From positions 1 through 64,000 of the IMG/VR virus record IMGVR_UViG_3300045960_000114: a stretch of DNA of 64,000 nucleotides. One strand, written 5' to 3'. The notes beneath the pieces were generated by a model. The model was not told the DNA's origin, searched no databases, and saw only the letters and a list, made by a program, of their open reading frames with translations. Made by a program: the position numbers and the translations under genes. This stretch comes from a virus. Positions 1 to 64,000 of this stretch are shown in pieces. Positions within the stretch are counted from its first letter, which is position 1. Every line of letters begins with the position of its first letter.

Positions 1-201
1 CAGGCAGCAATGGCGGCTGGCGGAAACTCTGGCGGAATCAATCTCTTCAACGGGCTTATTGGTGAGATCATCGTTTTCACGTCCCTTCTGAGCGACACGA
101 ACCGCCAACTGGTGGAAGGCTACCTCGCCTGGAAGTGGGGTACGGCAGGAAGCCTGCCTGCTGATCATCCGTTCAAGCTGACCCCGCCGAGAGCGGCATA
201 G
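1..201 (+). CDS. C-terminal end of a LamG/concanavalin-like tail-associated protein (5' truncated)
   Basis: Frame is open from base 1. GEIIVF..LSDTNRQLVEGYLAWKWG..LPADHPFK resembles the ending of phage LamG-like domains. Confidence 0.5.
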   Translation, partial: QAAMAAGGNSGGINLFNGLIGEIIVFTSLLSDTNRQLVEGYLAWKWGTAGSLPADHPFKLTPPRAA

Positions 202-214
202 GAGGCCAGGTACC

Positions 215-994
215 GTGACTCCAATCCAGCTGACAAAACAACAGCTCATCTCCGGACGCGGTGTCATTGACGGTTTGGCCGTGAATCCTGGCGCGGATGC
301 TGACCACGATCTGACGATTTCCGCGGGAGTGACGCGGGATTCTACCGATACGTACATGATGACTTTGCTAAGTCCGCTCACCAAGCAAAGTGACGCTGCG
401 TGGGCGGCAGGCAATAACGCTGGTGGAATGTTCGTCGGCAGCGTGCAAGCGAACACTTATTACCACTGCTTTCTGATTCTCAAGGAAGACGGGACCATCG
501 ACGCGGGATTGGATACGTCGCTTGTCTGTGCCAATCGTCCGGCGGGCTACATCGCGCACCGCCGTATCGCCACGCGTCGAACAAACAATAATGGAGACTG
601 GTTCATCATATGGCAGCTTGGCGATCAGAACCTTTGGCAATATCCGCGCTGGGACGCGCTTGGCGTGACGCTCGGAACCACTCCAACGCTCTTCACGCTT
701 TCCACGCCGCCTGGCGTCAGGGTCTTTCCGATCGCTGCGTTTGTCACCTTCTACAAATATAATTCTACCGTATACGGCGCGGTATATTCGCCGGAGATCA
801 GCGGACCGGGCATTGTTGATCTGCAGACGCACGTTTCTCAGACTACAAACTACAATGCCTGGCCAGTCGCCTTCGGAGCAACTCCGCTGCGAACTAACAC
901 TTCGTCGCAGGTCCTGGCCGGCTCCCAGTATGAAGACTCCCTTTTCTACTTCTGTTCTGCCGGTTACTTTGACCCCCGTGGAAAGGACGAATAA
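215..994 (+). CDS. Tail fibre-like protein
   Basis: GTG start after GGAGG. Segments DHDLTISAG..RDS, ANTYYHCFLI, DAGLDTS..RPAGY..RRIA resemble phage tail-fibre modules; fits the context. Confidence 0.5.
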   Translation: MTPIQLTKQQLISGRGVIDGLAVNPGADADHDLTISAGVTRDSTDTYMMTLLSPLTKQSDAAWAAGNNAGGMFVGSVQANTYYHCFLILKEDGTIDAGLDTSLVCANRPAGYIAHRRIATRRTNNNGDWFIIWQLGDQNLWQYPRWDALGVTLGTTPTLFTLSTPPGVRVFPIAAFVTFYKYNSTVYGAVYSPEISGPGIVDLQTHVSQTTNYNAWPVAFGATPLRTNTSSQVLAGSQYEDSLFYFCSAGYFDPRGKDE

Positions 995-996
995 CC

Positions 997-1521
997 ATGC
1001 CAGAACTTCGCTGGATCAACCGGGACACGCAAGGCCGCGTTCGCGAGACCTTTGCCGTTCCGCAATACGAGGGTCAGGAGTCACTTTTGGAGGGGGATGC
1101 CGAGTTGCTTGAGTTTGAGCAGCGGCTTGCCCACCCTGAACTCAATATGACATTCCCTGACTTTGTCGTGTCTCAGGTCAAGCGGCTCGACAGTCTGGTG
1201 TTGAACTTCGTCTACGAGCGCTACCCGCAGCATCGGCAGATCACGCTGACCAAGCTTTTGACTGACGCGCGGCTGGCCGGCAAGGCGGAAGCTGTCGCAT
1301 ACCTGCAGCAGTTGGATGACTGGCTGAAGACGGTCTTCGGGGCTTATTACCAGCTTGAGGACCAGATCAAGGCCATTGCGGAGAACGAGGGGCTTACCGT
1401 CGCAGAGCGGCAGGCGCAGATACTGGCAGTAGTTGCAGCGGCTCGGGCTACCGTACTTGAGCCCCTGGGAACCACCGACCCCCAGACCACGATCCGGCGA
1501 AGCCTTGAGTTGTTGGCGTAG
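997..1521 (+). CDS. Putative tail-fibre assembly/chaperone-like protein
   Basis: 174 aa immediately downstream of the fibre gene; N-terminal RDTQGRV...PQYEGQESL pattern typical of such position-conserved genes. Confidence 0.35.
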   Translation: MPELRWINRDTQGRVRETFAVPQYEGQESLLEGDAELLEFEQRLAHPELNMTFPDFVVSQVKRLDSLVLNFVYERYPQHRQITLTKLLTDARLAGKAEAVAYLQQLDDWLKTVFGAYYQLEDQIKAIAENEGLTVAERQAQILAVVAAARATVLEPLGTTDPQTTIRRSLELLA

Positions 1522-1617
1522 GTGTTGTCAATAAGTCTGGAGGGTACAGACTTGAAGCTGTTGTTGATCCGACTACGCTGTTTTCTGGCAGGCTGAACCA
1601 TCACGAGGAGAAGGACC

Positions 1618-1968
1618 ATGCTGATTGATGACGTTACACTGGCCGACACCCTGGAGAGGCGCGACCGTAACTGGTTGATCCGCATTTACAGCGAGCTGGA
1701 ACGGAAAGGCGATGTCGGCATCGAGTGCCATCGCGAAGTCGTTCTGGTGAAGAATGGCGCGAAGTGGGATACAGGTGGCGAGCACGGCGAGCGCCAGTAC
1801 ATGGTCTACAAGAAGCTCAGCGAGATCATGATGGACACGGTCACGCTGCCTCCGGAAGCCGGGGGTATCACGCTGACAGCCGGGCAGATCGCGTTGGCGC
1901 TGGAGATGCTGTCCGACAAGTACGCGGAGATCCCGGAAGAGCCTACCTCATCGTCAGCCGGCGCGTAG
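1618..1968 (+). CDS. Hypothetical protein
   Basis: ATG after GAGGAG/AAGGA; genome-typical codon usage. Confidence 0.7.
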   Translation: MLIDDVTLADTLERRDRNWLIRIYSELERKGDVGIECHREVVLVKNGAKWDTGGEHGERQYMVYKKLSEIMMDTVTLPPEAGGITLTAGQIALALEMLSDKYAEIPEEPTSSSAGA

Positions 1969-2012
1969 GACCAGCGCCAGGCGTGCGGTAGCGGGGATGG
2001 AGGGTCTTGGGG

Positions 2013-2975
2013 ATGTCTCGCTTCAAGGTGAGGGGTCAGGTTCCCTTTTTACTGACAGTTGATACGACCCTGGAAGGTTCGGTCAGCTCGCCCCCGGATA
2101 CCTTCGTCCTGCCTCTGCCTGGGACTGGTGATTACGACTACCAGGTCTACTGGGGTGATGGCTCTTCGGAGCATCACACGGAAAACACGAGCCAGACGCA
2201 CGTCTACGGGTCGCCGGGAACGTACACGATCACGATCACGGGCAAGTTCCCTCAGATCTATTTTAATTACACAGGAGATTGTCAAAAGCCGATCAAAGTG
2301 CAGTTGGGGGATGTTGGTTGGCTGTCGATGGAGCGTGCGTTTTTAGGTTGTACGAATCTGCGTTCGGTCACGGGATTGTCAAACACAGCAAAGGTTACGA
2401 ATTTTCAAAACGCGTGGTCTTCCTGCTACCTTCTGAGTAGATTCGATCGGATTAATACCTCTGCCGGATTGAACTTTTATGGTGCATGGTCCTATTGTTT
2501 CAGTCTGACAAGTTTTCCGTTGATTGATGTGTCAAACGGAACGATATTTTCCTACGCGTGGGCTCAGTGTTCGGGTCTGACGTCGTTCCCGCTTCTTAAT
2601 ACCTCGTCAGGGCTATCTTTTGACTACGCGTGGCTGCAGTGTACTGGTTTGACGTCTTTCCCGGCTATAAATACGTCGGCAGGTCAGGATTTCTCCTACA
2701 CGTGGAACGGCTGCACTGGTCTGAATGGATACAATTTCCCAACACTCAATTTGCGAAACATCCTGAGCAACACGACCAATGGCGCCAACTGTTTTGGTGG
2801 CGTGACTCTTTCCACCGCGTCTTACAGCGCATTGCTCATCGACATGGCGCTAGGCACAACGACGAATGTCACATTCAGTGGCGGCAACAGCAAGTACAAC
2901 GCCGGGGCAGTGGCTGCGCGGAATACACTGACTGCGACGCGGTCGTGGACCGTTACGGATGGTGGATTAGGCTAG
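2013..2975 (+). CDS. PKD-like domain plus BspA/DUF285-type leucine-rich repeat surface protein
   Basis: YQVYWGDGS..HVYGSPGTYTITITG (PKD-like), then about 24-aa repeats of the form F..AW..C..LTSFP.INTS.G. Confidence 0.75.
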   Translation: MSRFKVRGQVPFLLTVDTTLEGSVSSPPDTFVLPLPGTGDYDYQVYWGDGSSEHHTENTSQTHVYGSPGTYTITITGKFPQIYFNYTGDCQKPIKVQLGDVGWLSMERAFLGCTNLRSVTGLSNTAKVTNFQNAWSSCYLLSRFDRINTSAGLNFYGAWSYCFSLTSFPLIDVSNGTIFSYAWAQCSGLTSFPLLNTSSGLSFDYAWLQCTGLTSFPAINTSAGQDFSYTWNGCTGLNGYNFPTLNLRNILSNTTNGANCFGGVTLSTASYSALLIDMALGTTTNVTFSGGNSKYNAGAVAARNTLTATRSWTVTDGGLG

Positions 2976-3002
2976 GAGTCAGTGGCCGCAACAGCTAGCG
3001 GA

Positions 3003-3683
3003 CTATTTTGTAAGTCTCAGACAAGCTACCACGAACTGCTGTCCGCCCAGCTTGAATGTCAGCGCCGTCTGCGGTACTGGTTTTACTTCTACCCCCAGCG
3101 CCCGCATCAGCTCAGGGAAAATTGACATGTCCACCTGATTGGCTTTGTCGAAGCACACATCCATCGTGATGAGCACGTTGCCCTTAGACACGCGGACGAG
3201 GCTCCGGATGGCTGGTAGGACTTCCGGCTTGGGCAGGTGTTCAAGCACTGACACACAGATACTGGTTCCGAATGTATTTTCCGGGAAGGTCAACTTGGTC
3301 AGGCTCATCTGTACCGACTGCGGTTTGTTCGCTTCGGTTATTTCCAGCATTCCAGATGCTTGTGCCCACATCTTCTTCGGGTTCCGCTTGTTGATCCAGT
3401 CCACGGCGGACTGGTCTATATCGATTGAGGTTGTCGGGATGTTGGATCGTGACAGCATGAACTGGATGGCTGTAGCACCTGAGCCAGCGTCCAGTACGGA
3501 GCTGGTATCTGCGGTCTGGAGCTGAGACATGATCCACGGGTACTCGAAGCGCCTCGACCAGTGCAGGGAGTCATGGATGGGCGTCTGCAGTTCCGTTTCC
3601 AGGTCGTAGAGCGCCTGCGTGTAGTGGTGGAAGTCTTGCTCGATCAGGCGGCTCAGGTCGGCCCATTCCATCGTCCCAGTCAT
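3003..3683 (-). CDS. Class I SAM-dependent methyltransferase
   Basis: VLDAGSG motif I and ICVSVLEH post-II motif. Start reassigned to the ATG after AAGGAG. Confidence 0.8.
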   Translation of the reverse strand: MTGTMEWADLSRLIEQDFHHYTQALYDLETELQTPIHDSLHWSRRFEYPWIMSQLQTADTSSVLDAGSGATAIQFMLSRSNIPTTSIDIDQSAVDWINKRNPKKMWAQASGMLEITEANKPQSVQMSLTKLTFPENTFGTSICVSVLEHLPKPEVLPAIRSLVRVSKGNVLITMDVCFDKANQVDMSIFPELMRALGVEVKPVPQTALTFKLGGQQFVVACLRLTK

Positions 3684-3788
3684 GGCTTTCTCCTTAAATG
3701 TCTCGCCCAAGTATACGTGGCCGGGCGCTGGCTTCAATCCCACCCCTGGCCGTAGATTCTGTGCGGTCCTTACAGACTTTGCTGGCGC

Positions 3789-4631
3789 CTATCTTATCGG
3801 GTTCCACTTTGTGCAGGTGCAGCTATCACAGATCGGCAGGGCTTTGCGGTTGCCAATCTTCTGCATCTCCCTGACTCTGGCCAGCTCCGGCCCGTTCCAG
3901 ATCTCCATGATGGTATTCTTGTTCGTGTCGCCTACCAGCAACTCCCCGTTGGGGTCCATACAGCAACAGCACACCCGGCCATCCCACATGACGATCAGAC
4001 ACTGGAATGGCTCCGAACAGATCTCAATGGTCGGGAATGAGCGGTGCCACCCGTGTGAGCGGTTCAGGGAGATGTCATGTGCGAAGACTACCGGCCCCCA
4101 TTTGACTTCCATCTCGGTCAGTTCGAGCGGCGACATGAACAGGGAGTTGCTTGTGGTGCCCAGGCAGACATTGACGTCAGGGCGCAAGGCATGCAGCCGC
4201 TTGAAGGCACGCTCGACGTTGTGGAAGTCCGCCTCAGACAAGCCGAGCAGCGCCTTGTAGGTCTCAGCGCGAGCCGCGTAGAGTGAGAAGCTGACGTAGT
4301 GCAGGTTCTTGATGGTGGCCAGCGCGTCAACTGCAGTATCAGTCAGCTTGCTCCCGTTCGTCGGGATGCTGATCGGACACTTCGGCAGCTTCTCTTCCAT
4401 GTACTTCAGGATGAGATACCAGTCCGGGTTGGCGAAGAACTCCCCGTAATGGACCGGGCTGATCTCCACCGGTTCATCCCAGGTGGCGATCTCGTCCACC
4501 AGCTTCCTGAACAGGGCCAAGTCCATCTTGCCCTTGGGGCGGACCATCTTCGGGTACCCGCAGAACGTGCACTTGGCGTTGCAGTAGGAGAAGGTGTCTA
4601 GGTGAACGGAGGGGTACTTGGTGGGGTTCAT
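3789..4631 (-). CDS. Radical SAM protein with SPASM/twitch domain
   Basis: CNAKCTFC triad, GEFF and TNG motifs; C-terminal CSEPF..WDGRVCCCCMD..VGD..IMEIWNG..CDSC. Confidence 0.9.
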   Translation of the reverse strand: MNPTKYPSVHLDTFSYCNAKCTFCGYPKMVRPKGKMDLALFRKLVDEIATWDEPVEISPVHYGEFFANPDWYLILKYMEEKLPKCPISIPTNGSKLTDTAVDALATIKNLHYVSFSLYAARAETYKALLGLSEADFHNVERAFKRLHALRPDVNVCLGTTSNSLFMSPLELTEMEVKWGPVVFAHDISLNRSHGWHRSFPTIEICSEPFQCLIVMWDGRVCCCCMDPNGELLVGDTNKNTIMEIWNGPELARVREMQKIGNRKALPICDSCTCTKWNPIR

Positions 4632-5023
4632 TTACCTGCCTCCGTGATCACCTTAGCACAGGGTTTGCAAACCCATATCTCGCCTGTGTAGCTTTCTGGG
4701 TTTGGAGTCGCCTCAACACTACAACGCCCACCCGGTTCGGTCCTTGGCGGCCAGCCATGCTGATCCAGCGGCCTTTTGTACCGAAGCGCTATCGCCTCGT
4801 CTTTGTCGAACCATTGTCGACAGACGCAGCACCACACACCTTTCGGTTCTTGAGCTGCCTGTTTCGGTTCTTGAGCCGTTGAGGGTTCCTCTTGCCACGG
4901 CTTCTTTGGCAGACCGCACACATCACAAAACGCGCCCGGCTTGACGTACCAGTCCATACAAGCCCAGCACAGCTCGCCGCCATCTCGAAAGCGTAGTTTG
5001 CCGCGCCACAATTCTTCGCTCAT
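4628..5023 (-). CDS. Cys-rich hypothetical protein (possible Zn-binding)
   Basis: CxxC pairs (CWAC, CDVC, CVC, CKPC); 4-nt overlaps with both neighbours. Confidence 0.55.
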   Translation of the reverse strand: MSEELWRGKLRFRDGGELCWACMDWYVKPGAFCDVCGLPKKPWQEEPSTAQEPKQAAQEPKGVWCCVCRQWFDKDEAIALRYKRPLDQHGWPPRTEPGGRCSVEATPNPESYTGEIWVCKPCAKVITEAGK

Positions 5024-5487
5024 TTGCGTGCCTCAATGATCATGTCCGTAATGAAGTCAGGGTTGATCGGGCGTGTCGACACCCCGCTGAAGCCTGTATC
5101 ACGAAACAGCTTGATGGCGTAGTCCGGGGAGAACCCGCACCGGTGGGTGTTCTCCGGGTAGTCCTGGCCGCCAAAGAGCATGCCGACCAGGTCGTCGTTC
5201 CACTCCTTCGTCTCGACCAGCCTGCGGCACTGCTCCAGCAGGTTGGCCGTGATGACTACGCAGGTGCCGCCCGGCTTCAGGATGCGGTACAGTTCCCCGA
5301 TGAACGGCTTCACCTGGCGCCAGCCGATGTGCTCGATGGCGTAGGCCGAGTAGACGTGCTCGTAGGAGTCGTTCGACAGGGGCAGGGGCTTTTCCAGGTC
5401 GGCCACGATGTCCACGGTCGGACCGGGACGGATGTCCAGGTTAGGCCGGTACCGCGGGTTGGTGCCGCCGCCGATTTCGATGATCAT
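5020..5487 (-). CDS. SAM-dependent methyltransferase (type 11-like)
   Basis: IEIGGG, DIVADLEKPLP, AIEHI and ELYRILKPGG motifs. Confidence 0.85.
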   Translation of the reverse strand: MIIEIGGGTNPRYRPNLDIRPGPTVDIVADLEKPLPLSNDSYEHVYSAYAIEHIGWRQVKPFIGELYRILKPGGTCVVITANLLEQCRRLVETKEWNDDLVGMLFGGQDYPENTHRCGFSPDYAIKLFRDTGFSGVSTRPINPDFITDMIIEARK

Positions 5488-6761
5488 GCCAGAAGTTCTC
5501 CTTCACCTTTACAGTCTGGGCAGACACCAGCACCATGACAGACATCGCACTTGTCCGTGCGCCCTTTACATATGGGGCAGGCGCCAAGACCAAAGCAGGA
5601 GTAGCACTTTGCTTTCGCTGGCTCTTTGAGTTCGAACTTCGAACCCAGCAGGCTCTGCCAGACCGCCTGGTACTGCGGCCAGATCTTGTCCCAGGTGTAC
5701 TTCTTGGCGGTTTCCTGAGCCTGCTGCGCCATGGCGAGGAATACATCTCCATGACTTGTCTCGTCCGGCGCCGGTTCGTAGGTGAACCAGTTGTATGCTT
5801 GCTGTATCGTTTCACATAGTGCATTAACGTCGCGCTTTGGAAAGACGTATCCGTCCGCGCCTTGACTGATTACGTTGGAGGCGCCAGCACCGTCCGAGAC
5901 GATCACCGGGCGCCCACGCGCCATGGCCTCCAGCACCTCGATCCCGAAGCCTTCTGTCACGCTTGGCTGTACATATACGGAGATGCTGTCGTAGAAGGCG
6001 TTGACGTCCTTCACCCAGCCCAGGAACTCCACCTCGCCGCGCCCGCCGACGCTCTGCCAGACGGGTGCCATCTGCTCAATTCCGCGCCCGGCCATTACCA
6101 GGCGGCAGTTGGGCAGGTTCAGCTTCGACCAGGCTTCCAGCAGGTAGCGCAACCCTTTGTCCGGCCCGCACTGGCCCAGGTAGCCGACGGTGAACTTCTG
6201 GGGCAGGGGGGCAGGTGTACCAATCGGCCCGGGGATGCCGTGCGGGATGACGATCGGGTCGCGCACGCCGTAGCGCTTCACGATCTCGGCGCTCTGGGTA
6301 GAGGGGCAGATCACCTTGTCGGCCATCAGCTGGCCTTCCACGTAGGTCATGAACAGTGTGCGGTTGACCAGGTGCGGGAAGTCGTAGGCCATACCGTACT
6401 TGGCAAACTCTTCCGCACTCAGCTGCATGTCGTGGGCAGCGATCGTCTGAGTGATTTTTGCGCCGTCGGCCTTCAGTCGCCAGATTGTCTTACTGAACAT
6501 GCCTGAGTAGAAGTGGGCCAGCTTGAACTTCCCCGCCTGCATGTGGTTCAACACCAGCGAATCAGCGATGTAATCCTGCACGTACGGATTGTTAGGCAGC
6601 CTTACATGGGATGGATCGAGATTGGAACCGTCGAAGCAAAGTACCTCCTCCTCTTTCGCCGCCCTAGCGAAATCTTCCAGTGCCTTAAGCTCGTTCAAGG
6701 TGACGACGCCGCCGCCGGTCTCGGTGCCGATCTTGTCGGCTGTGCAGAACAGGTTTCTCAT
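5484..6761 (-). CDS. GT4 (GT-B) glycosyltransferase with C-terminal DnaJ-type CxxCxGxG zinc finger
   Basis: PDKGLRYLLEAW, VQPSVTEGFGIEVLEAMARGRPVI (E-x7-E); tail CYSCFGLG-CPICKG-CDVCHGAG-CPDCKGEG. Confidence 0.9.
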   Translation of the reverse strand: MRNLFCTADKIGTETGGGVVTLNELKALEDFARAAKEEEVLCFDGSNLDPSHVRLPNNPYVQDYIADSLVLNHMQAGKFKLAHFYSGMFSKTIWRLKADGAKITQTIAAHDMQLSAEEFAKYGMAYDFPHLVNRTLFMTYVEGQLMADKVICPSTQSAEIVKRYGVRDPIVIPHGIPGPIGTPAPLPQKFTVGYLGQCGPDKGLRYLLEAWSKLNLPNCRLVMAGRGIEQMAPVWQSVGGRGEVEFLGWVKDVNAFYDSISVYVQPSVTEGFGIEVLEAMARGRPVIVSDGAGASNVISQGADGYVFPKRDVNALCETIQQAYNWFTYEPAPDETSHGDVFLAMAQQAQETAKKYTWDKIWPQYQAVWQSLLGSKFELKEPAKAKCYSCFGLGACPICKGRTDKCDVCHGAGVCPDCKGEGELLA

Positions 6762-6880
6762 GACCTCTTCCTTTCAACCTTCAGGACCAGCGTGATGGTT
6801 TTAGTCGTAGGGCCATCCATCACAAAACCTTTGAGGTGCTTCTTCGCCAGCTTTCTGATCTTTCTCAGCTGTTCGGTCAT
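6758..6880 (-). CDS. Small basic protein (40 aa), not in the ORF track
   Basis: GGAGAAAGCC-ATG, the same start context as the gene at 3683; ATGA overlaps on both sides. Translation MTEQLRKIRKLAKKHLKGF...ERKRS. Confidence 0.6.
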   Translation of the reverse strand: MTEQLRKIRKLAKKHLKGFVMDGPTTKTITLVLKVERKRS

Positions 6881-7656
6881 GGCTTTCTCCACTTCAGCAT
6901 GATGAAGTCAGGATCGTCTTCCGAGACGTCCGGAGAAACGCCCGTGACATCCTTGACCAGCTTGACTAGCTCATCCAGCGTGTAGATCTTCAGGTGCCAG
7001 GGATCGGGGTTGCTCAGCCCGTACCGGCCCGTGGCTGACGGCGTGCAGAGGAAGGCCGTGCCGCCTGGTATCCTTTTCTTGTCCATCGTGCCGTCTGCAA
7101 CCTTGACCTTGTTCAATATTTCATCGTCACACGCGCCGGCATTCAAGGCGACATCACGACCGGGTGCCAGGAGCGAATGGATCTTCTTGATCAACTCGAC
7201 GCCCTCTTCGGGCAGGAAGTGCTCAATGACCTCAAAGCAGACGATGGCATCCCACGGGACGGAAAACAGTCCCACGTGCCCAGGACTACCCGGCTTAGCT
7301 ACGATATTCCGTAGTTGTTCGTCGGCGTCTTCCCAGCCTTTTACTTCGTATAGCGCTTTGTCCGCGTTGGTGCGCTTCTTAACCAAGCTCTTGGCGTGCT
7401 CGATGCTGAACTCGCAGGGGTCTACCCCGAACAACTTCGTCACGTATGGCTCATCCACCATCCAACGGGTGATGAAACCGGACTCGCAGCCGATATCCAG
7501 CACAGTCGCAGGCTTGATCCTGGGCATCTCCCGGAAGAGCCACAGCACGCGCTCCAGGTTGCGGGCTTCGCGGTCCGTGGTGGGCGGGTGACGGTGTTTG
7601 GAGTAAAGCGCACGGCGCTCGGCCATCGTCATGTCTTTGGGTAGTTTGTCAGACAT
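6877..7656 (-). CDS. Class I SAM-dependent methyltransferase
   Basis: VLDIGCESG, GVDPC and DAIVCFEVIEH motifs; ATG after GAGGAG. Confidence 0.85.
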   Translation of the reverse strand: MSDKLPKDMTMAERRALYSKHRHPPTTDREARNLERVLWLFREMPRIKPATVLDIGCESGFITRWMVDEPYVTKLFGVDPCEFSIEHAKSLVKKRTNADKALYEVKGWEDADEQLRNIVAKPGSPGHVGLFSVPWDAIVCFEVIEHFLPEEGVELIKKIHSLLAPGRDVALNAGACDDEILNKVKVADGTMDKKRIPGGTAFLCTPSATGRYGLSNPDPWHLKIYTLDELVKLVKDVTGVSPDVSEDDPDFIMLKWRKP

Positions 7657-7667
7657 TCCAGTTCTCC

Positions 7668-7853
7668 TCACCGAATCGAAGCACGTATTTCTGCTTCAGT
7701 CCTCTTCCTCAGCTCCTCAAGGACGCGCTCTTTCTGCTCCTTCGTTTCTTTCTCTATCCGCAGAAGCTCGGTCCGGTCCTTCCGTACGGTCAGCCAAATG
7801 GCGAGGGCGCCCCCTATGGCGCCGCCAATGATACTGAAGACGATGGTCAGCAT
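7668..7853 (-). CDS. Small single-pass membrane protein
   Basis: N-terminal hydrophobic helix (IVFSIIGGAIGGALAIWL) followed by a charged helical tail; SD GAGGAG. Confidence 0.6.
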   Translation of the reverse strand: MLTIVFSIIGGAIGGALAIWLTVRKDRTELLRIEKETKEQKERVLEELRKRTEAEIRASIR

Positions 7854-7863
7854 TATCCTCTCC

Positions 7864-8325
7864 TCAGATTATGCCCGCTAAGAAAACGAACTCGTCGGAG
7901 ATCTCGTCGGAGATCTTCGAATCTTTGTCTTTGCTGTTGCACGAATGAACGGAGCTTGAACCGAAGGTGCCAGAGACGAGCGGGCTCGCACCGAAGTGGC
8001 CGGAAACGAGCGGCTGACTTGGCGGCGTACTGACGTCATCATTTTTGGTGGGTTGCACCTCGCCCGACTCGATCTTCTTCAGCCCGTCGAGGATGCAGTC
8101 CAGACAAACAACCGTGGAATTGCATCCACCTTCGTTAGCGGCGACAACAGAACGCGGAAGAATGCCTTCGTCCCATTCTCCATGCTGGTCCGATTTCTTT
8201 ACAACATTCTGGGCATGACAACACAGCTTCATTCTCAGGTGTTTGTTGTCGATGACGGAGTTGACTACCAGATCCCACGAGTAGCCTTCACCGTATTCCC
8301 CCAGCTCGAAAGTGTAGATTTTCAT
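7864..8325 (-). CDS. Hypothetical protein
   Basis: AAGGAGG upstream of the ATG; start overlaps the GT4 stop codon. Confidence 0.6.
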   Translation of the reverse strand: MKIYTFELGEYGEGYSWDLVVNSVIDNKHLRMKLCCHAQNVVKKSDQHGEWDEGILPRSVVAANEGGCNSTVVCLDCILDGLKKIESGEVQPTKNDDVSTPPSQPLVSGHFGASPLVSGTFGSSSVHSCNSKDKDSKISDEISDEFVFLAGII

Positions 8326-9350
8326 CACCAACCTCCTTCAATGGCTTCCTTGCACAACTCCTCGTACCGCTTGACCATGTTCTCGATGCTGAACTGGCTG
8401 GCCCACTCGCGGCACCGTTCGGGCTTGAGCTTCTTCACGGCATCCGACTTGACCAGCTCGACCACCTCTTCCGGCGTCTTGACCAGGAAGCCGGTTTCGC
8501 CGTGCTTGATGGTCTCCCGCATCGCGCCGTTGTCGAAGGCGATGACCGGGCAGCCGCACATCTGGGCTTCGACCGGGGCCAGGCCAAAGGGCTCCCGGAA
8601 GAGCTGGTTCATGTGCAGCATGGCCTTGGCCTGGCTGAACCACTCCACGCACTTCTCGCGCGAGCAGCCGCCGTGGAACTTCGCGCCTTCGATCTGGCTG
8701 GCCTTCTCCACGCACTCCTTGGCGTAGTCAGGCTCGTTGGTGATCTGCGTATCCCCCACCAAATCCAGCCCGATCCCGGTGCGCAGGGCCACGCTCAGGG
8801 CGATGTGAGCGCCCTTGATCTTACTGAAGCGGGCCAGGAACAGGTACCGATCAGTCCGCTTGGCCTCCGGCATGGGTTTGTAGAAGTTCATGTCCACGCC
8901 GTTGTGCGCCACCCGAGTGTCGATCTTGAACAGCTCCTTGGCTTCAGCCGCCTGATCGTGGGAGATGCAAACCATGCAGGGCCGCGGCATGGGCGGCGTC
9001 CTCTGGTACATCGTGCCGATCGGGGCGTGGTTGACGCCCAGCACGGGCGGCTTGAGCGTGCCTTCGATCTTGGGCAGGTAGGCGAACTTCAGCCAGCTGT
9101 TGTCGATGATGACGTCCCAGTCCTTCAGGCGGTGTGCGTAACCCGTGAACGCCTGGCCTTCATTCTCGCCCAACGTGGTGCCGTGAAGTTCGACACCGGG
9201 AGTGACTGTAGAGCCAACAGGGGCGACCAGAAGGACTTGATGTCCTAGCTTCGCAAGGCCGACTGCCTGCTGATAGGCCAGTTGTTCAAGCCCGGAGTAC
9301 CCCGCCGGCGGCAGTGTGAAGATTGTGGTACTGATGACAACGATCTTCAT
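8325..9350 (-). CDS. GT4 family glycosyltransferase
   Basis: PPAGYSGLEQL N-terminus, KGAHIA, EPFGLAPVEAQMCGCPVI, HGETGFL. Confidence 0.92.
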   Translation of the reverse strand: MKIVVISTTIFTLPPAGYSGLEQLAYQQAVGLAKLGHQVLLVAPVGSTVTPGVELHGTTLGENEGQAFTGYAHRLKDWDVIIDNSWLKFAYLPKIEGTLKPPVLGVNHAPIGTMYQRTPPMPRPCMVCISHDQAAEAKELFKIDTRVAHNGVDMNFYKPMPEAKRTDRYLFLARFSKIKGAHIALSVALRTGIGLDLVGDTQITNEPDYAKECVEKASQIEGAKFHGGCSREKCVEWFSQAKAMLHMNQLFREPFGLAPVEAQMCGCPVIAFDNGAMRETIKHGETGFLVKTPEEVVELVKSDAVKKLKPERCREWASQFSIENMVKRYEELCKEAIEGGW

Positions 9351-10357
9351 TTGAAGAACTCCTCCGAAGAGAGCGTGATTCTATCTACCAGCCGAGGCGA
9401 GCTGAGGGGTACGGTATACCTGTTACAGATAAACCAAAGCCGGCGCTGCAGCGCTTCCTCCGGGATCACGTGTGCCTTCAGTTGTTCCGTGATGCCACTA
9501 AGGTAAGTTCCGGTTATGCCGGGTTCTATGGTCAGACCCTTACCCGAGCAGAAGTGGTAACCGCCGGTTACGAACTTCTTCCTGCGAATTAAGCCCTCGA
9601 AGATGGTAGTTGACGAGTAGGAGGCAAACCGGTCGAATGCATTGAACAGTGAAACGAGGTTGGCATGGATGTCGAAAACGTTCGGGTACCGCTTGGCTGC
9701 CAGTGTCTCACAACTGGGGTGGTGCTTAAACATGAATTTTGTTTTTGGGTTGCTGTTAAACAGATCGTCCATCCACTGCTCGTAGCAGACCTGGGGGTAT
9801 TCGCGCAGCGACATGTCGTATGGGGTTTGACCAAGCACGATGACCACGTCGTCGTCGCTGCTCTCGACCCGACAGGCTTTATACAGCAAGGTCGGTGCTG
9901 CGAGTTCAGGTTGAGTCCAGCGGGTAGCAGAGGGAAAGAGGGGATCCTCCAAGGTTCCTACGGATTCAAAATGCAGGTCGTTTTTCTCGCAGTATTGCAG
10001 ACCACTCCTGTCCATGATGATCCGGTTGTCGAAGAACAGTTCACACCAGGTCAGTGGTAGGTTGAGTTCCTGGCACAGCGATTCGACCATTTCGCTGTAC
10101 CAGAGCAGCCTCTGGCACGTGACGACGTGCGTGATGTGATGATGCTCAAACCAGAACTTCAGTTCGGCTCTTGCCTTGGCCGCGTCGATCTTGTCGGCTT
10201 TGTGGAAGATAAAATCCCAACCCTTGTTCACGCTGCTGGAAATCTCATCGGGTACAGTGACCTGCCCGATGTACATCTTGTACTCCTGTGACAGCGCAGG
10301 ATTGCGTTCCAGGTGGTAGATCCAGCGAGGGTCAATGCGTATGAATGCGATGTTCAT
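9347..10357 (-). CDS. Capsule polysaccharide synthesis-type (KpsS/KpsC-like) transferase
   Basis: ELFF, VIVLGQTPYDMS, FKHHP and SSTTIFEGL..K pattern resembling the Capsule_synth family. Confidence 0.6.
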   Translation of the reverse strand: MNIAFIRIDPRWIYHLERNPALSQEYKMYIGQVTVPDEISSSVNKGWDFIFHKADKIDAAKARAELKFWFEHHHITHVVTCQRLLWYSEMVESLCQELNLPLTWCELFFDNRIIMDRSGLQYCEKNDLHFESVGTLEDPLFPSATRWTQPELAAPTLLYKACRVESSDDDVVIVLGQTPYDMSLREYPQVCYEQWMDDLFNSNPKTKFMFKHHPSCETLAAKRYPNVFDIHANLVSLFNAFDRFASYSSTTIFEGLIRRKKFVTGGYHFCSGKGLTIEPGITGTYLSGITEQLKAHVIPEEALQRRLWFICNRYTVPLSSPRLVDRITLSSEEFFK

Positions 10358-10581
10358 GACTGGATGTCTTCCCTCCCTGTCTTCTCGTTCACTCGGTGCG
10401 ATTCGGCCAGCCCCTGGCAGTGACCTTTTACTCTTTCAAGTTCCTGGAGGGCTGCCAGGTAGTCTGCAGCAGTCAACATCATCTTGTTTTCGACCGGATT
10501 GGCGCAGATCAGCATCAGATGTATGATCCGATCAAGTTCCTCGGCTTTGCGATCCCAGTCGTTCTTCTCGTCTTCGTTCAT
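10354..10581 (-). CDS. Hypothetical protein (75 aa)
   Basis: AGGAG upstream of the ATG at 10581; ATGA overlap with the downstream gene. Confidence 0.6.
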   Translation of the reverse strand: MNEDEKNDWDRKAEELDRIIHLMLICANPVENKMMLTAADYLAALQELERVKGHCQGLAESHRVNEKTGREDIQS

Positions 10582-10589
10582 GGCATCTC

Positions 10590-11240
10590 CTACGGGAGTT
10601 GAAGCGGCGTGAACCCTTGCGCCGACGCGACGCTGAGGCCGGCATGATGACACTGGATCGAGGTATCCACATACAGCTTGAACCCGAGTGCCCGCGCCTT
10701 TCGGCAGAAGTCGTAGTCCTCACTGCAGCGCTCGACCGGCTTGAGATCAGGCCAGCGGTACGGGTCGCACTTCCACTCGAACCAGGGCGGTGGCATGATC
10801 TCCAGCACCTTGCGCTTGATCAGCAGGCAGCCGCAACCGACCAGATCGGCTTCGACCAGTCTGCCGGGCTGGTAGTCGTGGATCCACTCGGGACCCTTCT
10901 CTGTCTCCCGCATCATCACAGGAGCTGGCGGCAGCTGGCGGCGGTAGTACAGCCCGCCAACAATGTCCTTGTTGTGGCGCATCAGCCGGACGATCGTGTC
11001 ATGCGGCAGGATGACATCATCGTCCAGGAAGAACATCCCCTCATGTTCGGTCTCCAGCGTGCGTTGGCACCCCTGGTTGCGCGCATGATCAAACGGCATT
11101 CCGTACAGGAACGTCCGGTTGGCCCGTTCAGGGAAGATCAGGGTGCGCCAGCTCTCAGCCCAGCCAGTCGTTACCACCTCTCGACCGGACAGGACAACAA
11201 CCAGCACACTTGGTTTTGGTAGTTCCCATGCACCAGGCAT
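10590..11240 (-). CDS. GT2/GT-A fold glycosyltransferase
   Basis: HARNQG, FFLDDDV (DxD), IVGGLY, GCGCLLIK..LE..PPPWF, SEDYDFC, VDTSIQCHH; SD AAGGAGG. Confidence 0.88.
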   Translation of the reverse strand: MPGAWELPKPSVLVVVLSGREVVTTGWAESWRTLIFPERANRTFLYGMPFDHARNQGCQRTLETEHEGMFFLDDDVILPHDTIVRLMRHNKDIVGGLYYRRQLPPAPVMMRETEKGPEWIHDYQPGRLVEADLVGCGCLLIKRKVLEIMPPPWFEWKCDPYRWPDLKPVERCSEDYDFCRKARALGFKLYVDTSIQCHHAGLSVASAQGFTPLQLP

Positions 11241-11416
11241 AGCTTCCCTCCTTAGGATATCCATGTTAAAAGAGGCGTGATTCGCTGTCAATATCAGATT
11301 AGTTGATAAGCCGTAGGAAACTTTGTTCCTGTACTGTAAGTCATTGCCGCGCTAAGCCATAGTTGATTGGAGACCTTCCACCGTGTATCCTGTAAGCGGG
11401 ATCTGAGGATCGACAC

Positions 11417-13894
11417 ATGGCGGTACTTTCATTCGTTACGAACACCGGGCCGAGCCGCTTCATCTCCTATGTGCCACCTGGCGGCCTATACATGGCGACT
11501 GGTCAGACGGCTACCATTGCTGGCATCATCGACACTGAAGTTCAGATGATGGACACTTCCAAGCTGCATCTGTTCCAGGCGGATATGGCAGCTGGGCGGA
11601 TCAGTGTAACCTACCAGTTCAACGATCAGGCTTTGACCAGTGGTGGATTCATTCCGGTAAGTGGAAGCATTGGTAGTGGATTGCTGTCGGATGGCGCTGT
11701 CGTGTCTGGTTCCATCGCGTCCGGTCAGATCGGTCCGTTGCATCTCGCCAGCGGTGTCGTCGCTGCGGCCATTTCCGGTGCGATCGGATCGGGCAGGCTT
11801 GCGGCTGGCGCAGTTATCAGCGCGTCAATCGCTTCTGGCCAAGTCGGGCCGAGGCACCTGGCCAGCGGCGTCACGATTCAAACAAGCGGCGCAGTAACCA
11901 GCGGGAAGATCGGTAATGGCGCGGTCGTGTCTGGTTCTATTGCCAGCGGCCAGATCAGTCCATACCATTTTGCCAGCGGCGCGGTTCATTCCGCGATCAC
12001 ATCCGGTTCGATCCATTCAGGGGACCTGGCTAATGGGACTGTAACATCCGCTATTATCGCTAGCGGACAGGTTGGTTCGTACCATCTGGCTTCAGGCACG
12101 GTTGATTCGGCTATTACTTCGGGGTCAATTCATTCTGGTGACCTTGGTGCTGGCTCGGTTCAGAGCGTCAACATTACAAATGGTGCCGTGGTCAGTGCGG
12201 CGATTGGAAGCGGGCAGGTCGGGTTCGAGCACATCGCTTCTGGCGTCATTCCACGGGGTCTTTTGTCCGGTTCAGTTCAATCTGGTGACATTGGTAATGG
12301 CGCTGTCGTTTCCGGGTCCATTGCCAGCGGACAGATCGCACAACATCATCTGGCGTCAGGAGTTGGTGGGTCTTTGTCATCCGGCTCCGTGCGCTCCGGG
12401 TACATGGGCGTTGCCGCCGTCGTTTCCAGTTCCATTGCCAGCGGACAGATTGGTCAGCACCACCTGGCTTCTGGTGTTGGTGGTGGCGTCCTGACGTCAG
12501 GTTCCGTAGGGTCAGGTACGCTTGGTAATGGAGTTGTCCTATCAAGTTCGATTGCCAGTGGCCAGATCACGCAGGAGCACCTGTCCAGCGGCCTGCCCAT
12601 CATTTCCGGTTCCATCGTGTCAGGTGATCTCGGAAATGGCGTGGTGATGTCGTCCAGCATTGCGAGCGGACAGGTTGGTGGTAGGCATTTCTCGTCAGGT
12701 GTGGTTCATGTCATTGTTACGTCTGGTTCAATCGGTGCCTATGCGTTGGCGGATAGCTCCGTAAGTTCCGCTCACATCGGGGCTGGTGAGATTGGGTACG
12801 AACACTTTGCTTCTGGTGCGACATTACCACAGTCAGGCAGGGTTGTGTCGGGCATGCTTGGTAATGGTGTGGTGGTCTCCGGTTCCATTGCTTCCGGGCA
12901 GGTCGGGCCAATGCATATAGCTATTGGCGCCGGCTTGTTAACCTCGGGTTCCGTTGTGTCTGGGCTTATCGGGGATCAGGCTGTTGCTTCAAGCACGCTT
13001 GCATCTGGTTCGGTCGGCCCAATCCATTTGAGTAGCGGGACAGCCATCGTCTCCGGCTCGATCATGTCGGGTGATCTGGCGGATAGCTCGGTGGTGTCTG
13101 GAACCATTGCTTCGGGACAGCTTTGTGCGGCGCACTTCGCGTCAGGCGTGCTGTATGAACAGTTCATCGCTTCTGGCGCTTCGATTATTTCTGGTCAGCT
13201 TGGTAATGGCGTGGTGTTCTCTGCCAACGTAGCCAGTGGTCAACTCGGTGGAACTCACTTCGGTTCGGGTTCAATTCAATCGGCTGCGTACGCTTCCGGT
13301 TCAATCAGCACCTTTAAGATTGCCAGCGGACAAATTTTGAACACGAACATCGCCTCAGGTGCTGTTCTGAGCGCAAACATTGGTTCAGGGCAGATTGGGT
13401 TCAATCACTTGGCTTCTGGCCAGCAGTTGAACTCCGGGGTGATCATCGCTACGTACCTGGCCTCGGGGACTGTGTCTTCGGCAAATATTGCCAGCGGGCA
13501 GGTGGGTGGGACGCACTTCGGATCTGGTTCAGTGCAGTCTGCCGCTTATGCGTCTGGTTCGATCAGCACGTTCAAGATCGCCAGTGGGCAGATTCTAAAC
13601 GTGAACATTGCGTCCGGTGCTGTTCTGAGCGCAAACATTGGTTCAGGGCAGATTGGGTTCAATCACTTGGCTTCTGGCCAGCAGTTGAACTCAGGCACGG
13701 TCGTCGCGACTTACTTGGCTTCTGGGGCGGTTTCTTCTGCCAACATTGCTTCTGGGGCGATCGCCTTTGCAGTTCCGGCTTTCAGCGGCCAGCCTGGTGG
13801 TACGGCGCTTGGTCTGATCACGCTGGATTTGTACAACAACCGGATTTGGGCATGTACATCTGGCAGCAACTGGCGTTACGCTTCGCTGACGTAG
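11417..13894 (+). CDS. Ser/Gly pentapeptide-repeat protein, probable fibre (beta-solenoid)
   Basis: About 750 aa of SG-xxx pentamers with recurring SGSIASGQIGxxH[LF]ASG units; short distinct C-terminal domain. Confidence 0.75.
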   Translation: MAVLSFVTNTGPSRFISYVPPGGLYMATGQTATIAGIIDTEVQMMDTSKLHLFQADMAAGRISVTYQFNDQALTSGGFIPVSGSIGSGLLSDGAVVSGSIASGQIGPLHLASGVVAAAISGAIGSGRLAAGAVISASIASGQVGPRHLASGVTIQTSGAVTSGKIGNGAVVSGSIASGQISPYHFASGAVHSAITSGSIHSGDLANGTVTSAIIASGQVGSYHLASGTVDSAITSGSIHSGDLGAGSVQSVNITNGAVVSAAIGSGQVGFEHIASGVIPRGLLSGSVQSGDIGNGAVVSGSIASGQIAQHHLASGVGGSLSSGSVRSGYMGVAAVVSSSIASGQIGQHHLASGVGGGVLTSGSVGSGTLGNGVVLSSSIASGQITQEHLSSGLPIISGSIVSGDLGNGVVMSSSIASGQVGGRHFSSGVVHVIVTSGSIGAYALADSSVSSAHIGAGEIGYEHFASGATLPQSGRVVSGMLGNGVVVSGSIASGQVGPMHIAIGAGLLTSGSVVSGLIGDQAVASSTLASGSVGPIHLSSGTAIVSGSIMSGDLADSSVVSGTIASGQLCAAHFASGVLYEQFIASGASIISGQLGNGVVFSANVASGQLGGTHFGSGSIQSAAYASGSISTFKIASGQILNTNIASGAVLSANIGSGQIGFNHLASGQQLNSGVIIATYLASGTVSSANIASGQVGGTHFGSGSVQSAAYASGSISTFKIASGQILNVNIASGAVLSANIGSGQIGFNHLASGQQLNSGTVVATYLASGAVSSANIASGAIAFAVPAFSGQPGGTALGLITLDLYNNRIWACTSGSNWRYASLT
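13358..13692 (+). repeat. Exact 77-bp direct repeat (13358-13434 and 13616-13692) within a 258-bp internal duplication
   Basis: GGTGCTGTTCTGAGCGCAAAC...CAGCAGTTGAACTC is read identically at both positions, 86 codons apart. Confidence 0.9.
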
Positions 13895-13902
13895 AGGTTT
13901 GA

Positions 13903-15027
13903 ATGGCTAAGAAACGGGCCAGAATACACGGCGTTACACCACCTCCGCCGCCTCCGCCGCCTGGACTTTACTCCTGGGGCTCAGGTTACAACGGAGAGTT
14001 GGGCACGGGAAGCACGCTGTATCGTAGCGTGCCGGGCCAGGTAGGTTCAGCATCCGATTGGACAGTTGCAGATTCTCTTTCCGGTAATGGCTATGGGTTG
14101 CGTACGGGTAAACTGCATGCCTGGGGGCCGAATTCTTACGGTCAGATCGGAAATGGTACGCAGGACTGGTCTACTGGTTACTCCAGCCCCGTGCAGATTG
14201 GCTCTGGCAATGACTGGTCTCATGTGGCTGGGGCTGATAGCGGCTATGTTGGTGGAATACGGTCTGGCAAACTGTATATGTGGGGAGCCAACTATAATGG
14301 GGCGTTGGGGTTGGACACGAATTTTGAATACAGCAGCCCTGTTCAAGTAGGAGCGCACACAGATTGGTCTTCGGTTGCTTGTGGCGCCGATCATACGCTG
14401 GCGATCAGGTCAGGTCAGTTATGGTCAACAGGATACAACGGGAATGGTCAGTTGGCCCAAGATGGTTCCACGTACTATCTATCCAGCTTTGTGCAGGTAG
14501 GGGCCGCGTCTAATTGGGCTTTAGTACAGGCGCGTTACAACACATCAGCTGCGCTTAAAGCGGATGGTACGTTGTGGATGTGGGGTAGTGGAGGTTACGG
14601 ACAGATTGGCGACGGTACGTATGAGTCTGCTGTCAGCAGCCCGATTCAAGTTGGATCCGAGACTGATTGGACGATGGTGTCGATCAGCGCCAGCCACGTC
14701 CTTGCTATACGTGGCGGAAAACTGTTTGCGTGGGGATATGACGGATACGGACAGTTGGGGCTTGGGTTGGATACCGGTGAGTCGTTCAGTTCTCCAATCC
14801 AGGTGGGATCTGAGACTGATTGGACCCACATTTCGGCGGGAGACGGTTTTAGTTTTGGCATACGTAACAGTGGCAGGCTTTACGCCTGGGGCTTCAATGA
14901 TTCTGGTGAGCTGGGTCTGGGTGATAATGACTGGCGCAGCAGCCCTGTTCAGGTAGGTGCACTTGGCGACTGGGAAGGTTGGATCGGGATCTGTGCTGGT
15001 TACAGTTTTGCTTTTGCAACACGGTAG
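13903..15027 (+). CDS. RCC1/BLIP-II-type 7-bladed beta-propeller protein
   Basis: Seven SSP[VI]Q[VI]G..xDW repeats alternating with L[YFW]xWGxNxxGQLG. Confidence 0.88.
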   Translation: MAKKRARIHGVTPPPPPPPPGLYSWGSGYNGELGTGSTLYRSVPGQVGSASDWTVADSLSGNGYGLRTGKLHAWGPNSYGQIGNGTQDWSTGYSSPVQIGSGNDWSHVAGADSGYVGGIRSGKLYMWGANYNGALGLDTNFEYSSPVQVGAHTDWSSVACGADHTLAIRSGQLWSTGYNGNGQLAQDGSTYYLSSFVQVGAASNWALVQARYNTSAALKADGTLWMWGSGGYGQIGDGTYESAVSSPIQVGSETDWTMVSISASHVLAIRGGKLFAWGYDGYGQLGLGLDTGESFSSPIQVGSETDWTHISAGDGFSFGIRNSGRLYAWGFNDSGELGLGDNDWRSSPVQVGALGDWEGWIGICAGYSFAFATR

Positions 15028-15036
15028 GGGGCGTGG

Positions 15037-16161
15037 ATGGCTACTCCTGGCAGACTTCGTTACCGTGGGTATCAACCCGACCCATTTTTGGGTCGTATGT
15101 TTGGTTGTGGCTATGGCGGCGATGGAGAGTTTAACAACAATACTAGACTCACTGTCAGCAGTCCGATTCAGATTGGATCTGCAAACGACTGGAAAGGCGT
15201 GGTTGGTAATTCCATGACGTTGGCTATACGTTATGGGAAACTTTTTGCGATGGGAGCGCTTATACCCATACCGCCTGGGTTTGCCGTTAGAAGCAGCCCC
15301 GTACAGATTGGAAGCGAGACGGGGTGGACTGTAATTTCGGCGAGCACGGACCCATATAATCCCATGTTCGGCGGCATCAGAAACGGCAAGTTGTTCATGT
15401 GGGGGTACAATAATTACGGGCAGGTTGGGGATGGAACACGAACCATCAGATCTAGTCCGGTTCAGATCGGTTCCGATACTGATTGGACAGCGCTCTCATG
15501 CGGCAGGGAGGGTGCTTTCGGGATTCGCGGTGGGAAGATATTCGCTTGGGGCAACAACTCGTATGGTCGGTGCGGGGTATCGTCCGGATCGGTAGCTGCT
15601 TACAGCAGTCCAGTACAGATCGGCGCCAATACGGATTGGAGCCAGGTGAGTGCGTGTTACTACGGCGTTCATGCGATCCGGGCTGGCCAGCTTTATGGTT
15701 GGGGTAATAACAGTTTCGGTGAGATTGGTAACGGAACCAACGACGTACTGGATCATACTGCTCCGGTGCAGATAGGGACATTCGACGACTGGACTTTCGT
15801 GGCATCGAGTTTCATGGCCTGCTTTGGTATACGGAAACCTGGGAGGCTTTACGCCTGGGGATACAATGAGGTCACAGGTTCACTCGGGCTTGGTAATTTG
15901 ACTGGAGCTTTCAGTAGTCCGGTTCAAGTTGGATCAGGGATAGACTGGTCGTATGTCAGTACCACTGATGCTCTCAATTACACCGCCGCTATGGGCATTC
16001 GTTCGGGTAAGTTGTACAGCTGGGGACTCAACAGTTCTGGCGTACTCGGGCTTGGCGACATGAACAACCGGTCAAGTCCGGTGCAGGTTGGTTCGGAGAC
16101 TGACTGGACGAGCGCGTCCATGGGTGTTAGCCACGCGATAGCTATTCGGCGACCTGGCTGA
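15037..16161 (+). CDS. RCC1/BLIP-II-type 7-bladed beta-propeller protein (paralog)
   Basis: Seven of the same repeats; same 374-aa length as the upstream gene. Confidence 0.88.
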   Translation: MATPGRLRYRGYQPDPFLGRMFGCGYGGDGEFNNNTRLTVSSPIQIGSANDWKGVVGNSMTLAIRYGKLFAMGALIPIPPGFAVRSSPVQIGSETGWTVISASTDPYNPMFGGIRNGKLFMWGYNNYGQVGDGTRTIRSSPVQIGSDTDWTALSCGREGAFGIRGGKIFAWGNNSYGRCGVSSGSVAAYSSPVQIGANTDWSQVSACYYGVHAIRAGQLYGWGNNSFGEIGNGTNDVLDHTAPVQIGTFDDWTFVASSFMACFGIRKPGRLYAWGYNEVTGSLGLGNLTGAFSSPVQVGSGIDWSYVSTTDALNYTAAMGIRSGKLYSWGLNSSGVLGLGDMNNRSSPVQVGSETDWTSASMGVSHAIAIRRPG

Positions 16162-16209
16162 TCTGGATATTCTCCGCCCCTCATCTATACTGTTGATAAA
16201 GGAGGACGT

Positions 16210-17319
16210 ATGTCCAACATCCACCAGATGCTCAGCATGAACGGCGGTTCGTTCAAGCGCGCCGAGAAGATGGCGCGGGACATGATCTCAAAGGGGCAGG
16301 TGGACGTGTACCTGGATTTGGCGCTCCTCCACCACGCCCAAGGAAAGATTATCGAGTGCCGCGAGGCGCAGGCAGACTACGCGCGGTTCTTTCCCGATTG
16401 TCCGCGCCTGAAGTTTGGCCAGACATGGTTCAAATTGTACGACGGCGATATAGAAGCCGGGCTCAGACATATTGAAGCCGGGCGCGTGGTCGGCTGTTTG
16501 GGCGAGCAGGATTTCTCCAAGTTCGAGTACCCGCGCTGGCAGGGTAATACGGACCTGAAGGGTAAAAGCGTCCTGCTGTACGGCGAGGGCGGTGCTGGCG
16601 ATCAGATCATGGGGCTTCGCAGTGCGCGCTGGCTGGCTGAGCTGGGTGCCAACGTGGTCGTCGCCTGCATGAAGCCGTTGATCGGCCTGTTCGCGGCGCA
16701 AAAGGAATTTGCCGTTGTGGATATGTCTCATGCCTATGCCGTCCGATGCGATTACTGGCTGCCGATGATGAGCAGCTTCGGGTTGCTCAAGCGCAAGTGG
16801 GACAACCTGTGGACAGGCGAGTACATCAAGGCGCCGGTGTCCGACATCTGGGAGCGGATCGTCGAAAAGGGCAAGCGCCGGAACATCGGCCTGCGTTGGC
16901 GTGGTAATCCTGAGTTTGAGCACGAGCAGCTGCGGTGGTTCCCGCCGGAGCTTCTGTTCAAGGTGCTGGCCCTCCCTGGCGTCTTCTGGAGTCTACAGAA
17001 GGAAGACCCCCAGACGAACAGGCCGGCGGATCTGGTTAACCTCGAACCGTTACTGGGCGACTGGGAGCAGACGGCTTCGGCGATCAGCCAGCTCGACCTG
17101 GTGATCACAAGCTGTACATCAATCGCGCATCTGTCGGCGGCGATGGGCAAGCCCACCTGGGTGATTGTACCGGCTATGCCTTACTACCCGTGGGCGCGGC
17201 CAGGAAACAAGTCGCACTGGTATCCTTCAGTTACATTGTTCCGGCAGCGGTGTTACGGTCAATGGGACGAGCCGTTTGCTGAGCTACTGGAGGAGATGAA
17301 GAAATATGCGAATGGGTGA
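16210..17319 (+). CDS. TPR-like plus GT9-like (GT-B) glycosyltransferase
   Basis: PRWQG..LKGKSVLLYGEGGAGDQIMGLR, DYWLPMMS, IGLRWRGNP, LDLVITSCTSIAHLSAAMGKPTW; SD AAGGAGG. Confidence 0.8.
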   Translation: MSNIHQMLSMNGGSFKRAEKMARDMISKGQVDVYLDLALLHHAQGKIIECREAQADYARFFPDCPRLKFGQTWFKLYDGDIEAGLRHIEAGRVVGCLGEQDFSKFEYPRWQGNTDLKGKSVLLYGEGGAGDQIMGLRSARWLAELGANVVVACMKPLIGLFAAQKEFAVVDMSHAYAVRCDYWLPMMSSFGLLKRKWDNLWTGEYIKAPVSDIWERIVEKGKRRNIGLRWRGNPEFEHEQLRWFPPELLFKVLALPGVFWSLQKEDPQTNRPADLVNLEPLLGDWEQTASAISQLDLVITSCTSIAHLSAAMGKPTWVIVPAMPYYPWARPGNKSHWYPSVTLFRQRCYGQWDEPFAELLEEMKKYANG

Positions 17320-17887
17320 ACTCGCGTTGCAGCGCCTTCTCCGGTTTGACTTCAAGACTGTTCTGGACATTGGGAGTGGTCCGGGCTGGCATGCCGATCA
17401 GTTTCGTCAATCTTGTAAGGTCGTTACAGAAATCGACCTCAACCCCCGTCGCCCTGGCGTGATTGACAGCCGTTATGAGGACTTCAACCTCAACCGTGTC
17501 ATGCAGTTCGACTGTTTGTGGTGCTGTCATTGTCTGGAACACCAGCCCAACGTGAACACGTTCCTGACCAAGATGCATGGCGACCTGAAGCCGGGCGGCC
17601 TGCTGGCAATCACCGTCCCGCCGTTGAAGCATGAGATTGTTGGCGGGCACGTGTCCCTTTGGAATGGGGGGCTTCTGCTCTATAATCTGGTTATGGCCAG
17701 GTTTGATTGCCGGCTGGCGATGTTGAAGAAGCATGAGTACAATATCACGGTCATTGTGCGTCGTAATGAGATCCAGCTGCCGAAGCTAGCGTACGACGCT
17801 GGCGACATAGATAGGCTGGCTCCATACTTTCCTGCCGGGCTGAAGGAAAGATTCAACGGGGACATTGAAGAACTGAATTGGGGGTAA
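17306..17887 (+). CDS. Class I SAM-dependent methyltransferase
   Basis: VLDIGSGPG, CHCLEHQ and LKPGGLLAITVP motifs. Confidence 0.85.
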   Translation: MRMGELALQRLLRFDFKTVLDIGSGPGWHADQFRQSCKVVTEIDLNPRRPGVIDSRYEDFNLNRVMQFDCLWCCHCLEHQPNVNTFLTKMHGDLKPGGLLAITVPPLKHEIVGGHVSLWNGGLLLYNLVMARFDCRLAMLKKHEYNITVIVRRNEIQLPKLAYDAGDIDRLAPYFPAGLKERFNGDIEELNWG

Positions 17888-17889
17888 CC

Positions 17890-18495
17890 ATGATCCAGAT
17901 CGGCGACTTCTTGTACGCACCTGTCATCCAGGAGACGTACAACCAGATGGTCAACTCACTCAGCGTGGCGAAGCCTGTCGATGGCTTGATTGCGGAATTC
18001 GGTGTCTACAAGGGCGATTCGATCAGGGTGCTTGCCAAGGCTGTACCGACCAACATCATTCACGGGTTCGACTCGTTCGTGGGGCTTCCCGGGAAGTGGG
18101 AGCGTGGTCTGAATGTTTACCCAGCCGGGCATTTCAGCGTTAACGGCGCACTTCCACAGGTTCCCGACAATGTACGGCTGCACAAAGGGTGGTTCAAGGA
18201 CACCATTCCTCCGTTCCTGGCCACGAACCCGGGGCCGGTGCGTTTCCTGAACATCGACTGTGACATCTACAGCTCCACGAAGGACATCCTGACGTTGTGC
18301 AACGAGCGTATCCACCCGGGAGCAGTCATCTACTTCGACGAGATCTGCGACTGGGGTGGCTGCGTCCACCGTTACCCGAACTGGCACGAGCATGAGATCA
18401 AGGCGCTGACGGAGTGGTGCACTGAATTCAAGCGTGACGTGAAGCCGATCTCCAGGAACGCCAACTACGGGGCTTCGGTGCTCGTTCTCGAGTAA
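17890..18495 (+). CDS. TylF/MycF-like sugar O-methyltransferase
   Basis: EFGVYKGDS, HGFDSFVGLP, KGWFKDT, IDCDIYSST, YFDE. Confidence 0.8.
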   Translation: MIQIGDFLYAPVIQETYNQMVNSLSVAKPVDGLIAEFGVYKGDSIRVLAKAVPTNIIHGFDSFVGLPGKWERGLNVYPAGHFSVNGALPQVPDNVRLHKGWFKDTIPPFLATNPGPVRFLNIDCDIYSSTKDILTLCNERIHPGAVIYFDEICDWGGCVHRYPNWHEHEIKALTEWCTEFKRDVKPISRNANYGASVLVLE

Positions 18496-18558
18496 GCCTT
18501 GCCTAAAGGTTACGGGGACCGTATGATCTCCGTTCATGGGATCCCGCAGGGGGCTACA

Positions 18559-18696
18559 ATGCGCGTGACTGCGTATATCCTCGTGGTAGTATTCATCTTG
18601 GGCACCTGTGGGTGCGGGTCAAGGTCGAGGAGACTCCACGACCTCAACACCGTGTTGAATAGGCCGCCAGTTACGGAGGTGCGCCGTGCCATTTAA
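18559..18696 (+). CDS. Small putative lipoprotein
   Basis: MRVTAYILVVVFILGTCGC: hydrophobic signal followed by Cys; overlaps the next gene. Confidence 0.35.
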   Translation: MRVTAYILVVVFILGTCGCGSRSRRLHDLNTVLNRPPVTEVRRAI

Positions 18697-19399
18697 ATCG
18701 AAGTCTCAGCAGAGATTCATGTTTGCCGCCGAGGGACGTGGCGAGATCCCGAAGGGTACGGCTGAGCGGTGGGCGCGCCACACGAAGAACATCAAGAGTC
18801 TCCCAGAGAAAAAGAAGAAGAAGGAGGAGGACAACGTGAAGAAAAGTGAGCTGGTCCTGCAGAAGTACGCGAGTCTCATCTGCAGTCTTCCGGAGAGGAA
18901 ACGGAATGCAGTGATGGCCCAGCTGGTGTATCCGACGCAGGATACCCCGCTCAGCAAGATGGCCAGTGTTCTGGCAGCCCTGCCGGACAACGTCCAGATC
19001 AAGTTGGCGACCCTCGCCATTACGTCGAAGCGCAGTGGGTCGTTCATCAAGCAGTCCGCTGAAGTCATGCTCTGGCGCGAGAAGATCGCGCAGATCCCTA
19101 ACATGACCAAGCTCGAGAAGCGTGCGTTCTGGAACCTCCTGGCCCCGGCGGCTGGCTGGATTGGTCGGGATGCTCTGCCGTGGCTCGGCAAGCAGGTCGG
19201 CAGCGTTGGTAAGTGGCTGGGCGGTGGCAAGGGCGGCATTCTGGGCAATGCCGGCCAGTGGCTTGGTGGTGACGCTTCCAAGTACATGAGCGGACTTGGC
19301 AAGGACTTTGCCGGGCGCGGGTTAGAGGGAGCGATCGCTACTGCCGCCGGACAGGGCATGCGCCTTCCTAATCAGATGAAGAGCTGGCAGGCTCCTTAA
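18686..19399 (+). CDS. Putative virion internal protein (basic N-terminus, several KxA motifs, Gly-rich C-terminus)
   Basis: MPFKSKSQQRFMFAA N-terminus; KYA, KMA, KLA, KIA and KRA sites; SD GGAGG with GTG start. Confidence 0.6.
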   Translation: MPFKSKSQQRFMFAAEGRGEIPKGTAERWARHTKNIKSLPEKKKKKEEDNVKKSELVLQKYASLICSLPERKRNAVMAQLVYPTQDTPLSKMASVLAALPDNVQIKLATLAITSKRSGSFIKQSAEVMLWREKIAQIPNMTKLEKRAFWNLLAPAAGWIGRDALPWLGKQVGSVGKWLGGGKGGILGNAGQWLGGDASKYMSGLGKDFAGRGLEGAIATAAGQGMRLPNQMKSWQAP

Positions 19400-19414
19400 G
19401 CATACGGAGGCACA

Positions 19415-19837
19415 GTGGACGCTACTGCGCTGCGTAAGATGGCGTTCAAGATCGGCTTCCTGACCAAGTTGGCGGAAGCCGGTCTGACGCCACGCGACTT
19501 TCAAGAGAAACTGGCCATGCGGAGCGCGTCAGCAGGCGGCGATCCGACCCAGCTTCTTTACGATGTCGCCAAAGGCGGACTCGGCGAGGTTACTTCCGCC
19601 GGAAAACAGGGGATCGGTGCCGTCACTTCGGCTGCTTCCAACCTCCCGTCCTTGGCCGCTTATGGACTGACTGGCTTGCCAGTCGCCATCGGCGGCGGGC
19701 TGGGCGCGTTGGAGCAGCTTACTCAAGCACCTACCTCGCTGGACACTGAGTTGATCCGCAAGGCCGAGCAGATCGGCCTCTACAACCAGCTGATTAGGGA
19801 AATCCATGAGCGACGAAAGTCAAGGTCCGCTGTCTGA
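19415..19837 (+). CDS. Putative virion protein with glycine-zipper helix
   Basis: LRKMA, TKLA and EKLA motifs; GLTGLPVAIGGGLGAL. Confidence 0.6.
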   Translation: MDATALRKMAFKIGFLTKLAEAGLTPRDFQEKLAMRSASAGGDPTQLLYDVAKGGLGEVTSAGKQGIGAVTSAASNLPSLAAYGLTGLPVAIGGGLGALEQLTQAPTSLDTELIRKAEQIGLYNQLIREIHERRKSRSAV

Positions 19838-20258
19838 GCCGGTGATCCCTGCTTTGACAGACTCTCAGAAAGTCCATGGATTGGTAGGCGGCAACGGGCA
19901 TAAGCCGCCGAAGACAACTGATCCACGCCTGCTGGATCCTCATGGGATCCTGTCAGCGCCGAATGTCTTTCCTGGATTCAACAGCGTTCCATTTCGTGGC
20001 AGTGTTCCTGACCTGAAGGAAACTGATCCGGACCACAAGCAGCCCCAGGTTGGCGTGCAGGCGCATGTCGAGGTTTTGGCCACCAACAGCGCCGATGATC
20101 TGAAGCGGTACGAAGAGATCATGCAGATCATCGGAAACGGGTTCGGGCAGCTTGGCGCCGAGGATCGTCAGTACGACGACTCGATTAAGGGGTGGCGCAT
20201 TTTCGTCCGCTGGTGGGAACTGTACAGCTACGTTCCGAAGGGAAGAGCCAATGGCTGA
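19806..20258 (+). CDS. Hypothetical protein
   Basis: 150-aa ORF overlapping both neighbours. Confidence 0.65.
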   Translation: MSDESQGPLSEPVIPALTDSQKVHGLVGGNGHKPPKTTDPRLLDPHGILSAPNVFPGFNSVPFRGSVPDLKETDPDHKQPQVGVQAHVEVLATNSADDLKRYEEIMQIIGNGFGQLGAEDRQYDDSIKGWRIFVRWWELYSYVPKGRANG

Positions 20259-21096
20259 TAACTGGGAAGCCAAGTTGGAGGAGCAGCGCCAGCGTGCTGA
20301 CGCGCTTGCCCCGTCGTCCGAACAGGTCGCCAAGTTGAAGGCCATGGTACGGCTCAATCAGATCCGTGAGCAGGCGATGGGTGTCGGCGCAAACCTGCGA
20401 CTGGCTCAGCCACAGGTTGGCGTCTCCGACATTCTCAAGTATTACTCGGCCATGGATGTGCCCACGCGGTCCACCACTGTCACGCTGCCGGGGTTGAAGC
20501 AGGCAGGGGTGTTCGATTACCTGTCGCGGCCTATCGTGGATTCCATTCGCATGCGGGCGGCGGAAGCTGCGCGTATGGCGGACGAGGAACTGACTAAGGC
20601 TCCGACAGATGATCCCGAGTCGCTGCGCTGGTACCAGCCGCTGCAGATCATGGCGCACGGCAAGGGTGTGACGGAAGGCTGGCACCGGGCGAATGAGACT
20701 GAGGCGGCCAAGCAGCGTGCTGAGATGGAGCAGAAGGTCGAAGCAGCCAAGAAGATGTTTGATGAGGCGCTTCAATCCGAATACCGTGGCCGCAACAAGT
20801 CGGCATCTGCTAATGAGGTGATCGACCAGCTGGCCGATTCGCATGTGAAGCAGGGATTTGCTGATCTGAATTCTCTGATCCAGCTGTACGCTACCGGCGG
20901 CACATTGCTAGGTGCTGGTGCGCACCAGGCGGCGAAGGATTACGTCAAAGACACTGATCCGCGTGAAATGAAGCTACGAGCCATCAAGGAAGTTCTCCAC
21001 CAACGCATCCGTCAGCGCCCGCCCGTTGTGCACGTGTCGGTGCCGGAGCCCGACTCACAGGACGTTACGGACGCTGAAACGGCCACCAAGATCTGA
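20251..21096 (+). CDS. Hypothetical protein (KxA-containing)
   Basis: Start reassigned to the ATG at 20251; LKQA and NKSA motifs; GGTLLGAGA glycine-rich helix. Confidence 0.65.
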   Translation: MADNWEAKLEEQRQRADALAPSSEQVAKLKAMVRLNQIREQAMGVGANLRLAQPQVGVSDILKYYSAMDVPTRSTTVTLPGLKQAGVFDYLSRPIVDSIRMRAAEAARMADEELTKAPTDDPESLRWYQPLQIMAHGKGVTEGWHRANETEAAKQRAEMEQKVEAAKKMFDEALQSEYRGRNKSASANEVIDQLADSHVKQGFADLNSLIQLYATGGTLLGAGAHQAAKDYVKDTDPREMKLRAIKEVLHQRIRQRPPVVHVSVPEPDSQDVTDAETATKI

Positions 21097-21107
21097 GGGC
21101 TACGCGA

Positions 21108-24100
21108 ATGATGGGCGTGCCCGACAAGCCTGGGCTTAACCCGGCCACGAGCACCAAGCCGCTGGACTACACGCTTGGTTCCACACCGCCACCGCCTCAG
21201 GTGACGCATCGGTCGTTCACGGATTACCCTAAGATCCGACAGAACGTCTTCGACAACGCGCTCAAGGCGATGTCCGAGAAGTACCCGATTGAAAATCAAC
21301 GGCATCGATTGGAGCTGCGGGAGGCGAAGTACGAGGATCTGAACCCGTTCACCCTGAAGGACCAGAAGAAGGCCATCATGGAGGGCGGTACCCTCCAGAA
21401 GAAGATCCTGGGCACGTGGGCGCTCGTGGACAAGGCGACCGGCAAGGTAATGGACCAGAAGGCCACCACCGTCGCGCACGTGCCGTGGATGACCCAACGT
21501 GGTACGTTCATCTTTAATGGCAACGAGTACACGGTTGCCAACCAGATGCGACTGAAGCCCGGTATCTTCACCCGCGTGCGCGAGAACGGCGTTCTGGAAG
21601 CACACGTCAACGTCAAGCCTGGCACCGGCCCGTCCTTCCGCATCTACATGGAGCCGGATACCGGCGTCTTCAGGCTTGGCGTGGGGCAGTCCAACCTGAA
21701 GCTCTACCCCATCCTGCGTTCGATGGGCGTGTCCGATCACGATATCACGAAGCATTGGGGTCCGGAAATCCTTCAGAAGAATATCGAGGCCGAGGATCCG
21801 CGCGCGGTAGCCCGCGCATACATGCGACTGGTCAACGTCCGGTCTGAGGAGAGTGCCAAGGCTGAAGGCGCGGCGATGGATAAGGAAGCCTCCCTGTTTG
21901 GCGTGGACCCTGATTTTGACAAGGCGTACAGGGAAGGTTCGGAACTCACCAGCGACCTGTTCGACCCGCCGGCTGAAATATGGTCGCGGGTGTGCATCAA
22001 GAAGTCGCCCGTAGAGGGGAAGGGTCTGTTCGCCAGCCTCAACTTCGATGCCGGCGAGACCATCTTCCCTGCCTTCGTGTTCACCGGGATCGACAAGCAC
22101 AACGACAGCATCAAGCGGTCGGTTCCGGCACGCTGGCTGAACCATAGCGACACGCCGAATATCGAGTTGTACGAGGACGGAGACATCGTCTGGGCGCGTG
22201 CGCTGAAGCCCATTCAGGCTGGCGAGGAGCTGCTGCCGGATTACGTGCAGTCGCATGAAGCGGTCAATTCCTGGGTGAGCCGGCTGCTGCCGCTCCTCGA
22301 GAAGTCGGCCAAGATCGGCGCCCGGGAGAGTGATCGGCGCTGGACGAAGTTGTGGTACACGGGCCGGCTGATCCACTCCAGGCACAACCAGAAGGACTGG
22401 GTGCTGCTCAAGGTCCACAAAGGGCTGTGCGAGGCCACGTATGACTCGCTGAAGGCCGAGGGGATCGACTGCGAGCCCAAGTTCGACCAGCCGCACATCA
22501 GCATTATGCGCCCGGAGGAAGTCGAGCAGCTCAAGAAGAAGTTCGGCAATTCCTGGCAGGGTGCGGCCAAGATCGGCCATCCGATGCGTTTCAGCGTCAC
22601 CCGCATCGTGAATCTGGTGCCGGCGGGCTGGGACAAGTACGACCGCGTCTGGTTTCTTGAGTGCTCCTCGCCCGACCTGGAGAAGTACCGCGAGGACTTG
22701 GGGCTGCCCTGCCTCCCGCAGAACAACGAGAGCGGGCACGACATGCGCTTCCACATCACTGTGGCGGTGCATCCAAATACCGTGTCGAAGGCTGCGGAGC
22801 TGCTGTGCGAGAAGAGGGCTGCCGCGTTCGATGACGTTGGCTCCGGTACGAATGCTGTATCACCCAGGCCGGACAACCAGGGCAAGGCGCTGCTCGAGCA
22901 TTTCCAGAAGATGGAAGTCGACCCGGAGGTCACATCGGCCACGCTGGGTCAGGCGCACACCAACATTGGCATCCCTACGCTGATGCGTACCACGCAGAAG
23001 CTGATTAACGTCTCCCGCGAAACGGAAGACACGGATGACCGCGATTCGCTGTCTTTCCAGACGCTGCATGGTCCGGAGGACTTCTTTGCCGAACGTGTGA
23101 AGCGTGACGCGGGGATGATTGGTCGAAAGATGCTGTGGCGCGCGTCTGCTCGTGGGAACCTGAAGCATGTTCCCGCCGGTGTTCTGACCCCGCAGCTTCA
23201 TAGTGTGTTGCTCAACTCCGGCATGGGTATGCCGCTGGAAGAGACCAACCCGCTGGACATCTTTGACCAGAATCAACGTATTCTGCGGCTTGGCGAAGGC
23301 GCCATTCCATCCATCGAAGCAGTCCCTGATGAAGCACGCTCGGTTCAGCCGTCACACTTCGGGTTTATTGACCCGGTCAAGGCGCCTGAGTGCTATGACG
23401 AGGCGACTGAGGTCATGGTTGAGACTGGGTGGAAACCGTGGCCGAAGGTGACCGAATCTGACAGATTTGCTTGTCTCATTAATGGCAGGCTTGAGTATCA
23501 CCACGCTGACCGGTTGATCGCGGAGACCTACAAAGGACAGATGTATGGTGCGGATACTCAGACATTGAGTTATCTGGTAACGCCAAACCACCGCATGTGG
23601 GTGCGTCCTCAGGGGTCCACGAAGAAAGATTACAACCCGACTTACCGATTTGAGTTACCTGATGAGATTGTAGGCACAAACCGCCTATTCCGCTGCGGTG
23701 GGCATGCTCCAGTCGGCGGAACGCGAACTGGATTTACCCTTCCAGTAATTGAGGCGGATGGTAAGGAAAACCAGATTCACGGTAATCCACCTATTGGCTC
23801 CTCACTGAAGGTGTTCAAGGAAGTTGACATAAACGATTGGGCTGAGTTCATGGGGTGGTATCTCAGTGAGGGTAGTCTCAATGGGCAGTATGTAACTCGG
23901 ATTACCCAGTCGAACGTGGCGAACCCCGAGAACTGCTTGGCGATCAGTAGGCTTCTCAATCGATTACCTTTCACGTGGTGTTTCGTTGAAGGCGACACGT
24001 TCACCATCTCATCGAAACAACTGAATAGCTACCTCACACAGTTTGGGTTCTGTAACGATAAGTTTATCCCGAGTGAGATCTGGGAAGCCCCTGTTCTGGC

Positions 24101-27100
24101 GCGTGAGTTATTCTTGAGAGCGTTACTGGCTGGTGATGGGCGGACTAACAGGTACGGACGCAAGAGTCAGCTTTGCACTACCAGTCGGCGACTGGCTGAT
24201 GATGTGCAGCTTCTGGCATTTCAGTTGGGTCACTCTACTAGAATCTCGTTCGAGAAGGATGAGCGAAAAGATACGTACCTTGGATGTTATATCGTCAATA
24301 TCCACGCCAAGAATGAGCGTCTCGTTGTTGGTCGAAGCGCGTATCATCCCGACGGTCAATACCGTTCGGTAAACTATGACGGAAAGGTTTACTGCGCTAC
24401 CGTCCCTGGTGGTTTGTTGTACGTCAGGCGCGGTAACTCAGCTGGATTCTGGTGTGGTAACAGTGAGAAGATCGGCGTGGATCTGCGTGTCGCTCATGGC
24501 GCTGTCAAGGGATCTGACGGTCAGTTCTACACCACCGTGAAGAACGTCCAGAGCGGCGAGCGCGAACTGGTGTCGGCATCCAGCATGTCCAAGTCGGTCG
24601 TGGCATTCCCCGGCGAGATGAACCGAGACACGCCGAAGGTGCGGGCCATGGTCAACTCCAGGCGCGTGGAATACGTGCCTCGGGACGACGTGCAGTACGA
24701 GCTTCCTCATGGCTCAAACATGTTCGCCGCTGGCTCGAACATGGTGCCCATGATCGGCGGGATCAAGGGTGGCCGTCTGTTGATGGGTTCCAGAATGGTG
24801 ATTCAGGCGCTGCCGCTCAAAGGTGCGGAAGCACCGCTTGTCCGCAGCGCCGGCGAGGACGGGAACAGCTTCGAGAACCTCTACAGCGAGTACGTGGGGG
24901 CCGTTCGCGCCAAGGGGCACGGCGTCATCGAGCATGTGGATCCGGATAAGATGGTTGTCCGGTACAAGAACGGTGAGCGCGAGACACACGAGCTCTACAA
25001 CAACATGCCGTTCAACCGCAAGACACTGATCCACAGCACGCCACTCGTCAAGATCGGCGATACCGTGCGGCCCAACCAGCTCATGGTACACAGCAACTAC
25101 ACGGACAGGGAAGGCAACATCGCGCTGGGGCGCAACCTGCGCGTGGCCTACATGCCCTACCACGGCTCGAATTTCGAGGACGCCACTGTCATCAGCGAGT
25201 CGGCGGCCAAGAAGCTGTCCAGCGAGCACATGTACCAGGTCTCGCACGAAGTGGACAAGGACACGACGGTCGGGCGCAAGGAGTTCGTTTCCATCTTCCC
25301 GGCCAAATACCCGAAGGACGGGTTGAAGCATATCGACACCAATGGCGTTGTGAAGCCCGGTTCGATCGTCAAGCACGGCGACCCGCTGGTCCTGTCCATG
25401 CAGAAGGGCAAGATCGACGCACTGCATCGCGGGCACAGCCCGATGTGGTCCGACAAGACAACGGAATGGCATCACACGTCCGATGGGTTGGTCACCGACG
25501 TGGCGCCGACAAAGGATGGCGGCTGGAACATCATCGTCAAGTCGTACGCCCCCATGCAGGAAGGCGACAAGATGAGTGGCCGGTACGGGGACAAAGGTAT
25601 CGTCTCCAAGATCCTGCCCGACCATCAGATGGTGCATGACAAGGACGGCAGACCGTTTGACGTGATCCTGAACCCATTGGGAATTGTCTCTCGCATCAAT
25701 CCCAGTCAGGTTGTCGAAGCGGCGTTGGGCAAAGTGTCTGAACACACCGGCAAGCCGTACTCAATGCCTGCCTTCATGGAAGACGACTTGATCGGGCACG
25801 CGCAGAAGGAGCTGGCCAAACACGGGCTATCCGACACGGAAGACGTGTTTGACCCTACTACCGGGCGCAAGATCCCCAAGGTGTTCACGGGCAACCGCTT
25901 CATCATGAAGCTGCATCACACGGCTGAGTCCAAGGGCCGTGGGCGCGACATAGGTGGTTACACGGCTGAAGGGCTGCCCGCGCGCGGCGGCGAGGGTGGC
26001 AGTAAGCGAATTGGCCAGATGGAGCAGGCGGCGCTGCTGTCGCACGGCGCTACGGAAGTGCTGAAGGACGCGCAGATCGTACGCGGCCAGCGTAACGATG
26101 ATTGGTGGAGTTCGTTCAGGCGTGGGTTGCCGCCACCTTCCCCCAAGGTTCCCTTTGTCTACGACAAGTTCCTGAACTACATGAAGGGCGCCGGCATCAA
26201 CACCGACAAGCGCGGTGACCGGATTCACCTGATGGCGCTGACGGACAAGGACGTTGAGAAGATGTCGTCCGGGGCGATCACCAGCCGCGATACGGTGCGC
26301 GGTGATACGATGGAAGAGATCCCTGGTGGCTTGTTCGACCGACACATCACCGGGGGACATAATGGTGATCGGTGGGGTCACATCGCACTGGCAGAACCCC
26401 TGCCGAACCCCGTGTTCGAGGAGCCCATCAGGACTCTGTTAGGTCTAACAGCATCCAAGTTCTCTGATGTGCTGGCGGGCAAGGAGAAGCTGGGCGGCAA
26501 CACCGGTTCGAAGGCGATCTACACGGCGCTAAACAACATCAAGACCGGCGACGCGATCAAATATTACGAAGGCGTGATCAAGGACGGGCGCAAGTCGGCG
26601 CGCGATAAGGCCATTAAGGCGCTAGGCTACCTGCGCGGGCTGGAGAAGGGCAAGCTCAACCCGGTCGACCTGATGATGAGTAAGGTGCCGGTCGTGCCGC
26701 CCAACATGCGCCCCATCACGGTCTTCCGCAAGATGACCATGGTTGCGGACCCGAACTACCTGTACCGCGACCTGATGTTCTCCAATGATGCTTTCAAGGC
26801 GGTCAGGGATGAACTGGGCGAGGAGCACTCCGGCGATGAGCGACTCAACCTCTACAACTCCTTCAAGGCAACCACTGGACTTGGTGACCCAGTTCAAGCG
26901 AAAACCAAAGACAAAGGAGTGCGAGGGCTGCTTGCACACGTGTTCGGGTCGGGAAGTCCCAAGTTCGGCATGTTCCAGCGGCGCGTGCTGTCGTCATCGG
27001 TCGACGAAGTCGGGCGGGCCACAATCACCGTCAACCCCGAACTCAACATGGACGAAGTGGGATTGCCCGAACCAAAGGCATGGGTGATCTACCGTCCGTT

Positions 27101-27608
27101 CATCACCAGGCGTCTCGTGCGGCGCGGTATGCCAATGTTGCAGGCGGCCAAGGAAGTAGCCAACCAGTCGAGGGTGGCGCGTGACGCGATGATGGAAGAG
27201 ATCACGCAGCGCCCGGTCATCATCAACCGTGCGCCGGTGTTGCACCGGTACGGGTTCATGGCAGCGTGGCCCAAGCTGGTCAAGGGCGAGACGCTACATG
27301 TACCACCGGTGGTTTGCAGCGGCTTTAACGCGGATTTTGATGGCGACAACATGAACTACCACGTTCCCGCTACGGACGGAGCCGTCAAGGACGCTGTTGA
27401 AAAGATGATGCCGTCGCGTAATCTTAGGTCTGTCAGGAACTTCGGTGTGCAGTACACCCCGAAGAACGAGTTCCTACTGGGACTCTACCTGGCCTCGAAG
27501 GCCGACAACAAGAACGAGCCTAAGGTCTTCGCCAACAAGAAGGCCGTGATGGATGCCTGGAAGCGCGGCGAGATTGACGTAGGTGACCGCATCGTAACGA
27601 GGGATTGA
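21108..27608 (+). CDS. rpoBC: DNA-directed RNA polymerase beta fused to beta-prime N-half, with embedded SET domain, 2H phosphoesterase and intein
   Basis: beta: GTFIFNGNEY..NQMRLKPG, GDKMSGRYGDKGIVS, GGSKRIGQME. beta-prime: GGLFD..RWGHI, VPVVPPNMRP, NRAPVLHR, FNADFDGDNM catalytic motif. Confidence 0.95.
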   Translation: MMGVPDKPGLNPATSTKPLDYTLGSTPPPPQVTHRSFTDYPKIRQNVFDNALKAMSEKYPIENQRHRLELREAKYEDLNPFTLKDQKKAIMEGGTLQKKILGTWALVDKATGKVMDQKATTVAHVPWMTQRGTFIFNGNEYTVANQMRLKPGIFTRVRENGVLEAHVNVKPGTGPSFRIYMEPDTGVFRLGVGQSNLKLYPILRSMGVSDHDITKHWGPEILQKNIEAEDPRAVARAYMRLVNVRSEESAKAEGAAMDKEASLFGVDPDFDKAYREGSELTSDLFDPPAEIWSRVCIKKSPVEGKGLFASLNFDAGETIFPAFVFTGIDKHNDSIKRSVPARWLNHSDTPNIELYEDGDIVWARALKPIQAGEELLPDYVQSHEAVNSWVSRLLPLLEKSAKIGARESDRRWTKLWYTGRLIHSRHNQKDWVLLKVHKGLCEATYDSLKAEGIDCEPKFDQPHISIMRPEEVEQLKKKFGNSWQGAAKIGHPMRFSVTRIVNLVPAGWDKYDRVWFLECSSPDLEKYREDLGLPCLPQNNESGHDMRFHITVAVHPNTVSKAAELLCEKRAAAFDDVGSGTNAVSPRPDNQGKALLEHFQKMEVDPEVTSATLGQAHTNIGIPTLMRTTQKLINVSRETEDTDDRDSLSFQTLHGPEDFFAERVKRDAGMIGRKMLWRASARGNLKHVPAGVLTPQLHSVLLNSGMGMPLEETNPLDIFDQNQRILRLGEGAIPSIEAVPDEARSVQPSHFGFIDPVKAPECYDEATEVMVETGWKPWPKVTESDRFACLINGRLEYHHADRLIAETYKGQMYGADTQTLSYLVTPNHRMWVRPQGSTKKDYNPTYRFELPDEIVGTNRLFRCGGHAPVGGTRTGFTLPVIEADGKENQIHGNPPIGSSLKVFKEVDINDWAEFMGWYLSEGSLNGQYVTRITQSNVANPENCLAISRLLNRLPFTWCFVEGDTFTISSKQLNSYLTQFGFCNDKFIPSEIWEAPVLARELFLRALLAGDGRTNRYGRKSQLCTTSRRLADDVQLLAFQLGHSTRISFEKDERKDTYLGCYIVNIHAKNERLVVGRSAYHPDGQYRSVNYDGKVYCATVPGGLLYVRRGNSAGFWCGNSEKIGVDLRVAHGAVKGSDGQFYTTVKNVQSGERELVSASSMSKSVVAFPGEMNRDTPKVRAMVNSRRVEYVPRDDVQYELPHGSNMFAAGSNMVPMIGGIKGGRLLMGSRMVIQALPLKGAEAPLVRSAGEDGNSFENLYSEYVGAVRAKGHGVIEHVDPDKMVVRYKNGERETHELYNNMPFNRKTLIHSTPLVKIGDTVRPNQLMVHSNYTDREGNIALGRNLRVAYMPYHGSNFEDATVISESAAKKLSSEHMYQVSHEVDKDTTVGRKEFVSIFPAKYPKDGLKHIDTNGVVKPGSIVKHGDPLVLSMQKGKIDALHRGHSPMWSDKTTEWHHTSDGLVTDVAPTKDGGWNIIVKSYAPMQEGDKMSGRYGDKGIVSKILPDHQMVHDKDGRPFDVILNPLGIVSRINPSQVVEAALGKVSEHTGKPYSMPAFMEDDLIGHAQKELAKHGLSDTEDVFDPTTGRKIPKVFTGNRFIMKLHHTAESKGRGRDIGGYTAEGLPARGGEGGSKRIGQMEQAALLSHGATEVLKDAQIVRGQRNDDWWSSFRRGLPPPSPKVPFVYDKFLNYMKGAGINTDKRGDRIHLMALTDKDVEKMSSGAITSRDTVRGDTMEEIPGGLFDRHITGGHNGDRWGHIALAEPLPNPVFEEPIRTLLGLTASKFSDVLAGKEKLGGNTGSKAIYTALNNIKTGDAIKYYEGVIKDGRKSARDKAIKALGYLRGLEKGKLNPVDLMMSKVPVVPPNMRPITVFRKMTMVADPNYLYRDLMFSNDAFKAVRDELGEEHSGDERLNLYNSFKATTGLGDPVQAKTKDKGVRGLLAHVFGSGSPKFGMFQRRVLSSSVDEVGRATITVNPELNMDEVGLPEPKAWVIYRPFITRRLVRRGMPMLQAAKEVANQSRVARDAMMEEITQRPVIINRAPVLHRYGFMAAWPKLVKGETLHVPPVVCSGFNADFDGDNMNYHVPATDGAVKDAVEKMMPSRNLRSVRNFGVQYTPKNEFLLGLYLASKADNKNEPKVFANKKAVMDAWKRGEIDVGDRIVTRD
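21993..22247 (+). other. SET domain embedded in RNAP beta
   Basis: All three canonical SET motifs: KSPVEGKGLFA, RWLNHSDTPN, GEELLPDY. Confidence 0.88.
22311..22790 (+). other. 2H phosphoesterase domain embedded in RNAP beta
   Basis: Two H-x-[ST] motifs, PHISI (His codon at 22494) and FHITV (His codon at 22752), about 86 aa apart. Confidence 0.75.
23391..24461 (+). mobile_element. Intein (357 aa) with LAGLIDADG homing endonuclease
   Basis: Starts CYDEATEV; block B VTPNH; endonuclease blocks FMGWYLSEGS and FLRALLAGDG; ends GFWCGN followed by Ser. Visibly lower GC than the flanks. Confidence 0.93.
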
Positions 27609-27632
27609 CGGCCTGACTTACTGGAGACACCC

Positions 27633-27920
27633 ATGGCGAAACAAGATCTTCTTCAGATTCTGAAATCAGCGTGTGCGACGAACTGCTCGCCGATGCCTAA
27701 GAAGAAAAAGGCAACGATGGAGAAGAAAGCGCCGCCCGCCCCAGTAAAGACTGCGCAGCTGACAAAGGAGGAGGCGCTTGCGAAAGCGGCTTCCCTGGCG
27801 GTCATGTTGAAGGCCGGAGTGAAGGACGGTACTGAGAAGCGTGCAGCACTGAACAAGATCATTGCGGCTGAAGGCGTTGATGCATCACTCAATGCCGTTT
27901 TGAAATACCTCGAGGGATGA
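27633..27920 (+). CDS. Small basic KxA-rich protein
   Basis: ILKSA, VKTA, LAKAA and EKRAA in 95 aa; SD GGAG. Confidence 0.65.
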   Translation: MAKQDLLQILKSACATNCSPMPKKKKATMEKKAPPAPVKTAQLTKEEALAKAASLAVMLKAGVKDGTEKRAALNKIIAAEGVDASLNAVLKYLEG

Positions 27921-28120
27921 ACGCGCGCGCGTACTTAGTCAAACGGGCGCTGCCTGATCCGTTGGGGTTTCAGATGCGGCGACCGTTTCACGACCCGCGA
28001 CCGAATGAGTTCACGCGGGACGACCAGAGGTTTTTGCAGCAGCTTCTCGCGAAGCTGCCACCGATCAACCGGCGACCGGTGAAGGCCAGGATACACGGAA
28101 GAAGCGAGGTGGACGGATGA
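27917..28120 (+). CDS. Small protein with MNARAYLVKRA leader
   Basis: ATGA overlaps on both sides; leader shared with other ORFs. Confidence 0.65.
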   Translation: MNARAYLVKRALPDPLGFQMRRPFHDPRPNEFTRDDQRFLQQLLAKLPPINRRPVKARIHGRSEVDG

Positions 28121-28899
28121 ACAAGATCAACGCGGAGCTACTGCAGCGCATTCGTGCTGGGTTGACGAAACAGGCATTCGTCCCGATGGGGCCGAATGGT
28201 GCGCAGACGCCGCCCCCGCAGGATCCGAGCATGCAGGGGCCGCCTATGATGCCGCCTGGCGGTGCACCCGGGATGGATCCGTCTATGGGTGGTATGCCTC
28301 CCGGCGGTGCGCCAGGTGGTGCCCCGCCTGGTGCTGATCCTTCCGCTGCTGGTATTTCGGGTTCGGGTCAGCCGGTCATGCTGCAGATGCAGGATCTCAT
28401 GCAGCTTGTCCAGATGATGGGCAGCGGCGGTGGTGGCGGTGGCGCTGGCGGCGCCGGCGGCGGGGGTGCTGGCGGTGGCGGCGGAAAAGGCGGCGGAGCA
28501 AAGGAGTTGGCTGGAAAAGTTGATGCGATTGCCAACGACATCGCGCAGCTCAAGGCGTTCATCATGGGCACGCAGGCCAATGGCGGTGGGATGCCACCCG
28601 GCGGCGCGCCGCCTCCAATGGGTTCGCCGGTCAGTCCCGAGGCTGGCCCGCAGACGCCGATGATCCCCGGCCAGCCGCCTGGAATGCCGCCTGGCATGGA
28701 TCCGTCCATGATGGGCATGGATCCGTCCATGATGCAGGGTGGAATGCCCCCTGGCGGAATGCCGCCTGCCGGTCCTGCAGGCGGGATGCCACCTGGCGGG
28801 ATGCCGGTGCAGGCCAGTTTCGGCAAGCAAGCTGAGAAGGCGCCTCCGATGCCGAAGGCGCAGGTTCTTTCCGGGATCATCTCGAGGCTTCGAAGATGA
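28117..28899 (+). CDS. Pro/Gly/Met-rich low-complexity protein
   Basis: GGMPPGG and MDPSM repeats bounded by LTKQA and GKQA. Confidence 0.7.
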   Translation: MNKINAELLQRIRAGLTKQAFVPMGPNGAQTPPPQDPSMQGPPMMPPGGAPGMDPSMGGMPPGGAPGGAPPGADPSAAGISGSGQPVMLQMQDLMQLVQMMGSGGGGGGAGGAGGGGAGGGGGKGGGAKELAGKVDAIANDIAQLKAFIMGTQANGGGMPPGGAPPPMGSPVSPEAGPQTPMIPGQPPGMPPGMDPSMMGMDPSMMQGGMPPGGMPPAGPAGGMPPGGMPVQASFGKQAEKAPPMPKAQVLSGIISRLRR

Positions 28900-29117
28900 A
28901 AGTACGAATCGACAAGAACGGCTTCGAGTCCGAGATGTTAACGGACGCCAAAGCCATTGTCGTATTCGATGACTTCGACAACCCGATGTACGCTGCGAAG
29001 CAGATCAACGAGCACAACAGCGTACACGAGAAGGCAGGCGAACCCGGGTTCGAACAGATGCTGAAGACGTTTGGCTTGCGCCTGAAGGTTCCTTACAAAA
29101 CGGTGAAGATGACATGA
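28896..29117 (+). CDS. Hypothetical protein (73 aa)
   Basis: ATGA overlap with the upstream gene; typical codon usage. Confidence 0.6.
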   Translation: MKVRIDKNGFESEMLTDAKAIVVFDDFDNPMYAAKQINEHNSVHEKAGEPGFEQMLKTFGLRLKVPYKTVKMT

Positions 29118-30172
29118 GCGCTTACGAACTGCTTAAACGGGCCGATGAGGTTTACGCCATGCGGAAGCTGGCGTTCCTTGCCGGCGTTGAGGCTTTCTGT
29201 TTGCAGGCTGGCATGTCCCGTTCCGCGCTGGTACCGATCGTGAAGGTGGCCGAGGAGTTGGTCGAGGGAAGTGGCGATCTGCACGAGGCCATGCATAAAT
29301 GTGGGGCTGGTCCGGAGGATTATGCCAGATCGTTTGCCACGCCCACAAATGTCGCATACGGAAGTTCCGGAGGAAGGATAAAGGGGAACCGACCTTACAT
29401 ACCGCCGACGCCTACTTGGGACAACGCGACGAAGCAGACCATGACGCCTACCGTTGGTTCTTCTGCCCAAACAGCGGCGCCTACGGCACCTACGGAAGGA
29501 AGTGCTTCCTCCACTCCTGCACAAGCGCCGCGCAGATCAGAGGGTGCGGCGAAGACATTCGGAACTGCCGAGCAACTGGCTAAGAGTAATCCTCAGTCAG
29601 GTATGAGTAATTGGTGGTGGGCTGGTGGGATTCCGGGTGCTGTAGCGGGTTGGGCGTACAACAATCTCGGTGATCAGACGAACAAGGATTTGCAGGAAAA
29701 GACGCGATACGAAGTTAACCGCGAGGGCGGTAAAGTCACTGAAGCGAAAAATCCGACAACTGACGTAGAGTGGAAGCAGATGCAGCATCGAAATGCTGGG
29801 TTGGCTAGAGAAACTCTAAATACTGCGTATCAGCAGTACCTCACGAATGCATCTTCGATGGGTCCAGCGCAAGCCGCTGTGTTTTCTCAGACCGAGCATC
29901 CAGGTGCCTTTGAACACATTGAAAAGACTTTCAAAGATCCAAAGACCGGGAAGTGGACTTATCCGACAGCTGATATGGGTTGGGCGCCCGGTAAACCGTA
30001 CGATCCAGCAGGGCCAGGAGTTGCCACCATGGCTGCGGGTGGTTACAACACTTCAACACCTACTTCAGCTGCAGCTCCAACGACGACACCAGCGCCGGCG
30101 CCTACAACATCAAGTGCACCGCCGGATGCCGGGCCGCAGCCGTCTACCATGGCAAATCCGTCACCACCGTAA
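29114..30172 (+). CDS. Putative virion protein (KxA leader, Pro/Thr-rich, lower-GC body)
   Basis: MSAYELLKRA and RKLA motifs; WWWAGGIPGAVAGW hydrophobic stretch. Confidence 0.6.
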   Translation: MSAYELLKRADEVYAMRKLAFLAGVEAFCLQAGMSRSALVPIVKVAEELVEGSGDLHEAMHKCGAGPEDYARSFATPTNVAYGSSGGRIKGNRPYIPPTPTWDNATKQTMTPTVGSSAQTAAPTAPTEGSASSTPAQAPRRSEGAAKTFGTAEQLAKSNPQSGMSNWWWAGGIPGAVAGWAYNNLGDQTNKDLQEKTRYEVNREGGKVTEAKNPTTDVEWKQMQHRNAGLARETLNTAYQQYLTNASSMGPAQAAVFSQTEHPGAFEHIEKTFKDPKTGKWTYPTADMGWAPGKPYDPAGPGVATMAAGGYNTSTPTSAAAPTTTPAPAPTTSSAPPDAGPQPSTMANPSPP

Positions 30173-30181
30173 GGGATAGGT

Positions 30182-32026
30182 ATGAACACGACCGTCGGTC
30201 AACTGCTGCTTAACGATGCTCTGCCAGAGCAGCTGAGAGACTATGGCCGTGTGATGGACAAGAAGACGATTGCAGCCCTGTTCTCTAAGGTAGCTGAAGA
30301 GCATCCCAACAAGTTCAAAGACCTAAACTTCGAATTGCATAATCTGGGTTCGCATGTGTCAACCGTTCACGGTCGGAACGCCAGTTTCTCGCTCAACGAC
30401 CTGAAGATGCCAGACGCTGTGCGCGCCATGCGTGACGAGCTGAGCAAGAAGATCGACGCGATCAACACCAGTCCCGGGAAGGCTAGTCAGAAAAATGACA
30501 AGATCGTGGAGACTATTTCCGGCTACCTGGAGCGAGCCAACGAGTTGAACTACTCGGAGGGCGTGAAGGAGAACAATCCGTTTGCACTGCAGGTGCTCTC
30601 TGGTGCGCGTGGCAACGCCAGCCAGTTCCGTTCTATGCGGGTAGGGGACATGCTGCTGGTCGACCACAAGGACCGGCCCATCCCGATTCCCGTCATGCGC
30701 TCCTATGCCGAGGGTGTCGACCCGGCCCAGTATTGGGCATCCGCTTATGGCGCGCGCAAGGGAGCCATCTCCGTCAAGTTTGCGACGCCGAAGTCAGGCT
30801 ACCTTGGCAAGCAGCTCATTTACGCGGCGCACCGCATGGTGGTGTCCGAGAAGGACTGCGAAACGACCAACGGGATTACGGTGGCTGCCAATGACGCCGA
30901 CAATGAGGGCGCTGTGCTGGCGAGGGATGTCGGAGATCACTCAGCGGGAACGGTTCTAGGTCCGCGATCGGTCAAGGCGTTAGGCGACCAGAAGGTGGTT
31001 GTTCGTTCCCCCATCACCTGCCAGGCCAGGAACGGCGTCTGCCAGAAGTGTGCCGGTATCCGCGAGCGTGGTGGTTTCCCGCCGATTGGTGACAACATTG
31101 GCATCGCAGCGGCGCAGGCTGTGTCTGAACCGATCGGACAGGGCCAGCTCTCAGAAAAGCACACAGGCGGCATGGCCGGTGGTAAGTCGAATAAGAGCGG
31201 CCTGGACCTGGTGAACCAGCTCGTACAGGTGCCCACTATGTTCCAGGGCGGTGCGGCGGTTGCATCCAACGACGGCAGGGTGACAGAGATCAAGCCGGCG
31301 CCACAAGGTGGTAAGTACATTCGCGTCGGTGCGACTGAGCACTGGGTGCCCGCACATCTCGAGCCCAAGGTGAAGGTTGGTGATGAGATCGAAGCCGGTG
31401 ACATTATCTCCGAAGGCATTCCAAATCCGGCGCTGATCGCGCAGCACAAAGGCATTGGCGAGGGCCGCAACCAGTTCGTTAATGTCATGCGCTCAACATT
31501 GAAGGAAGGTGGCTTCCCTGCACACCGCAGAAATCTGGAAGTCCTGGCGCGCGGGCTCGTCAACCACGTGCGTGTCACCGATCTCGATGGGCCGGCTGAT
31601 ACGGTGCCTGACGATGTCATGGAATACGATTCCCTTTCGCGCGGATACCAGCCGCGTTACGGGTTCCAAGTGCGTCCTCCTAAAGAGTCTACGGGTCTTT
31701 ACTTGGAGGAGCCGGTATTGCATTACTCCATAGGAACCCGTATAACACCAAGGGTGTCAAAAGCGATGGAGGACAACAAGGTAGGCTCGGTCAAGGTGCA
31801 CGCTGATCCGCCTTCCTTTGTCCCTGAGATGAGCCGGGCAATGGAAACGCTAGCGCACTCAGACGATTGGATGGTTAGAATGGGTGGGTTGTATGGCGTT
31901 AAACGCAGCGTGATTCAGTCCGCTCATCGCGGCGGAGCTTCCGACGTGCATGGGACATCGTTCATCCCTTCGCTTGCGCAAGGGACAGAGTTCGGGAAAG
32001 AGATCGGAACCAAGGGTACCTACTAA
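30182..32026 (+). CDS. rpoC: RNA polymerase beta-prime C-terminal half
   Basis: TTVGQLL, SGARG, bridge helix YGARKG..ATPKSGYL, Zn site DC..C-x6-C-x2-C, trigger loop GQLSEKHTGG. Confidence 0.93.
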   Translation: MNTTVGQLLLNDALPEQLRDYGRVMDKKTIAALFSKVAEEHPNKFKDLNFELHNLGSHVSTVHGRNASFSLNDLKMPDAVRAMRDELSKKIDAINTSPGKASQKNDKIVETISGYLERANELNYSEGVKENNPFALQVLSGARGNASQFRSMRVGDMLLVDHKDRPIPIPVMRSYAEGVDPAQYWASAYGARKGAISVKFATPKSGYLGKQLIYAAHRMVVSEKDCETTNGITVAANDADNEGAVLARDVGDHSAGTVLGPRSVKALGDQKVVVRSPITCQARNGVCQKCAGIRERGGFPPIGDNIGIAAAQAVSEPIGQGQLSEKHTGGMAGGKSNKSGLDLVNQLVQVPTMFQGGAAVASNDGRVTEIKPAPQGGKYIRVGATEHWVPAHLEPKVKVGDEIEAGDIISEGIPNPALIAQHKGIGEGRNQFVNVMRSTLKEGGFPAHRRNLEVLARGLVNHVRVTDLDGPADTVPDDVMEYDSLSRGYQPRYGFQVRPPKESTGLYLEEPVLHYSIGTRITPRVSKAMEDNKVGSVKVHADPPSFVPEMSRAMETLAHSDDWMVRMGGLYGVKRSVIQSAHRGGASDVHGTSFIPSLAQGTEFGKEIGTKGTY

Positions 32027-32039
32027 GGGAGGACGTAAG

Positions 32040-32429
32040 ATGAACAAGCAGGCATTCGAGATGGGTCTGTGCGTTGGCTACGCTTCGGCGGTCATGCCGA
32101 CGAATGAGGCGTTCGAGAAGAGCGCGTCGATCACCGGTTTCAAGGCTGCCGACATCAAGCGCGCCTATGTTGAGAAGGTTGCGTCGCCGTGGCTGCCGCT
32201 GCTGGCTGGCGGCGCTGGGCTAGCGCTTGGCGCGAATGTCCTCCCGCGCATGTACCGCTGGGCGATGGGTGGCGACCCGCAGGCGAGCCCCGTGCAGAAC
32301 GAAGTCCAGATGGACCCGTTCCACCAGCAGCTGCGCCGGCAGACCATGTACAACCAGGGTCTGTCCCGCGACCTGCAGGCGGCGCGCGGTGCGTTCGCGC
32401 CGGCAGCGAACCCGTTTGGCCAGTCGTAA
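32040..32429 (+). CDS. Small KxA protein, paralog A
   Basis: ATG after GGGAGG; MNKQA...EKVA then SPWLPLLAGG. Confidence 0.7.
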   Translation: MNKQAFEMGLCVGYASAVMPTNEAFEKSASITGFKAADIKRAYVEKVASPWLPLLAGGAGLALGANVLPRMYRWAMGGDPQASPVQNEVQMDPFHQQLRRQTMYNQGLSRDLQAARGAFAPAANPFGQS

Positions 32430-32464
32430 GCAGACCCACTCAGGCATCGATTTGAAGAGGAACG

Positions 32465-32749
32465 ATGATGAACAGTGCACGGGAATACCTGGTCAAATCG
32501 GCACTGGATAAGCAGGCGAAGGTGCCGTGGCTTCCCCTGCTTGCTGGTGGTGCGTTGGGCGCTTACGCGATCCCCAAGCTGTACAAGTACCTGATGGGTG
32601 GCGACCCGCAGGCGCCGGAAGTGCAGAATGAGGTCGACATGGATCCGGCACACCAGCAGATACGCCGGATGGCGCTGTACAACCAGTCGTTGTCACGTGA
32701 CCTGCAGGGTGCCAAGGGTGCATTCGGCGCTGCGCAGAGTCCGATGTAA
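32465..32749 (+). CDS. Small KxA protein, paralog B
   Basis: MMNSAREYLVKSALDKQA then KVPWLPLLAGG; near-colinear with paralog A. Confidence 0.7.
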   Translation: MMNSAREYLVKSALDKQAKVPWLPLLAGGALGAYAIPKLYKYLMGGDPQAPEVQNEVDMDPAHQQIRRMALYNQSLSRDLQGAKGAFGAAQSPM

Positions 32750-32761
32750 GAGATGTCAACT

Positions 32762-32789
32762 GGGCGGGAAGCTGTAACGCTTCCCGCCC
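32762..32789 (+). terminator. Perfect 11-bp GC hairpin without a U-tract
   Basis: GGGCGGGAAGC-TGTAAC-GCTTCCCGCCC, intergenic. Confidence 0.45.
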
Positions 32790-32828
32790 GTGCCGTTTGA
32801 GGTAAATGTCGGATACGGAGGATGCAGC

Positions 32829-35096
32829 ATGCCCGGACCCACCTCCTCGGATGCAAATTTTGAGGCAACCTTCGCGGACCTCGCATTTGCACGCCTTCGT
32901 GACAAGGCGCCCAGCCTGCTCGACTATCTTGTCGGCTTCCAGCTTGTTGACAAGAATGACGAGGAAACGCACGCCATCGGCGTGTTTGGTTTCAAGGTGG
33001 GTAAAGAATGGGTGTACTCGCCGGTGTTTTTCATCAACGGCGAACTGAAGGGTCACGAGCTCATGTACATCAAGGGCCAGGACTCCTTCGTCCCCATGAC
33101 TGAACAATGGGTCAACTACGTGTTGAACCGCAGACCGAAGATCCTCGGTGAGAAGGAGGATACTCCACGGCCTCGGCTAAACCTGCGCCAGCCGGACTTC
33201 GATCTGTTTGCCCGCGCCCCCTATATCGGTTCCAAGTACGCTTCGGCAAACAAGGGCCGCATGCGGGAATGGGTGCACGATTTCCTGGACGTGTTCTCCT
33301 CCGAGCCGTGGAGCGAGAAGTACGCCAGCCTCGACCTTCCACACATGCTTAAGCGGTTTGGCAAGAAGGCGGCCATGTCCCTGTTCGAGACGATGACTTC
33401 AGATGAGGATTTCTCCCGGGCCGTGCTGAAGTTCTACGACCCACGCGAGCTGATCGAGGCGACTAAGCAGGCCGACATCGACGAGGTGGCCAAGGAACAG
33501 CGTAAGGGCAAGTCTTCCCTGCCCAAGCCGATTGTCCTGACCCGTGGCGATGACCAGAGCAACATTCTGCTGGACCTAACAGAAAAGGAAAAGGAGCAGC
33601 TGGCAAAGGGTGAGTACGTCGTCCGCAACTACACCGACCCGAGCCTGATCAGCCGGGTGGTGAAGGTGCAGTTGCCTCTGACGCTTAATGGTCCGGACCG
33701 CTCCGGCTTCTTCGATGTGTTGACCAAGGGACTCGAGCCGCGCAAGGCACTGGTCATCGTGGACTCGGCTCCGATTGGGTACGCAGCCTACCGCGATCCT
33801 CGCGTGAGTGTGGTCGTCGACATGGAGACCAAGCAGTTCGGGAACTACGGCAAGTCCGACATCATGGTTGGGAAACATTACGGCCAGGATGAGTTCAGCA
33901 AGTGGTGGAAGGGGCTGCCCGCCGGTGACAGCCTGCAGCCGGGCGACGTTGGCGTGCTGATCAACGAGAAGGGTGAAGGCACCTGCGTATTCGAGGCCGA
34001 GAACTCCTCGACGCTTGGCGGACGGACTGAAGTGCGGGTCTACGGCAGGAATTCTCTTTCACCCGGCGCCACGGTGCGCAAGGAGCCCTATCGCCCGAGG
34101 TCGGACAGCGGCCAGTCGGACTCAGTCGAATCGCTCGTTTTCTGCGAAAAGGAAGGCGACAAGCTGATTCGAGTTGGTGAGAGCTTTTTCGTCCCGAAGG
34201 GCTTCAAGTTCTTCAAGATCGACAAGATGGCGCGCTCGAACTACCCGAGTTCAGTAGGAAAGAGCAAGGGGCCGAAGAATCTGACGCTTGGTACGGTCGA
34301 GGATGTACGCGACAGCCTCAAGATCGCTGCCGATAAGGGCGAGGGCGCGTTTATAGCGATGCGCACCGACGGTCTCCGATTCATCCCGGTCGTCAACGAC
34401 GAACAGGTCGGGTACATGCCGAAGGAGTCGGCATTCCGTTACTTGATCTACCGGCACGGAATGTCGGCGGATGATGCCCACATGCTCCTGAAGAGCGCTG
34501 CCGTGCGACAAAATGGCGAGACGTTCTTCATCAAATACAGCTGGGGCGAGCCGCCCCAGAGCGCCTGGTTCCCCGAACCGCTCACTGGAATGGAGTACGG
34601 CCTGAATGTGCCGATTCAGTACCCATCAATGACGGCGCAGAACCTGGGGCAGAACGACACCTCAGGTGCGCGTGATGCGTACCGACACCGCTGGGATGAT
34701 GACCTCAATCAGCCGTATCGAACGAGGTTCGTGGATCAGAACGTCAAGGATCAGGCCAGCGCCGCCTCCCAGCTTGGTCAGAAGGAAGTCCTTGATACGT
34801 CAGTGATTACTGGTTTGGTCAAGACGATGGACTCGGACAGCACAGTCGATGGGTACATCGGCGACCTGTTGCTGGCCCTGGATCGGCTTGGCCGAATCCT
34901 CTTCCTTTATTACTGGCACAACGACAAGTTCCGGGAACGGTACGGCAGCCAGGACATGTCCGAGCTGGAAGACAACCTCCGGAATGTTTTCAAGAACCTG
35001 GGCGAGCTGGCCCTGTTCCTGAAGCAGAAGACGGTTGAGCCGGACAAGGCTGATACCTCTGAGGCCAAGCTGACGGACGTCGTTTCAGGAGCTTAA
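32829..35096 (+). CDS. Large hypothetical protein, probably head-associated
   Basis: Start after GGAGG; globular-looking N-terminal region (FEATFADLAF..GFQLVDKN..YSPVFF); multiple KxA motifs. Confidence 0.7.
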   Translation: MPGPTSSDANFEATFADLAFARLRDKAPSLLDYLVGFQLVDKNDEETHAIGVFGFKVGKEWVYSPVFFINGELKGHELMYIKGQDSFVPMTEQWVNYVLNRRPKILGEKEDTPRPRLNLRQPDFDLFARAPYIGSKYASANKGRMREWVHDFLDVFSSEPWSEKYASLDLPHMLKRFGKKAAMSLFETMTSDEDFSRAVLKFYDPRELIEATKQADIDEVAKEQRKGKSSLPKPIVLTRGDDQSNILLDLTEKEKEQLAKGEYVVRNYTDPSLISRVVKVQLPLTLNGPDRSGFFDVLTKGLEPRKALVIVDSAPIGYAAYRDPRVSVVVDMETKQFGNYGKSDIMVGKHYGQDEFSKWWKGLPAGDSLQPGDVGVLINEKGEGTCVFEAENSSTLGGRTEVRVYGRNSLSPGATVRKEPYRPRSDSGQSDSVESLVFCEKEGDKLIRVGESFFVPKGFKFFKIDKMARSNYPSSVGKSKGPKNLTLGTVEDVRDSLKIAADKGEGAFIAMRTDGLRFIPVVNDEQVGYMPKESAFRYLIYRHGMSADDAHMLLKSAAVRQNGETFFIKYSWGEPPQSAWFPEPLTGMEYGLNVPIQYPSMTAQNLGQNDTSGARDAYRHRWDDDLNQPYRTRFVDQNVKDQASAASQLGQKEVLDTSVITGLVKTMDSDSTVDGYIGDLLLALDRLGRILFLYYWHNDKFRERYGSQDMSELEDNLRNVFKNLGELALFLKQKTVEPDKADTSEAKLTDVVSGA

Positions 35097-35100
35097 CCTC

Positions 35101-35583
35101 ATGAACAGTGTGCGCACTTACCTGATCAAGTTAGCCGCAGCTGATGACGGGCTGCCTGGCTTGAAGGAACTGAGTGAAAGCACGGGGATCGATTTTCCGG
35201 GTGATAAACCAGAGGATCGACGGGCGCGCTACTCCCTGATGGATCTCGGCGAGAAGGGTCCGCTGATGTCTCGCGAGGCTGTGAATGCATACCTCAGGAA
35301 GAATACACCAAAGTACACCCCAAAGAGTGACTGGATAGGTAGGGGCGCGCTTATCGGTGCTGTTGGGTTGCCGCTATTCCTTAAGCATAGAGAGCTGAGG
35401 AGAATGGCCAACTCGGCAAAGCCGAACCAAAATACCTTGAAACAGGTGCTACAGCTGGCGGGCATGGGGGCGATTGGTGGCGCCGGCGTTGGCGCGTACA
35501 AACGTTACACCAGCCAGCAAGAGACGACTGAGAAGGCCATTGACGAGTACAACAAGCTTCGGCTGAGCAAGATGTACAAGTGA
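35101..35583 (+). CDS. KxA-leader glycine-zipper protein
   Basis: MNSVRTYLIKLA leader; GALIGAVG and AGMGAIGGAGVG helices. Confidence 0.65.
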   Translation: MNSVRTYLIKLAAADDGLPGLKELSESTGIDFPGDKPEDRRARYSLMDLGEKGPLMSREAVNAYLRKNTPKYTPKSDWIGRGALIGAVGLPLFLKHRELRRMANSAKPNQNTLKQVLQLAGMGAIGGAGVGAYKRYTSQQETTEKAIDEYNKLRLSKMYK

Positions 35584-35590
35584 GCTAACC

Positions 35591-36448
35591 ATGGACGAGC
35601 TGGCCAGCCTGCCATCAGAAGACGCGCCGGATTGGCGTTGGGCCGTCGTCCGTGCCATGTACGACAATGGCGACCCGCCCACACGCAACCCGGATGAACA
35701 TCTCTTCAATCGCGGGCTGCGCTTCCTTCGCCGGATAAAGAAGGGGCGGATTGTTGATGTGCTGGCCGCGAAGCGGGAGTATCCTGATCTGTATACAGCG
35801 CACAACATGCACAACAACCCGGCAAGCGAGAAGTGGATCATAGAGGCGGGTCTTCTGACCAACGTCTCGACTGCCGAGCTGGGCAAGTACGTTGCGCAGC
35901 CTGAAGAGGTGATCACTGCCTACGCCACATACTTCTTTGATGTGAAGGCCAAGCTGGATTCACGCGGGTACATCATCAACCGAGTCTTGACACCGGCAAG
36001 CCAGAAGATGGGGATCAACCCCCAGGACCCCGACTTCTCTTACAAGTCGATGGCTTATGGGCTCGGTTGGGAAGGCTTCACTGAGTTCATTGACCGGCGC
36101 GGGATCAGCGACAAGCTGCGTGGCTTCCTGAATACTGACTTCAAGGACAGGTTGGTCAAGTTGGGCTGGATGGCGACGCACGTCGTGAGTCTGAACAACT
36201 TCACGGCCATACCAATCTTCGAGCAGGTGCTGAAGCTGATGGCAATGGAGCTTCAAGTGCGCAACGAGATGGGGGTCTCCAAGGACGAGAGTTTGGCACT
36301 CATGGGTGCGTTGCTTAACTCCTGCAAAGTGACTATACTTCCACATGGTTCGGATCTTTGTCTGGACGAACCGCGCGCGCTGGAGATGATTCACGAGGGG
36401 CAGCCAAAACTGAGTTACGGCGATCCCATTCCGATTGAGAGGAAGTAA
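35591..36448 (+). CDS. Hypothetical protein
   Basis: 285-aa ORF with typical codon usage, in the operon. Confidence 0.7.
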   Translation: MDELASLPSEDAPDWRWAVVRAMYDNGDPPTRNPDEHLFNRGLRFLRRIKKGRIVDVLAAKREYPDLYTAHNMHNNPASEKWIIEAGLLTNVSTAELGKYVAQPEEVITAYATYFFDVKAKLDSRGYIINRVLTPASQKMGINPQDPDFSYKSMAYGLGWEGFTEFIDRRGISDKLRGFLNTDFKDRLVKLGWMATHVVSLNNFTAIPIFEQVLKLMAMELQVRNEMGVSKDESLALMGALLNSCKVTILPHGSDLCLDEPRALEMIHEGQPKLSYGDPIPIERK

Positions 36449-36449
36449 C

Positions 36450-37829
36450 ATGGAAGAGCTGAGCAAACAGGATGAGTCTCGAATCCTGGGCGCGTTGGAG
36501 CGAGCCATCGTGATGGCCAACGATGGATCTCATCCTACCGAGGCCATCCAGAAGGTGGCAGAGGACGGCAAGTTCACGCCGCCGATGATCCAGCGCATGG
36601 TCGAAGCCTACAACGTCTCCAAGATGATCAACCATCTTGGGCACGTGAAGGGTGCTGCCCGCGCCGACACCTTCCCCATCGCCTCAGCTGAGAAGATCAT
36701 TGAGGCCATGTATCCATCAAACATGGTAGCGCCGTCGGTCAAGGTGGCCGCGACCTACGTGCCGGTGGAACTGCAATCAGAGAGACACAACTTCAACAAG
36801 GTAGCTAACAAGCTGTCGGATCTGATTGCGGACAGCGCGTTCAACAAGAAGGCTGAGCCGTACGCGCCAGATCCTCTGACTGCAGAGAAGCGCAAGTTCG
36901 CTCAGCTGTCGCAGTTGAAGAAGGCGGAGGACGAGGCGATGAGCCGTGTCCGGCGCCACTACTTCGAGTTGCTCGGATTGACCAAGCAGGCGGCATCTCA
37001 GTTCCGTTTTGTGGCTCACCGGTCATTCGCTGAAGTCGAGCAGGACATCGTGGCCGCGCATGGATCGATGGGCAAGATGGCGATGGACATGGTGTACAGC
37101 TGGGGCGGACTGACCGAGAAGCGCGCGAAGATCGACGAGGCGCACCGGGCATTTTTCAAACCAAACGAACACCCGTACCGCACGGTTCTGGCCATGATCA
37201 AGGAAAGCCAGGAGATGGCGCGTGCCGCCAGCGATGCGGCGAAAGCCAGCCTGGCATGTCGCGAGAGCGAGGCGCTGGTCGGTGTCCCGAAACGGATGAC
37301 GAAGGAAGCGGCAAGGCGTGAGTTGGACTCGATCCTGGGCGACGATTCGGATGAAGACGACTTCTCCAAGCAAGCGCTCGAGGACACCCCTCCGGTCCCG
37401 TTTGTTCATCCGAATGTGCTCGATTCGATGAAGAACATTGCCGGCATCGGGATGAGCATGTCTGGTGTCAGGCCGCGTCCGTACGAGGATGTTAAAGAGG
37501 ATGTTGTGCAGGAGATGGCGGATCCCGTGCATGAGACAAAAATGCAGGGTATTCGTACGCAGGCCATCCTGAACGACTTCATGTCCAACGATCCGGTGCT
37601 GTCCACGTACCCACCGCATGAGGTGGCCAAGGCGTACAACAGCGTGGCCGACCTGTCGCCCGGTGTTGCACAGCAGCCGGCGGTTCTGCGCGGCGTACTT
37701 CGCCGTATGATGCAGCAGGAAGGCGTGATCGAGCCGTTCGAGGCGCAGCAGCTAACGCAGGTGGATAGGCATCTGCGCGGCTCAAGCGGTAATGAGGGGC
37801 GCCAGTCGCCAACAGAGTCTTCGCGCTGA
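36450..37829 (+). CDS. Helical KxA-rich putative head protein
   Basis: VKVA, NKVA, KKA, TKQA, EKRA, TKEA and SKQA sites; ATG after GAGG. Confidence 0.65.
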   Translation: MEELSKQDESRILGALERAIVMANDGSHPTEAIQKVAEDGKFTPPMIQRMVEAYNVSKMINHLGHVKGAARADTFPIASAEKIIEAMYPSNMVAPSVKVAATYVPVELQSERHNFNKVANKLSDLIADSAFNKKAEPYAPDPLTAEKRKFAQLSQLKKAEDEAMSRVRRHYFELLGLTKQAASQFRFVAHRSFAEVEQDIVAAHGSMGKMAMDMVYSWGGLTEKRAKIDEAHRAFFKPNEHPYRTVLAMIKESQEMARAASDAAKASLACRESEALVGVPKRMTKEAARRELDSILGDDSDEDDFSKQALEDTPPVPFVHPNVLDSMKNIAGIGMSMSGVRPRPYEDVKEDVVQEMADPVHETKMQGIRTQAILNDFMSNDPVLSTYPPHEVAKAYNSVADLSPGVAQQPAVLRGVLRRMMQQEGVIEPFEAQQLTQVDRHLRGSSGNEGRQSPTESSR

Positions 37830-37884
37830 TTGGTGTTGCTTAGGCGTCGTCAGATAGTAAGGTTGTAATGGGAGATACAGTAGG

Positions 37885-38625
37885 ATGAACGACTTGGTTG
37901 ATACGCTGGCCGTACGTTGCGTTCTTACTAAAGAAGCGATGACGGGCGTCGGCGTCGATCAAGACCCCGAGACTCGCCGTCTTCGCAACCTGTTCGACCA
38001 GTCCGTTGCTCGTGAGCAGGCTTTGCGAAGGCATGCGCAGCGTATGCACGACATGGCGCAATCCGCCAGTCAGAGCGAGCCGAATGAGGTTGGCGACATC
38101 ATCGGGGAGTCCGCTGCCCGGCTTCTTCCTATTCCGCGCTCGCTGGGTGAGGCCGCGATCAGAACTCCAATCGTGGGTGCATCGGCGCTTGCCGGCAAGC
38201 AGCTGATGCAGACGCATACCAACTCAGACCTGAAACGATTGTTTTCCGGTAGAGGCAGTTTCAAGTGGGACCGGCCTAATCTTTCGGGGAAGAAGACCAA
38301 TCTTCCGATTCGTGGACTTGTTGGCGGGCTTGCTGGCGCGGCAATAGGATCGGTTGCCACGGGCATTCCTATGGCCATCATGCACGCGATCAAGAAGATG
38401 CAGGGTGGCGAGACGGCTTACGATGCGCGCGAGGTTGCGGAAGAAGTGCAGGGCAGGGCCGAAGCCGAGCAGGCTAAGCGCGAAGAGCTGCTGAATCAGA
38501 TCAAAGCACGCATTCCGCAGCCTGCGGCCAATGCGCCCGTAGGTAAGGCGGCTGAATCGAATACGCAAGCTGAAGCTCTGGTGGACAAGATAAAGAAACG
38601 GGTGGAGGAGCATCAGCATGCTTAA
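37885..38625 (+). CDS. KxA-leader glycine-zipper protein
   Basis: VLTKEA; GLVGGLAGAAIGSVATG. Confidence 0.65.
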   Translation: MNDLVDTLAVRCVLTKEAMTGVGVDQDPETRRLRNLFDQSVAREQALRRHAQRMHDMAQSASQSEPNEVGDIIGESAARLLPIPRSLGEAAIRTPIVGASALAGKQLMQTHTNSDLKRLFSGRGSFKWDRPNLSGKKTNLPIRGLVGGLAGAAIGSVATGIPMAIMHAIKKMQGGETAYDAREVAEEVQGRAEAEQAKREELLNQIKARIPQPAANAPVGKAAESNTQAEALVDKIKKRVEEHQHA

Positions 38626-40075
38626 GATCGTTCTCTCGGGCTCATTTGACTTCGGCATTCCGACGGCGGCGCTGGTTGACGTCCACCGGCGCGGACCTGA
38701 TTCGGTATGGATGCAGAAGCGCGCAGCTGTCTTGACCCGCGAGCTGGAAGGAATTCGCCCGGAGCCCGGCCATTCGCACCTTCATCTGATCTCCATGGGC
38801 GCGATGGAAGCCTACGGGTTCAACAGGAACGGTGACGGCTTTAACGAGAAGACCGGCAGCTTCGAGATTCCGGAGCCGAAAGCCGGCACGCCGAAGATCA
38901 TCAAGCTGGCTGGCGGGCTGATCGACTTCCACCCGACCTTCCTAAAGTACGGCCATGTCTTCAAGCACCACATCAACAAAGACCCGCAGCGCGCGATCGG
39001 CGAGATCAAGGCGGCTGCGTTCAACCCCGAGATGCGGCGCGGCGAGCTGATCATTAAGGTACCGCACGGGCGTGAGTGGGATGACGACCTTCAGAAGCTG
39101 GCCAGCGGCAAGGACATCGCGTTCTCGATGGCCTGCAAGGTGGCCTACGACATCTGCAGCATCTGCGGCAATCGCGCCAAGACCCGGGCTGATTACTGCG
39201 ACCATGCTGCGAACCACATGTCCGCGATCACCAAAGAGGGGCACCAGGTTGGTGTCATCAACGACGCCCCTTCTTTTTTTGATATCAGCAAGGTGATCAA
39301 GCCCGCTGACCGAATCGCCTTCTCGCTGTACAAGGCGGCATCCGCCACTGCAGAGATGAGCGGTGCGGCGCTGGCTGAGGAGATCGGTCTGCTGGAGCCC
39401 AAGATCTACATCCCGTCGACACCGCTATCCTTGCTCTACAAGGAAAAGTTGGCGGCTGTTCGCAAACTGGCTGACATGGAAAAAGAAGTCGAGACCAAAG
39501 CCAGGGGCAGCGACAACAAACACCTGTCTGATCTCGGGGCGGCGACCAAGACGGATGAATGTAGTGAGGAGTTACAGAAACTCAAGGGCTGCCCGCTGGC
39601 GCAGGTTTTGAGTTCGTTGCACGACGCGCGCATCTCCCTGTCGCTCCGGGACTTCTTCAAACTGGTATCGAATGAGTCGATACCGGAGGGGGATCTAGAG
39701 GACGCGGAAGGCATGCTTCCCGGCATGTTCAACCGCATGCTGTCGGATGGCTCGGCGGATGACGACGCGCGTGACTCCGCCTACGACGGCGTTTCAGGTT
39801 CGCTTCCCGAGCCAATCCGCGAGATGATCGAGAAGATGACCGGGTCGCATTCAATGAGTGGGAATCCCGCACGCATGCGCGTGAGGGTGATGATCATACG
39901 TGGGGTGAAACCGAAAGTACGCCAACTCGATACGAAGCAGGCTTCGTGGAATGAGAAAGCAGCGGAACTGGTCAGGGAATATGGCCGGTACCAACTTGCT
40001 TTCGCAGCCCGCGAACGCCAGAAGGACATGCCAAGTAACGAGTTGACAGTGCTCAGGAATTACCTTACATTTTAA
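38618..40075 (+). CDS. Prohead (maturation) protease, HK97/assemblin-like
   Basis: VFKHH..D..AIGEI..A.FN...RGELII, FSMACKV.YD.CSICGN..YCDH; directly upstream of the scaffold and capsid genes. Confidence 0.75.
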   Translation: MLKIVLSGSFDFGIPTAALVDVHRRGPDSVWMQKRAAVLTRELEGIRPEPGHSHLHLISMGAMEAYGFNRNGDGFNEKTGSFEIPEPKAGTPKIIKLAGGLIDFHPTFLKYGHVFKHHINKDPQRAIGEIKAAAFNPEMRRGELIIKVPHGREWDDDLQKLASGKDIAFSMACKVAYDICSICGNRAKTRADYCDHAANHMSAITKEGHQVGVINDAPSFFDISKVIKPADRIAFSLYKAASATAEMSGAALAEEIGLLEPKIYIPSTPLSLLYKEKLAAVRKLADMEKEVETKARGSDNKHLSDLGAATKTDECSEELQKLKGCPLAQVLSSLHDARISLSLRDFFKLVSNESIPEGDLEDAEGMLPGMFNRMLSDGSADDDARDSAYDGVSGSLPEPIREMIEKMTGSHSMSGNPARMRVRVMIIRGVKPKVRQLDTKQASWNEKAAELVREYGRYQLAFAARERQKDMPSNELTVLRNYLTF

Positions 40076-40115
40076 TGCCGGACAACGACCGGCTGGCCTT
40101 ACGGGAGGCAAACCA

Positions 40116-41342
40116 ATGGCTGATAAGAAACTCGGGAACGCGCTGGCCCTTCTGCAGACCTTCATCAAGGAGGCACAGAAGTCTGAACAGATGGCGAAGA
40201 AGGCCACTGACCCCAGCGAGCCCACATCACATCCTGTGATGAAGTCGGAAGACGGAACCCAGAAGGCGCAGGAAGGCGCCAAGGGCACTGAGCTCACCAG
40301 CGACATCCGCAAGGCGTACGGTGAGTCCGGCGTGACCGGCCAGCAGGACGCCGGCAGCGCTCCGAACAACAGTGAGAAGTCCATCGGCGAGATGAAGCCG
40401 TTGGCCTCGGATTCGATGGGCGGTAACGTCCAGCAGCCGAAGGCCACCAAGGACGCGCCTCCTGGCAAAGGTCCCGGTGACAATACCTTCTCGGAGAAGT
40501 ATTCCGAGCTGGCGAGCATCGGCAACCGGTTGCTCGGTTCGCTGAGCACGTTGGTCCAGCAGAAGCAGGCTGCCATGCCGCCGCAGCTTGCCGCCGCGTT
40601 GGGAAAGAAGGAAGCTCCCAAGGAGGCGCCTCACGCTGAGACGAAAGCCGAAGAAAAAAAAGAAGGACCGGCCCACGAGAAGACCGAGGGGCCGAAAGTA
40701 GAACAGGCTGAGCACAAGACGGCTGATGCGAAGATGGCCGCCGCTGAGCAGTATCCCGACGATGCGGCAGCCGGCTACATGGTTGCCCAGTCCCTCCTCG
40801 AAGAACTCAATCAGAACCAGATGCAGCAGAAGCAGGCTGCCGATCAGTTCGAAAACATCATCAAGACCGCACAGGCCGACGCTGAGCTGTACGCGAGTTT
40901 TGTCAGTGGGCTCACCAAGGGCGCAGAGTTCGGTCATTTCGCCCGCACGAAGGCTGCCGAAGGACTTCCGATGTCGGAGGAAGGCAGTGAGGGCGGCGAA
41001 GGCGCTGCGGACGCTGGCGGCATGCCGGAAGGTGCTGGCGGCGGTGGGCTCCCGCCCGAAATCATGGCGCAACTGGCTGGCGGTGGCGGCGGTGCCGGGC
41101 CGGAAGCCGGTAGTGCGGGTGGCGAAGGCGGCGGTGACAATGAAGCCGTCATCGACGAGCTGGCCCAGGCGCTGGATCAGGCTGGTGTGACCCCCGAAGA
41201 ACTGGCGCAGGCGATCGCCCAGTCGCAGGGCGGCGGCGAAGGCGGAGAAGGCGGCGCTGGTGGCCCCCCTCCCGAGATGGCCGGCAAGGCTGCTTCCGCG
41301 AGAGTCAAGATGGCCAATGCTCTGAAGAGCCTGGTGGCCTAA
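40116..41342 (+). CDS. Scaffold / prohead core protein
   Basis: Charged low-complexity sequence with about ten KxA sites; located between the protease and the capsid gene. Confidence 0.6.
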   Translation: MADKKLGNALALLQTFIKEAQKSEQMAKKATDPSEPTSHPVMKSEDGTQKAQEGAKGTELTSDIRKAYGESGVTGQQDAGSAPNNSEKSIGEMKPLASDSMGGNVQQPKATKDAPPGKGPGDNTFSEKYSELASIGNRLLGSLSTLVQQKQAAMPPQLAAALGKKEAPKEAPHAETKAEEKKEGPAHEKTEGPKVEQAEHKTADAKMAAAEQYPDDAAAGYMVAQSLLEELNQNQMQQKQAADQFENIIKTAQADAELYASFVSGLTKGAEFGHFARTKAAEGLPMSEEGSEGGEGAADAGGMPEGAGGGGLPPEIMAQLAGGGGGAGPEAGSAGGEGGGDNEAVIDELAQALDQAGVTPEELAQAIAQSQGGGEGGEGGAGGPPPEMAGKAASARVKMANALKSLVA

Positions 41343-41370
41343 CGAATACCTAAACCTTCTCTGAGGAGGA

Positions 41371-41757
41371 GTGACAACGATGGGCGAGACAAAGATCGAA
41401 AACTTTGAAGTACCGGCACCGGTACTTCAGGACATGATGGCCTTCATCGAGAAGAGTTCGTCTCTGCTCGAAGAGACGGGGCGTGTCCAGGCGGAGATGC
41501 ATCGTCGGGCGCCGGCGCTGGCTGACACGCTCGTCAAGGCGGGTCTGCTGGACGTCAAGTCGCGCGACGCGGCCATCAGCAAGTTGCAGGAACCGCTCCA
41601 AGTCATGGAGAGCCTGCAGAAGACGGCTGAGTACGTGACGCAATCAGTCCCGAGCATGGGTGCTCCGGACACGACACCTCAAGGTTCGGAGAAACCAGCG
41701 TCGGTGAAGGAATCCGACCGGGCGTATTACGCTCGGCTGGGCTTCAACGTAGCGTAA
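41371..41757 (+). CDS. Small helical head/scaffold protein
   Basis: SD GAGGAG; position in the head module. Confidence 0.55.
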   Translation: MTTMGETKIENFEVPAPVLQDMMAFIEKSSSLLEETGRVQAEMHRRAPALADTLVKAGLLDVKSRDAAISKLQEPLQVMESLQKTAEYVTQSVPSMGAPDTTPQGSEKPASVKESDRAYYARLGFNVA

Positions 41758-41815
41758 CTCCGCCGGAGCTAGGGGCTCTGGATTGAAAAAGAATCCTTAA
41801 AGGAGGATCACAAAC

Positions 41816-42337
41816 ATGCCTGGTACCGTAACTCCGGCTCAGATGTTCGACCACACCTTGGATGCGAAGAAGGGCTGGCCTTCTCCGTACGCCCTGGACA
41901 AGTCCAAAGAGATCGCCTCGGGTGAAACTGGGATCCTGTCCGGTATGGTGGTCCACATCGACCCCACGACCGACAAGATCAAGCGGGGCTGCCCGTGGAA
42001 TGCCAACTGGGCCGCGATGCCCATCTTCGCGTTCCCGAACCAGAAGGATTTCGACGTGTCGTCTGACGTCGGAAACATTTCTGGCGGCGTGCTGGTTGGT
42101 CTGGTTGCCACCGGCTCGTACGAGCTGGAATCCACCGAGTACCTCGGTGTCGGCTACAACCCGAACATTCCGCTGACGGTCGAGAACACCCCCGGCGCGG
42201 ATCTGGGCAAGCTGGTCGCCACCACGCTGGGCTCGACCGACCTGATCGTCGGCGTCGTGTCGGACAAGGGTCCGCTCACGAACGAGTACAAGAAGACGTA
42301 CATTCGGTTCTGGCCGGTCTACCTGCCCAGCCACTAG
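41816..42337 (+). CDS. Putative capsid decoration/cement protein
   Basis: 173-aa beta-rich protein immediately before the major capsid protein; strong SD AAGGAGG and highly biased codons. Confidence 0.5.
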   Translation: MPGTVTPAQMFDHTLDAKKGWPSPYALDKSKEIASGETGILSGMVVHIDPTTDKIKRGCPWNANWAAMPIFAFPNQKDFDVSSDVGNISGGVLVGLVATGSYELESTEYLGVGYNPNIPLTVENTPGADLGKLVATTLGSTDLIVGVVSDKGPLTNEYKKTYIRFWPVYLPSH

Positions 42338-42429
42338 GCCGAGGCAGTTGTAGTGCTTGATGCTGTTCGTTCAGGCGGTTAGCTGCCAGTGAGGCAGGCC
42401 GCAAGGGATAACAAAGGGAGGTTCACACC

Positions 42430-43371
42430 ATGGGTACGAGCAACGCTCCTACCACTAAGGCGTTGAACGAGGCAATGCTGTCTCGTCTGACGTCTGACGA
42501 TTGGGGGCTCCGCAAAGAAGCCACCGATGCGATCAACGACTACACCCGCGTGAAGATGCGTGAAGATGGCTTCCTTCGCCGCATCCTCCCGCCGGTGACG
42601 ATCACGAACGACGAGTTCGATCGTCAGGTCGACACCGACAAGCCGGTCAAAGTGATCGACTTGGAACCGGATGCGCCGGAAGCGGTCAGCGTGCCGTTCG
42701 CGGCCCTGACCGTCAATCGGTACATTCGGGCTCCTCGTTACAGGGTCATGTTTGACCGCATCCTGACGCCGAAGTTCACCAAGGACGTCGATGAACTCCG
42801 GACGTACGACATGGACATCCGGCAGATCCTGTCGGACATCTCCATCAAAGACATGCTGGCGACCGAGGACGGCAAGTTCGTTGCCACTCTGAACAGCCTG
42901 CTCCTGGGTGCCAACGTCGTGATCCCCTCCACCGGCGTCGCGCAGTACGTGACAATCGCCGGCGGGATCACCCGCGACACCATGGCGGAAGCCATGAAGG
43001 TCCTGCCCCGCACCCCGTCGCACCTCAACGTGGCCACGGTGCTGATCAACAACGTCAGCATCTGGGACATCGTGAAGTGGGGTCGTGACGAGGTCGGTGG
43101 TGACATGTCCCAGGAGCTCCTGCGGACTGGTTTCGCCGAACGTGAGATCATGGGCGTCCGCATGATCATCACGATCAAGCGCGACCTGGTTCCGGATGGG
43201 ACGGTCTTCCTGTTCGCCGAGCCGAAGTTCATGGGCAAGTTCTTCATCCTCGAAGACACGACCATGTACATCGACCGTCGCGCCTACATGCTCGAGTTCT
43301 TCGCGTACGAGAGCATCGGCGCCTGCGTGGCGAACGTCGCGTCGGTTGGCCGCGTGGACTTCGTGGCCTAA
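42430..43371 (+). CDS. Major capsid protein (HK97 fold)
   Basis: 313 aa with very strong codon bias; REDGFLRRILPP, FDRILTPKFTKDVDELRTY..DIRQ..ATEDGKF, FLFAEPKFMG; follows protease and scaffold genes. Confidence 0.78.
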   Translation: MGTSNAPTTKALNEAMLSRLTSDDWGLRKEATDAINDYTRVKMREDGFLRRILPPVTITNDEFDRQVDTDKPVKVIDLEPDAPEAVSVPFAALTVNRYIRAPRYRVMFDRILTPKFTKDVDELRTYDMDIRQILSDISIKDMLATEDGKFVATLNSLLLGANVVIPSTGVAQYVTIAGGITRDTMAEAMKVLPRTPSHLNVATVLINNVSIWDIVKWGRDEVGGDMSQELLRTGFAEREIMGVRMIITIKRDLVPDGTVFLFAEPKFMGKFFILEDTTMYIDRRAYMLEFFAYESIGACVANVASVGRVDFVA

Positions 43372-43393
43372 GTCTGGTAGGTCTTGCAGAATC

Positions 43394-43429
43394 GGGTGTG
43401 GGTCGCGCACAGCGGCCCACACCCTTCTT
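43394..43429 (+). terminator. Probable intrinsic terminator after the capsid gene
   Basis: 13-bp stem GGGTGTGGGTCGC/GCGGCCCACACCC (one G-U pair), 5-nt loop, then TTCTT. Confidence 0.6.
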
Positions 43430-43444
43430 CCGGGGTAGGTCGCG

Positions 43445-44731
43445 ATGCGAGATTCTCTCTTGGAAAAGGCGGCTAAGGGTGGGGCCGGTGGCCTACTCTC
43501 TTCTCTTTTCCAGGGAAAGTGGACGAAGGGGCTCGGCAGCTCGCTGAAGGAAATGGCGGGCCGGGCCGCGATGCAGGCCGGCACGGGTGCGTTGGTTGGC
43601 GGCGTCGCAAACAAGATTCGCGGTGGAAGTTTCGGGAGTGGTGCGCTTTCTGGTGCGATGGGTGGATTTACCGGAGGTAGCATCGGCTCAGGGTTGGTCA
43701 ACAACCCGAAGAAACAATGGCTTGGCGACGTGATTGGCGGAGCACTTGGTGGCGGAGTTGCTGGCGCCATGGTCCCGCCGGCGATCCAAGCAATGGGAAT
43801 GGAGCCTGGTTCAATGCCTAACCTCGAAGGAACACCTCAAGCTGGTTTTAACAAATACAGCTCTTTCGTTAAACAGGCACTGAAACCGAGACCAGGAGCA
43901 ACGAGCGCCCAAAATCCTGTTGATGCGCTTAAGGGCAAATTGCTTGGTGCGTTGCTTGCACATACAGGTGTTGGTGCGGGTATTGGCGCTTTGAGTGCTG
44001 GTGAAGATCGCCGGTTGGCTGGCGCTGGCCTTGGGGCTTTAGGTGGGTTGGCTGGCGCTGGGTTGGGCGCCGCAGCTGGTGGTATTGGTGGGTTGGGACT
44101 GGGAGCGGCTACCACTGGAAAAGTGGTTAAAGCGCCCCATCGCCCGCCTAAAGGATCTCCGGCTTGGCGTCAACCTAAGGGTACTACGTCGCCCCTTGGG
44201 GCTGGACTACACACGATTGGCAGTGGTGTACTCGGGTCTGCGCTTGGTGGGGTGGCTGGAACTTTAGGAGGCGCATACGTCGGGGGACGCGCGGCGAGAA
44301 AGACTGAAGGATCAAGCAAGCCGACTGAGCCCAAGAAGGAAGAGCCCGCGAAGGAAGCGCCCAAGAAGGAAGCTAAGCCGGAGGCAAAAGAAACTCCGAA
44401 GGAGAAAAAGGCCATGGCAAATGAGGCACTCGAAGTGCTGTTCAATCAGGTCTACCTGCCTGCTTTCCTGGAGAAAGCGGCGGAGCTGAACGTGAACATC
44501 ACGACAGCGGACGAACTGGACAAGGTGCTCGACACCACCGCTCGCGTCAAACAGGCGATGATCGAGGACAAGTCCAACACGTTCACGGAAGTTGCGAACG
44601 CGGCCAAGGGGCTGGCGCAGATTCCGCAGGAGAAGGAAGCCGAAGCGCGGCCTTCTCATTCCGAAGTCAGCCAGATGCTGGCTTCGAATCCCTACATGCT
44701 GCAGATGTTGGGCGCTGCGAAATCCGCTTAA
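43445..44731 (+). CDS. Glycine-zipper protein with nested in-frame C-terminal gene (start 44414)
   Basis: MRDSLLEKAA leader; many GxxxG helices; AAGGAG-N9-ATG at 44414. Confidence 0.65.
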   Translation: MRDSLLEKAAKGGAGGLLSSLFQGKWTKGLGSSLKEMAGRAAMQAGTGALVGGVANKIRGGSFGSGALSGAMGGFTGGSIGSGLVNNPKKQWLGDVIGGALGGGVAGAMVPPAIQAMGMEPGSMPNLEGTPQAGFNKYSSFVKQALKPRPGATSAQNPVDALKGKLLGALLAHTGVGAGIGALSAGEDRRLAGAGLGALGGLAGAGLGAAAGGIGGLGLGAATTGKVVKAPHRPPKGSPAWRQPKGTTSPLGAGLHTIGSGVLGSALGGVAGTLGGAYVGGRAARKTEGSSKPTEPKKEEPAKEAPKKEAKPEAKETPKEKKAMANEALEVLFNQVYLPAFLEKAAELNVNITTADELDKVLDTTARVKQAMIEDKSNTFTEVANAAKGLAQIPQEKEAEARPSHSEVSQMLASNPYMLQMLGAAKSA

Positions 44732-44745
44732 GCGGGAGTTGAAGC

Positions 44746-45222
44746 ATGCCTGGTCAACGAGCCAAAGAAGGCGCGACTTTCATTACCCGTCGCGCTGCCT
44801 ACCGCATCATCACAGCGATTGATGCGTCTGGCGTCATCGACCCGTCCATCCCGATTCTGGACACGCGGGGTGCCGGGCAGTTGACTGTTGGGCTGAGCAA
44901 TGGGGACACCAATCAGTACGGCAAGGACGCGCGTATCCTGATTGCTGCGATCCCCAATGGCTTCACCAACGTCACGCTACAGCTTTGGCTGCATGCGCCA
45001 GATGACCAGTACGAGCTGAAGAGCGTCAATGCTTCGTCCTCGAGCTCGAGTTCGTCACCGCTTCCAGTCACGGAAGACTGGGTGCTGGCTGAACAGAAGA
45101 CGGGCATTGGCGGGCCGGTCCTGTGGGTGGCCAAGGACATCCCCCCAGGCGAGTACAAGATACTCATGACGGCAGCCACAGGCAGTGGCTACCTCACCCT
45201 CAGGGAACAACACGCAGCGTAA
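44746..45222 (+). CDS. Hypothetical virion protein with Ser8 tract
   Basis: 158 aa; SD GGGAG. Confidence 0.6.
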   Translation: MPGQRAKEGATFITRRAAYRIITAIDASGVIDPSIPILDTRGAGQLTVGLSNGDTNQYGKDARILIAAIPNGFTNVTLQLWLHAPDDQYELKSVNASSSSSSSSPLPVTEDWVLAEQKTGIGGPVLWVAKDIPPGEYKILMTAATGSGYLTLREQHAA

Positions 45223-45232
45223 GGAGATAGAC

Positions 45233-45478
45233 ATGCGAACTCTGATCACGAACACGTCTGGCGCGAGCAAGTTCTTCGGCTTCATCCCCCCGCACGGCGC
45301 GCAGCTTGATAACGGCGCCAACGTGGTGGTGGATGGCGACCTGGCTACGGTGCTGGCTGGCGGGCGGAACCGCTACAGCCGAAAGACCGAGCTGCACGCC
45401 ATGAAGACTGCCGTTGCCAACGGCGAGGTCACGGTTGCTGATCTGCCGGATACCTCTTCCAGCAGCAGCTCGATCTAG
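45233..45478 (+). CDS. Small hypothetical protein ending in Ser6-Ile
   Basis: ATG after AAGGAG. Confidence 0.65.
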   Translation: MRTLITNTSGASKFFGFIPPHGAQLDNGANVVVDGDLATVLAGGRNRYSRKTELHAMKTAVANGEVTVADLPDTSSSSSSI

Positions 45479-45521
45479 CTTTTCGCGACGCGGCCAGGTG
45501 TAATGGCCGGTAAGTCGGTTG

Positions 45522-45562
45522 CCGCGCGGCAGAAAACCCCGACTGCCGCGCGGTTTTTCTTT
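45522..45562 (+). terminator. Rho-independent terminator
   Basis: Perfect 11-bp stem CCGCGCGGCAG/CTGCCGCGCGG, 10-nt loop, then TTTTTCTTT. Confidence 0.8.
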
Positions 45563-45588
45563 AGGGGGTGGCGCCAGGGGGTGCGAAC

Positions 45589-46518
45589 ATGGCCTTCGCA
45601 AACGATTGTCTCGATACCATCGGGACATGCCCTGACAACATCCCCTCGCTGTGCACGAGTCAGTCCGTCGAAGAAAGACTCACCCTCAAGCTGTTTGACC
45701 CGTGCAGTCGGCAACCGCTCGACTTGACCATCTACGACATTCCAGAGGGCAGTTCCTCTGGTAGCTCCTCACCGAGTTCCAATCTGTCCTCCAACTTCTC
45801 CTCGTCCAGCTCTGCTGGACCGGTGGTCAAGCACGGCGTCGAGATCGTCACGAAGGAAGCGCCACAGCTGATTCCATATTGGTGTGTCATGGCTGACATG
45901 CCGACAGTAGAGGAATCCAAAGCCGGAATCGTTCATTTTACGCCGCCTGCCGCCATGGTCGAAAAGCCTGGGATTTTCACTGGGATGGCACTCATCTGGG
46001 AGCACGGTGTCGCCAAGAAGCAGTGGCCGTTCTGGCTCGATGTCCGCCCCCGGTTGGACATCTGGAATATCTGGAATCCCGGCTGGCCCATCACGGTCCC
46101 GGAGATCCGGATCGCCATTCGTGACACCTGTCCTGAAGTCAACTTCCTCATCGACAAGGTCGAGTTTGAGACGCACGAGATCATTTGGGCAATCCAACAG
46201 CCGGTGGACAAGTGGAACGCCACGCGCCCGCCGGTAGGCACGTTCACCTACGCGGATTTCCCGTATCGGTATCACTGGCGGTTGGGCGCGGTTGCAGAGC
46301 TGTTGCGCATGGCCGCCATCTGGATGCGGCGCAACGACCTGGATTACAGCGCCGGCGGCCTGCAGATCATGGACACCAAGAAGTGGCCTGATTACCTGCG
46401 GATCTCCGACACGTTGCGCGACGAGTACGATAAGTGGATGATCAACGAGAAGAAGGGGCTCAATCTCGACAATGCCTACGCGAGTTTGGGCGGATACAAG
46501 TACGCGCCGTATCGCTAA
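45589..46518 (+). CDS. Putative head-tail adaptor (neck) protein
   Basis: C-half EIRIAIRD..NFLID..WN...RNDLDYSAGG..D..K resembles large-phage adaptor proteins; position after the capsid module. Confidence 0.5.
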   Translation: MAFANDCLDTIGTCPDNIPSLCTSQSVEERLTLKLFDPCSRQPLDLTIYDIPEGSSSGSSSPSSNLSSNFSSSSSAGPVVKHGVEIVTKEAPQLIPYWCVMADMPTVEESKAGIVHFTPPAAMVEKPGIFTGMALIWEHGVAKKQWPFWLDVRPRLDIWNIWNPGWPITVPEIRIAIRDTCPEVNFLIDKVEFETHEIIWAIQQPVDKWNATRPPVGTFTYADFPYRYHWRLGAVAELLRMAAIWMRRNDLDYSAGGLQIMDTKKWPDYLRISDTLRDEYDKWMINEKKGLNLDNAYASLGGYKYAPYR

Positions 46519-46528
46519 GGGGGCTGGA

Positions 46529-47146
46529 ATGCTTGACCTGTTTTTTGGACAAAGCCGCCTGGCAGAACAGAAGGTTCGCTCGTTTTTGAAGACGGCACAG
46601 GCAGGGCCGCCGCCCGGCGGTCCCCCGCCTGGCCCGCCAGGCGGTATGCCGCCAGGACCCCCAGGCATGCCGCCTGGCCCTCAAGGGCCGCCGCCGCCTC
46701 CGTGGGATCCCATGGCGCCGCCTGGAATGCCGAAGAACCCCCCATCAGCGCAGAAGACACCTGATCAGATTCCTTATGCCCAGCGCGCGCAGTTGCAGGG
46801 CAAGGAGTATGAGATGGACCCGCTGGCCGCCACGCAGGGGCTGGATATCCTGAGCCACGGCGCGAAGCAGAATCCGCAGCGGTTCACGCTGGGCCAGCGG
46901 ATGATGGAACCGCCGGCTGCGGTCGGCAGGCGTATCAAGCGCGCGCTCAGCAACCTGAAGCAGCGGCAGTTCCTGGAAGGGAAGATCAAGCACGACCCCC
47001 GCAAGGGGCGCACGCAGGGTGAGGAAGTCACTAAGGCGCTTTCGGACAAGGCACATGGCGATCTCCTGGGCGGCAGAAGCGACGATGTCGTCAAGTATCT
47101 GGCTAAGAAGCGAGTGGAGTTGGCGCTCAAGTCAGGAGACAAATGA
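46529..47146 (+). CDS. KxA-leader Pro/Gly-rich basic protein
   Basis: FLKTA followed by a PPPGGPPPGPPGGMPPG tract. Confidence 0.6.
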   Translation: MLDLFFGQSRLAEQKVRSFLKTAQAGPPPGGPPPGPPGGMPPGPPGMPPGPQGPPPPPWDPMAPPGMPKNPPSAQKTPDQIPYAQRAQLQGKEYEMDPLAATQGLDILSHGAKQNPQRFTLGQRMMEPPAAVGRRIKRALSNLKQRQFLEGKIKHDPRKGRTQGEEVTKALSDKAHGDLLGGRSDDVVKYLAKKRVELALKSGDK

Positions 47147-48117
47147 CCGCACCGTCCCACCTACCCGGCGGCCTGCCGTCGACGATCTATAACCCGGCGG
47201 ATGTAGTCCGTCTGGAATGTGGCGTGTTCAAGCGCATCCAGACGGTCGTCCAGCCGTTGGGTGGGAACCTGATCGCGTGGGAGCTGTTTGAGGGTTTCCG
47301 GTCTCCGGGGCCGTACCACTTCTACGTGGACTTCGGGCGTTCGGGTACGAACGAGTGGGAAGTGCTGAACCAGCAGCCGATCATCGATTCATGCGCATTC
47401 TACGACCTGGCGCAGCGACATTGGGACCACTTTATCGATTTCTACTATAGGGTGCGGCTAGTTCTTCCGTCGCTGGTCAACCCAGATGGTTCCTGCGTTG
47501 TTCATGTCAGCCAACCGCAGCAGGCCAATGGTGCGCTGGCCAAGCGCGACTGGCTGGTCATGCGCGAGATCTGCCGCAAGGAGTACCTGCTTCAACGCAA
47601 ACGCACGAACGTCAACAACGTGGGGTGGATCCTCAAGCGGAGACGCTGGGGTGTCTCCTGTGACAAATGCAAGGAGTATGACACCCTTGAAGTTCAGAAG
47701 ACTTCGTGTGATCAGTGCTTCGGGACTGGCTTCATAGGGGGCTACTTCCGGGGAATCGATTTCAGGGTCACCATGGATGCGCCGTGGGGCCGCGAGTTCA
47801 AGCGTGACGAGACGGTGTCGCTGACGAACAACACCCAGCGCAAAGGCCGAGTGGTTGCCTACCCGTATCTCGACACGAACGATATCTACGTGCGGAAGGA
47901 TACCGGTGACCGGTACTTCGTGAACGCGCTGGAGACGCTGGCGGAAGTAAGCGGTGTTCCGATCGTCCTGAATGTGGAGTTAAGGCTTGCCCCCGTCACG
48001 GATCCCATTTACAACGTGCCCGTCAACGGATGGCAGTCGAGCTCATCCTCAAGCTCGCAATCGCCTGGTGCTAAATGTGGACCAGAGGCTGGCTTGAAAG
48101 TCGATAACGACTGGTAA
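47143..48117 (+). CDS. Putative head-closure/neck protein with Zn finger
   Basis: LKRRRWGVSCDKC..CDQCFGTGFIGGY; Ser7 tract near the C-terminus. Confidence 0.55.
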   Translation: MTAPSHLPGGLPSTIYNPADVVRLECGVFKRIQTVVQPLGGNLIAWELFEGFRSPGPYHFYVDFGRSGTNEWEVLNQQPIIDSCAFYDLAQRHWDHFIDFYYRVRLVLPSLVNPDGSCVVHVSQPQQANGALAKRDWLVMREICRKEYLLQRKRTNVNNVGWILKRRRWGVSCDKCKEYDTLEVQKTSCDQCFGTGFIGGYFRGIDFRVTMDAPWGREFKRDETVSLTNNTQRKGRVVAYPYLDTNDIYVRKDTGDRYFVNALETLAEVSGVPIVLNVELRLAPVTDPIYNVPVNGWQSSSSSSSQSPGAKCGPEAGLKVDNDW

Positions 48118-48140
48118 TAATAGGGGTTGGAGGTTCCACC

Positions 48141-48779
48141 ATGGCAAAGATGCCGATTGACAAGCTGACCGAGTTGGCACGCAAGAAGCCCTGGCTGGTC
48201 GGCGCACTTGCCGGCGGTGCATTAGGCGCGCCGATAGGGCTCATGCGATCCGACGAAGGCGAGGAGATGCGCGGCGCATTGGCCGGCGGACTGACTGGCG
48301 CAGGTGTTGGCGCGCTCGGTGGAATGGGCGCGAAGAAACTGCAGGATGTGATTGATGCCATCGCCACGCGCGGCCAGCAGATCGCGGCTGCCGGTGGTGT
48401 CGGTGGATTGGTTGGTGGCGCGGTTGGTGCGTCCAAGATGGCGCCGTGGGTGAAGAAACGCCTGATGCGTCAGGCGGGCGGCGAACCTGAGATGGCAGAA
48501 GAAGAAAATAAGGAGGCTCAAATGGCCAACGAGACTGAAAAGGTGGTCAAGGATTTGACCAAGGACATGCCCGCTGAGAAGCAGGCTGAGCAGGAGAAGG
48601 TCGCGTCGGATCGCGTCAACTCCTTCGATTTCGGCATTGACCTGTTCTGTCAGGAGAACGGGCTCAACAAGCAGGCATTCGCCGAGATGCTCGGTTTCGA
48701 GAACGAGAAGGACATGGCGCAGGGGATCATCGAATGCCTGGTCAGCAACCAGCAGGAAGCGCCGAAGGCAAACGCCTGA
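48141..48779 (+). CDS. Glycine-zipper protein with nested in-frame C-terminal gene (start 48522)
   Basis: GALAGGALG repeats; AAGGAGG-N5-ATG at 48522. Confidence 0.65.
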   Translation: MAKMPIDKLTELARKKPWLVGALAGGALGAPIGLMRSDEGEEMRGALAGGLTGAGVGALGGMGAKKLQDVIDAIATRGQQIAAAGGVGGLVGGAVGASKMAPWVKKRLMRQAGGEPEMAEEENKEAQMANETEKVVKDLTKDMPAEKQAEQEKVASDRVNSFDFGIDLFCQENGLNKQAFAEMLGFENEKDMAQGIIECLVSNQQEAPKANA

Positions 48780-48813
48780 AGCAGTGGCGTAAGCCCAGAA
48801 TAGGCAGGATGGT

Positions 48814-48840
48814 TCCACGCGGTCTGATGGACCGCGTGGA
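48814..48840 (+). terminator. Perfect 11-bp hairpin without a U-tract
   Basis: TCCACGCGGTC-TGATG-GACCGCGTGGA, intergenic. Confidence 0.4.
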
Positions 48841-48866
48841 CATTCGTACTTGGGAGCCCGGACCTG

Positions 48867-49562
48867 ATGGCCGACCCGGCAGACAAAACGACACCGGTAG
48901 CCGTAGATCTTGACCCGGTTACCAGCCTGTGCACGTCGCAGAGTCTTGCGAATGTGATGACGGGTATGTTCACGCGTGCCTGCCAGGAACACTTTTCAGA
49001 TCCGAACAACATGGCCTTCAACGCCTACACGGAGGAAGGCAAGGAGATGCTGGAGGACTACATCTGGACTCCAGACAACACAACCACTAAGATACAGATC
49101 CAGCCGGTGTGGATGTACAACTCGCAGGACATCCAGCGCCGCCCCGCGATCTACGTAAAGCGCGGAAAATGGCATACGAGTCGGCTGGCGATCAATGACG
49201 GCATGACGGTCGGTGCCGTTCGGAATGCGCAAGGCGGGGTCGAGCGCGTGGAAGGCGAGTATCACGTGCGGCAGGTGGATGGCTCTCACATTGTTCATTG
49301 TGTGGGAAGATCAGGAGCAGAAGCAGAGTTGCTGGGCCAGGAAGTGCTTGAGTATTTCATGTCCTTCGCACCTGTGTTGCGGCAGGAGATGAAACTTCAC
49401 TACTTGGAGGTGTCGGACGTGGACGAGGTGAAGATGCTCGACGAGGACGTTGAGCGATTCGTCACGCCCGTGATCCTGTCCTACACCTTCATGCGTTCAT
49501 GGCGCCTTGAACAGCAGGCGCCGTGGCTCAAAGCCCTGGCGATCGACTTGGCTGCGAAATAG
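48867..49562 (+). CDS. Putative tail terminator/completion protein
   Basis: Directly upstream of the sheath gene; RRPAIYVKRG and SHIVHCVG..GAEAELL pattern. Confidence 0.5.
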   Translation: MADPADKTTPVAVDLDPVTSLCTSQSLANVMTGMFTRACQEHFSDPNNMAFNAYTEEGKEMLEDYIWTPDNTTTKIQIQPVWMYNSQDIQRRPAIYVKRGKWHTSRLAINDGMTVGAVRNAQGGVERVEGEYHVRQVDGSHIVHCVGRSGAEAELLGQEVLEYFMSFAPVLRQEMKLHYLEVSDVDEVKMLDEDVERFVTPVILSYTFMRSWRLEQQAPWLKALAIDLAAK

Positions 49563-49573
49563 GAGATTCCGAC

Positions 49574-52387
49574 ATGTCCAGCTACGTTCTGCCGCAGGTC
49601 CTGGTCTTCCAGGAGTTCTTGAGCCGTCCGACGGCGCTGAATCAGCCTGCCAATGCCGTGATCATCGGCGAGCAGTTCCAGTTGTTCCGTTACGCCGTGG
49701 AGTCGGAGAAGGTCAAAACCAAGGTGACCGGTTCGTACGATTACCTGAATGACACCTGCTACGCGTGGCCTGGCCGCACGGCTGGCAATGAGGTGGACCA
49801 GACCTACACGCGCGTGTTCATCGATGACGCGCTACTGAAATACTTCAACGATCCGGTGGGTTCAGGTTCGAACATCAACTGGGTTGCCCCCGGCAAGAAC
49901 CGGATCCGCGCCGACAGCCTGGTCTTCCAGACGGCCAATGGCTACACGCGCTCTGCTGCCTTCCTGCGCGATGTCCAGGTCGGTGACGTCGTCAAGATTC
50001 TGGGCAATGACTGCGGCTCGGCCCTTCAGTTCTGGAGCACGGTCATCGGCCTGATCGCCGACACGGAAGCCTCGTCCATCGGTTCGGTCGTGGATGAGTC
50101 GACTAACCACGCGGCCACGACACTGTCGAAGGCCGTGTCAAAGACGGGTGGCACGACCAACAACGTCACCCTGACCGTCGGCAATGTCAATGTCACCACC
50201 TACGACGGGCTGGCCGATGGAAACCCCTCGGAGGTCTACACAGTTGAGGTGATCGGCGGCGGCGGACAGAATCAGGCCATCCTGCGAGTCACTTCCCAGT
50301 CCGGGAACGATGATGTTTCCAGCGTGATCTTCGATGTGGCGTTTGGTGCGCCTTTCGCCATCGGGACGCGCGGCCTGAAGGCCACGTTTACGTTGGTTGG
50401 CTCCACGAGCTACACGGATGACATCTTCCTGATCGGCCAGACGTGGGAGATCAGCGCCTCGCAGGCATGGACGCCCACGGTTCCTTCCAGCAGCGGCGAC
50501 TACATCGGGCCGTCCGATACGACCTACGTGGCCACCGTCACGCTGGGCGGCAAGTTCAACGCCACCACCAAGCCCCAGATCACCGTTTCCACAACCACGG
50601 GCATCGACATCTCTGGTCCGACGAACGTGACCGCTCCGGCGTCCGCCGTCCAGGTTGGAACACAAGGGGTATTCATTTCCTTCGCCGGCATCGCGACGGA
50701 TGGTCTGTGCAAGGGTGACCGCTACAACATCGCGGTGACCGCCTCTGCGCCGGGACCGATCCGCACGCTGGTCCTGGCCAACAACCTGCCGGAAGGGTTG
50801 CGCGGGTGGTGCCCCGTATCGGGTTCTTCGGGGTCCAGCCTGAGCAGCGGCTCAGTGCCTGACCTGGATGTGACGCTCTACATCAAGAAGAACATCGAGG
50901 TCCCCGAGACGCGCTCACTGGGCGTGTCGAACTGGACGCAGTCCGATACCGAGATCTGCATCGCAGCCGGTATCACGGCGTACGATTCCAGCTGGGCTTC
51001 CGGCGGTACGCTGGTTGCGCTGCCCGTCGAGGGTGGCAAGGTCTACGTGCAGCACCGCGACCGCGTGGCTAAGAACGCGGACGTGGTCGGAAGCATCACG
51101 GATGTGTCGGAGATCCCGGTCGTCTTCGCGCCTGCCGCTGAGATCGACCCGGACAACCCCCTGGTGTTCGGAGCGTACAATGCGTTGCTGAACGCCAATG
51201 GTGAGACGGTCTACTTCATTGCCGTCCGCAGCCATTCGCCGGTCACGCTGGCCGATTGGCTCACCGCCCTCTCCTACCTGGAAGGGCGAAATGACGTCTA
51301 CTCCCTGGTTCCGATGACTCAGGACAAGCAGGTGCTGGATGCTGTTGTGGCGCACTGCGAGTCCCAGTCTTCGCCTGAACGAGGTCGCTGGCGCATCTGC
51401 TGGCTCAACATGGCCGCTGTCGAGACCATCGGGGTATACACGACCTCCGTTGTCAACCCCGGCGAACCCGTGCTGGCCACCATCGAAGACGACCCCGATA
51501 CGGGCGGCACGCAGTACACGATCGTTGAGGCGGCTGGTGAGACGTTCATCACCAAGGGTGTCCGTCCCAATGATACGGTCCGCGCGCTCTACACCACGGA
51601 CGGCTTCGGAAACATCACCTACTCCGAGTTCATCGTGGATGAGGTGCTCAACGAGGAAACGATTCGGCTGTTCAGCGGACCTGACGCGCCTGTCCTGATC
51701 CCGAGCAAGATCGAGATCTGGCGGACGCTCAGTAAGACCGAGGTTTCGGCTAACCTGGCACAGAACCCCGGCCTGTTCAGTAGCCGGCGCGCCTACCTCA
51801 TCTGGCCGGACACGGTTGGTAATGCCGGCAAGACGTTCCCCGGCTATTACCTGTGCGCCGCGCTGGCCGGTCTGCGATCCGGCGTCCAGCCGCACCAGGG
51901 TCTGACCAACGTCGAAATCCTCGGATTCGACGACCTGAGCCGAACGACGGAATACTTCACCGAGACGCAGCTGAACGTGATGGCGTCTTCCGGTTACTGG
52001 ATCGTGACTCAGGATCCGAACACGGGCGCTGTCTTTACACGGCATCAGCTGTCCTGCGGCGATCAGTCGGATGTCAATCAGCGTGAGCAGAGCATCACGA
52101 CCAATCTGGACAACATCTCCTACGGGATGTTGGAAGCGTTGGCGCCCTACATCGGCAAGGGCAACGTGACGACCACGATGATCAGCATTGTGGAAGGCAT
52201 CCTGATTGGCAAGCTGCAGGAGTACAAGAACAACACGGTCGTGCCGCGCTTGGGACCGCAGATCTCGGCGGCCACGATCACCGAACTGGCACAGCACCCG
52301 ACGTATAAGGACCGCATCGTAGCGCGGGTCCTCTGTACGCTGCCTGCGCCGTTCAATAACATGGAACTCTATTTAGTCGTGCAGTAG
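49574..52387 (+). CDS. Tail sheath protein
   Basis: 937 aa; MSSYVLPQV.VFQEF N-terminus; C-terminal sheath-like PGYYLCAALAG..PHQGLTN..RHQLS..EQSITTNLDNI..PFNNMEL. Confidence 0.85.
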   Translation: MSSYVLPQVLVFQEFLSRPTALNQPANAVIIGEQFQLFRYAVESEKVKTKVTGSYDYLNDTCYAWPGRTAGNEVDQTYTRVFIDDALLKYFNDPVGSGSNINWVAPGKNRIRADSLVFQTANGYTRSAAFLRDVQVGDVVKILGNDCGSALQFWSTVIGLIADTEASSIGSVVDESTNHAATTLSKAVSKTGGTTNNVTLTVGNVNVTTYDGLADGNPSEVYTVEVIGGGGQNQAILRVTSQSGNDDVSSVIFDVAFGAPFAIGTRGLKATFTLVGSTSYTDDIFLIGQTWEISASQAWTPTVPSSSGDYIGPSDTTYVATVTLGGKFNATTKPQITVSTTTGIDISGPTNVTAPASAVQVGTQGVFISFAGIATDGLCKGDRYNIAVTASAPGPIRTLVLANNLPEGLRGWCPVSGSSGSSLSSGSVPDLDVTLYIKKNIEVPETRSLGVSNWTQSDTEICIAAGITAYDSSWASGGTLVALPVEGGKVYVQHRDRVAKNADVVGSITDVSEIPVVFAPAAEIDPDNPLVFGAYNALLNANGETVYFIAVRSHSPVTLADWLTALSYLEGRNDVYSLVPMTQDKQVLDAVVAHCESQSSPERGRWRICWLNMAAVETIGVYTTSVVNPGEPVLATIEDDPDTGGTQYTIVEAAGETFITKGVRPNDTVRALYTTDGFGNITYSEFIVDEVLNEETIRLFSGPDAPVLIPSKIEIWRTLSKTEVSANLAQNPGLFSSRRAYLIWPDTVGNAGKTFPGYYLCAALAGLRSGVQPHQGLTNVEILGFDDLSRTTEYFTETQLNVMASSGYWIVTQDPNTGAVFTRHQLSCGDQSDVNQREQSITTNLDNISYGMLEALAPYIGKGNVTTTMISIVEGILIGKLQEYKNNTVVPRLGPQISAATITELAQHPTYKDRIVARVLCTLPAPFNNMELYLVVQ

Positions 52388-52400
52388 AGTTGGAATGGGC

Positions 52401-52432
52401 GGGGGCAGCCGGGCCGCAATCCGGCTGCCCCC
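52401..52432 (+). terminator. Perfect 12-bp GC hairpin after the sheath gene, no U-tract
   Basis: GGGGGCAGCCGG-GCCGCAAT-CCGGCTGCCCCC. Confidence 0.45.
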
Positions 52433-52445
52433 CGAGGGAGATGTG

Positions 52446-52721
52446 ATGACGAAGAGCGCCGAATACCTGATCTGCCAGGCTTTGGAAGAGAAGCAGGCGT
52501 ACCCGGCTGTGTTGCAGGCGATCTACGAGAAGGGTGTTCAGCCGATCGCCAGTGGGATCGAGCGAACGCCAAAGGCATTGAGCCAGATTCTGGGTCGACT
52601 TAAGGGCGTACCTTCGCAGCAGGCGGCAGCATTGGCGCACAAGCGCATGCTGGACGCAGCAGCTGCGGCAGCGTACATGAGTAAGATGAAGAGCAGGCCG
52701 ATGATTGGTGCCGGCAGCTAA
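52446..52721 (+). CDS. Small KxA protein between sheath and tube
   Basis: ATG after GAGGGAG; MTKSA..EEKQA. Confidence 0.55.
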   Translation: MTKSAEYLICQALEEKQAYPAVLQAIYEKGVQPIASGIERTPKALSQILGRLKGVPSQQAAALAHKRMLDAAAAAAYMSKMKSRPMIGAGS

Positions 52722-52733
52722 AGGAGACTTTCG

Positions 52734-53204
52734 ATGGCAAGAGACATCTACAACCGCAACGTTGAGCTTGGTTCGCCCATGGCTGCTGATGCCATCCGGG
52801 TTCTCCTGTCGGAAATCGGTGACGCGGACTTCCTGATGCAGTCCGTCAATTTCCGATACCAACAGACCATCACGCGTCTGTGGGAACTGGGTTCCGTCCG
52901 GGTGTTCATGTTCGCCGGGCGCACAGAAGGCGACATCCAGGCCAAGCGGGTGATTGGCCCGAAGAATGTCCAGCTGGGATTCGTCGAGAAGTACGGCGAC
53001 GTCTGTAACATGCAGAACAACCACATGACGCTGAAGCTGCAGCCTGGCTGCACGAGCATCGGTCAATTCGGCGAAGGTACGCTGACAGCCTCCGGTGTGG
53101 TGATCAACTCTGTATCGTACGCCATTCAGGCACAGGACAAGATCATCAACGAAGAGATGGCGATGATGTTCGTGCTGATGGAAAAGGGCGGCAGCGCCGG
53201 CTAA
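52734..53204 (+). CDS. Tail tube protein
   Basis: 156 aa after the sheath; QSVNFRYQQTITRLWELGS..GRTEG.I..RVIG; SD AAGGAG. Confidence 0.75.
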   Translation: MARDIYNRNVELGSPMAADAIRVLLSEIGDADFLMQSVNFRYQQTITRLWELGSVRVFMFAGRTEGDIQAKRVIGPKNVQLGFVEKYGDVCNMQNNHMTLKLQPGCTSIGQFGEGTLTASGVVINSVSYAIQAQDKIINEEMAMMFVLMEKGGSAG

Positions 53205-53263
53205 CGGCTACGCCCAAACGTACCGGGTGATCCTGGTAACGGAAACAGAAGCAGGGCAAGTAG

Positions 53264-55843
53264 ATGGCATTTACTCCTCAATCACTGATCAGAAAGTCTG
53301 ATCAGGCAGCCCATAACCAAGAGCTGTCTGGAAGCCTGTTTCTAATCGGCTCGATCGACGACGCCTTCGCTTACGCGGGCGTCTACACTGTCCGTTCAGG
53401 CGGGTGGGCGCCATTCACGGCGGTGGATATACGGCAGACATCCTGCGTCCCACTAGGTGCGCGCTCGATCAACACCTACCAGCCCAAGACGCGTGTCCTG
53501 ATCTACTTCGATCCGATGCTGGACACACCCATTATCCTGGGCGCCGTCCCGCGTGCTACGGCCAGCGCTCAGCTGGTTCTGCCCACCTCGATAGTACCCA
53601 GAAGCCGAGCAGGCTTCGTAGAAGATCCCGCCCATTACGCCTCCTTCACAGATCCACGAACGCACTACGCTGACTTCTCTGGCGGCAAGGCCATTGACTC
53701 CCTGCCGGGCGACTGGGGCAGCTTGAACGACCTCGGTGTCGGCTTCGTGGCTGGCAGGCTGATGGCCATGCTGAAGGCCAGCGAGGGCGCGCAGATCCAG
53801 GCGTTCTGGGGCGACGATCTTCTGCGGATCGTAGGCTACAACTACGAGCTGTTCAACGCGCTGGGCGAGGATCGACGCTACAACGATGAGGGCGAGTGCA
53901 ACGGCATTGAGATGGAGACGGCCTACGCCTGGGAAAGCCTTGGTTCGGCTAAAAAAGAGAATGATCCGTCACGTACTGAGTCGGGCGAGCTGAAGTTCGG
54001 TGCCGAGTACACCCCGTCAGAGCCCAAAGTAGATGACCAACTCATGTGGCCGCGCCGGGTGCTGTTCAAGGGTTATCTGGGCGACCTGCGGCGTGAGATC
54101 ATTTGCGCGCCCGATTTCGACTCGGATCCGATCAACAAATTCAGCGCGGAAACTACGAAGTATCGCGGGCTGGCGCAGATGCATCAGTCGAGCGACGGCA
54201 CCATCTTCATGCGCAGCGCGAAGGCCGTCGTGCTCGAGAAGTACAGCATCATCCCGGTGCCCAAGGAGAAGAAAGCGCCGGAAGACCCGACGGGCGATAC
54301 CAAACGGTCCAGTGACAAATTCGCTGGCGAGGGCGCGAACGTACCCGATTACAAGTGGGGGTCAGATGATCCATCGCTGCGCGCAGCTCAATTCTACGAC
54401 TACATCGCTTATGCGCTCAACAAGTACAGCACCGACGGGTTGGTGAAGCACAAGAAGGATTGGTACTACCCCGAAGAATCGGACATTGAGAAGCCGGTTG
54501 ATAAGACGGTCTACGACAAATCGTTGGACGTGTTGAAGCAGAAATTCGTGCTGGAATTGCCTACTTCTGTGGGGCTGAAGATCGATCACAGAACGGGAAG
54601 AGATTCTGTTAGGTATTACAAGGCTCGGTCCGTCATAGCGCAAGGTGATGACGGGTCGATACTTATAGAGGACGGGTTTGGCAGCTCGATCCATATGAGC
54701 GGCGGCAACATCCAGATCACCTGTCCCGGCGACGTCTTCCTGCGACCCGGGCGCAGCCTGGTGGCTATGGCTCCGTTTGATGCGGTCATCCGGGCGGGCA
54801 ACTCGGCAGACATCTCAGCGGCTAAGAAAGACGTGCGCATCAAGGCCGAACGCAACTGCATGATCATGGGCGGCAATGACAGCAGCCCGTACGGTGGCGT
54901 GCTGATCGAGAGCCGCGCGAATTCGAAGGTGACAGCTGCCGACCTCACTGAAGATGGCGAGCGGACAAAGCTGCGCGGGATCATCCTGAAGTCGCCCAGA
55001 TCCAACGTGTACAGCTACAGCCTGAACACGTACATCGGGGCGACACAGCAGGTGACCATGGACGTGCCAGAAGGCATCGTCTACACGTCGGCCAGGGAGG
55101 TCAGGTCAAAGCTGACCAGCTTGAACATTCTGTCGACGTCCGGAAACAAACAGCTGATGTCGCTTAACCCCGGCAAGTCTGTCATCTCGACGATGCTGGA
55201 CATCGGTGGCGCGGTCCGTATCGCGGACGCCGGCGGCGGCGACAGCCTGACGGTCGGTGGTTCGGTGATCATCCATGGCGGCATGAAGATTGGCAGCGGC
55301 ATCCAGAACAACGGTCCGTTCCAGTCGCGTACGTGGCCATACGTCGTTGAAATGAAGCGGGATGTCGATCTTGGCACCAAGCCGCAGCTGATCGCGCAGG
55401 AGATCAAGCAGGACGTTGCTGATGCGAACGAGAGCATTCAGGAAACAGAGAAGGAAGTCAGGACGGATGTCAATTCCCCGGTTCAGCTGAAGAGCAAGCT
55501 GGGCTTCTCCTTCCGCGACACGGTACTGGACCTGAAACTCGATTCGGACACCTTTGTGCTCTATGAGAGCCGCTGGCAACAGCTGCTGCGTAACGGACAA
55601 AATGGTAGTGGCACAGAGTGGGTTGAGCCGGAAGTGAAGTCGATGATTGGCGGCAAGGGCCAACCGTATCCAGGTTACACCGGTTGGTCGTCATGGAGCG
55701 CGTATGGGAAGGTGGATCTGCAGAACTTCGATCTGACGAAGGGTTATGCCAAGATGCGTGATTCGCTGAAGGAACAGGGCAAGTCGCCAACCAAGGCAAC
55801 ACTGAAATCAGCCTACAAGGTTGTCAAATTCGCGGAGGGATAA
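53264..55843 (+). CDS. Baseplate spike/hub, VgrG/gp5-like
   Basis: OB-like RVLIYFD..PIILGAVP; beta-helix-like GSILIEDGFGSSIHM..NIQI...DVRIKAE. Confidence 0.55.
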   Translation: MAFTPQSLIRKSDQAAHNQELSGSLFLIGSIDDAFAYAGVYTVRSGGWAPFTAVDIRQTSCVPLGARSINTYQPKTRVLIYFDPMLDTPIILGAVPRATASAQLVLPTSIVPRSRAGFVEDPAHYASFTDPRTHYADFSGGKAIDSLPGDWGSLNDLGVGFVAGRLMAMLKASEGAQIQAFWGDDLLRIVGYNYELFNALGEDRRYNDEGECNGIEMETAYAWESLGSAKKENDPSRTESGELKFGAEYTPSEPKVDDQLMWPRRVLFKGYLGDLRREIICAPDFDSDPINKFSAETTKYRGLAQMHQSSDGTIFMRSAKAVVLEKYSIIPVPKEKKAPEDPTGDTKRSSDKFAGEGANVPDYKWGSDDPSLRAAQFYDYIAYALNKYSTDGLVKHKKDWYYPEESDIEKPVDKTVYDKSLDVLKQKFVLELPTSVGLKIDHRTGRDSVRYYKARSVIAQGDDGSILIEDGFGSSIHMSGGNIQITCPGDVFLRPGRSLVAMAPFDAVIRAGNSADISAAKKDVRIKAERNCMIMGGNDSSPYGGVLIESRANSKVTAADLTEDGERTKLRGIILKSPRSNVYSYSLNTYIGATQQVTMDVPEGIVYTSAREVRSKLTSLNILSTSGNKQLMSLNPGKSVISTMLDIGGAVRIADAGGGDSLTVGGSVIIHGGMKIGSGIQNNGPFQSRTWPYVVEMKRDVDLGTKPQLIAQEIKQDVADANESIQETEKEVRTDVNSPVQLKSKLGFSFRDTVLDLKLDSDTFVLYESRWQQLLRNGQNGSGTEWVEPEVKSMIGGKGQPYPGYTGWSSWSAYGKVDLQNFDLTKGYAKMRDSLKEQGKSPTKATLKSAYKVVKFAEG

Positions 55844-55846
55844 ACG

Positions 55847-56578
55847 ATGCCTGACGGTTTCAGCACCCCAGCCGGCAAGAAGTTCCCAGAACCGGTGCCG
55901 GTTGAAATGGTCGACGAGGCCAGGCGGGAGGAGTACGCCGACATCACGCCTGACATTGAGGAGCCCAAGGTGCCAGAGGCGGCTCCTGCGGCAGCCCCAG
56001 TCGACCAGGTGCTAGAGGAGAAGATCGAAGCCATCTCTGATGAGGTTATCAGCTTCGTCAACGACGGCTTCCGCATGCATTTCCGCAAAGGACTGCTGGT
56101 GCTGGTGGAACCTATTCCGAAGGAAGACCTGGCCCAGCCGACTGATGATGACAAGAAGGAATTCGTAAGGAGCATCTTCGGAAGCACGGCCTACACGAAG
56201 AAGTACGTGCTGTTTGGCGGCTGCGAGGCGTTGTTCAAAGATCGTGGCGTAGCTGAGACGGAAGGTATGTACGAGGACATCAATAAATTGCATAAGAGCG
56301 GTGAAATCAATCTGGACAACGAAGCTGAAGCCACGTTGTGGATCCGCCGCTATCAGATGGCTGAGACGCTGGTGTACGTCAAGCTGCCGGATGGGACGGC
56401 AGTGTATTCCCGGGGGGAAAATTCGGACCGGAAGCAGCGCGTGAAGAAGCTATTGGAGCTGGCGCGTCCGCTTTATCAGGCTGCCTACGACACGGCGATT
56501 GACTTTGAGCGCCACATTGAGCTGCTGACGCAGAAGGCGCGTGACCCGGGTTTTTGGCGAGCCGGTGGTACAAGCTGA
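55847..56578 (+). CDS. Putative tail assembly chaperone (G-like)
   Basis: Acidic N-terminus; ends just after the slippery heptamer G GGT TTT. Confidence 0.55.
   Translation: MPDGFSTPAGKKFPEPVPVEMVDEARREEYADITPDIEEPKVPEAAPAAAPVDQVLEEKIEAISDEVISFVNDGFRMHFRKGLLVLVEPIPKEDLAQPTDDDKKEFVRSIFGSTAYTKKYVLFGGCEALFKDRGVAETEGMYEDINKLHKSGEINLDNEAEATLWIRRYQMAETLVYVKLPDGTAVYSRGENSDRKQRVKKLLELARPLYQAAYDTAIDFERHIELLTQKARDPGFWRAGGTS
56548..56554 (+). promoter_or_regulatory. Candidate -1 programmed ribosomal frameshift site GGGTTTT
   Basis: XXXYYYZ heptamer correctly phased (ccG GGT TTT). The -1 frame opens just before it and stays open to 57084. Confidence 0.7.
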
Positions 56579-57084
56579 GCGTGAAGGCGTTCACACGCGG
56601 CATCTTGGACTATCCGGCGATCGACCAGCGTGACTGGAAGTGGTGGCTAAAAGAGGATCTGGCGTTGGCCGAACTGGAGGACGAGCAGATCACGGAGATG
56701 AACCGCCTGTCACATATGTGGCATTGTTCTGCCGCGCAGGTGACGGGTTGGGATGAGAAGGAGGATCTGTTCAACCACCACAAACGCCAGGCACATCACG
56801 CATACAACGTCATAGGCAAGGCCATTTTACCGTGGTATAAGAGTTGGAGATCAGAGGAAATAACTCTGGGTGAACTGTGGCGTCGGTTCAAGGAACAAGA
56901 GAAGGATCCGGCTTACGCGGCGGAACTTGCCAGGGACCGTGAAAGGCTGCGCCAGAAGGTTCGAGATACCGCAGCGGCTCAGACGCAGGAGCTTGAGATT
57001 GCCAAGGCACGCCGGGAGGCGGACAAGCAGCGTGAGCTGGCGGCCAAGGCACGCAGACCAAGGCGGGTGAAGTATGGCGCGTAA
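56554..57084 (+). CDS. T-like extension of the tail chaperone (likely reached by frameshift)
   Basis: -1 frame relative to the upstream gene; only a TTG with no clear SD at its 5' end. Confidence 0.6.
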   Translation: MASRWYKLSVKAFTRGILDYPAIDQRDWKWWLKEDLALAELEDEQITEMNRLSHMWHCSAAQVTGWDEKEDLFNHHKRQAHHAYNVIGKAILPWYKSWRSEEITLGELWRRFKEQEKDPAYAAELARDRERLRQKVRDTAAAQTQELEIAKARREADKQRELAAKARRPRRVKYGA

Positions 57085-58381
57085 ACTTGTCGGACACGAC
57101 GGGCCGGCGCCCAAGGGCGGCGGCAATGCGCAGATCAAAGCGCTTGCCGAGTCGATGTCGAAGTTTGCGAATGGCGCGTCTGTGGCGCCGGTCATAGTTA
57201 AGGTGCCGGAGCCCGGCAAACACACGCACACCCACACCGAGAAGGTAGGTCCGGCGACCGCAAAAACAGAACGTATAATTGAGCGGCTGCCTGCTGGTCT
57301 ATCATCCGACACCGAATCAGTACAGCGTGTGCTATCCCCCCACAACAAGAACGAGCCGCCTGCGGCTGGCCGCGCGCTGCAGCTGATGCGTGCGCAGCAG
57401 GACGTAGAGGCGGGAAAGGGTAAGCCTAACGCCGAGCTGACCCACATCACGCGACTGATCCGGGAGGGCGGCCATAAAGCGGCTGCGGGAGTACCTCCCG
57501 AACGAGTAAGGGAGATTCTTCAGAATACCACCAGTACGATCCAGCTACCTGGCCAGTCGAAGGACCCTGACGTACGCCTTATCAATCAGAAGTTCGAAGG
57601 GCCGCTGAATCTGGCGCGCAAACGACTGAACGCACCGGATACCGGCGTGCGTATGGGTGCAGCTCAGTCAGCGCCCGACAAGCCCGTATCTGAGAGCAAG
57701 GCGATCAATGACAAGCAGGTTGTGAACCGGCTGGTGAACATGGTTGAGACCAATGAGACGTCGCACATTGGTATGGCTGACCAGGAGGCCGGCAAACCGA
57801 ATAATACGGTGATGGGTATCGGTGGGGTCAACCCGGATGCGCCTCTGGGCAACAAGGGGTTTACGCGTGGCGGGTTGATAGACGCCAAAGGCAACGCACC
57901 TGGCTTTGACCCGCGCACTGATAGGTACATCGCCAAGCATGGGAGCCAGTCGATTCTCACGCCGGCGGGTAGCCCATCCAACTGGTCTGCAGTGACACGG
58001 ATTCATCCGTCTATCACAGGCGGGCTGGTTGGTGCCTCTGGTCCTGAGGGCGACGTGAGCATGGTTCACCCCACGCCGTCATTGGTTCCGCAAAGCAGTC
58101 CTGTCTCCGCTGCAAGAGGCGCTGATCGCGTGATCTCGAGACCGCAGGGAGGAAGTAGCTCTGCCAGTGCGCTGGCGCATACCGAGGACAAGGCTCCAGC
58201 TACTCCAATCCATCCGCATGACTCGCCGGCCACTGTTCGAGGGAATGCGCCTGAAGTCATGCGGGCTTCGGGTGGCAAGGAAAGCTCAAACAACCGCAGA
58301 AGGCTCGAAGGCACCCTGAAGCTGACTGGCATGGCCGGACAGACGCTCGGCGAAGCTCAGCTCAACGCGACGGAGATGTAG
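57074..58381 (+). CDS. Low-complexity protein at the tape-measure position
   Basis: 435 aa, Pro/Ala/Gly/Ser-rich; follows the G/GT pair. Confidence 0.4.
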   Translation: MARKLVGHDGPAPKGGGNAQIKALAESMSKFANGASVAPVIVKVPEPGKHTHTHTEKVGPATAKTERIIERLPAGLSSDTESVQRVLSPHNKNEPPAAGRALQLMRAQQDVEAGKGKPNAELTHITRLIREGGHKAAAGVPPERVREILQNTTSTIQLPGQSKDPDVRLINQKFEGPLNLARKRLNAPDTGVRMGAAQSAPDKPVSESKAINDKQVVNRLVNMVETNETSHIGMADQEAGKPNNTVMGIGGVNPDAPLGNKGFTRGGLIDAKGNAPGFDPRTDRYIAKHGSQSILTPAGSPSNWSAVTRIHPSITGGLVGASGPEGDVSMVHPTPSLVPQSSPVSAARGADRVISRPQGGSSSASALAHTEDKAPATPIHPHDSPATVRGNAPEVMRASGGKESSNNRRRLEGTLKLTGMAGQTLGEAQLNATEM

Positions 58382-58384
58382 TCT

Positions 58385-58867
58385 ATGCCGGACATCTTCA
58401 ACTCAAAGCCAGGGTTTGTCAGTGTCTTCACTGGCGGGTCCAACCAGGTGCTTCCCGGCAAGGTCAGGCTGGAGAATGAGAACAATCAAGCCTACGTCAT
58501 GGTGGGTGCGGATTATGACCAGGAGACGATCCAGCAATTCCAGCTGTCCATGCGCAAATCGGTCTACATCTATGTCTTTGGTGATGGCATGGGAAAGATC
58601 GTGCTGAACGGAATTCTTTTCGCTTCGACGTGTAATGGGGTCCAGGGTATGGGTGAAGTGATGCGACTCTACAACAAATACCGCGTCACCAGCGAGCAGC
58701 AAGGCGGTAAGCCTGTCAACGTCCAGCTCGACCTTGGACTGGATCAGAAGGTGATTCGGGGATACCTGACAGCGTTCACAATCAATATGAAAGGCGCTGG
58801 CTCCGACCCGGGTTCCCTCGGTCTGTTTGATTTCAGGATGACCATCAACACGCTTCCGGAGGGTTGA
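58385..58867 (+). CDS. Tube-like baseplate/tail initiator protein
   Basis: QFQLSM..SVYIYVFGD.MG.I.LNG.LF resembles tube-fold initiator proteins. Confidence 0.45.
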   Translation: MPDIFNSKPGFVSVFTGGSNQVLPGKVRLENENNQAYVMVGADYDQETIQQFQLSMRKSVYIYVFGDGMGKIVLNGILFASTCNGVQGMGEVMRLYNKYRVTSEQQGGKPVNVQLDLGLDQKVIRGYLTAFTINMKGAGSDPGSLGLFDFRMTINTLPEG

Positions 58868-58868
58868 T

Positions 58869-59690
58869 ATGATCAACCATGCGCGCACACTGCTGCTTAA
58901 CAAGGACGGAAACAAGCGTCCAGGTACCGATTTCTATCTGGAGGAGTTTGTCGATCCGACGTTCCGGGTTTTGAGCTATTCCCAGGAGTTGACGGAGCTG
59001 CGCACCGTGCTTGTAGGCCGTTCACCCGATGATGGTTATCTCAACTTCCGCCTCAGGCAGTACATGACTCTGTTAGACAGCACAGAATTCGTAACGTACG
59101 TAGAGGCGCTCGATCCGCGCATCACGTACACAGGCCAGTCACCTGACGTTCAGCGCACCTACAATAAAGCCACAGCCCTGCAGGCTGAGCCGACCAGCAG
59201 CTCGTCGTCTTCGTCCTCTCCGAGCAGCGGAAGCGGCGATATCCTATTCGTGGGTGACATCGTGACGCTACCCTCAGTCGTCTATTATAAGTGGCGAATC
59301 GACGTGATTGCCCCGTTCGTGGTGAGAACCACGTTCAATCGGACTCAGCAGTATGTCGATACGGTTGTGACCATTTCGGATGGCATCACCAGCCCGATCG
59401 CCATGGCGGGTCAGCCCTCGTTCAACGTCAGAATCCGAGAGAATGTTTCCCTGCGCCCGGGTGACGCGTGGAACATCGAGTCATTCGTCGCGCCGACTGA
59501 CGATATGGCGGGCGTCGTGACACAGCTTAATGAGACTAACCCTCAGTATCTCGGTTACGTTTTCCCGTCTACAGAGCCGTACAAGACGTTCAAGGACCTG
59601 TGGAAGAAGCAGGAGATACTGTCTTACCAACTCAGTGGCTTGCTCCTGGCGTGGATCTACCGTGCCGAGGAGGAGCGCTTGCATGGCTAG
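58869..59690 (+). CDS. Hypothetical baseplate-region protein with Ser8 tract
   Basis: MINHARTLLLN N-terminus; position in the tail module. Confidence 0.6.
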   Translation: MINHARTLLLNKDGNKRPGTDFYLEEFVDPTFRVLSYSQELTELRTVLVGRSPDDGYLNFRLRQYMTLLDSTEFVTYVEALDPRITYTGQSPDVQRTYNKATALQAEPTSSSSSSSSPSSGSGDILFVGDIVTLPSVVYYKWRIDVIAPFVVRTTFNRTQQYVDTVVTISDGITSPIAMAGQPSFNVRIRENVSLRPGDAWNIESFVAPTDDMAGVVTQLNETNPQYLGYVFPSTEPYKTFKDLWKKQEILSYQLSGLLLAWIYRAEEERLHG

Positions 59691-61347
59691 TGGGCTGCGT
59701 AACGGGTATGTGATCAAAGTCACTGGCCACGTGATTCTGGGTGGCAAGGACTACGACATATCCAAAGTGGATATTGAATTCTCGCTTGGCGATGTTGGCC
59801 GGGCTGAAGTCTATATACCCGTAGGGCGTGTTGCTAAGAGTTCTAGCAACATGAACTCCATCTCCACTTCCAACGGAATGCTCGACACGATCGGCCCGAT
59901 GACACCAGCTGAAGTGCGGCTGAAATTCGAGCCGAAGGGTCAGGGCGCACCCAAGGGACGAAACTTGGGCTTTCCCGCGAACAAAGATTTTGCGGTATTT
60001 AAGGGATTCGTGCAATCTCCGGGTCAGACCAGGATTTACGGCGGTACGGCGAACATGGTGGTTAAACTGTTTGGGTTCTTAGGCAGTTTGGCTGGTGCAT
60101 CATCTTTTAACAGCGGGTTCAGGCTGTTACCTTCGGCTAATTCTGCTGTGCCAGTTCTCGTCGGGTACTCGAGTAGTTCAATGGCTGATAATATTGCTGA
60201 TTGGTACACGATTAACTTTGGCGAAAAGATCACGGAGAATATGTGGACGTTGGGTCTTTATGAAATGTTGAAGTACGCGATCGGTCAGAAGAACATGTGG
60301 AATCAACTTACAGCCGGAGCCGGGGCAACTCGTGCGGCGTTGGATAGAGTTAATGCAGGAGTTTATGGTGGATTTCCATTAAGGCTTCTCATGTTTAATA
60401 CATCCGCAAAATCGTTGGTAAGTAAGCAGATCACGCGTTTCTTTTCATACGCTATACATATGCTGTGGAAGTATGGCAAAGAGAGTGGGGGTAATTTTTT
60501 TACGGTAATAAAGCAGCTTGAGAATGCCTTTTTGTGGACGATGGTGCCAGGTATTAATAACGACGGGTTACTACCTCTCACGCAGATGCTTTCGCAGAGC
60601 TACATTACTGTGCATCCAGACGAGTATTTTGGTGAGTCGTTGGAGACGAGCTGGAACGAGGACGATTATAGCTACTTGACTGAAGTTGGCGTATTACCTG
60701 GCAATGCGAGTACGACCCCGTGGCAGGAATCTCCGACGAAGGCAAAATTTGTCGGATATGCGACGCTTAATGATATTGGGGTATCTGAAAAAGATTTATT
60801 AAAGTGGCCAGCCAGGGTAATGATTGCTCGCGCGCAACCATGGATGCTACCGCCATCCCCGTCAGCAAAAGATGGGAATAATGCTGGCGAGGAGCTGAAT
60901 GACATGTGGAGCCCTAAGTTGGCTGGCCGCGAAAAACCAGAGGATCAGCAGTGGTCTAAGCAGGAACTAGCCTATACAGAAGCACGACTGGGGTCTAACT
61001 ACGCTAAAGCTTGCCTGGTTAATGAGCTTTTTTATAACCGAAAGATGCGCTTTATGGGTAAGGCCAGGTTCGATATCTGCCCGGGCAGTACGATTGGCGT
61101 GGAGGTAGTAGAGGATCCGTTCTCAAACGTGAAACCGCAGGTGTTGTATGGCTTTGTTGAATACGTTAAGATAAATGTCGGGCTGGGTAACGGAAACCCG
61201 AATGCTTCAACCGTGTTTGGGTTGTCCAGTGTTCGTACGAAACCGGAGCACGAGCAGTACACAGTAAACAGTCATCCAATGTATCTGGCCTCCGGGAATC
61301 CGGCGGTGGGATTCAAGGGGGCTCCGCTGACGGAGGAGGCTAAATAA
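59683..61347 (+). CDS. Putative baseplate hub (gp27-like) protein
   Basis: Start reassigned to the ATG after GAGGAGGAG; C-terminal GKARFDICPGSTI.VE..LYG.V..V.I pattern. Confidence 0.45.
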   Translation: MASGLRNGYVIKVTGHVILGGKDYDISKVDIEFSLGDVGRAEVYIPVGRVAKSSSNMNSISTSNGMLDTIGPMTPAEVRLKFEPKGQGAPKGRNLGFPANKDFAVFKGFVQSPGQTRIYGGTANMVVKLFGFLGSLAGASSFNSGFRLLPSANSAVPVLVGYSSSSMADNIADWYTINFGEKITENMWTLGLYEMLKYAIGQKNMWNQLTAGAGATRAALDRVNAGVYGGFPLRLLMFNTSAKSLVSKQITRFFSYAIHMLWKYGKESGGNFFTVIKQLENAFLWTMVPGINNDGLLPLTQMLSQSYITVHPDEYFGESLETSWNEDDYSYLTEVGVLPGNASTTPWQESPTKAKFVGYATLNDIGVSEKDLLKWPARVMIARAQPWMLPPSPSAKDGNNAGEELNDMWSPKLAGREKPEDQQWSKQELAYTEARLGSNYAKACLVNELFYNRKMRFMGKARFDICPGSTIGVEVVEDPFSNVKPQVLYGFVEYVKINVGLGNGNPNASTVFGLSSVRTKPEHEQYTVNSHPMYLASGNPAVGFKGAPLTEEAK

Positions 61348-62139
61348 GTGATAAGCGATACTCCTGAGCACAAAGAGAACAACTTCCCCGTGTGGAAGCC
61401 GGAACCACCCAAGCGAAAGCCTTCCTTGGACGAGGTTTACAGCAAGTGGAAGATGGCACCCACGCCCGGCAACTTCTCGGAGCTGCTTGACTCGGCCAGG
61501 CCGGTGATGAACTCAGCGCTCACCACCTACGCAGGCGGCAACAAGTCGTACCTGGGCCACGCCAAGCTGCTGGCAGCCAAAGCTTTCAGGACATACGACC
61601 CGACCCGGGGAGTTAAGCTGCATACTCACCTGATCACGCAGATGCAGCCGCTCATGCGCACAGCGCGCGAGCACAACATGCCAGTTTACGTGCCGGAGCG
61701 TGTGAGCATCGAGGGTGCCCACCTCAGGCGGGCTGAGCGTGAGCTGAATGAAAAACTGGGTCGGGAACCAGCTGACACTGAGTTGGCGGATCACACCGGC
61801 CTATCCTTGAAACGAATCCTCCACATCCGGAAATTCAACCGAGGTGATGTACCTGAGTCTGGGTTGACCATGCGGGCAGAAGACGGTGAGGAGGAAGTTT
61901 TTCACCCGGCCATGGAGACGAAGGACCACAACAAGGTCTTCCTGGAGTACGTTCACCACGACCTGGACCCCATCAACCAGAAGATACTGGAGTGGAAGAC
62001 AGGGCTCAATGGAGTCAGGGTGTTGTCAAACAACGAGATCGCAAGGCGGCTGAAACTGTCACCCGCAGCCATTTCGCAGCGGTCGGCGAAGATCGCGCAG
62101 ATGGTGGCTGAAGCACAATCTACGGAGGGTTTGAAATGA
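61348..62139 (+). CDS. Sigma-70 family factor
   Basis: Region 2 (KAFRTYDPTRGVKLHTH), region 3 (LGREPADTELADHTG) and region 4 HTH (SNNEIARRLKLSPAAISQ). Confidence 0.85.
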   Translation: MISDTPEHKENNFPVWKPEPPKRKPSLDEVYSKWKMAPTPGNFSELLDSARPVMNSALTTYAGGNKSYLGHAKLLAAKAFRTYDPTRGVKLHTHLITQMQPLMRTAREHNMPVYVPERVSIEGAHLRRAERELNEKLGREPADTELADHTGLSLKRILHIRKFNRGDVPESGLTMRAEDGEEEVFHPAMETKDHNKVFLEYVHHDLDPINQKILEWKTGLNGVRVLSNNEIARRLKLSPAAISQRSAKIAQMVAEAQSTEGLK

Positions 62140-62573
62140 TCGACCCTCAACTTGAGCAAAGCGTCGTTCCATACATGATCCAGACGGAGAAGCGCATCTC
62201 GGAGAAGATGAAGGCCGGCGGCGACCGGCCCTGGCTCGATTTTGCTGATTACAAGGGACTGACTCCGGCGGGGAAGTTTGACTTTGCCAAACTGCACGAG
62301 AATTTCAACCGGAAGTCAGCCACGGATGATTACGCGAGCAAACGAAAACAACGGGATGCCCAGGTGAAGGACATCCAAACGTCCAAACTGTCGATCGACT
62401 TCCTGTCAGGCTGTGAGCGCGATTGGCGCATGCGCACGCGCAGCCGGGTCCGCATGTTCGTGCACGCAGAGGTCACCTCGCCGGCTGCCCTTGGCGACTC
62501 AGCTGGCCCGCTGCGGAAGAACACAATCGACTGGATGTCGAATATCATGGTTGAGGAGCCAGACAAGCAATGA
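62136..62573 (+). CDS. Hypothetical protein
   Basis: ATGA overlaps on both sides. Confidence 0.65.
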   Translation: MIDPQLEQSVVPYMIQTEKRISEKMKAGGDRPWLDFADYKGLTPAGKFDFAKLHENFNRKSATDDYASKRKQRDAQVKDIQTSKLSIDFLSGCERDWRMRTRSRVRMFVHAEVTSPAALGDSAGPLRKNTIDWMSNIMVEEPDKQ

Positions 62574-63043
62574 GCACTTCAACCAACTACAGCGGCAGGA
62601 CGGTTGACCTGCTGATTTTTCAAAACACGAAGCCCTCTGGAAACCAGAAGATCTTCATGGGATTCGGCACGGGCGGTGAGTTGACGACTGGCGTCCAGAA
62701 GGTGTCGCAGACCTTCACCACGATCCTGCTGACTGACATAGGCTCGGTGTACGACCAGCCTGATTACGGGACCGATCTGATACTGTCCATACAGTCTGGA
62801 CAGACGCAGAACGGAAGCGATCTCGAATCGGCGTTCAACATCGCAGCGGCGGCTGCAAAGTCGATCATGGATCAGGCCGCCGAAGATGCAGGTGCGCCGC
62901 CAGATGAGCGCTTGAGCACGGCTGTGCTCTCGGACTACATCCTGGACAAGAACAGTGGGAAGATCGTATTGACCGTGGTGATCACCACGGAGGCCGGTGC
63001 AAGTGCGACCATCTACCTGCCTGTGAGTGTGCCCATCACATGA
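62570..63043 (+). CDS. Baseplate wedge subunit, gp25-like
   Basis: TGVQKVSQ.F..ILLT..GS...P.YGT.L and DERL..A.L pattern. Confidence 0.6.
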   Translation: MSTSTNYSGRTVDLLIFQNTKPSGNQKIFMGFGTGGELTTGVQKVSQTFTTILLTDIGSVYDQPDYGTDLILSIQSGQTQNGSDLESAFNIAAAAAKSIMDQAAEDAGAPPDERLSTAVLSDYILDKNSGKIVLTVVITTEAGASATIYLPVSVPIT

Positions 63044-64000
63044 ACATGCGCGACCTGAAAGCGTCGTTGTATAAACGGGTGCTGACCAAGCGGGCGGCGC
63101 TGAAGCCCGACATCACCCTGCTGCCGCACCAGGAACGCGTGGTGTCCAAATGGCAGGGCGAGGACCAGCCGCCGGGCATGCTGGTCTATCACGGGCTGGG
63201 CAGCGGCAAGACCCCCACGTCGATCGCCGTCGGCGAGTCCATGCCGGGCATCAAGAACGTGGTCGTGCCTGCCGCGCTGCGCGAGAACTACCGCAAGCAG
63301 CTGCGCCAGTTCTCCACCGACCCTCGCAAGTACCATGTCATGTCTTACGAAGAGGCATTGAAAGGCAAGCCGGAATCATCGCTCACCGTTTTCGACGAGG
63401 CGCATCGGATGGGACGTGAAGGGACAGCCATTAGTATGCTGCCCCGACGGATGACAGGTAGAAAGCTGCTGCTGACAGGCACCCCGGTACGTAACGAGCC
63501 GTCGGAGATCGTGCCGCTGCTCAAGGCCATCGCCCCGGATCGGCCCATCCCGAAGACGCAGGAGGCGTTCAATCAGCAGTTTATTCGCACGCAGCTGGTT
63601 CATCCCGACATCCTCACGCGGCTGTTCCTGGGGATCAAACCAGGCGAGCGGCAGGTGTTCACGGAGCCTGAGAAGTTCAAAAAGCTGGTTGAGGGGCGTG
63701 TCGACTACCAGCCGTCGAAAGGCGAGTTCCCGGGGTTTGATGAAAAGCACATCGACGTGGACATGACACCAGAGCAGTCGGATCTGTACCGGGGCGTGAT
63801 GAGTGGCAGTCCGATGGCCTGGAAGATCCGGCTCAACCTGCCGCCTAGCAAGGCAGAATCAGCCCGGCTGAACTCGTTTTTGTCGGGTGTGCGGCAGATC
63901 TCTAATAATCCCTCCGCTTACGACAAGCGGCTGGTGGGCGACCCTGTCGATCACTCCCCGAAGCTGCAGCGTATGGTGGATGACGTGCAGAAGGGGTTGA
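63040..64000 (+). CDS. SNF2/SF2 helicase N-terminal ATPase lobe (3' truncated), not in the ORF track
   Basis: LLPHQ (Q motif), HGLGSGKT (Walker A), FDEAH, LLTGTP..N; the frame is open to the window end. Confidence 0.9.
   Translation, partial: MNMRDLKASLYKRVLTKRAALKPDITLLPHQERVVSKWQGEDQPPGMLVYHGLGSGKTPTSIAVGESMPGIKNVVVPAALRENYRKQLRQFSTDPRKYHVMSYEEALKGKPESSLTVFDEAHRMGREGTAISMLPRRMTGRKLLLTGTPVRNEPSEIVPLLKAIAPDRPIPKTQEAFNQQFIRTQLVHPDILTRLFLGIKPGERQVFTEPEKFKKLVEGRVDYQPSKGEFPGFDEKHIDVDMTPEQSDLYRGVMSGSPMAWKIRLNLPPSKAESARLNSFLSGVRQISNNPSAYDKRLVGDPVDHSPKLQRMVDDVQKGL

Follow-up and report, generated by a model that had tools for sequence, protein, structure and literature searches.

The window analysed here is a 64,000-nucleotide stretch of a 185-kb phage genome and contains much of a virion module (18.6-72 kb, + strand); genes are named below by their start coordinates and lie on the + strand unless indicated otherwise. 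The head genes comprise a head-assembly protein (36450-37829), a predicted prohead protease fused to a helical, scaffold-like C-terminal domain (38618-40075), recognized from an AF2 model and its fold match, and the 313-aa major capsid protein (42430-43371; phrog_2522 major head protein), with a K/A/E/Q-rich scaffold-like protein (40116-41342) between the last two. The module also encodes two long polyproteins, namely a 2166-aa virion RNA polymerase in which, according to its Pfam domains, beta is fused to the N-terminal part of beta' (21108-27608), and a 1271-aa fusion of helicase, LigD-type phosphoesterase (ligase-like) and Zn-peptidase modules (63040-66855 of the genome). The C-terminal piece of beta' is a separate gene (30182-32026; Pfam RNA_pol_Rpb1_5 at 1.5e-21).

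Among the smaller products carrying [LIVMF]-x-K-x-A close to the N-terminus, a 140-aa protein (19415-19837) has two units, LRKMA (19430-19444) and LTKLA (19460-19474), the second retained in the orthologs of the relatives G001 and G002. Paired units also occur in a 95-aa protein (27633-27920; ILKSA, 27657-27671, and MEKKA, 27717-27731) and a 352-aa protein (29114-30172; LLKRA, 29129-29143, and MRKLA, 29159-29173), and single ones in proteins of 260 aa (28117-28899; LTKQA, 28162-28176), 246 aa (37885-38625; LTKEA, 37924-37938), 428 aa (43445-44731; LEKAA, 43460-43474) and 205 aa (46529-47146; FLKTA, 46583-46597). A longer leader of 11 residues, M-[ND]-x-x-x-Y-L-[IVL]-K-x-A, is found on ten proteins in two genomes, and the bodies behind it are unrelated by BLAST except for one paralog pair in G001. 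The small protein 27917-28120 carries this full leader (MNARAYLVKRA, motif 27935-27949). A 160-aa protein (35101-35583) begins with MNSVRTYLIKLA (motif 35122-35136), and in a small glycine-zipper protein (32465-32749) the leader MMNSAREYLVKSA is followed directly by a second unit, LDKQA (32489-32518). The unit is reduced to its minimum, MNKQA, at the start of a 129-aa protein with five K-x-A in total (32040-32429); in G001, the ortholog shows an 11-aa leader at the corresponding position, with LTKEA at its end. A 91-aa protein of uncertain start (52446-52721; upstream ATG at 52395) likewise begins MTKSA. Cleavage alone would have no obvious purpose for these five-residue leaders. The 14 leaders quoted in the first-pass annotation are all found in the sequence where it placed them; two of them, 32040 and 52446, rely on internal starts, both of which were selected by a motif-blind start picker. 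It had overlooked the major capsid protein (motif at 42508-42522), the protease (38711-38725) and 57074, as well as the genes at 71098 and 87075 (- strand) past the window end.

The occurrence of [LIVMF]-x-K-x-A near protein starts is a real signal, far above chance. Within the virion module, 17 of 51 proteins carry it in their first 30 residues, against 11 of 185 outside it, and its density per position is 0.0150 compared with 0.0020 in other genes and a composition expectation of 0.00125. The tag belongs to the virion module rather than to the whole genome, so that its earlier description as genome-wide is not borne out; the sheath (49574-52387) and most tail genes are indeed free of it. Gene calls and starts were picked blind to the motif, using a Shine-Dalgarno-based picker, and longest-ORF starts give the same result. 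Over all 236 genes, the first 30 residues hold the motif at 2.8-3.0 times the density of the remaining protein (p 2e-6 to 3e-7), and K-x-A ranks first among the 1355 tests of a de novo gapped-dipeptide scan (p 1.1e-6). The hydrophobic residue two before the lysine, pointed out by the first-pass annotation, is indeed mainly L, M or F, with I and V rarer. Since the codons at every motif position vary synonymously, the motif lies at the protein level.

One could argue that no specific signal exists, and that Lys/Ala-rich amphipathic N-terminal helices, small-gene paralogy or biased start choice generate the pattern: K (5.7%) and A (9.2%) are common, K-x-A stripped of its hydrophobic position is merely 1.4-fold enriched genome-wide, and one leader-bearing gene pair of G001 is paralogous. 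We regard this as very improbable. Permuting residues 2-32 inside each protein, which preserves local composition, leads to 3.3-3.6 expected sites against the 22 seen, and 0 of 5000 shuffles reach that number. Reverse and charge-swapped controls are flat (hxExA, hxRxA, hxKxG, hxKxL and AxKxh show no N-terminal enrichment in the 236 genes), the choice of starts is immaterial, the cargo bodies are unrelated, the pattern recurs in four other genomes, and the sites keep their positions in orthologs. In these four complete relatives, the N-terminal motif is present in 37 of 196 virion-module genes and 41 of 750 others (p 2.7e-8); in G004, the most distant, the N-terminal enrichment taken separately is not significant. 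K-x-A sites are positionally conserved in 47% of cases, three times as often as control patterns, 11 of which give 6-28%. Among the relatives, whose G+C ranges over 44-64%, are Salmonella and Vibrio phages.

In the major capsid protein, the leader ends LRKEA (aa 27-31) and provides the single K-x-A of the protein. Its K and A are invariant in nine of nine orthologs, whose flanks vary and which span 30-77% identity, including the major capsid protein of the cultured Salmonella phage Arash (gp226, 30% identity). K-x-A is in excess in 36450, 38618, 40116, 32040 and 87075. The 40116 product, which we infer to be a scaffold protein, holds 14 against 5.7 expected, with FIKEA (40161-40175) and MAKKA (40191-40205) at its N-terminus, while 36450 holds 12, where 3.5 would be expected (p 2.6e-4), and keeps its sites in 39 of 96 ortholog cells; it is a candidate core or scaffold protein that would be cut into pieces. 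The decoration-like 41816 has zero K-x-A and the sheath one, against 2.1 expected. The spread of K-x-A resembles that of protease substrates, being concentrated in scaffold-like proteins.

The protease domain of 38618 occupies about aa 15-230 and, in the AF2 model (pLDDT 82), has the predicted fold of T4 gp21 and herpes assemblin. The model matches T4 gp21 (5jbl_A; VIA-align) with Z 9.3 and an rmsd of 3.0 over 135 aa, and the VZV protease with Z 7.0, CMV and KSHV assemblins being also among the matches. BFVD matches are prohead proteases and phage G gp19, and the phrog head maturation protease is assigned to the orthologs of 4 of 10 relatives; no Pfam protease family matches 38618, and sequence searches of the PDB are also empty. 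H56, H118 and S170 are invariant, as are K34 and A36, which form one of two conserved K-x-A sites among the 11 of this protein (3.7 expected). K34 and A36 are invariant in a 10-sequence alignment (A1) and at least 90% conserved in a 50-sequence alignment (A2), in which K239 and A241 of the second site, located in a low-pLDDT linker, are also at least 90% conserved. Residues 15-36, directly ahead of the first site, align to the gp21 fold, so K34-A36 may not be a simple disposable leader.

Based on the above data, we consider it probable that the phage's own prohead serine protease 38618-40075 recognizes [L/M/F, less often I/V]-x-K-x-A, a new specificity. Judged from sequence, the tag most likely serves as a cutting and loading signal on head and cargo proteins of this phage and of its cultured and uncultured relatives. 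Inside the assembling prohead, 38618 would remove the N-terminal propeptides of the major capsid protein, of some 15 internal or ejected proteins and of the protease itself, and would cut the K-x-A-rich 36450, 40116, 87075 and its own C-terminal domain into small pieces able to exit the shell. The bond cut could be the one after Ala, as in herpes assemblin, or the one after Lys, which would correspond to a P3-x-P1 register like that of T4. The long leader probably doubles as a capsid-targeting sequence, which is less certain than the cleavage role; like the targeting sequence of T4 internal proteins, it would recruit cargo to the core of scaffold and protease and then be removed. Both cleavage at K-x-A and 38618 as its agent are what we infer from the gp21/assemblin fold, ortholog conservation, scaffold enrichment, polyprotein junctions and a leader on unrelated cargo. 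As sequence evidence, these features partly support the K-x-A-specific cleavage and packaging code read by 38618 that the first-pass annotation proposed, but not its supposed genome-wide extent.

The polyproteins place K-x-A at domain junctions. In 21108, K-x-A sites at K259, K399, K561 and K569 flank and divide an insert with SET and 2H phosphoesterase domains (aa ~247-588); the G001 RNA polymerase retains the junction K-x-A and has one extra domain, likewise preceded by K-x-A. The leader of 63040 ends LTKRA (63082-63096), and further K-x-A lie between its modules at aa 497, 555, 560 and 1036; Arash (gp217) and G001 encode these modules separately. Cleavage by 38618 would thus split the packaged RNA polymerase from its SET and 2H inserts and separate the packaged helicase, ligase-like and peptidase modules. 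An N-terminal motif was not found in 30182, which is likely the packaged partner of 21108; the homolog in Arash, gp216, appears in the published virion proteome of that phage.

The same polyproteins bring up two other readings. The motif lysine might be modified instead of cut, either methylated by the SET domain or conjugated by the phage's Ubl-E1-E2-JAB cassette, given that a SET domain is encoded here and that the motif is faintly reminiscent of the psi-K-x-E SUMO site. This seems barely credible and is largely set aside, because both enzymes are absent in relatives: in G002, G003 and G004 the RNA polymerase lacks the SET/2H insert, and BLAST finds no homolog of any of the seven cassette genes in the four complete genomes, all relatives without these enzymes keeping the motif. 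An invariant small Ala and N-terminal placement also better suit a protease site. Alternatively, K-x-A could be cleaved by another protease than 38618, either a host enzyme or the Zn-metallopeptidase module of 63040-66855. The virion module does encode this Zn_peptidase_2-like part, whose G001 homolog (G001_179173; blastp E 3.6e-6) begins with a leader of the same family, MNPRAYLLKRA, as does the paralog G001_177739 (MNAKAYLIKQA; tblastn place 178075-178476). Furthermore, in staphylococcal phage 80alpha the leaders of capsid and scaffold proteins are processed by a host protease, Prp. Such an agent is nonetheless quite improbable, as the Zn-peptidase is matched in one of five relative records searched (G001), whereas the gp21-fold protease occurs throughout the relatives examined and, as in self-processing proteases, K-x-A is conserved at the borders of its own domains. 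The range of G+C and hosts among the relatives makes a single host enzyme unlikely.

A pure docking or targeting tag, which would bring cargo into the prohead by binding the scaffold, portal or protease-scaffold protein, with processing taking place at other sites if at all, is an unlikely, though more serious, alternative to recognition by 38618. Five-residue leaders are ill-suited as propeptides, the full leader moves among unrelated bodies, and some motif-bearing Arash proteins are reported at 100% coverage in its virion proteome, which gives coverage percentages only and no peptides. Docking leaves unexplained, however, the 11-16 K-x-A scattered through scaffold-like proteins, the internal junction sites of the polyproteins and the tandem LVKSA-LDKQA, and the K-x-A patterns look like the protease motifs reported in phiKZ and SPN3US propeptides (PMC5694885). 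At face value, the 100% coverage would speak against leader removal; these figures are hard to square with 7-9 peptides for each protein, and many non-structural enzymes were also present in the preparation. The Arash helicase gp217 is in the virion proteome yet has no leader, which counts against the proposed code.

Several known systems resemble parts of this arrangement. Herpesvirus assemblin (pUL26/UL80a) is a protease-scaffold fusion that cuts (V/L/I)-x-A|S and, at its R site, Y-[VL]-[KQ]-A|S. 38618 shares its predicted fold and its order of protease, linker and scaffold-like domain, the linker holding a conserved site (K239-A241); Ala, being small, would suit as the likely P1, and Tyr and Leu stand upstream in the leader (Y-L-[IV]-K-x-A), a possible resemblance between the sites. 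Register and residues differ, Lys being two before Ala with no Ser after it, and the present virus is bacterial. T4 gp21 cuts at L/I-x-E. The likeness to T4 comprises the protease fold, a short leader on unrelated small proteins (IPI-III in T4) ending in the presumed protease motif, the motif on the major capsid and core proteins, and determinants spaced i, i+2. In contrast, the code here is K-x-A with a hydrophobic residue two before K and not x-x-Glu, sequence similarity to gp21 or the T4 capsid-targeting sequence (CTS) is absent, and the protease continues into a long, helical C-terminal domain. The T4 CTS occurs on diverse internal proteins (PMC3012670). In phiKZ (gp175), 201phi2-1 and SPN3US (gp245), giant phages packaging a multisubunit RNA polymerase, the proteases cut at (S/A/G)-x-E or A-x-E, with several propeptide motif copies, paralogs that share identical leaders, and self-cleavage beside the catalytic domain (PMC5694885, PMC10052503). 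Like the present phage, they are large myophages whose virions contain an RNA polymerase and numerous internal head proteins, but they belong to a different clade, their P1 residue differs, their RNA polymerase has five split subunits instead of a beta/beta' fusion with inserted enzyme domains, and the ~313-aa major capsid protein here is related to those of Arash and phage G, not phiKZ.

Homologous major capsid proteins and proteases, at just 26-38% identity, occur in Arash (OQ632216), in Vibrio phages D69, D148 and D181 and, at greater distance, in Bacillus phage G, and no cleavage motif has been described for any of them. The Arash paper, which classes it as an "orphan phage", says nothing of proteases or processing. 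Arash shares the K-x-A placement in its major capsid protein (GLVKEA), protease (GLTKQA) and neighbouring gp220-223, and phage G gp19, gp20 and gp21 also carry K-x-A near their N-termini.

The source is a single virus record of 185,265 bp with ~58% G+C, of which the window covers the first 64 kb, and almost all genes from 11.4 kb onward lie on the + strand. A codon model yielded 236 gene calls, with starts set by Shine-Dalgarno match and codon type, blind to the motif. Every leader quoted in the first-pass annotation is found in the sequence. The density of [LIVMF]-x-K-x-A in the first 30 residues of the 236 products is ~3 times that elsewhere (p 2e-6), and the N-terminal enrichment is also seen when longest-ORF starts are used instead (p 3e-7); the N-terminal density of seven control patterns is flat. 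The start picker is imperfect and chose wrong starts for gene 32465 (genes are named by start coordinate) and for the protease of the L014 locus, so that the motif counts are conservative rather than inflated. When every pair of residues at gaps of 0-3 was scanned without prior bias, KxA scored best in 1355 tests (p 1.1e-6). Two positions ahead of the Lys there is mostly a Leu, Met or Phe, and the in-between and following positions are free. Because the Leu, Lys and Ala codons differ synonymously among motif instances, the signal resides at the protein level and a signal in the nucleotides is ruled out.

The motif had been described as genome-wide; its distribution is narrower and confined to the virion module. 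On the + strand between 18.6 and 72 kb it occurs in 17 of 51 proteins (0.0150 per position), as opposed to 11 of 185 outside this interval (0.0020 per position, with a composition expectation of 0.00125). The first-pass annotation had named shuffled proteins as the yardstick for this enrichment: with residues 2-32 shuffled within each protein, ~3.5 sites in ~3.3 proteins are expected against the 22 sites in 17 proteins observed, a count equalled by none of 5000 shuffles. The sheath (49574-52387) had rightly been called free of such leaders, and nearly all tail genes also lack the motif. In the minus-strand block at window positions 1-11300, which contains glycosyltransferase-like genes and a radical-SAM-like gene (CxxxCxxC at 3789-4631), the N-terminal motif is not enriched.

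Among cultured phages the closest relatives, with 28-30% identity in the major capsid protein, are Salmonella phage Arash and Vibrio phages D69, D148 and D181, and Bacillus phage G is a more distant one; 13 related loci in IMG/VR show 33-83% identity in the same protein, and a megablast search of the head region against phage records gave no match. The clade comprises Arash-like phages and hundreds of metagenomic contigs (185-216 kb) and carries a virion RNA polymerase. The Arash paper describes an orphan phage with RNA polymerase subunits in the virion and nowhere mentions proteases or processing. In four complete relatives (195-216 kb), analyzed with the same motif-blind gene calls, the N-terminal motif is present in 37 of 196 genes in virion-module bins versus 41 of 750 elsewhere (p 2.7e-8); for the most distant of the four taken alone, the N-terminal enrichment is not significant. 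Positional conservation was assessed over seven head, virion or RNA-polymerase protein families: in 47% of ortholog cells, a K-x-A of this phage has a K-x-A counterpart no more than two alignment columns away, compared with 6-28% for eleven control patterns. In orthologs of the major capsid protein (42430-43371, 313 aa, phrog_2522), the K and A are invariant at about residues 29-31 while their neighbours vary (LRKEA, HIKEA, IVKNA, LRKQA, MSKEA, RTKKA, and LVKEA in Arash). Orthologs of the putative prohead protease (38618-40075) retain W-[ML]-x-K-R-A-A at residues 31-37; within this stretch, K34 and A36 never vary in an alignment of 10 sequences and are at least 90% conserved in one of 50. The phage G homolog of this protease, gp19, carries GLVKTAA, and in the adjacent gp20 and gp21 a K-x-A occurs ten residues from the start. 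Chance, composition or paralogy as the origin of the pattern is excluded by the shuffles, the control patterns, this conservation and the comparison of the protein bodies described below. The motif is a real, conserved and statistically very strong feature.

The first-pass annotation had labelled the 38618 product a protease without support, and a predicted structure now supplies it. The AF2 model built from the 50-sequence alignment has a pLDDT of 82 (an earlier model from 10 sequences, with a pLDDT of 58, was too poor for use). In an exhaustive VIA-align search the top structural match of the model is T4 gp21 (5jbl_A; Z 9.3, rmsd 3.0, 135 of 165 residues, model residues 15-228), and the next matches include the VZV protease (Z 7.0) and the CMV and KSHV assemblins. 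Many prohead proteases among the predicted viral structures of BFVD also match in Foldseek (E 1e-5 to 1e-9), and the Foldseek matches include phage G gp19 and proteins of PaBG and phiRSL1. In the PDB, Foldseek had no match at E <= 0.001 and ranked T4 gp21 only 48th, and VIA-align was therefore needed to find the fold. Sequence methods gave little: Pfam has no match for the product or 10 relatives, PDB sequence searches with the protease were empty, and phrog_18299 (head maturation protease) matches only 4 of the 10 relatives (E ~9e-6). Among possible catalytic residues, H56, H118 and S170 do not vary across the 50 sequences, and H196 is at least 90% conserved. The model displays the fold of the gp21/assemblin-fold prohead serine proteases (MEROPS clan SH: S21, S77, S78, S80). 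A second conserved site, K239/A241 (at least 90% in the 50 sequences), lies in a low-confidence linker after the catalytic domain, and C-terminal to this linker the product continues as a long helical domain; protease, linker and helical domain parallel the protease-scaffold arrangement of herpesviruses.

The gene order of the head module, 32829 ... 36450, 37885, 38618, 40116, 41380, 41816, 42430 (the major capsid protein), is identical in 13 relatives and in phage G (gp14-gp27), whose multi-omics paper names gp19 a head maturation protease and does not give cleavage sites. At least 282 metagenomic proteins belong to the protease family, every one unannotated, and the family extends to 229 phage records, most of them from Cluster C mycobacteriophages, in which it is annotated as hypothetical; Rhodococcus phage Finch gp17 and Gordonia phages also contribute members. 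Several homologs of ~860 aa (L009/L010 5168-7786; P0011, P0019, P0057, P0062, P0086, P0112, P0116) contain Hint, intein-splicing or LAGLIDADG domains, that is, inteins that interrupt the head protease just ahead of the invariant H-x-T-F segment (~aa 105-108 of 38618). In Mycobacterium phage Catera the protease is part of the 1369-aa gp94 (L062 5770-9879), which has 18 K-x-A versus 8 expected, and EKQAKLA occupies aa 41-47 of the major capsid protein of Catera.

K-x-A sites accumulate beyond the N-termini of certain proteins. By a Poisson test, five show a significant excess: the scaffold-like 36450 (12 observed versus 3.5 expected) and 40116 (14 versus 5.7), the protease itself (11 versus 3.7), 32040 (5 versus 0.8) and the minus-strand 87075, outside the window (16 versus 5.4). 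The leader site is the sole K-x-A of the major capsid protein, and the decoration-like 41816 has none. Some units stand in tandem, with LVKSA followed directly by LDKQA, and LIKAA by MTKTA. Mass spectrometry of SPN3US and phiKZ, which use an A/S/G-x-E code, revealed multiple propeptide sites and self-cleavage beside the catalytic domain (PMC5694885, PMC10052503), and the sequence pattern of multiple K-x-A sites here resembles those propeptides. The 87075-88802 gene (L016) encodes a 575-aa DUF5661 protein away from the head module, with [IL]P-x-F-V-K-x-A at ~aa 25-32 conserved in all four complete relatives.

The motif also marks junctions within fusion proteins. The split multisubunit RNA polymerase is encoded by 21108-27608 (2166 aa; Rpb2_6 and Rpb1_1/2 domains) and 30182-32026 (Rpb1_5 domain). 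The 2166-aa product fuses beta to the N-terminal portion of beta'. Residues ~247-588 of this fusion, comprising a SET and a 2H phosphoesterase domain, have no counterpart in the polymerases of three complete relatives (G002, G003, G004), and K-x-A at K259, K399, K561 and K569 is located before, between and after these two domains. The fourth relative, G001, retains K-x-A at the same junctions despite otherwise diverged linkers, and its polymerase has an additional inserted HAD-like domain preceded by two K-x-A. A second insert in 21108-27608 spans aa ~763-1119 (~357 aa) and contains a LAGLIDADG domain; it is absent from the polymerases of all four relatives and is probably an intein. Likewise, the 1271-aa product of 63040-66855 (L015 1-3816), encoded amid tail/baseplate genes, joins three modules that occur as separate genes in relatives: a helicase with SNF2 domains (aa 14-485; a separate 472-aa gene in Arash), a ligase-like LigD-type phosphoesterase (aa 564-1043; separate in G001) and a metallopeptidase-like Zn-peptidase. 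Five of its six K-x-A are at the leader or between modules. The G001 homolog of the third module, G001_179173 (blastp E 3.6e-6), starts with MNPRAYLLKRA, and its paralog G001_177739 (placed by tblastn at 178075-178476) with MNAKAYLIKQA.

Two other explanations of the motif were weighed. K-x-A could be a tag that is never cleaved, which leaves the sites in the scaffold and at the junctions unexplained. Its lysine could instead be modified by the SET domain or by a Ubl cassette; since both are absent from relatives that keep the motif, we set lysine modification aside.

A longer leader, M-[ND]-x-x-x-Y-L-[IVL]-K-x-A, heads four products of this genome (27917, 32465, 35101, 71098) as well as six of G001, and it terminates in the enriched K-x-A motif. 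The bodies behind it are unrelated (BLAST E > 0.1) but for one paralog pair. T4 internal proteins have only their capsid-targeting sequence in common (PMC3012670), and the short conserved leader on otherwise unrelated small proteins, here and in G001, recalls that situation. Sites of the T4 Glu type are not evident: hxExA is not enriched, and LxE reaches only 2-fold, not significant after correction. As judged from sequence, the long leader is an analogue of the T4 capsid-targeting sequence, not a homologue, and because it is shared by unrelated bodies, as in the T4 internal proteins, a role in loading is likely by analogy. Leaders of five residues, MNKQA and MTKSA, are a hint that docking may reside in the unit itself. 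Glycine-zipper, membrane-like segments (e.g. LLAGGALGAYAI, LVGALAGGALGAPIG) follow the N-terminal region in 32465-32749 and 48141-48779 and also stand behind several G001 leaders; such proteins may be ejection or pore proteins.

Based on the above data, the motif is most simply read as a new K-x-A specificity of a gp21/assemblin-fold prohead protease, accompanied by a portable leader, the functional steps being inferred. That another protease reads K-x-A is possible and less economical. The usual site logic of this protease family is P3-x-P1, and Ala is P1 in the herpes assemblins. By analogy, a register with Lys at P3 and Ala at P1 would fit; so would one with Leu, Met or Phe at P3, Lys at P1 and Ala at P2', which would amount to a charge-reversed T4 site. 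Neither the start points of orthologs nor C-terminal ends favour one register over the other. Protein C-termini ending in K-x-A were considered as product mimics marking the scissile bond, and they are neither enriched nor conserved. The Arash virion proteome (main text and supplement) contains no peptide-level data and so cannot show mature N-termini.

A tentative extension of K-x-A specificity, which we consider rather unlikely, is that the h-x-K-x-A unit alone serves as both loading tag and cut site, read by the protease-scaffold fusion as cargo receptor. The clade would then build enzyme polyproteins and unpack them inside the capsid via K-x-A, the cargo comprising the SET methyltransferase, the 2H phosphoesterase, the HAD-like domain of G001, the helicase, the ligase-like module and the Zn peptidase. 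The result would be a modular 'plug-in' scheme for effector enzymes that are injected, with new domains recruited by flanking K-x-A. The specificity itself may extend over the unannotated protease family phrog_2774, to phage G and the Cluster C mycobacteriophages.

T4 and the phiKZ group already offer examples of leader-directed cargo loading and of head-maturation proteases that recognize a short consensus, and to our knowledge every well-described code in those phages has a terminal Glu. The code of the present clade, which is large and has hardly been studied, appears to be a different one based on Lys and Ala; systems of this kind are known, and the novelty lies in the code, in the clade and in the motif's apparent use at junctions of polyproteins. 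If true, sequence alone would suffice to predict the mature virion proteome and which enzymes are injected as cargo, the extra enzyme domains travelling inside fusion proteins would be accounted for, and a compact tag would be available for loading foreign proteins into these capsids.

A sigma-factor-like protein is encoded at window positions 61348-62139 (phrog_351, E 1.6e-14), inside the tail/baseplate gene block, and the Arash virion proteome lists a sigma factor. Upstream of the motif-bearing block, the adjacent 374-aa genes 13903-15027 and 15037-16161 encode RCC1-like Gly-rich repeats and, together with 11417-13894, have an atypical codon composition.

Follow-up and report, generated by a model that had tools for sequence, protein, structure and literature searches.

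The window, a stretch of 64,000 nucleotides, derives from a 185-kb phage and contains an uninterrupted ORF of 2166 aa in which a bacterial-type RNA polymerase (RNAP) β subunit is fused to the N-terminal part of β′ (Table 1). A PDB profile search matched the ORF to bacterial RpoB (E 1e-111) and to RpoC/gamma (E 1e-69), and the ORF ends just past the β′ motif NADFDGD (nt 27327-27347). Alignment revealed an in-frame insert of ~340 aa (aa ~249-587) that is missing in Salmonella phage Arash gp206 and in Vibrio phage D69. The insert lies between the conserved 'YxxLV' and 'KMExDPxxT' segments, at a site that aligns to the 270-290 loop of M. tuberculosis RpoB. The preliminary description had read a SET domain, a 2H domain and a series of K-x-A motifs inside this ORF, and an ORF scan and Pfam searches recovered all of these elements in the same places.

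Table 1. Features of the RNAP gene and of the head-assembly cluster in the 64,000-nucleotide window
Feature	Position (nt)	Strand	Remarks
RNAP ORF	21108..27608	+	β and N-terminal half of β′, with SET-2H cassette and intein
β N-terminal block (aa 1-248)	21108..21851	+	Reaches the β-lobe loop that holds the insert; from alignment
K-x-A no. 1 (MD-KEA-S; K259)	21882..21890	+	30 aa before SET core
Minimal SET lysine methyltransferase domain, predicted (aa ~290-397)	21975..22298	+	Pfam SET (PF00856)
K-x-A no. 2 (LE-KSA-KIGARESD; K399)	22302..22310	+	Directly before 2H
2H-SAK phosphoesterase domain, predicted (aa ~402-559)	22311..22784	+	Pfam 2H-SAK (PF22547)
K-x-A nos. 3 and 4 (VS-KAA-ELLCE-KRA-AAF; K561 at nt 22788, K569 at nt 22812)	22788..22820	+	Just after 2H
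Gly/Ser/Pro-rich linker returning to β	22821..22880	+	β homology restarts at GKALLEHFQKMEVDPE, ~aa 590
LAGLIDADG intein (aa 762-1118)	23391..24461	+	In conserved β region; Pfam LAGLIDADG_3
Head-assembly cluster	32790..41342	+	Four genes enriched in K-x-A
Candidate prohead protease (485 aa)	38618..40075	+	Predicted T4 gp21/herpes assemblin fold; homolog of Arash gp222

The intein is missing in Arash and D69, where the extein junction APE|S is restored, and represents a finding separate from the cassette. The SET-2H segment itself was considered as a possible intein and rejected, because Pfam matched neither a Hint nor an intein profile within aa 249-590.

The first module of the insert is a predicted lysine methyltransferase whose catalytic motifs are intact. 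The Pfam SET profile scored 30.6 bits in the full ORF and 38.4 bits in the excised segment (cut-off 22.4). The GxG (VEGKGLF, nt 22011-22031), NHSxxPN (WLNHSDTPN, nt 22134-22160) and ELxxDY motifs, the last with the catalytic Tyr (EELLPDY, nt 22224-22244), all align to the SET domain of MLL1 and are also retained in two relatives, L005 and P0002. The segment matched PBCV-1 vSET (PDB 1n3j) at E 4e-4. vSET is a minimal viral SET methyltransferase that has been reported to be packaged in the virion, and both SET domains are virus-encoded and measure about 120 aa, with neither a pre-SET nor a post-SET module. In contrast to the phage domain, which sits inside a polymerase, the vSET protein of a eukaryotic virus is free-standing, and its target is histone H3K27.

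The second module scored 35-40.7 bits against Pfam 2H-SAK (cut-off 27), and 182 library proteins match this domain at E ≤ 1e-10. It is predicted to be a phosphoesterase with intact catalytic motifs, PHISI (nt 22488-22505, aa 462-466) and FHITVA (nt 22746-22766; FHITV at aa 548-552); both H-x-T/S motifs are kept in every aligned relative and also align with free-standing 2H-SAK proteins. No sequence relative of the 2H module was found in the PDB, and AF2 modelling of the insert from its single sequence (aa 249-589) reached a pLDDT of about 33.5, too low for use.

Alignment of related phage RNAP genes identified the β-lobe loop as an insertion hot spot in which modules are exchanged upstream of a constant 2H. 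In place of SET+2H, the insert consists of HAD+2H in L003, of a Cys-rich module and 2H in L004, P0009 and P0010, of SET+HAD+2H in L005, of SET+DUF5661+2H in P0002, and of 2H with no recognised partner domain in P0005 and P0006. The site is empty in L006, L054, L015 and Arash-like phages. Two relatives have the gene physically split just before 2H. In L056, β-N is encoded as its own 272-aa gene, which was located by local tblastn and is 56% identical to the β N-terminal block, and is followed by an unrelated 535-aa gene and then by 2H-βC-β′N; in P0003, an HNH gene interrupts the ORF just upstream of 2H. These splits indicate that continuity of the chain at the insert site is dispensable. The 535-aa gene was considered as a diverged passenger of a known family, which was rejected because it had no Pfam match and no similarity to P0001. 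The split between β and β′ genes in distant relatives was likewise rejected as K-x-A related, since it is located elsewhere, inside β′-N. The preliminary description had proposed to ask whether homologs lack the passengers, exchange them or encode them as separate genes and still keep the K-x-A borders, and all of this was observed. It had also named an assembly chimera as a hazard. That the junctions are artefactual, whether through such a chimera or through separate genes misread as one ORF, is exceedingly improbable: no stop codon breaks the frame for 6.5 kb, RNAP homology is found on either side, and independent contigs of IMG/VR, ENA and Logan, which come from different samples, have the same architecture; this excludes a chimera.

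Every module of the insert has a K-x-A motif 0-30 residues upstream. The segment that follows the first motif (SLFGVDPDF...) is conserved with P0002, and the junction before 2H, 'K-[ESD]-A-[KQ]-IGA', recurs across most relatives, with K-x-A present in 12 of the 13 RNAP-linked 2H modules; the exception is the split form P0007, which has K-Q-G at this position. All eight aligned relatives have K-x-A just after 2H. The border pattern described earlier is thus present, but it was not significant within the single protein, where 11 K-x-A were seen against 9.9 expected (4 against 2.2 in the insert). It became significant only with comparative data: across nine inserts, 68 motifs were counted against 28 expected (2.43-fold, Poisson P = 1e-10), and all nine were above expectation. 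The RNAP cores of the proteins carrying these inserts had K-x-A at 0.93, and the control patterns A-x-K, KA, AK, K-xx-A and R-x-A in the inserts were about 1. A composition artefact of Ala/Lys-rich linkers was therefore rejected, as the reverse and neighbouring patterns were flat, and a substrate motif of the SET enzyme was rejected because Arash, which has no SET, shows the same enrichment. The RNAP core nevertheless retains ~7 K-x-A, so the motif alone must be insufficient for cutting.

The comparative statistics extend to the head-assembly cluster, in which the genes at 32790-35096, 36435-37829, 38618-40075 and 40116-41342 are 2.3-3.5-fold enriched in K-x-A with flat controls. The lowest four K-x-A Poisson P-values in the genome belong to these adjacent genes, and Arash gp220, gp222, gp223 and gp225 show the same enrichment. 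K-x-A also occurs within the first 25 aa of 8 of the 19 plus-strand genes at 27.6-48.2 kb versus 19 of 204 genes elsewhere (Fisher P = 5e-4), which bears out the earlier reading that the motif ends N-terminal leaders of neighbouring proteins. ORF 36435 has multiple K-x-A in its N-terminal two thirds and none in its last 150 aa. Giant-phage head proteins carry multiple protease motifs, and this layout resembles their fragmented propeptides (PMC10052503).

The ORF at 38618-40075, which had been put forward as the protease of this phage, is a candidate prohead protease. An AF2 model built with a 41-sequence alignment (pLDDT 80.3; segment 239-245 below 50) predicted a gp21/assemblin fold for the N-terminal domain (aa 15-237) and a helical, scaffold-like C-terminal half. 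In a wide VIA-align search, the model matched 5jbl_A with Z 9.1 and rmsd 3.0 Å over 135 of 165 residues; the varicella-zoster virus protease (1vzv_A) scored Z 7.1 and the HCMV protease 4.6, and the next unrelated match had Z 5.8. A Foldseek search of the model against the PDB gave no match at E ≤ 0.001, the helical C-terminal half dominating the listing; PHROGs and Pfam searches returned no family for the ORF, and Atlas features gave weak S77/S78 leads at 0.91. There are 390 homologs at E ≤ 1e-5, of which 41 with 38-74% identity were used for column conservation. Two K-x-A motifs that are invariant or nearly so, K34-R-A36 (nt 38717-38725) and K239-x-A241 (nt 39332-39340), flank the protease core, and the second falls in a predicted disordered stretch right after the fold. 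The consensus at this second site is L-Q-K-V-A-S, in which the presumed P1 residue is Ala and the P1′ residue mostly Ser. The release (R) and maturation (M) sites of herpesvirus assemblins have the consensus (V/L)-x-A|S. The phage protein thus resembles the assemblins in its predicted fold, in the succession of protease domain, linker and helical scaffold-like part, and in a conserved Ala-P1 site after the domain; it differs in having Lys instead of an aliphatic residue at P3, and its sites are read from sequence, with the cuts as yet a prediction. These observations suggest that the head protease of the phage probably cuts at K-x-A.

A different explanation is that K-x-A is a real motif that is left uncut, either as a docking or capsid-targeting element for the scaffold or protease, or as a favoured linker or helix-capping sequence that accompanies 2H-SAK modules. 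In agreement with this, free-standing 2H-SAK proteins have K-x-A before and after 2H (47 sites versus ~25 expected, as per-protein values summed over six proteins), and some of them are on an apparently unrelated contig in which no homologs of the head genes of this phage were detected. Because K-x-A near the 2H start is also found in these proteins, two of the four sites may belong to the domain itself. The P1′ residue after K-x-A is also variable. The enrichment of K-x-A but not of A-x-K, however, argues against a simple linker composition effect, and the invariant motifs at both ends of the assemblin-fold core, the C-terminal one disordered, mirror the release-site arrangement of herpes assemblins, enzymes that cut after Ala. 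With the propeptide-like sites of ORF 36435 also speaking against it, we consider this explanation improbable.

A serious rival to protease release, though one we regard as doubtful, is that the insertion is lineage-specific and permanent: both enzymes, SET and 2H, would stay tethered in the β-lobe loop by long flexible linkers and act beside the polymerase, with K-x-A uncut. They might then act, for example, on the ends of nascent or host RNA or on a protein that binds close to the lobe. 2H is always fused immediately upstream of β-C, even in the split genes P0003, P0007 and P0008, and a tethered, uncleaved domain fits this arrangement equally well. Linkers of ~40 and ~35 aa could bring both ends of the cassette back to one loop, and bacterial RNAPs tolerate large lobe insertions. 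The chance-level count in this protein alone also speaks for this reading. Lane and Darst reportedly described, in 2010, lineage-specific insertions in bacterial RNAP β, such as SI1 in the lobe of E. coli β. The phage insert is similar to these in being large, in occupying a β-lobe surface loop between conserved segments and in varying by lineage; its position at the 'RPGEPPT' loop is probably ~25 residues upstream of that of SI1 in E. coli. The known insertions, however, are BBM2/SBHM structural repeats without enzymatic activity, whereas the phage cassette is composed of exchangeable catalytic domains, and Pfam found SET and 2H enzymes in it, with no BBM2/SBHM repeats. Against permanent tethering stand the 2.4-fold excess of K-x-A in the nine inserts, which neither the control patterns nor the RNAP core show, the motif's position ahead of every module, its recurrence in head-cluster proteins and around the protease core, and the natural gene splits, which show that continuity is unneeded. 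In favour of tethering, the N4 virion RNAP provides a precedent, as it is packaged unprocessed although it carries a peptidase domain (PMC5512222).

Whether the RNAP itself reaches the virion was approached through Arash gp206, which is 33% identical to the ORF product and lacks the insert. In Arash virions, gp206 was the most abundant protein by mass spectra, and its sequence coverage was 100% (PMC10585845). This coverage, of a protein lacking the insert, is uninformative about chain breaks. By homology with gp206, we infer that virions contain the product of the phage ORF and inject it to carry out early transcription.

We consider it plausible, and slightly favour the idea on the evidence of motifs and alignments, that SET and 2H are released by the prohead protease after being packaged within the RNAP precursor. 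The ORF product is the large subunit (β + β′-N) of a bacterial-type multisubunit RNAP, and the β-lobe surface loop would serve as a cargo slot for a cassette of the 'polyvalent protein' type, here SET followed by 2H-SAK. The precursor would enter the prohead as a single chain and be cut by the prohead protease after K-x-A, with Ala at P1 as in the herpes assemblin sites, yielding β-N, free SET, free 2H and β-C/β′-N. The two polymerase pieces would remain assembled, as they presumably do in relatives with separate genes, and upon infection the enzymes would be ejected together with the DNA and the polymerase. The 2H enzyme might open 2',3'-cyclic phosphate RNA ends (end healing), which fits its PNKP-like HAD phosphatase partner in relatives, or it might destroy 2'-5' or cyclic-oligonucleotide immune signals. 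A genome search for a T4-type RNA ligase (PF09511) gave no match, but neither did its control, so it carries no weight here. The substrate of SET may be a lysine residue, in either a host protein or one that is injected along with it. The polyprotein reading of the preliminary description is, as a whole, partly supported.

Several known systems share parts of this arrangement. Polyvalent virion-delivered proteins are multi-domain, with 2H as a recurrent component that is fused to MuF or portal proteins (Iyer, Burroughs, Anand, de Souza and Aravind 2017, PMC5512222). Here, too, unrelated effector domains are combined in one phage polypeptide and shuffled between relatives (SET+2H in this phage; HAD, DUF5661 and Cys-rich modules in others), the product is predicted to be packaged and injected, and 2H recurs; a free-standing phage protein, P0011, likewise combines 2H-SAK, SET and InPase. 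The phage cassette differs in that its carrier is a multisubunit RNAP and in that it is internal, interrupting an essential enzyme, and not appended. Furthermore, the phage RNAP has no cis peptidase (MPTase), and its candidate for processing is a trans-acting enzyme, the prohead protease. With T4, its capsid-targeting sequences and gp21, and with phiKZ/SPN3US, whose prohead protease processes head and ejection proteins (PMC10052503), the phage shares a predicted gp21/assemblin-fold protease in the head cluster, a three-residue motif that is repeated in head-internal proteins and ends short N-terminal leaders, and a virion RNAP, here predicted, in the head. The phage motif, however, is K-x-A (Ala at P1, Lys at P3) and not x-x-Glu as in phiKZ/SPN3US (A/S/G-x-E), and its cleavage is a prediction. 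In addition, the T4, phiKZ and SPN3US proteases remove propeptides and are not known to free enzymes embedded within a polymerase subunit. The preliminary description knew of no RNAP with such passengers, and a literature search found none.

Taken at its fullest, the proposal is that the loop is an evolvable cargo slot for SET, 2H, HAD and Cys-rich modules, which enter the capsid as part of an essential and abundantly packaged polymerase subunit, that an assemblin-fold prohead protease with a previously undescribed Lys-x-Ala|x specificity excises these enzymes and leaves the polymerase split and functional, and that the counter-defence enzymes, by then free, are ejected within the first seconds after infection begins. 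We advance this combined version tentatively, with doubt somewhat outweighing confidence. Excision of the cassette, if it occurs, would make this the first cellular-type RNAP gene to act as a polyprotein carrier of injected effector enzymes, and K-x-A would be a new head-protease specificity that can be read directly from sequence, making the packaged and processed proteome predictable for a large, mostly uncultured phage clade. An uncut cassette would be no less unusual, as the first insertion in an RNAP lobe to consist of active enzymes. The protease motif can be tested in cultured relatives such as Salmonella phage Arash, which lacks the insert. Either way, the constant 2H, sometimes with a PNKP-like HAD phosphatase or SET, points to pre-emptive counter-defence delivered with early transcription, and the activity could be RNA end healing or the destruction of cyclic or 2'-5' nucleotide signals.

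The source record in IMG/VR is a single contig of 185,265 bp (88% complete by the CheckV estimate), whose first 64 kb form the window. Its uninterrupted 2166-aa RNA polymerase (RNAP) ORF contained the Pfam RNAP Rpb2 domains 3 and 6, Rpb1 domains 1 and 2, LAGLIDADG, SET (aa 337-379) and 2H-SAK (aa 460-558). Because a profile built from the ORF product and two homologs matched bacterial RpoB (E 1e-111) and RpoC or the cyanobacterial γ subunit (E 1e-69), we assign the ORF as a bacterial-type β fused to the N-terminal half of β′. The closest database phages were Salmonella phage Arash (gp206, 1525 aa) and Vibrio phage D69, with 33-34% identity over the full length, and both homologs were devoid of two blocks, aa ~249-587 (SET-2H) and aa 762-1118 (LAGLIDADG intein). 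The 357-aa intein split a conserved β region between DPVKAPE and SEKIG and ended in Gly-Asn, not His-Asn; inteins occupied other positions of the same gene in the related proteins P0003, P0005, P0007 and P0009. In the more distant loci L016, L019, L038 and L052, the fused gene was divided into β(+β′ N-terminus) and the rest of β′-N at a variable acidic region after PNPxFExPIxxLLGL, with additional genes between the pieces in L019-type loci. The β′-C protein showed a sub-threshold Peptidase_M23 match at aa 356-410 (E 7e-4, 20 bits vs cut-off 28.7), which is probably the sandwich-barrel hybrid motif of β′ and not a peptidase.

Features of the polymerase and head regions and of related loci (L) and proteins (P)
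Feature	Coordinates	Strand	Content or basis
RNAP β + β′ N-half fusion, 2166 aa	21108-27608	+	Pfam and profile search
Intein	23391-24461		LAGLIDADG
Remainder of β′ (β′-C)	30182-32026
K-x-A leaders	27633-29140, 35101-35140, 37885, 40116, 46472		hydrophobic-x-K-x-A end
Candidate prohead protease	38618-40075		predicted model
1271-aa ORF (L060)	63040-66855 of genome (window 63040-64000 and beyond)
Slot: L006, L054, L015, all Arash-like loci			no insert
Slot: P0005, P0006			2H without recognised partner domain
Slot: L003			HAD phosphatase + 2H
Slot: L005, L039			SET + HAD + 2H
Slot: P0002			SET + DUF5661 + 2H
Slot: L004, P0009, P0010	Cys-rich modules at L004:3637-4845; P0009 aa 227-746; P0010 aa 228-743		Cys-rich module + 2H + more Cys-rich or helical modules
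535-aa gene of L056	L056:2401-4008		Gly/Ala-rich, no known family
Free-standing P0011	L058:7185-9530		2H-SAK + SET + InPase

When excised, the SET and 2H segments scored 38.4 and 40.7 bits (Pfam cut-offs 22.4 and 27, respectively). The SET motifs GxG, NHSxxPN and EELLPDY were all kept and aligned in register with MLL1, the segment also matched vSET, a minimal viral enzyme from PBCV-1, and both H-x-S/T motifs were kept in 2H. An embedded SET and 2H pair with predicted intact catalytic residues is established. The insert flanks aligned to a segment of M. tuberculosis RpoB, which we take to be a surface loop of the β lobe; the site presumably lies ~25 residues ahead of the E. coli SI1 position. 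Arash gp206 had the top spectral count among all virion proteins, and the β′-C subunit gp216 was likewise abundant (PMC10585845). By homology to gp206, we infer that the RNAP of the window is packaged in the virion.

Relatives comprised 53 loci from an IMG/VR scan and further proteins from an exhaustive search with a profile of the insert. As the preliminary description had anticipated, the passengers were swapped or absent at the same site, and the constant element was 2H, in every case the final enzyme ahead of the resumed β. An exchangeable cassette at an insertion hot spot is thus established. No Pfam family matched the Cys-rich modules, which could be passengers that bind metal or Fe-S; one, upstream of 2H, resembles CxxCxxF...C...GWC and another, downstream, CHHCGxCC...C...C...C. 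Separate encoding, also foreseen, occurred just upstream of 2H in L056 and the P0003 contig. In L056, a 272-aa β-N gene (56% identical to that of the window) was followed by an unrelated 535-aa gene and a 1922-aa ORF beginning with 2H; in the P0003 contig, the upstream part and a 1868-aa ORF beginning with 2H were separated by a gene for an HNH endonuclease. Because of these splits, chain continuity at the insert loop is dispensable. The 535-aa gene sits exactly between the β-N and 2H-βC-β′N genes, in the slot where other relatives hold in-frame SET or HAD modules. An assembly chimera was ruled out because the SET/2H-in-RNAP architecture recurred in independent samples.

The candidate protease matched no Pfam family and no annotated PHROG family. 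Its model (41 homologs, pLDDT 80.3) matched, over residues 15-237, T4 gp21 (Z 9.1, rmsd 3.0 Å, 135/165 residues) and the Varicella-zoster assemblin (Z 7.1), as well as the HCMV (Z 4.6) and KSHV (Z 3.6) proteases; the top unrelated fold had Z 5.8. A predicted gp21/assemblin-type fold is therefore established, in keeping with the prohead-type protease proposed earlier, and the helical C-terminal half resembles that of protease-scaffold fusions. K34 and K239 were invariant in the 41 homologs (38-74% identity), with A36 in 39/41 and A241 in 41/41. In the model, K239-x-A241, usually followed by Ser, falls in a disordered stretch immediately past the protease fold, the arrangement of a putative autoprocessing release site. 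Because of this position, and because herpes assemblins likewise cleave after Ala, mostly before Ser, cleavage after K-x-A would be a structurally reasonable specificity. It differs from the cleavage after x-x-Glu in T4 and phiKZ/SPN3US (PMC10052503).

The K-x-A motifs reported at nt 21882, 22302 and 22788-22820 were all exact, but within this single protein the motif was not above chance (RNAP ORF, 11 seen vs 9.9 expected; insert, 4 vs 2.2). The proposed pattern held across nine RNAP inserts (68 vs 28, 2.43-fold; 9/9 above expectation), where every control pattern was flat and the RNAP cores were at 0.93, and in the head cluster. Motifs lay 0-30 residues ahead of each module and just past 2H. 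Genome-wide, the excess was small (277 vs 234), and the lowest per-gene Poisson p values belonged to four adjacent head-cluster genes (32790, 36435, 38618 and 40116), enriched 2.3-3.5-fold, with A-x-K, KA, AK, K-xx-A, R-x-A and K-x-S near 1. The Arash counterparts showed the same pattern (gp220, 10 vs 3.0; gp222, 7 vs 3.2; gp223, 8 vs 3.0; gp225, 7 vs 1.8). N-terminal leaders of neighboring proteins did end in K-x-A, as had been noted: the motif fell in the first 25 residues of 8/19 plus-strand genes at 27.6-48.2 kb vs 19/204 elsewhere (p = 5e-4). These short leaders (MNARAYLVKRA, MSAYELLKRA, MNSVRTYLIKLA, ...RAGLTKQA) resemble T4 capsid-targeting leaders.

The natural splits and the K-x-A statistics are established, and we slightly favor release of the cassette modules from a polymerase precursor by the protease. 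Permanent tethering of SET/2H in RNAP is a less probable but appreciable alternative, and a non-cleavage role of K-x-A is unlikely; a tethered domain or domain-intrinsic motif is favored by the constant adjacency of 2H to β-C and by the presence of K-x-A early in free-standing 2H-SAK proteins on an apparently unrelated contig. In the 19.5 kb of L058 there was no homolog of the head genes of the window phage. In the free-standing 2H-SAK+SET(+InPase) proteins P0011, P0016, P0018, P0032 and P0058, K-x-A flanked 2H at residues ~19 and ~187, and six tabulated free-standing proteins had 47 vs ~25 expected (per-protein values summed).

About two dozen free-standing proteins besides P0011 matched both insert halves in the exhaustive profile search. 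They share domain vocabulary with polyvalent proteins, for which Iyer et al. proposed packaging and injection by phages and among which 2H fused to MuF or portal was noted (PMC5512222). Literature searches yielded no description of an RNAP with SET/2H-type passengers, in agreement with the preliminary description; the nearest published concept is polyvalent virion-delivered proteins. The first ~485 aa of the 1271-aa ORF match Arash gp217, a 'DNA helicase' and virion protein by MS, and a later part matches RNA_ligase weakly (PF09414, E 2e-4, below cut-off); the ORF is possibly a fused helicase and ligase, which would bear on an RNA-repair interpretation of 2H. For 2H, RNase activity or 2′-5′/cyclic-nucleotide degradation has been suggested (PMC5512222). 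In L003 and L005, the HAD modules had a weak match to the PNKP phosphatase family. An RNA end-healing phosphatase function has been described for the 'Swiss-army-knife' HAD family (PMC7824862). Because RNA end healing needs a cyclic phosphodiesterase and a 3′-phosphatase, which the 2H and HAD pair would supply, RNA repair is a serious candidate for the function of the insert, beside signal degradation.

Follow-up and report, generated by a model that had tools for sequence, protein, structure and literature searches.

How is an RNA polymerase (RNAP) of bacterial type built from two phage genes, the first of which joins β to only half of β', and is this the peculiarity of one virus or the habit of many? 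The question is raised by positions 21,108 to 32,026 of the window: the 64,000-nt stretch (positions 1 to 64,000) of IMG/VR virus record IMGVR_UViG_3300045960_000114 in which a first-pass annotation, made from the letters alone, picked out this locus.

The two chains

A single stop-free open reading frame (ORF1; 21108..27608, 2166 aa, on the plus strand, as are all features described here) runs from β into β' and through the NADFDGD motif (aa 2074, nt 27327-27347) before ending at 27608, just as the first-pass annotation had it; the remainder of β' is, again as annotated, a separate protein that starts MNTTVGQ at 30182 (ORF2; 30182..32026, 614 aa, Rpb1_4/Rpb1_5). Pfam assigns aa 1268-1619 of ORF1 to β (RNA_pol_Rpb2_6, E 2.8e-56) and aa 1843-2099 to β' (Rpb1_1, then Rpb1_2), and also recognizes SET, 2H-SAK and LAGLIDADG_3 domains. 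The top PDB matches of ORF1, and thus the nearest solved structures, are bacterial β (E 1e-65) and bacterial β' (E 1e-45): the enzyme is indeed recognizably bacterial-like. β passes into β' after ..GAGINTDK by way of a linker of only a few residues, and no stop codon interrupts this junction in contigs, probably of the source sample and consequently not independent evidence, that re-cover 21108-30200 without a difference.

About 30% of ORF1 is insertion: aa 254-587 (21867..22868) contain SET and 2H domains, and aa 762-1118 (23391..24461) are an intein. Block 1 of the β N-terminal region (aa 1-253, 21108..21866), part of the β1-β2 (protrusion/lobe) module, precedes the first of these; block 2 (aa 588-761, 22869..23390) lies between them and continues through the fork region to ..KAPE. 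Both blocks have well-predicted cores (AF2 pLDDT >90 for aa 35-245 and aa 590-730, respectively). Block 1 matches the B1-B2 domains of M. tuberculosis β (4kbj_A; Z 19.4 in VIA-align) and is a gene of its own in one relative, L082; block 2 aligns with residues 233-418 of gp206 of Salmonella phage Arash (see below) and has a weak Rpb2_3 match in Pfam. The C-terminal two-thirds of β (aa 1119-1690, 24462..26177), with the β DPBB/Rpb2_6 (Pfam, PDB), and the N-terminal half of β' (aa 1691-2166, 26178..27605) complete the chain. Chain 1 would then be β plus β' to just past the active-site DPBB, and chain 2 the rest of β', including, by homology, the bridge helix and trigger loop.

The two genes are separated by five co-oriented, overlapping ORFan genes (27633..30172) for which no Pfam or PHROG family was matched. 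They had been called small; five there are, but with lengths of 95 aa (27633-27920), 67 aa (27917-28120), 260 aa (28117-28899; Gly/Pro/Met-rich and of low complexity), 73 aa (28896-29117) and 352 aa (29114-30172), not all of them are. Homologues in related loci are sparse and confined to the third and fourth genes, and the gene set varies among relatives.

Where β' is broken

The C-terminal end of ORF1 faces bacterial β' residue ~548 and the start of ORF2 faces residue ~568. ORF2 aa 23-336 align to residues 13-352 of cyanobacterial 8syi_Z, which puts the phage split ~10 residues before the point at which cyanobacterial RpoC2 begins (8syi_Z, 8gzg_Z); the first-pass annotation likewise placed the rpoC1/rpoC2 split near this position but slightly downstream. 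The start of chain 2 is also ~5 residues from that of plastid β''. Within the clade to which this phage belongs, every two-gene member is broken at the identical position. The site is thus not new: it is the cyanobacterial/plastid site, also reported for the β' of phiKZ/AR9 RNAPs (Sokolova et al. 2020, PMC7598289), which is likewise split right after the DPBB. Cyanobacteria and plastids share the broken linker, but the phage halves lie 1-6 kb apart with unrelated, variable genes between them, and only in the phage is the N-terminal half fused to β. The two phage chains would assemble non-covalently at this linker, which tolerates a break also in cyanobacteria, plastids and phiKZ/AR9.

What is missing and what is retained

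The four-Cys zinc-binding domain of bacterial β' is missing, as annotated: between GGLFDRHITGG and RWGHI stand just four residues (HNGD), without a Cys (Zn-ribbon gap, nt 26325-26390), and the same 30-36-residue stretch lacks Cys in all 71 clade sequences that cover it. The second Zn site, also called correctly, is kept in the 614-aa protein (Cys226, 280, 287, 290), and is CCCC in most clade members that hold the C-terminal half of β'. The catalytic D-x-D-G-D core is retained in every clade sequence covering the motif.

The absence of α from the window extends to the whole 185,265-bp record, in which the α models PF01000 and PF01193 have no match (they match in all 14 control genomes); the estimated completeness of the record is 88%, which leaves room for a gene to be missing. 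It contains a single RNAP set. With no α dimer, the covalent link between β and β' probably takes over its part in assembly, though the phage RNAP may use host α or ω.

Fusions of rpoB to rpoC are familiar from Helicobacter and Wolbachia, where a short linker connects the end of β in frame with the start of β', while α, ω and the Zn ribbon are kept. The fusion in the window, in contrast, stops half-way through β', although basal members of its clade are fully fused. It is plausible that the phage fusion arose independently.

A standard layout in a barely described group of phages

The first-pass annotation took the architecture to be an oddity. It is not: the same RNAP, loss of the Zn ribbon included, is found in Salmonella phage Arash (gp206/gp216), in Vibrio phages D69, D148 and D181, and in at least 72 IMG/VR contigs, most of these clade members having the two-gene layout. 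The named phages share the order (β joined to the N-terminal half of β', intervening genes, C-terminal half of β'), the breakpoint, the missing Zn ribbon, a homologous σ and the position in a structural module, at ~28-33% identity (33% over 1104 aa for ORF1 and Arash gp206). Arash differs in having neither the SET/2H insert nor the intein (1525 aa vs 2166 aa) and in reading AADYDGD in place of NADFDGD; in D181 and D148 a homing-endonuclease gene breaks up the β part still more. The Arash proteins are annotated simply as β and β' (PMC10585845). The layout thus exists as annotated, but it is the norm in a large group of phages that has hardly been described. In essence this is the outcome that the first-pass annotation named as refuting its claim, even though the group has no family name and no paper was found on its fused/split RNAP layout, its SET/2H insert or its intein.

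In a bacteria-rooted tree, built on a thin outgroup, full β-β' fusions are basal (for example L014, L017, L019 and L028, complete at ~2070 aa) and a single split seems to follow. On this evidence the ancestor probably had the whole of β and β' in one chain. With the split derived inside the phage clade, its coincidence with the cyanobacterial/plastid site would be convergent, not inherited.

Might the locus instead be a recent capture of host rpoBC, or its fused frame an artefact of assembly or frameshifting, or a decaying pseudogene? Amino-acid similarity to bacterial β and β' is what such a proposal has to offer, and we give it hardly any credence: the clade is monophyletic, and a long stem of 1.13 substitutions per site separates it from the bacterial sequences in the tree; the same fused frame recurs in dozens of independent contigs, in close relatives from a second study and in a cultured phage for which peptide coverage is 100%; and the catalytic motifs are intact.

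Insertions: SET, 2H and an intein

The first insertion, which sits in the β1-β2 region, is found neither in Arash nor in any of the 72 IMG/VR loci. It comprises a SET lysine-methyltransferase domain (~aa 292-380, nt 21981-22247; 30.6 bits against a Pfam cut-off of 22.4), with its NHS (aa 345) and ELxxDY (ELLPDY, aa 374) motifs present, and a 2H phosphoesterase domain (~aa 400-565, nt 22305-22802; 2H-SAK, 35.1 bits, cut-off 27) with HISI (aa 463) and HITV (aa 549); both HxT/S motifs are invariant in the 30 copies compared. Contigs of the second study bridge both borders, and in at least 22 further protein clusters a 2H domain lies within RNAP β or is fused to it. AF2 models the insert poorly (pLDDT 57), and the model matches known folds only marginally (vSET, 3kma, E 0.018; the penguinpox cGAMP phosphodiesterase, 9ciw, E 0.055); neither PADLOC nor NCBIfam matches the two domains. 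Another phage-like contig (L080) encodes a free-standing protein, P0004, with 2H and SET in reversed order.

Viral counterparts exist. By its two HxT/S motifs and its 2H-SAK match the 2H domain resembles the 2H phosphoesterases of phages and other viruses, such as the poxvirus cGAMP phosphodiesterase and Acb1, an anti-CBASS nuclease of phages that adopts the 2H fold (PMC9117128). The SET domain, by its Pfam match and its NHS and ELxxDY motifs, resembles viral SET proteins such as chlorovirus vSET. Unlike these enzymes, both domains here are internal insertions in RNAP β. A parallel is the HD phosphohydrolase fused to a β fragment of AR9-type virion RNAPs (PMC7598289). In this sublineage 2H and SET are most likely passengers that reach the cell as infection begins. 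Candidate substrates of the 2H domain are cyclic nucleotides or 2',3'-cyclic phosphates, hydrolyzed for counter-defence or to repair RNA; for the SET domain the candidate substrate is a protein, of host or phage.

A different view is that ORF1 is a polyprotein, cut by a phage (prohead) protease at K-x-A-type domain borders: free SET and 2H enzymes would be released, β would be left in two pieces, perhaps parted from the N-terminal half of β', and the covalent fusion would be a device for packaging and expression, not the working form. In L082, block 1 of β and a 2H-β-β'-N protein are separate genes with two genes between, so β does work when broken at exactly that place; six related RNAP proteins begin at ..KEAKIGA.., the motif that precedes 2H here; and ..SKAAELL.. 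is conserved C-terminal to the 2H domain. K-x-A is, however, a low-information motif, of which about a dozen are estimated to occur by chance in 2166 aa. The 2H domain is still fused to the downstream part of β in the split relatives, which speaks against any need for cleavage at the C-terminal edge of 2H, and ..SKAA.. also ends or follows the free-standing 2H proteins P0005-P0007 and may therefore simply belong to the domain. We regard the polyprotein as unlikely, and the covalent chain as the more probable working form.

The intein, placed by the Arash alignment and motif scripts, is 357 aa long and sits between E and S of KAPE|SEKIG, the conserved equivalent of ETPEG. It has Cys1, a TPNH block B, two LAGLIDADG-type motifs (LAGLIDADG_3 in Pfam, with matches to intein-containing helicase/GyrA models), a C-terminal ..WCGN, in which Gly instead of His precedes the terminal Asn, and a +1 Ser. 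In a contig from wastewater just 13 nt, coding ..PESE.., connect 23383 to 24468, so that metagenomes other than the source hold a precise intein-free allele, and the protein P0008, at 1809 aa, is 2166 minus 357. Since the splicing motifs are intact and an intein-free allele exists, the intein presumably must splice from this loop before the enzyme works.

A σ factor, and when the polymerase may act

The record also encodes a σ70-family protein (61348..62139, 263 aa; Sigma70_r3, phrog_351) with NCBIfam RpoD_Cterm/SigBFG matches at aa 78-260; Pfam σ region 2 was not detected in the whole record. It is homologous to the virion-associated Arash σ, gp10, belongs with 306 representative clusters at E <= 1e-30, and is likely to be the specificity subunit. 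The phiKZ/AR9-type RNAPs are likewise phage-encoded two-DPBB enzymes without α or ω, and one of their sets is packaged in the virion (PMC7598289). They differ in being very divergent from cellular RNAPs, in forming two paralogous sets instead of one, in having a split β in place of one fused to β', and in having no σ70 homologue; the tblastn tallies contain no Pseudomonas (phiKZ-type) record among named organisms.

Does the enzyme enter with the DNA? In the Arash virion preparation no protein, not even the major capsid protein, reached the spectral count of gp206; gp216 and gp10 were also detected (PMC10585845). The RNAP genes lie, as in Arash, inside a structural block, here with tail fibre, tail sheath and homologues of the Arash structural proteins gp218 and gp222. 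One can argue instead that host RNAP, possibly redirected by the phage σ, serves the early genes, and the phage enzyme only the middle or late ones. There is one RNAP set, unlike the virion/non-virion pair of phiKZ; the Arash authors note that proteins made in abundance during infection might co-purify with, and contaminate, the particles (PMC10585845); and the σ70-type factors of many large phages are thought to use host RNAP (PMC13282480). Set against the spectral count of gp206, the presence of gp216 and σ alongside it, and the location of the genes, this alternative seems to us quite improbable.

Taken together, the locus probably specifies a virion-delivered, σ-dependent, α-independent two-chain RNAP of bacterial type, intein-spliced and carrying SET/2H accessory enzymes. 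By analogy with Arash, at ~30% identity, RNAP and phage σ would travel in the virion and be injected along with the DNA, and the early genes would therefore be transcribed without host RNAP.

Subunits and domains of the RNA polymerase

Both RNAP genes lie on the + strand: ORF1 (21108-27608) is stop-free and encodes a 2166-aa protein, while ORF2 (30182-32026) encodes 614 aa. (A technical note: the window is the initial 64 kb of a 185,265-bp IMG/VR record, the completeness of which CheckV estimates at 88%.) Pfam places Rpb2_6, a β domain, at ORF1 aa 1268-1619 (E 2.8e-56, 191.7 bits, cut-off 23.4) and the β' domains Rpb1_1 and Rpb1_2 at aa 1843-2099 (84.6 bits for Rpb1_2, cut-off 25.3), with Rpb1_4 and Rpb1_5 (77.5 bits for the latter) in ORF2; SET, 2H-SAK phosphoesterase and LAGLIDADG domains are also recognized in ORF1. 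Among solved structures in the PDB, the top match of the β part is bacterial β (E 1e-65), and bacterial β' is the top match of both the N-terminal half (E 1e-45) and the C-terminal half (E 1e-40) of β'. Since the Pfam domains and the matches to solved bacterial β and β' are all in place, the fusion of β to the N-terminal part of β' (β'-N), with β'-C encoded separately, which the first-pass annotation had read from the sequence, is real. The β1-β2 (protrusion/lobe) fold of ORF1 is modelled by AF2 with a core pLDDT above 90; in VIA-align, this model superimposes on M. tuberculosis β B1-B2 (4kbj_A) with Z 19.4 and rmsd 4.5 over 320 aligned residues, and on full-length bacterial β chains with Z ~15. 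Megablast with the RNAP locus as query found nothing in the phage collection.

The active-site motif, NADFDGD at ORF1 aa 2074, sits in the catalytic DPBB domain (Rpb1_2), and its DxDGD core is retained by every sequence of the clade alignment that covers the site. In the clade alignment at window aa 2070-2084, the Asn of this motif is swapped in many members: the motif reads AADYDGD in the Arash group and AGDFDGD in the three-gene group, with GADFDGD, NLDYDGD and TMDFDGD as further variants; all three Asp are always retained, and the motif in the window is canonical. To our knowledge, this Asn is invariant in cellular RNAPs.

The two zinc sites of β' have fared differently. The stretch between GGLFDRHITGG and RWGHI, which we take to be the position of the bacterial Zn ribbon (~30 residues in E. 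coli), is reduced in ORF1 to four residues (HNGD), none of them Cys, and the aligned 30-36-residue stretch is devoid of Cys in all 71 clade sequences covering it: the N-terminal four-Cys domain is indeed missing. The second, C-terminal, site is intact in ORF2 (Cys226/280/287/290) and reads CCCC in most of the clade members with a β'-C, so that its retention, too, stands as originally noted. The reported absence of α from the window extends to the whole 185-kb record (~88% complete), in which neither PF01000 nor PF01193 has a match at E <= 1, with 14 of 14 control genomes positive. There is one RNAP set only (a single PF00562 and a single PF00623 match in the record).

A clade of fused and split polymerases

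Salmonella phage Arash encodes a recognizable counterpart (28-33% identity to the RNAP of the window): gp206 (1525 aa, β plus β'-N) is followed by nine genes and then by gp216 (606 aa, β'-C). Vibrio phages D69, D148 and D181 share the Arash layout, with β of D181 and D148 further broken by a homing-endonuclease gene. (In D181, at 5845-11413, and also in D148, β consists of two ORFs, the break corresponding to window aa ~1216-1222, and the endonuclease gene between them is free-standing; the match in D69 is shorter, 4.4 kb as against 5.4 kb, and apparently uninterrupted.) A pattern scan of IMG/VR yielded 72 loci, the layouts of which were read by mapping segments of the window onto stop-to-stop ORFs. 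Thirty-eight have the two-gene layout of the window, with the breakpoint identical throughout; ten have a single continuous β-β' ORF of ~2070 aa, that is, the full fusion; and 20 have an additional break ~100-130 aa into β', making three genes where the contig includes β'-C.

Three bacterial sequences (one Bacteroidales, two Gracilibacteria) served to root a tree built on the C-terminal region of β and on β'-N; they are a thin outgroup, being the 3 of 15 chosen bacterial loci that passed the coverage filter. In this tree the phage clade is monophyletic and long-stemmed, with the full-fusion forms as a basal grade and all the split forms in one clade (support 1.0; next node down, 0.97). Midpoint rooting likewise yields a single transition. 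The most economical reading is that full fusion came first, followed by one split at the cyanobacterial-type linker and then by more splits; the direction of change is provisional because of the thinness of the outgroup. The proposal that this is an independently evolved phage architecture, still recognizably bacterial-like, survives in its second half, on the PDB matches, and needs amending in its first: the observation is correct, but the RNAP belongs to a large clade, uncharacterised though represented in culture, and is not a one-off invention.

Two further observations concern individual loci. In the clade member L075 (IMGVR_UViG_3300045988_176357, 192 kb), the RNAP-homologous frames at ~10001-14341 contain 29 in-frame TAG and no TAA or TGA, and tblastn scores are higher when TAG is translated as an amino acid; TAG is probably recoded in this phage. 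Contigs with an RNAP of this phage type (L083, L084 and NCBI TFH50559.1) have been binned in MAGs that bear the labels Thermoanaerobaculaceae, uncultured proteobacterium and Lysobacterales, which is either mis-binning or a hint at hosts.

Where β' is divided

Chain 1 (the ORF1 product) ends opposite bacterial β' residue ~548, ~85 aa past NADFDGD, and chain 2 (the ORF2 product) starts opposite residue ~568. Residues 23-336 of chain 2 align with residues 13-352 of cyanobacterial RpoC2, so that the phage and cyanobacterial breaks share a linker, with the phage one ~10 residues further upstream; the first-pass placing of the rpoC1/rpoC2 split near, and slightly downstream of, this position was accurate. 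The position agrees with that of the cyanobacterial and plastid rpoC1/rpoC2 break to within ~10 residues; the phage halves are parted by five genes, and the N-terminal half is joined to β.

The β' subunits of phiKZ and AR9 are split at the same site as those of cyanobacteria (Sokolova et al. 2020, PMC7598289), so that in these polymerases, as in that of the window, the break comes directly after the DPBB (the phiKZ side of the comparison is from PMC7598289). In other respects the two types differ: phiKZ/AR9-type phages have two paralogous sets, virion and non-virion, with β split, and their genomes have no σ70 homologue, whereas the window has one set, a fused β and a σ70-family gene at 61348-62139. 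This is a phage multisubunit RNAP set off from phiKZ/AR9 by its bacterial likeness, its σ70-type gene, its β-β' fusion and its single set. Other phage lineages, too, have β' split here. Of two more distant β' homologues, Ralstonia phage RP13 (L079) has β'-N and β'-C with five small genes between them, and Rhizobium phage RHph_TM40 (L078, Kleczkowskaviridae) has a single unsplit β' of 1127 aa.

Might the two genes nevertheless give rise to one chain? Trans-splicing by a split intein across the gap can be discarded: the end of chain 1 and the start of chain 2 have no residues extra to those of full-fusion relatives. A large intron between the RNAP genes can be discarded as well: the intervening genes differ in number and content among relatives, and the Arash gap holds opposite-strand genes, one of them encoding a virion structural protein.

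The gap and neighbouring genes

The five gap ORFs (95, 67, 260, 73 and 352 aa) overlap and share one strand. Neither they nor the flanking ORFs match anything in Pfam or PHROGs, and the gap genes are poorly conserved among relatives: the gap between the RNAP genes behaves as a variable accessory region. The third gap gene (28117-28899) encodes a 260-aa low-complexity protein rich in Gly, Pro and Met, in which repeats of the GGMPPGGAP kind and a poly-Gly tract occur. Summed depth in metagenome contigs is ~4-fold higher over this stretch, especially at 28404-28707, where many loose ends also occur, implying either that it is repetitive or that other sequences share it. Elsewhere in the window, two adjacent 374-aa paralogues (13903-15027 and 15037-16161) match PHROG families labelled 'regulator of chromosome condensation' (RCC1-like repeats); as the gene immediately upstream of the pair encodes a tail-fibre-like protein of 825 aa, both are probably β-propellers associated with the virion or its fibres.

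Two insertions in the long protein

Two insertions, which the first-pass annotation did not mention, account for 30% of ORF1. One is an intein of 357 aa (aa 762-1118, nt 23391-24461), placed between KAPE and SEKIG in the equivalent of the bacterial ETPEG loop. It has C762 at position 1, a block-B TPNH, a LAGLIDADG motif, the ending WCGN1118 and S1119 at position +1; Gly, not the usual His, precedes its terminal Asn, and the same W[SC]GN ending recurs in sister inteins of the clade. A wastewater contig from the second study (set X2) is an empty allele, in which 23383 is joined to 24468 via 13 nt to give PESE; the seven proteins of cluster P0008 (from ENA, JGI, Logan and NCBI) are shorter by exactly 357 aa; and Arash gp206 has no interruption there. 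The RNAP genes of the clade very commonly contain inteins, which occupy at least nine sites, with four in one locus: these genes are intein hot spots. Loci L034, L057, L055/L065, L063 and L071 are among the bearers, one site lies directly after the catalytic DFDGD, and many of the inteins belong to a single family, with CY(D/S/T)E.TE at the start and W(S/C)GN at the end.

The other insertion, a SET + 2H module at ORF1 aa 254-587, interrupts the β1-β2 module, the flanking β parts of which have pLDDT >90. SET scores 30.6 bits in Pfam (cut-off 22.4), with NHSDTPN at aa 345 and ELLPDY (ELxxDY) at aa 374; 2H-SAK scores 35.1 bits (cut-off 27), and its two HxT/S motifs, HISI (aa 463) and HITV (aa 549), are both invariant in the 30 of 30 2H copies examined. 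On these motifs the SET part is a predicted SET-domain protein lysine methyltransferase. Both borders of the insert are spanned by wastewater contigs of the second study. None of the 72 IMG/VR loci has the insert; a search of longer proteins placed a 2H domain in at least 22 RNAP β-β'-N protein clusters, with SET as well in a few. In the related locus L082 (57-64% identity) β is broken exactly at the insert site: β block 1 is its own gene, and the next RNAP gene opens with 2H. (The 403-aa gene directly upstream of the L082 RNAP gene was considered as the β N-terminus and rejected; the true N-terminus lies two genes further up.)

The insert has no match in PADLOC or NCBIfam. Its AF2 model, from a six-sequence alignment, is poor (pLDDT 57) and finds no PDB match in Foldseek at E <= 0.001, and in a 761-residue model the insert is of low confidence as well. 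A precedent for an enzyme domain on RNAP β is provided by AR9-type virion RNAPs, in which an HD phosphohydrolase is fused to a β fragment (PMC7598289). The anti-CBASS nuclease Acb1 has the 2H fold (PMC9117128), which the insert would share, its own structural evidence being weak. As enzymes embedded in the polymerase, 2H and SET are candidates for counter-defence or host takeover at time zero. The two domains also occur as a pair apart from RNAP: a free-standing 277-aa protein (P0004) encoded at 8001-8834 of L080, a 30.7-kb contig that is phage-like, has them in reverse order, 2H then SET.

σ and the virion

The σ70-family gene at 61348-62139 is a homologue of the Arash σ. Its product contains Sigma70 region 3 (Pfam, 39.2 bits) and a C-terminal HTH and matches NCBIfam RpoD_Cterm at positions 40-231; Pfam Sigma70_r2 has no match in the 185-kb record. 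The family to which it belongs comprises 306 representative clusters at E <= 1e-30. No over-represented promoter motif emerged from k-mer enrichment in the 185-kb record (81 intergenic regions, defined by crude gene calls). Among public sequencing runs, none listed as holding the sequence is an RNA run.

The RNAP genes of the window are surrounded by tail-fibre and tail-sheath genes and by homologues of Arash structural proteins. In the proteomics of Arash virions, the spectral count of gp206 tops that of all other proteins, and gp216 and the σ factor gp10 are detected too (PMC10585845). The mechanism proposed for the RNAP of this phage is built on homology and on the Arash proteomics: the polymerase would be delivered with the virion, would depend on σ but not on α, and would carry passenger enzymes with it.

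Standing among phage RNA polymerases

No description of this RNAP architecture was found in the literature; the paper on the 'moraphage' lineage (PMC12619734) concerns phages without RNAP genes. Recent reviews treat phage multisubunit RNAPs as highly divergent and devoid of α, σ and ω homologues, and phage σ70 homologues as helpers of the host RNAP; they do not mention the Arash-type RNAP (PMC13282480, PMC7824862). The clade breaks this division, combining a clearly bacterial-like core with a σ70-type factor of its own, and a cultured member has both in virion preparations.

A broader reading is tentative, and we consider it somewhat doubtful: the multisubunit RNAP of the Arash-like phages (~150-210 kb) may constitute a third class among those of phages, hitherto undescribed: of bacterial type, σ70-dependent, virion-delivered, lacking the β' Zn ribbon and independent of α because β and β' are fused. 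The genes of this class would tolerate remodelling to an unusual degree, with one-, two-, three- and four-gene forms and with inteins at no fewer than nine sites, and the polymerase of one sublineage would also inject a 2H phosphodiesterase and a SET methyltransferase, which as infection begins would act on the defence signalling of the host or on its proteins.

One can think of the clade as a natural experiment on three questions. Could fusing β to β' substitute for α-mediated assembly? What is the role of the β' Zn ribbon, since it has been lost here? How far does an RNAP tolerate cuts and added domains? Arash and the Vibrio phages being cultured, most of these questions are directly testable.
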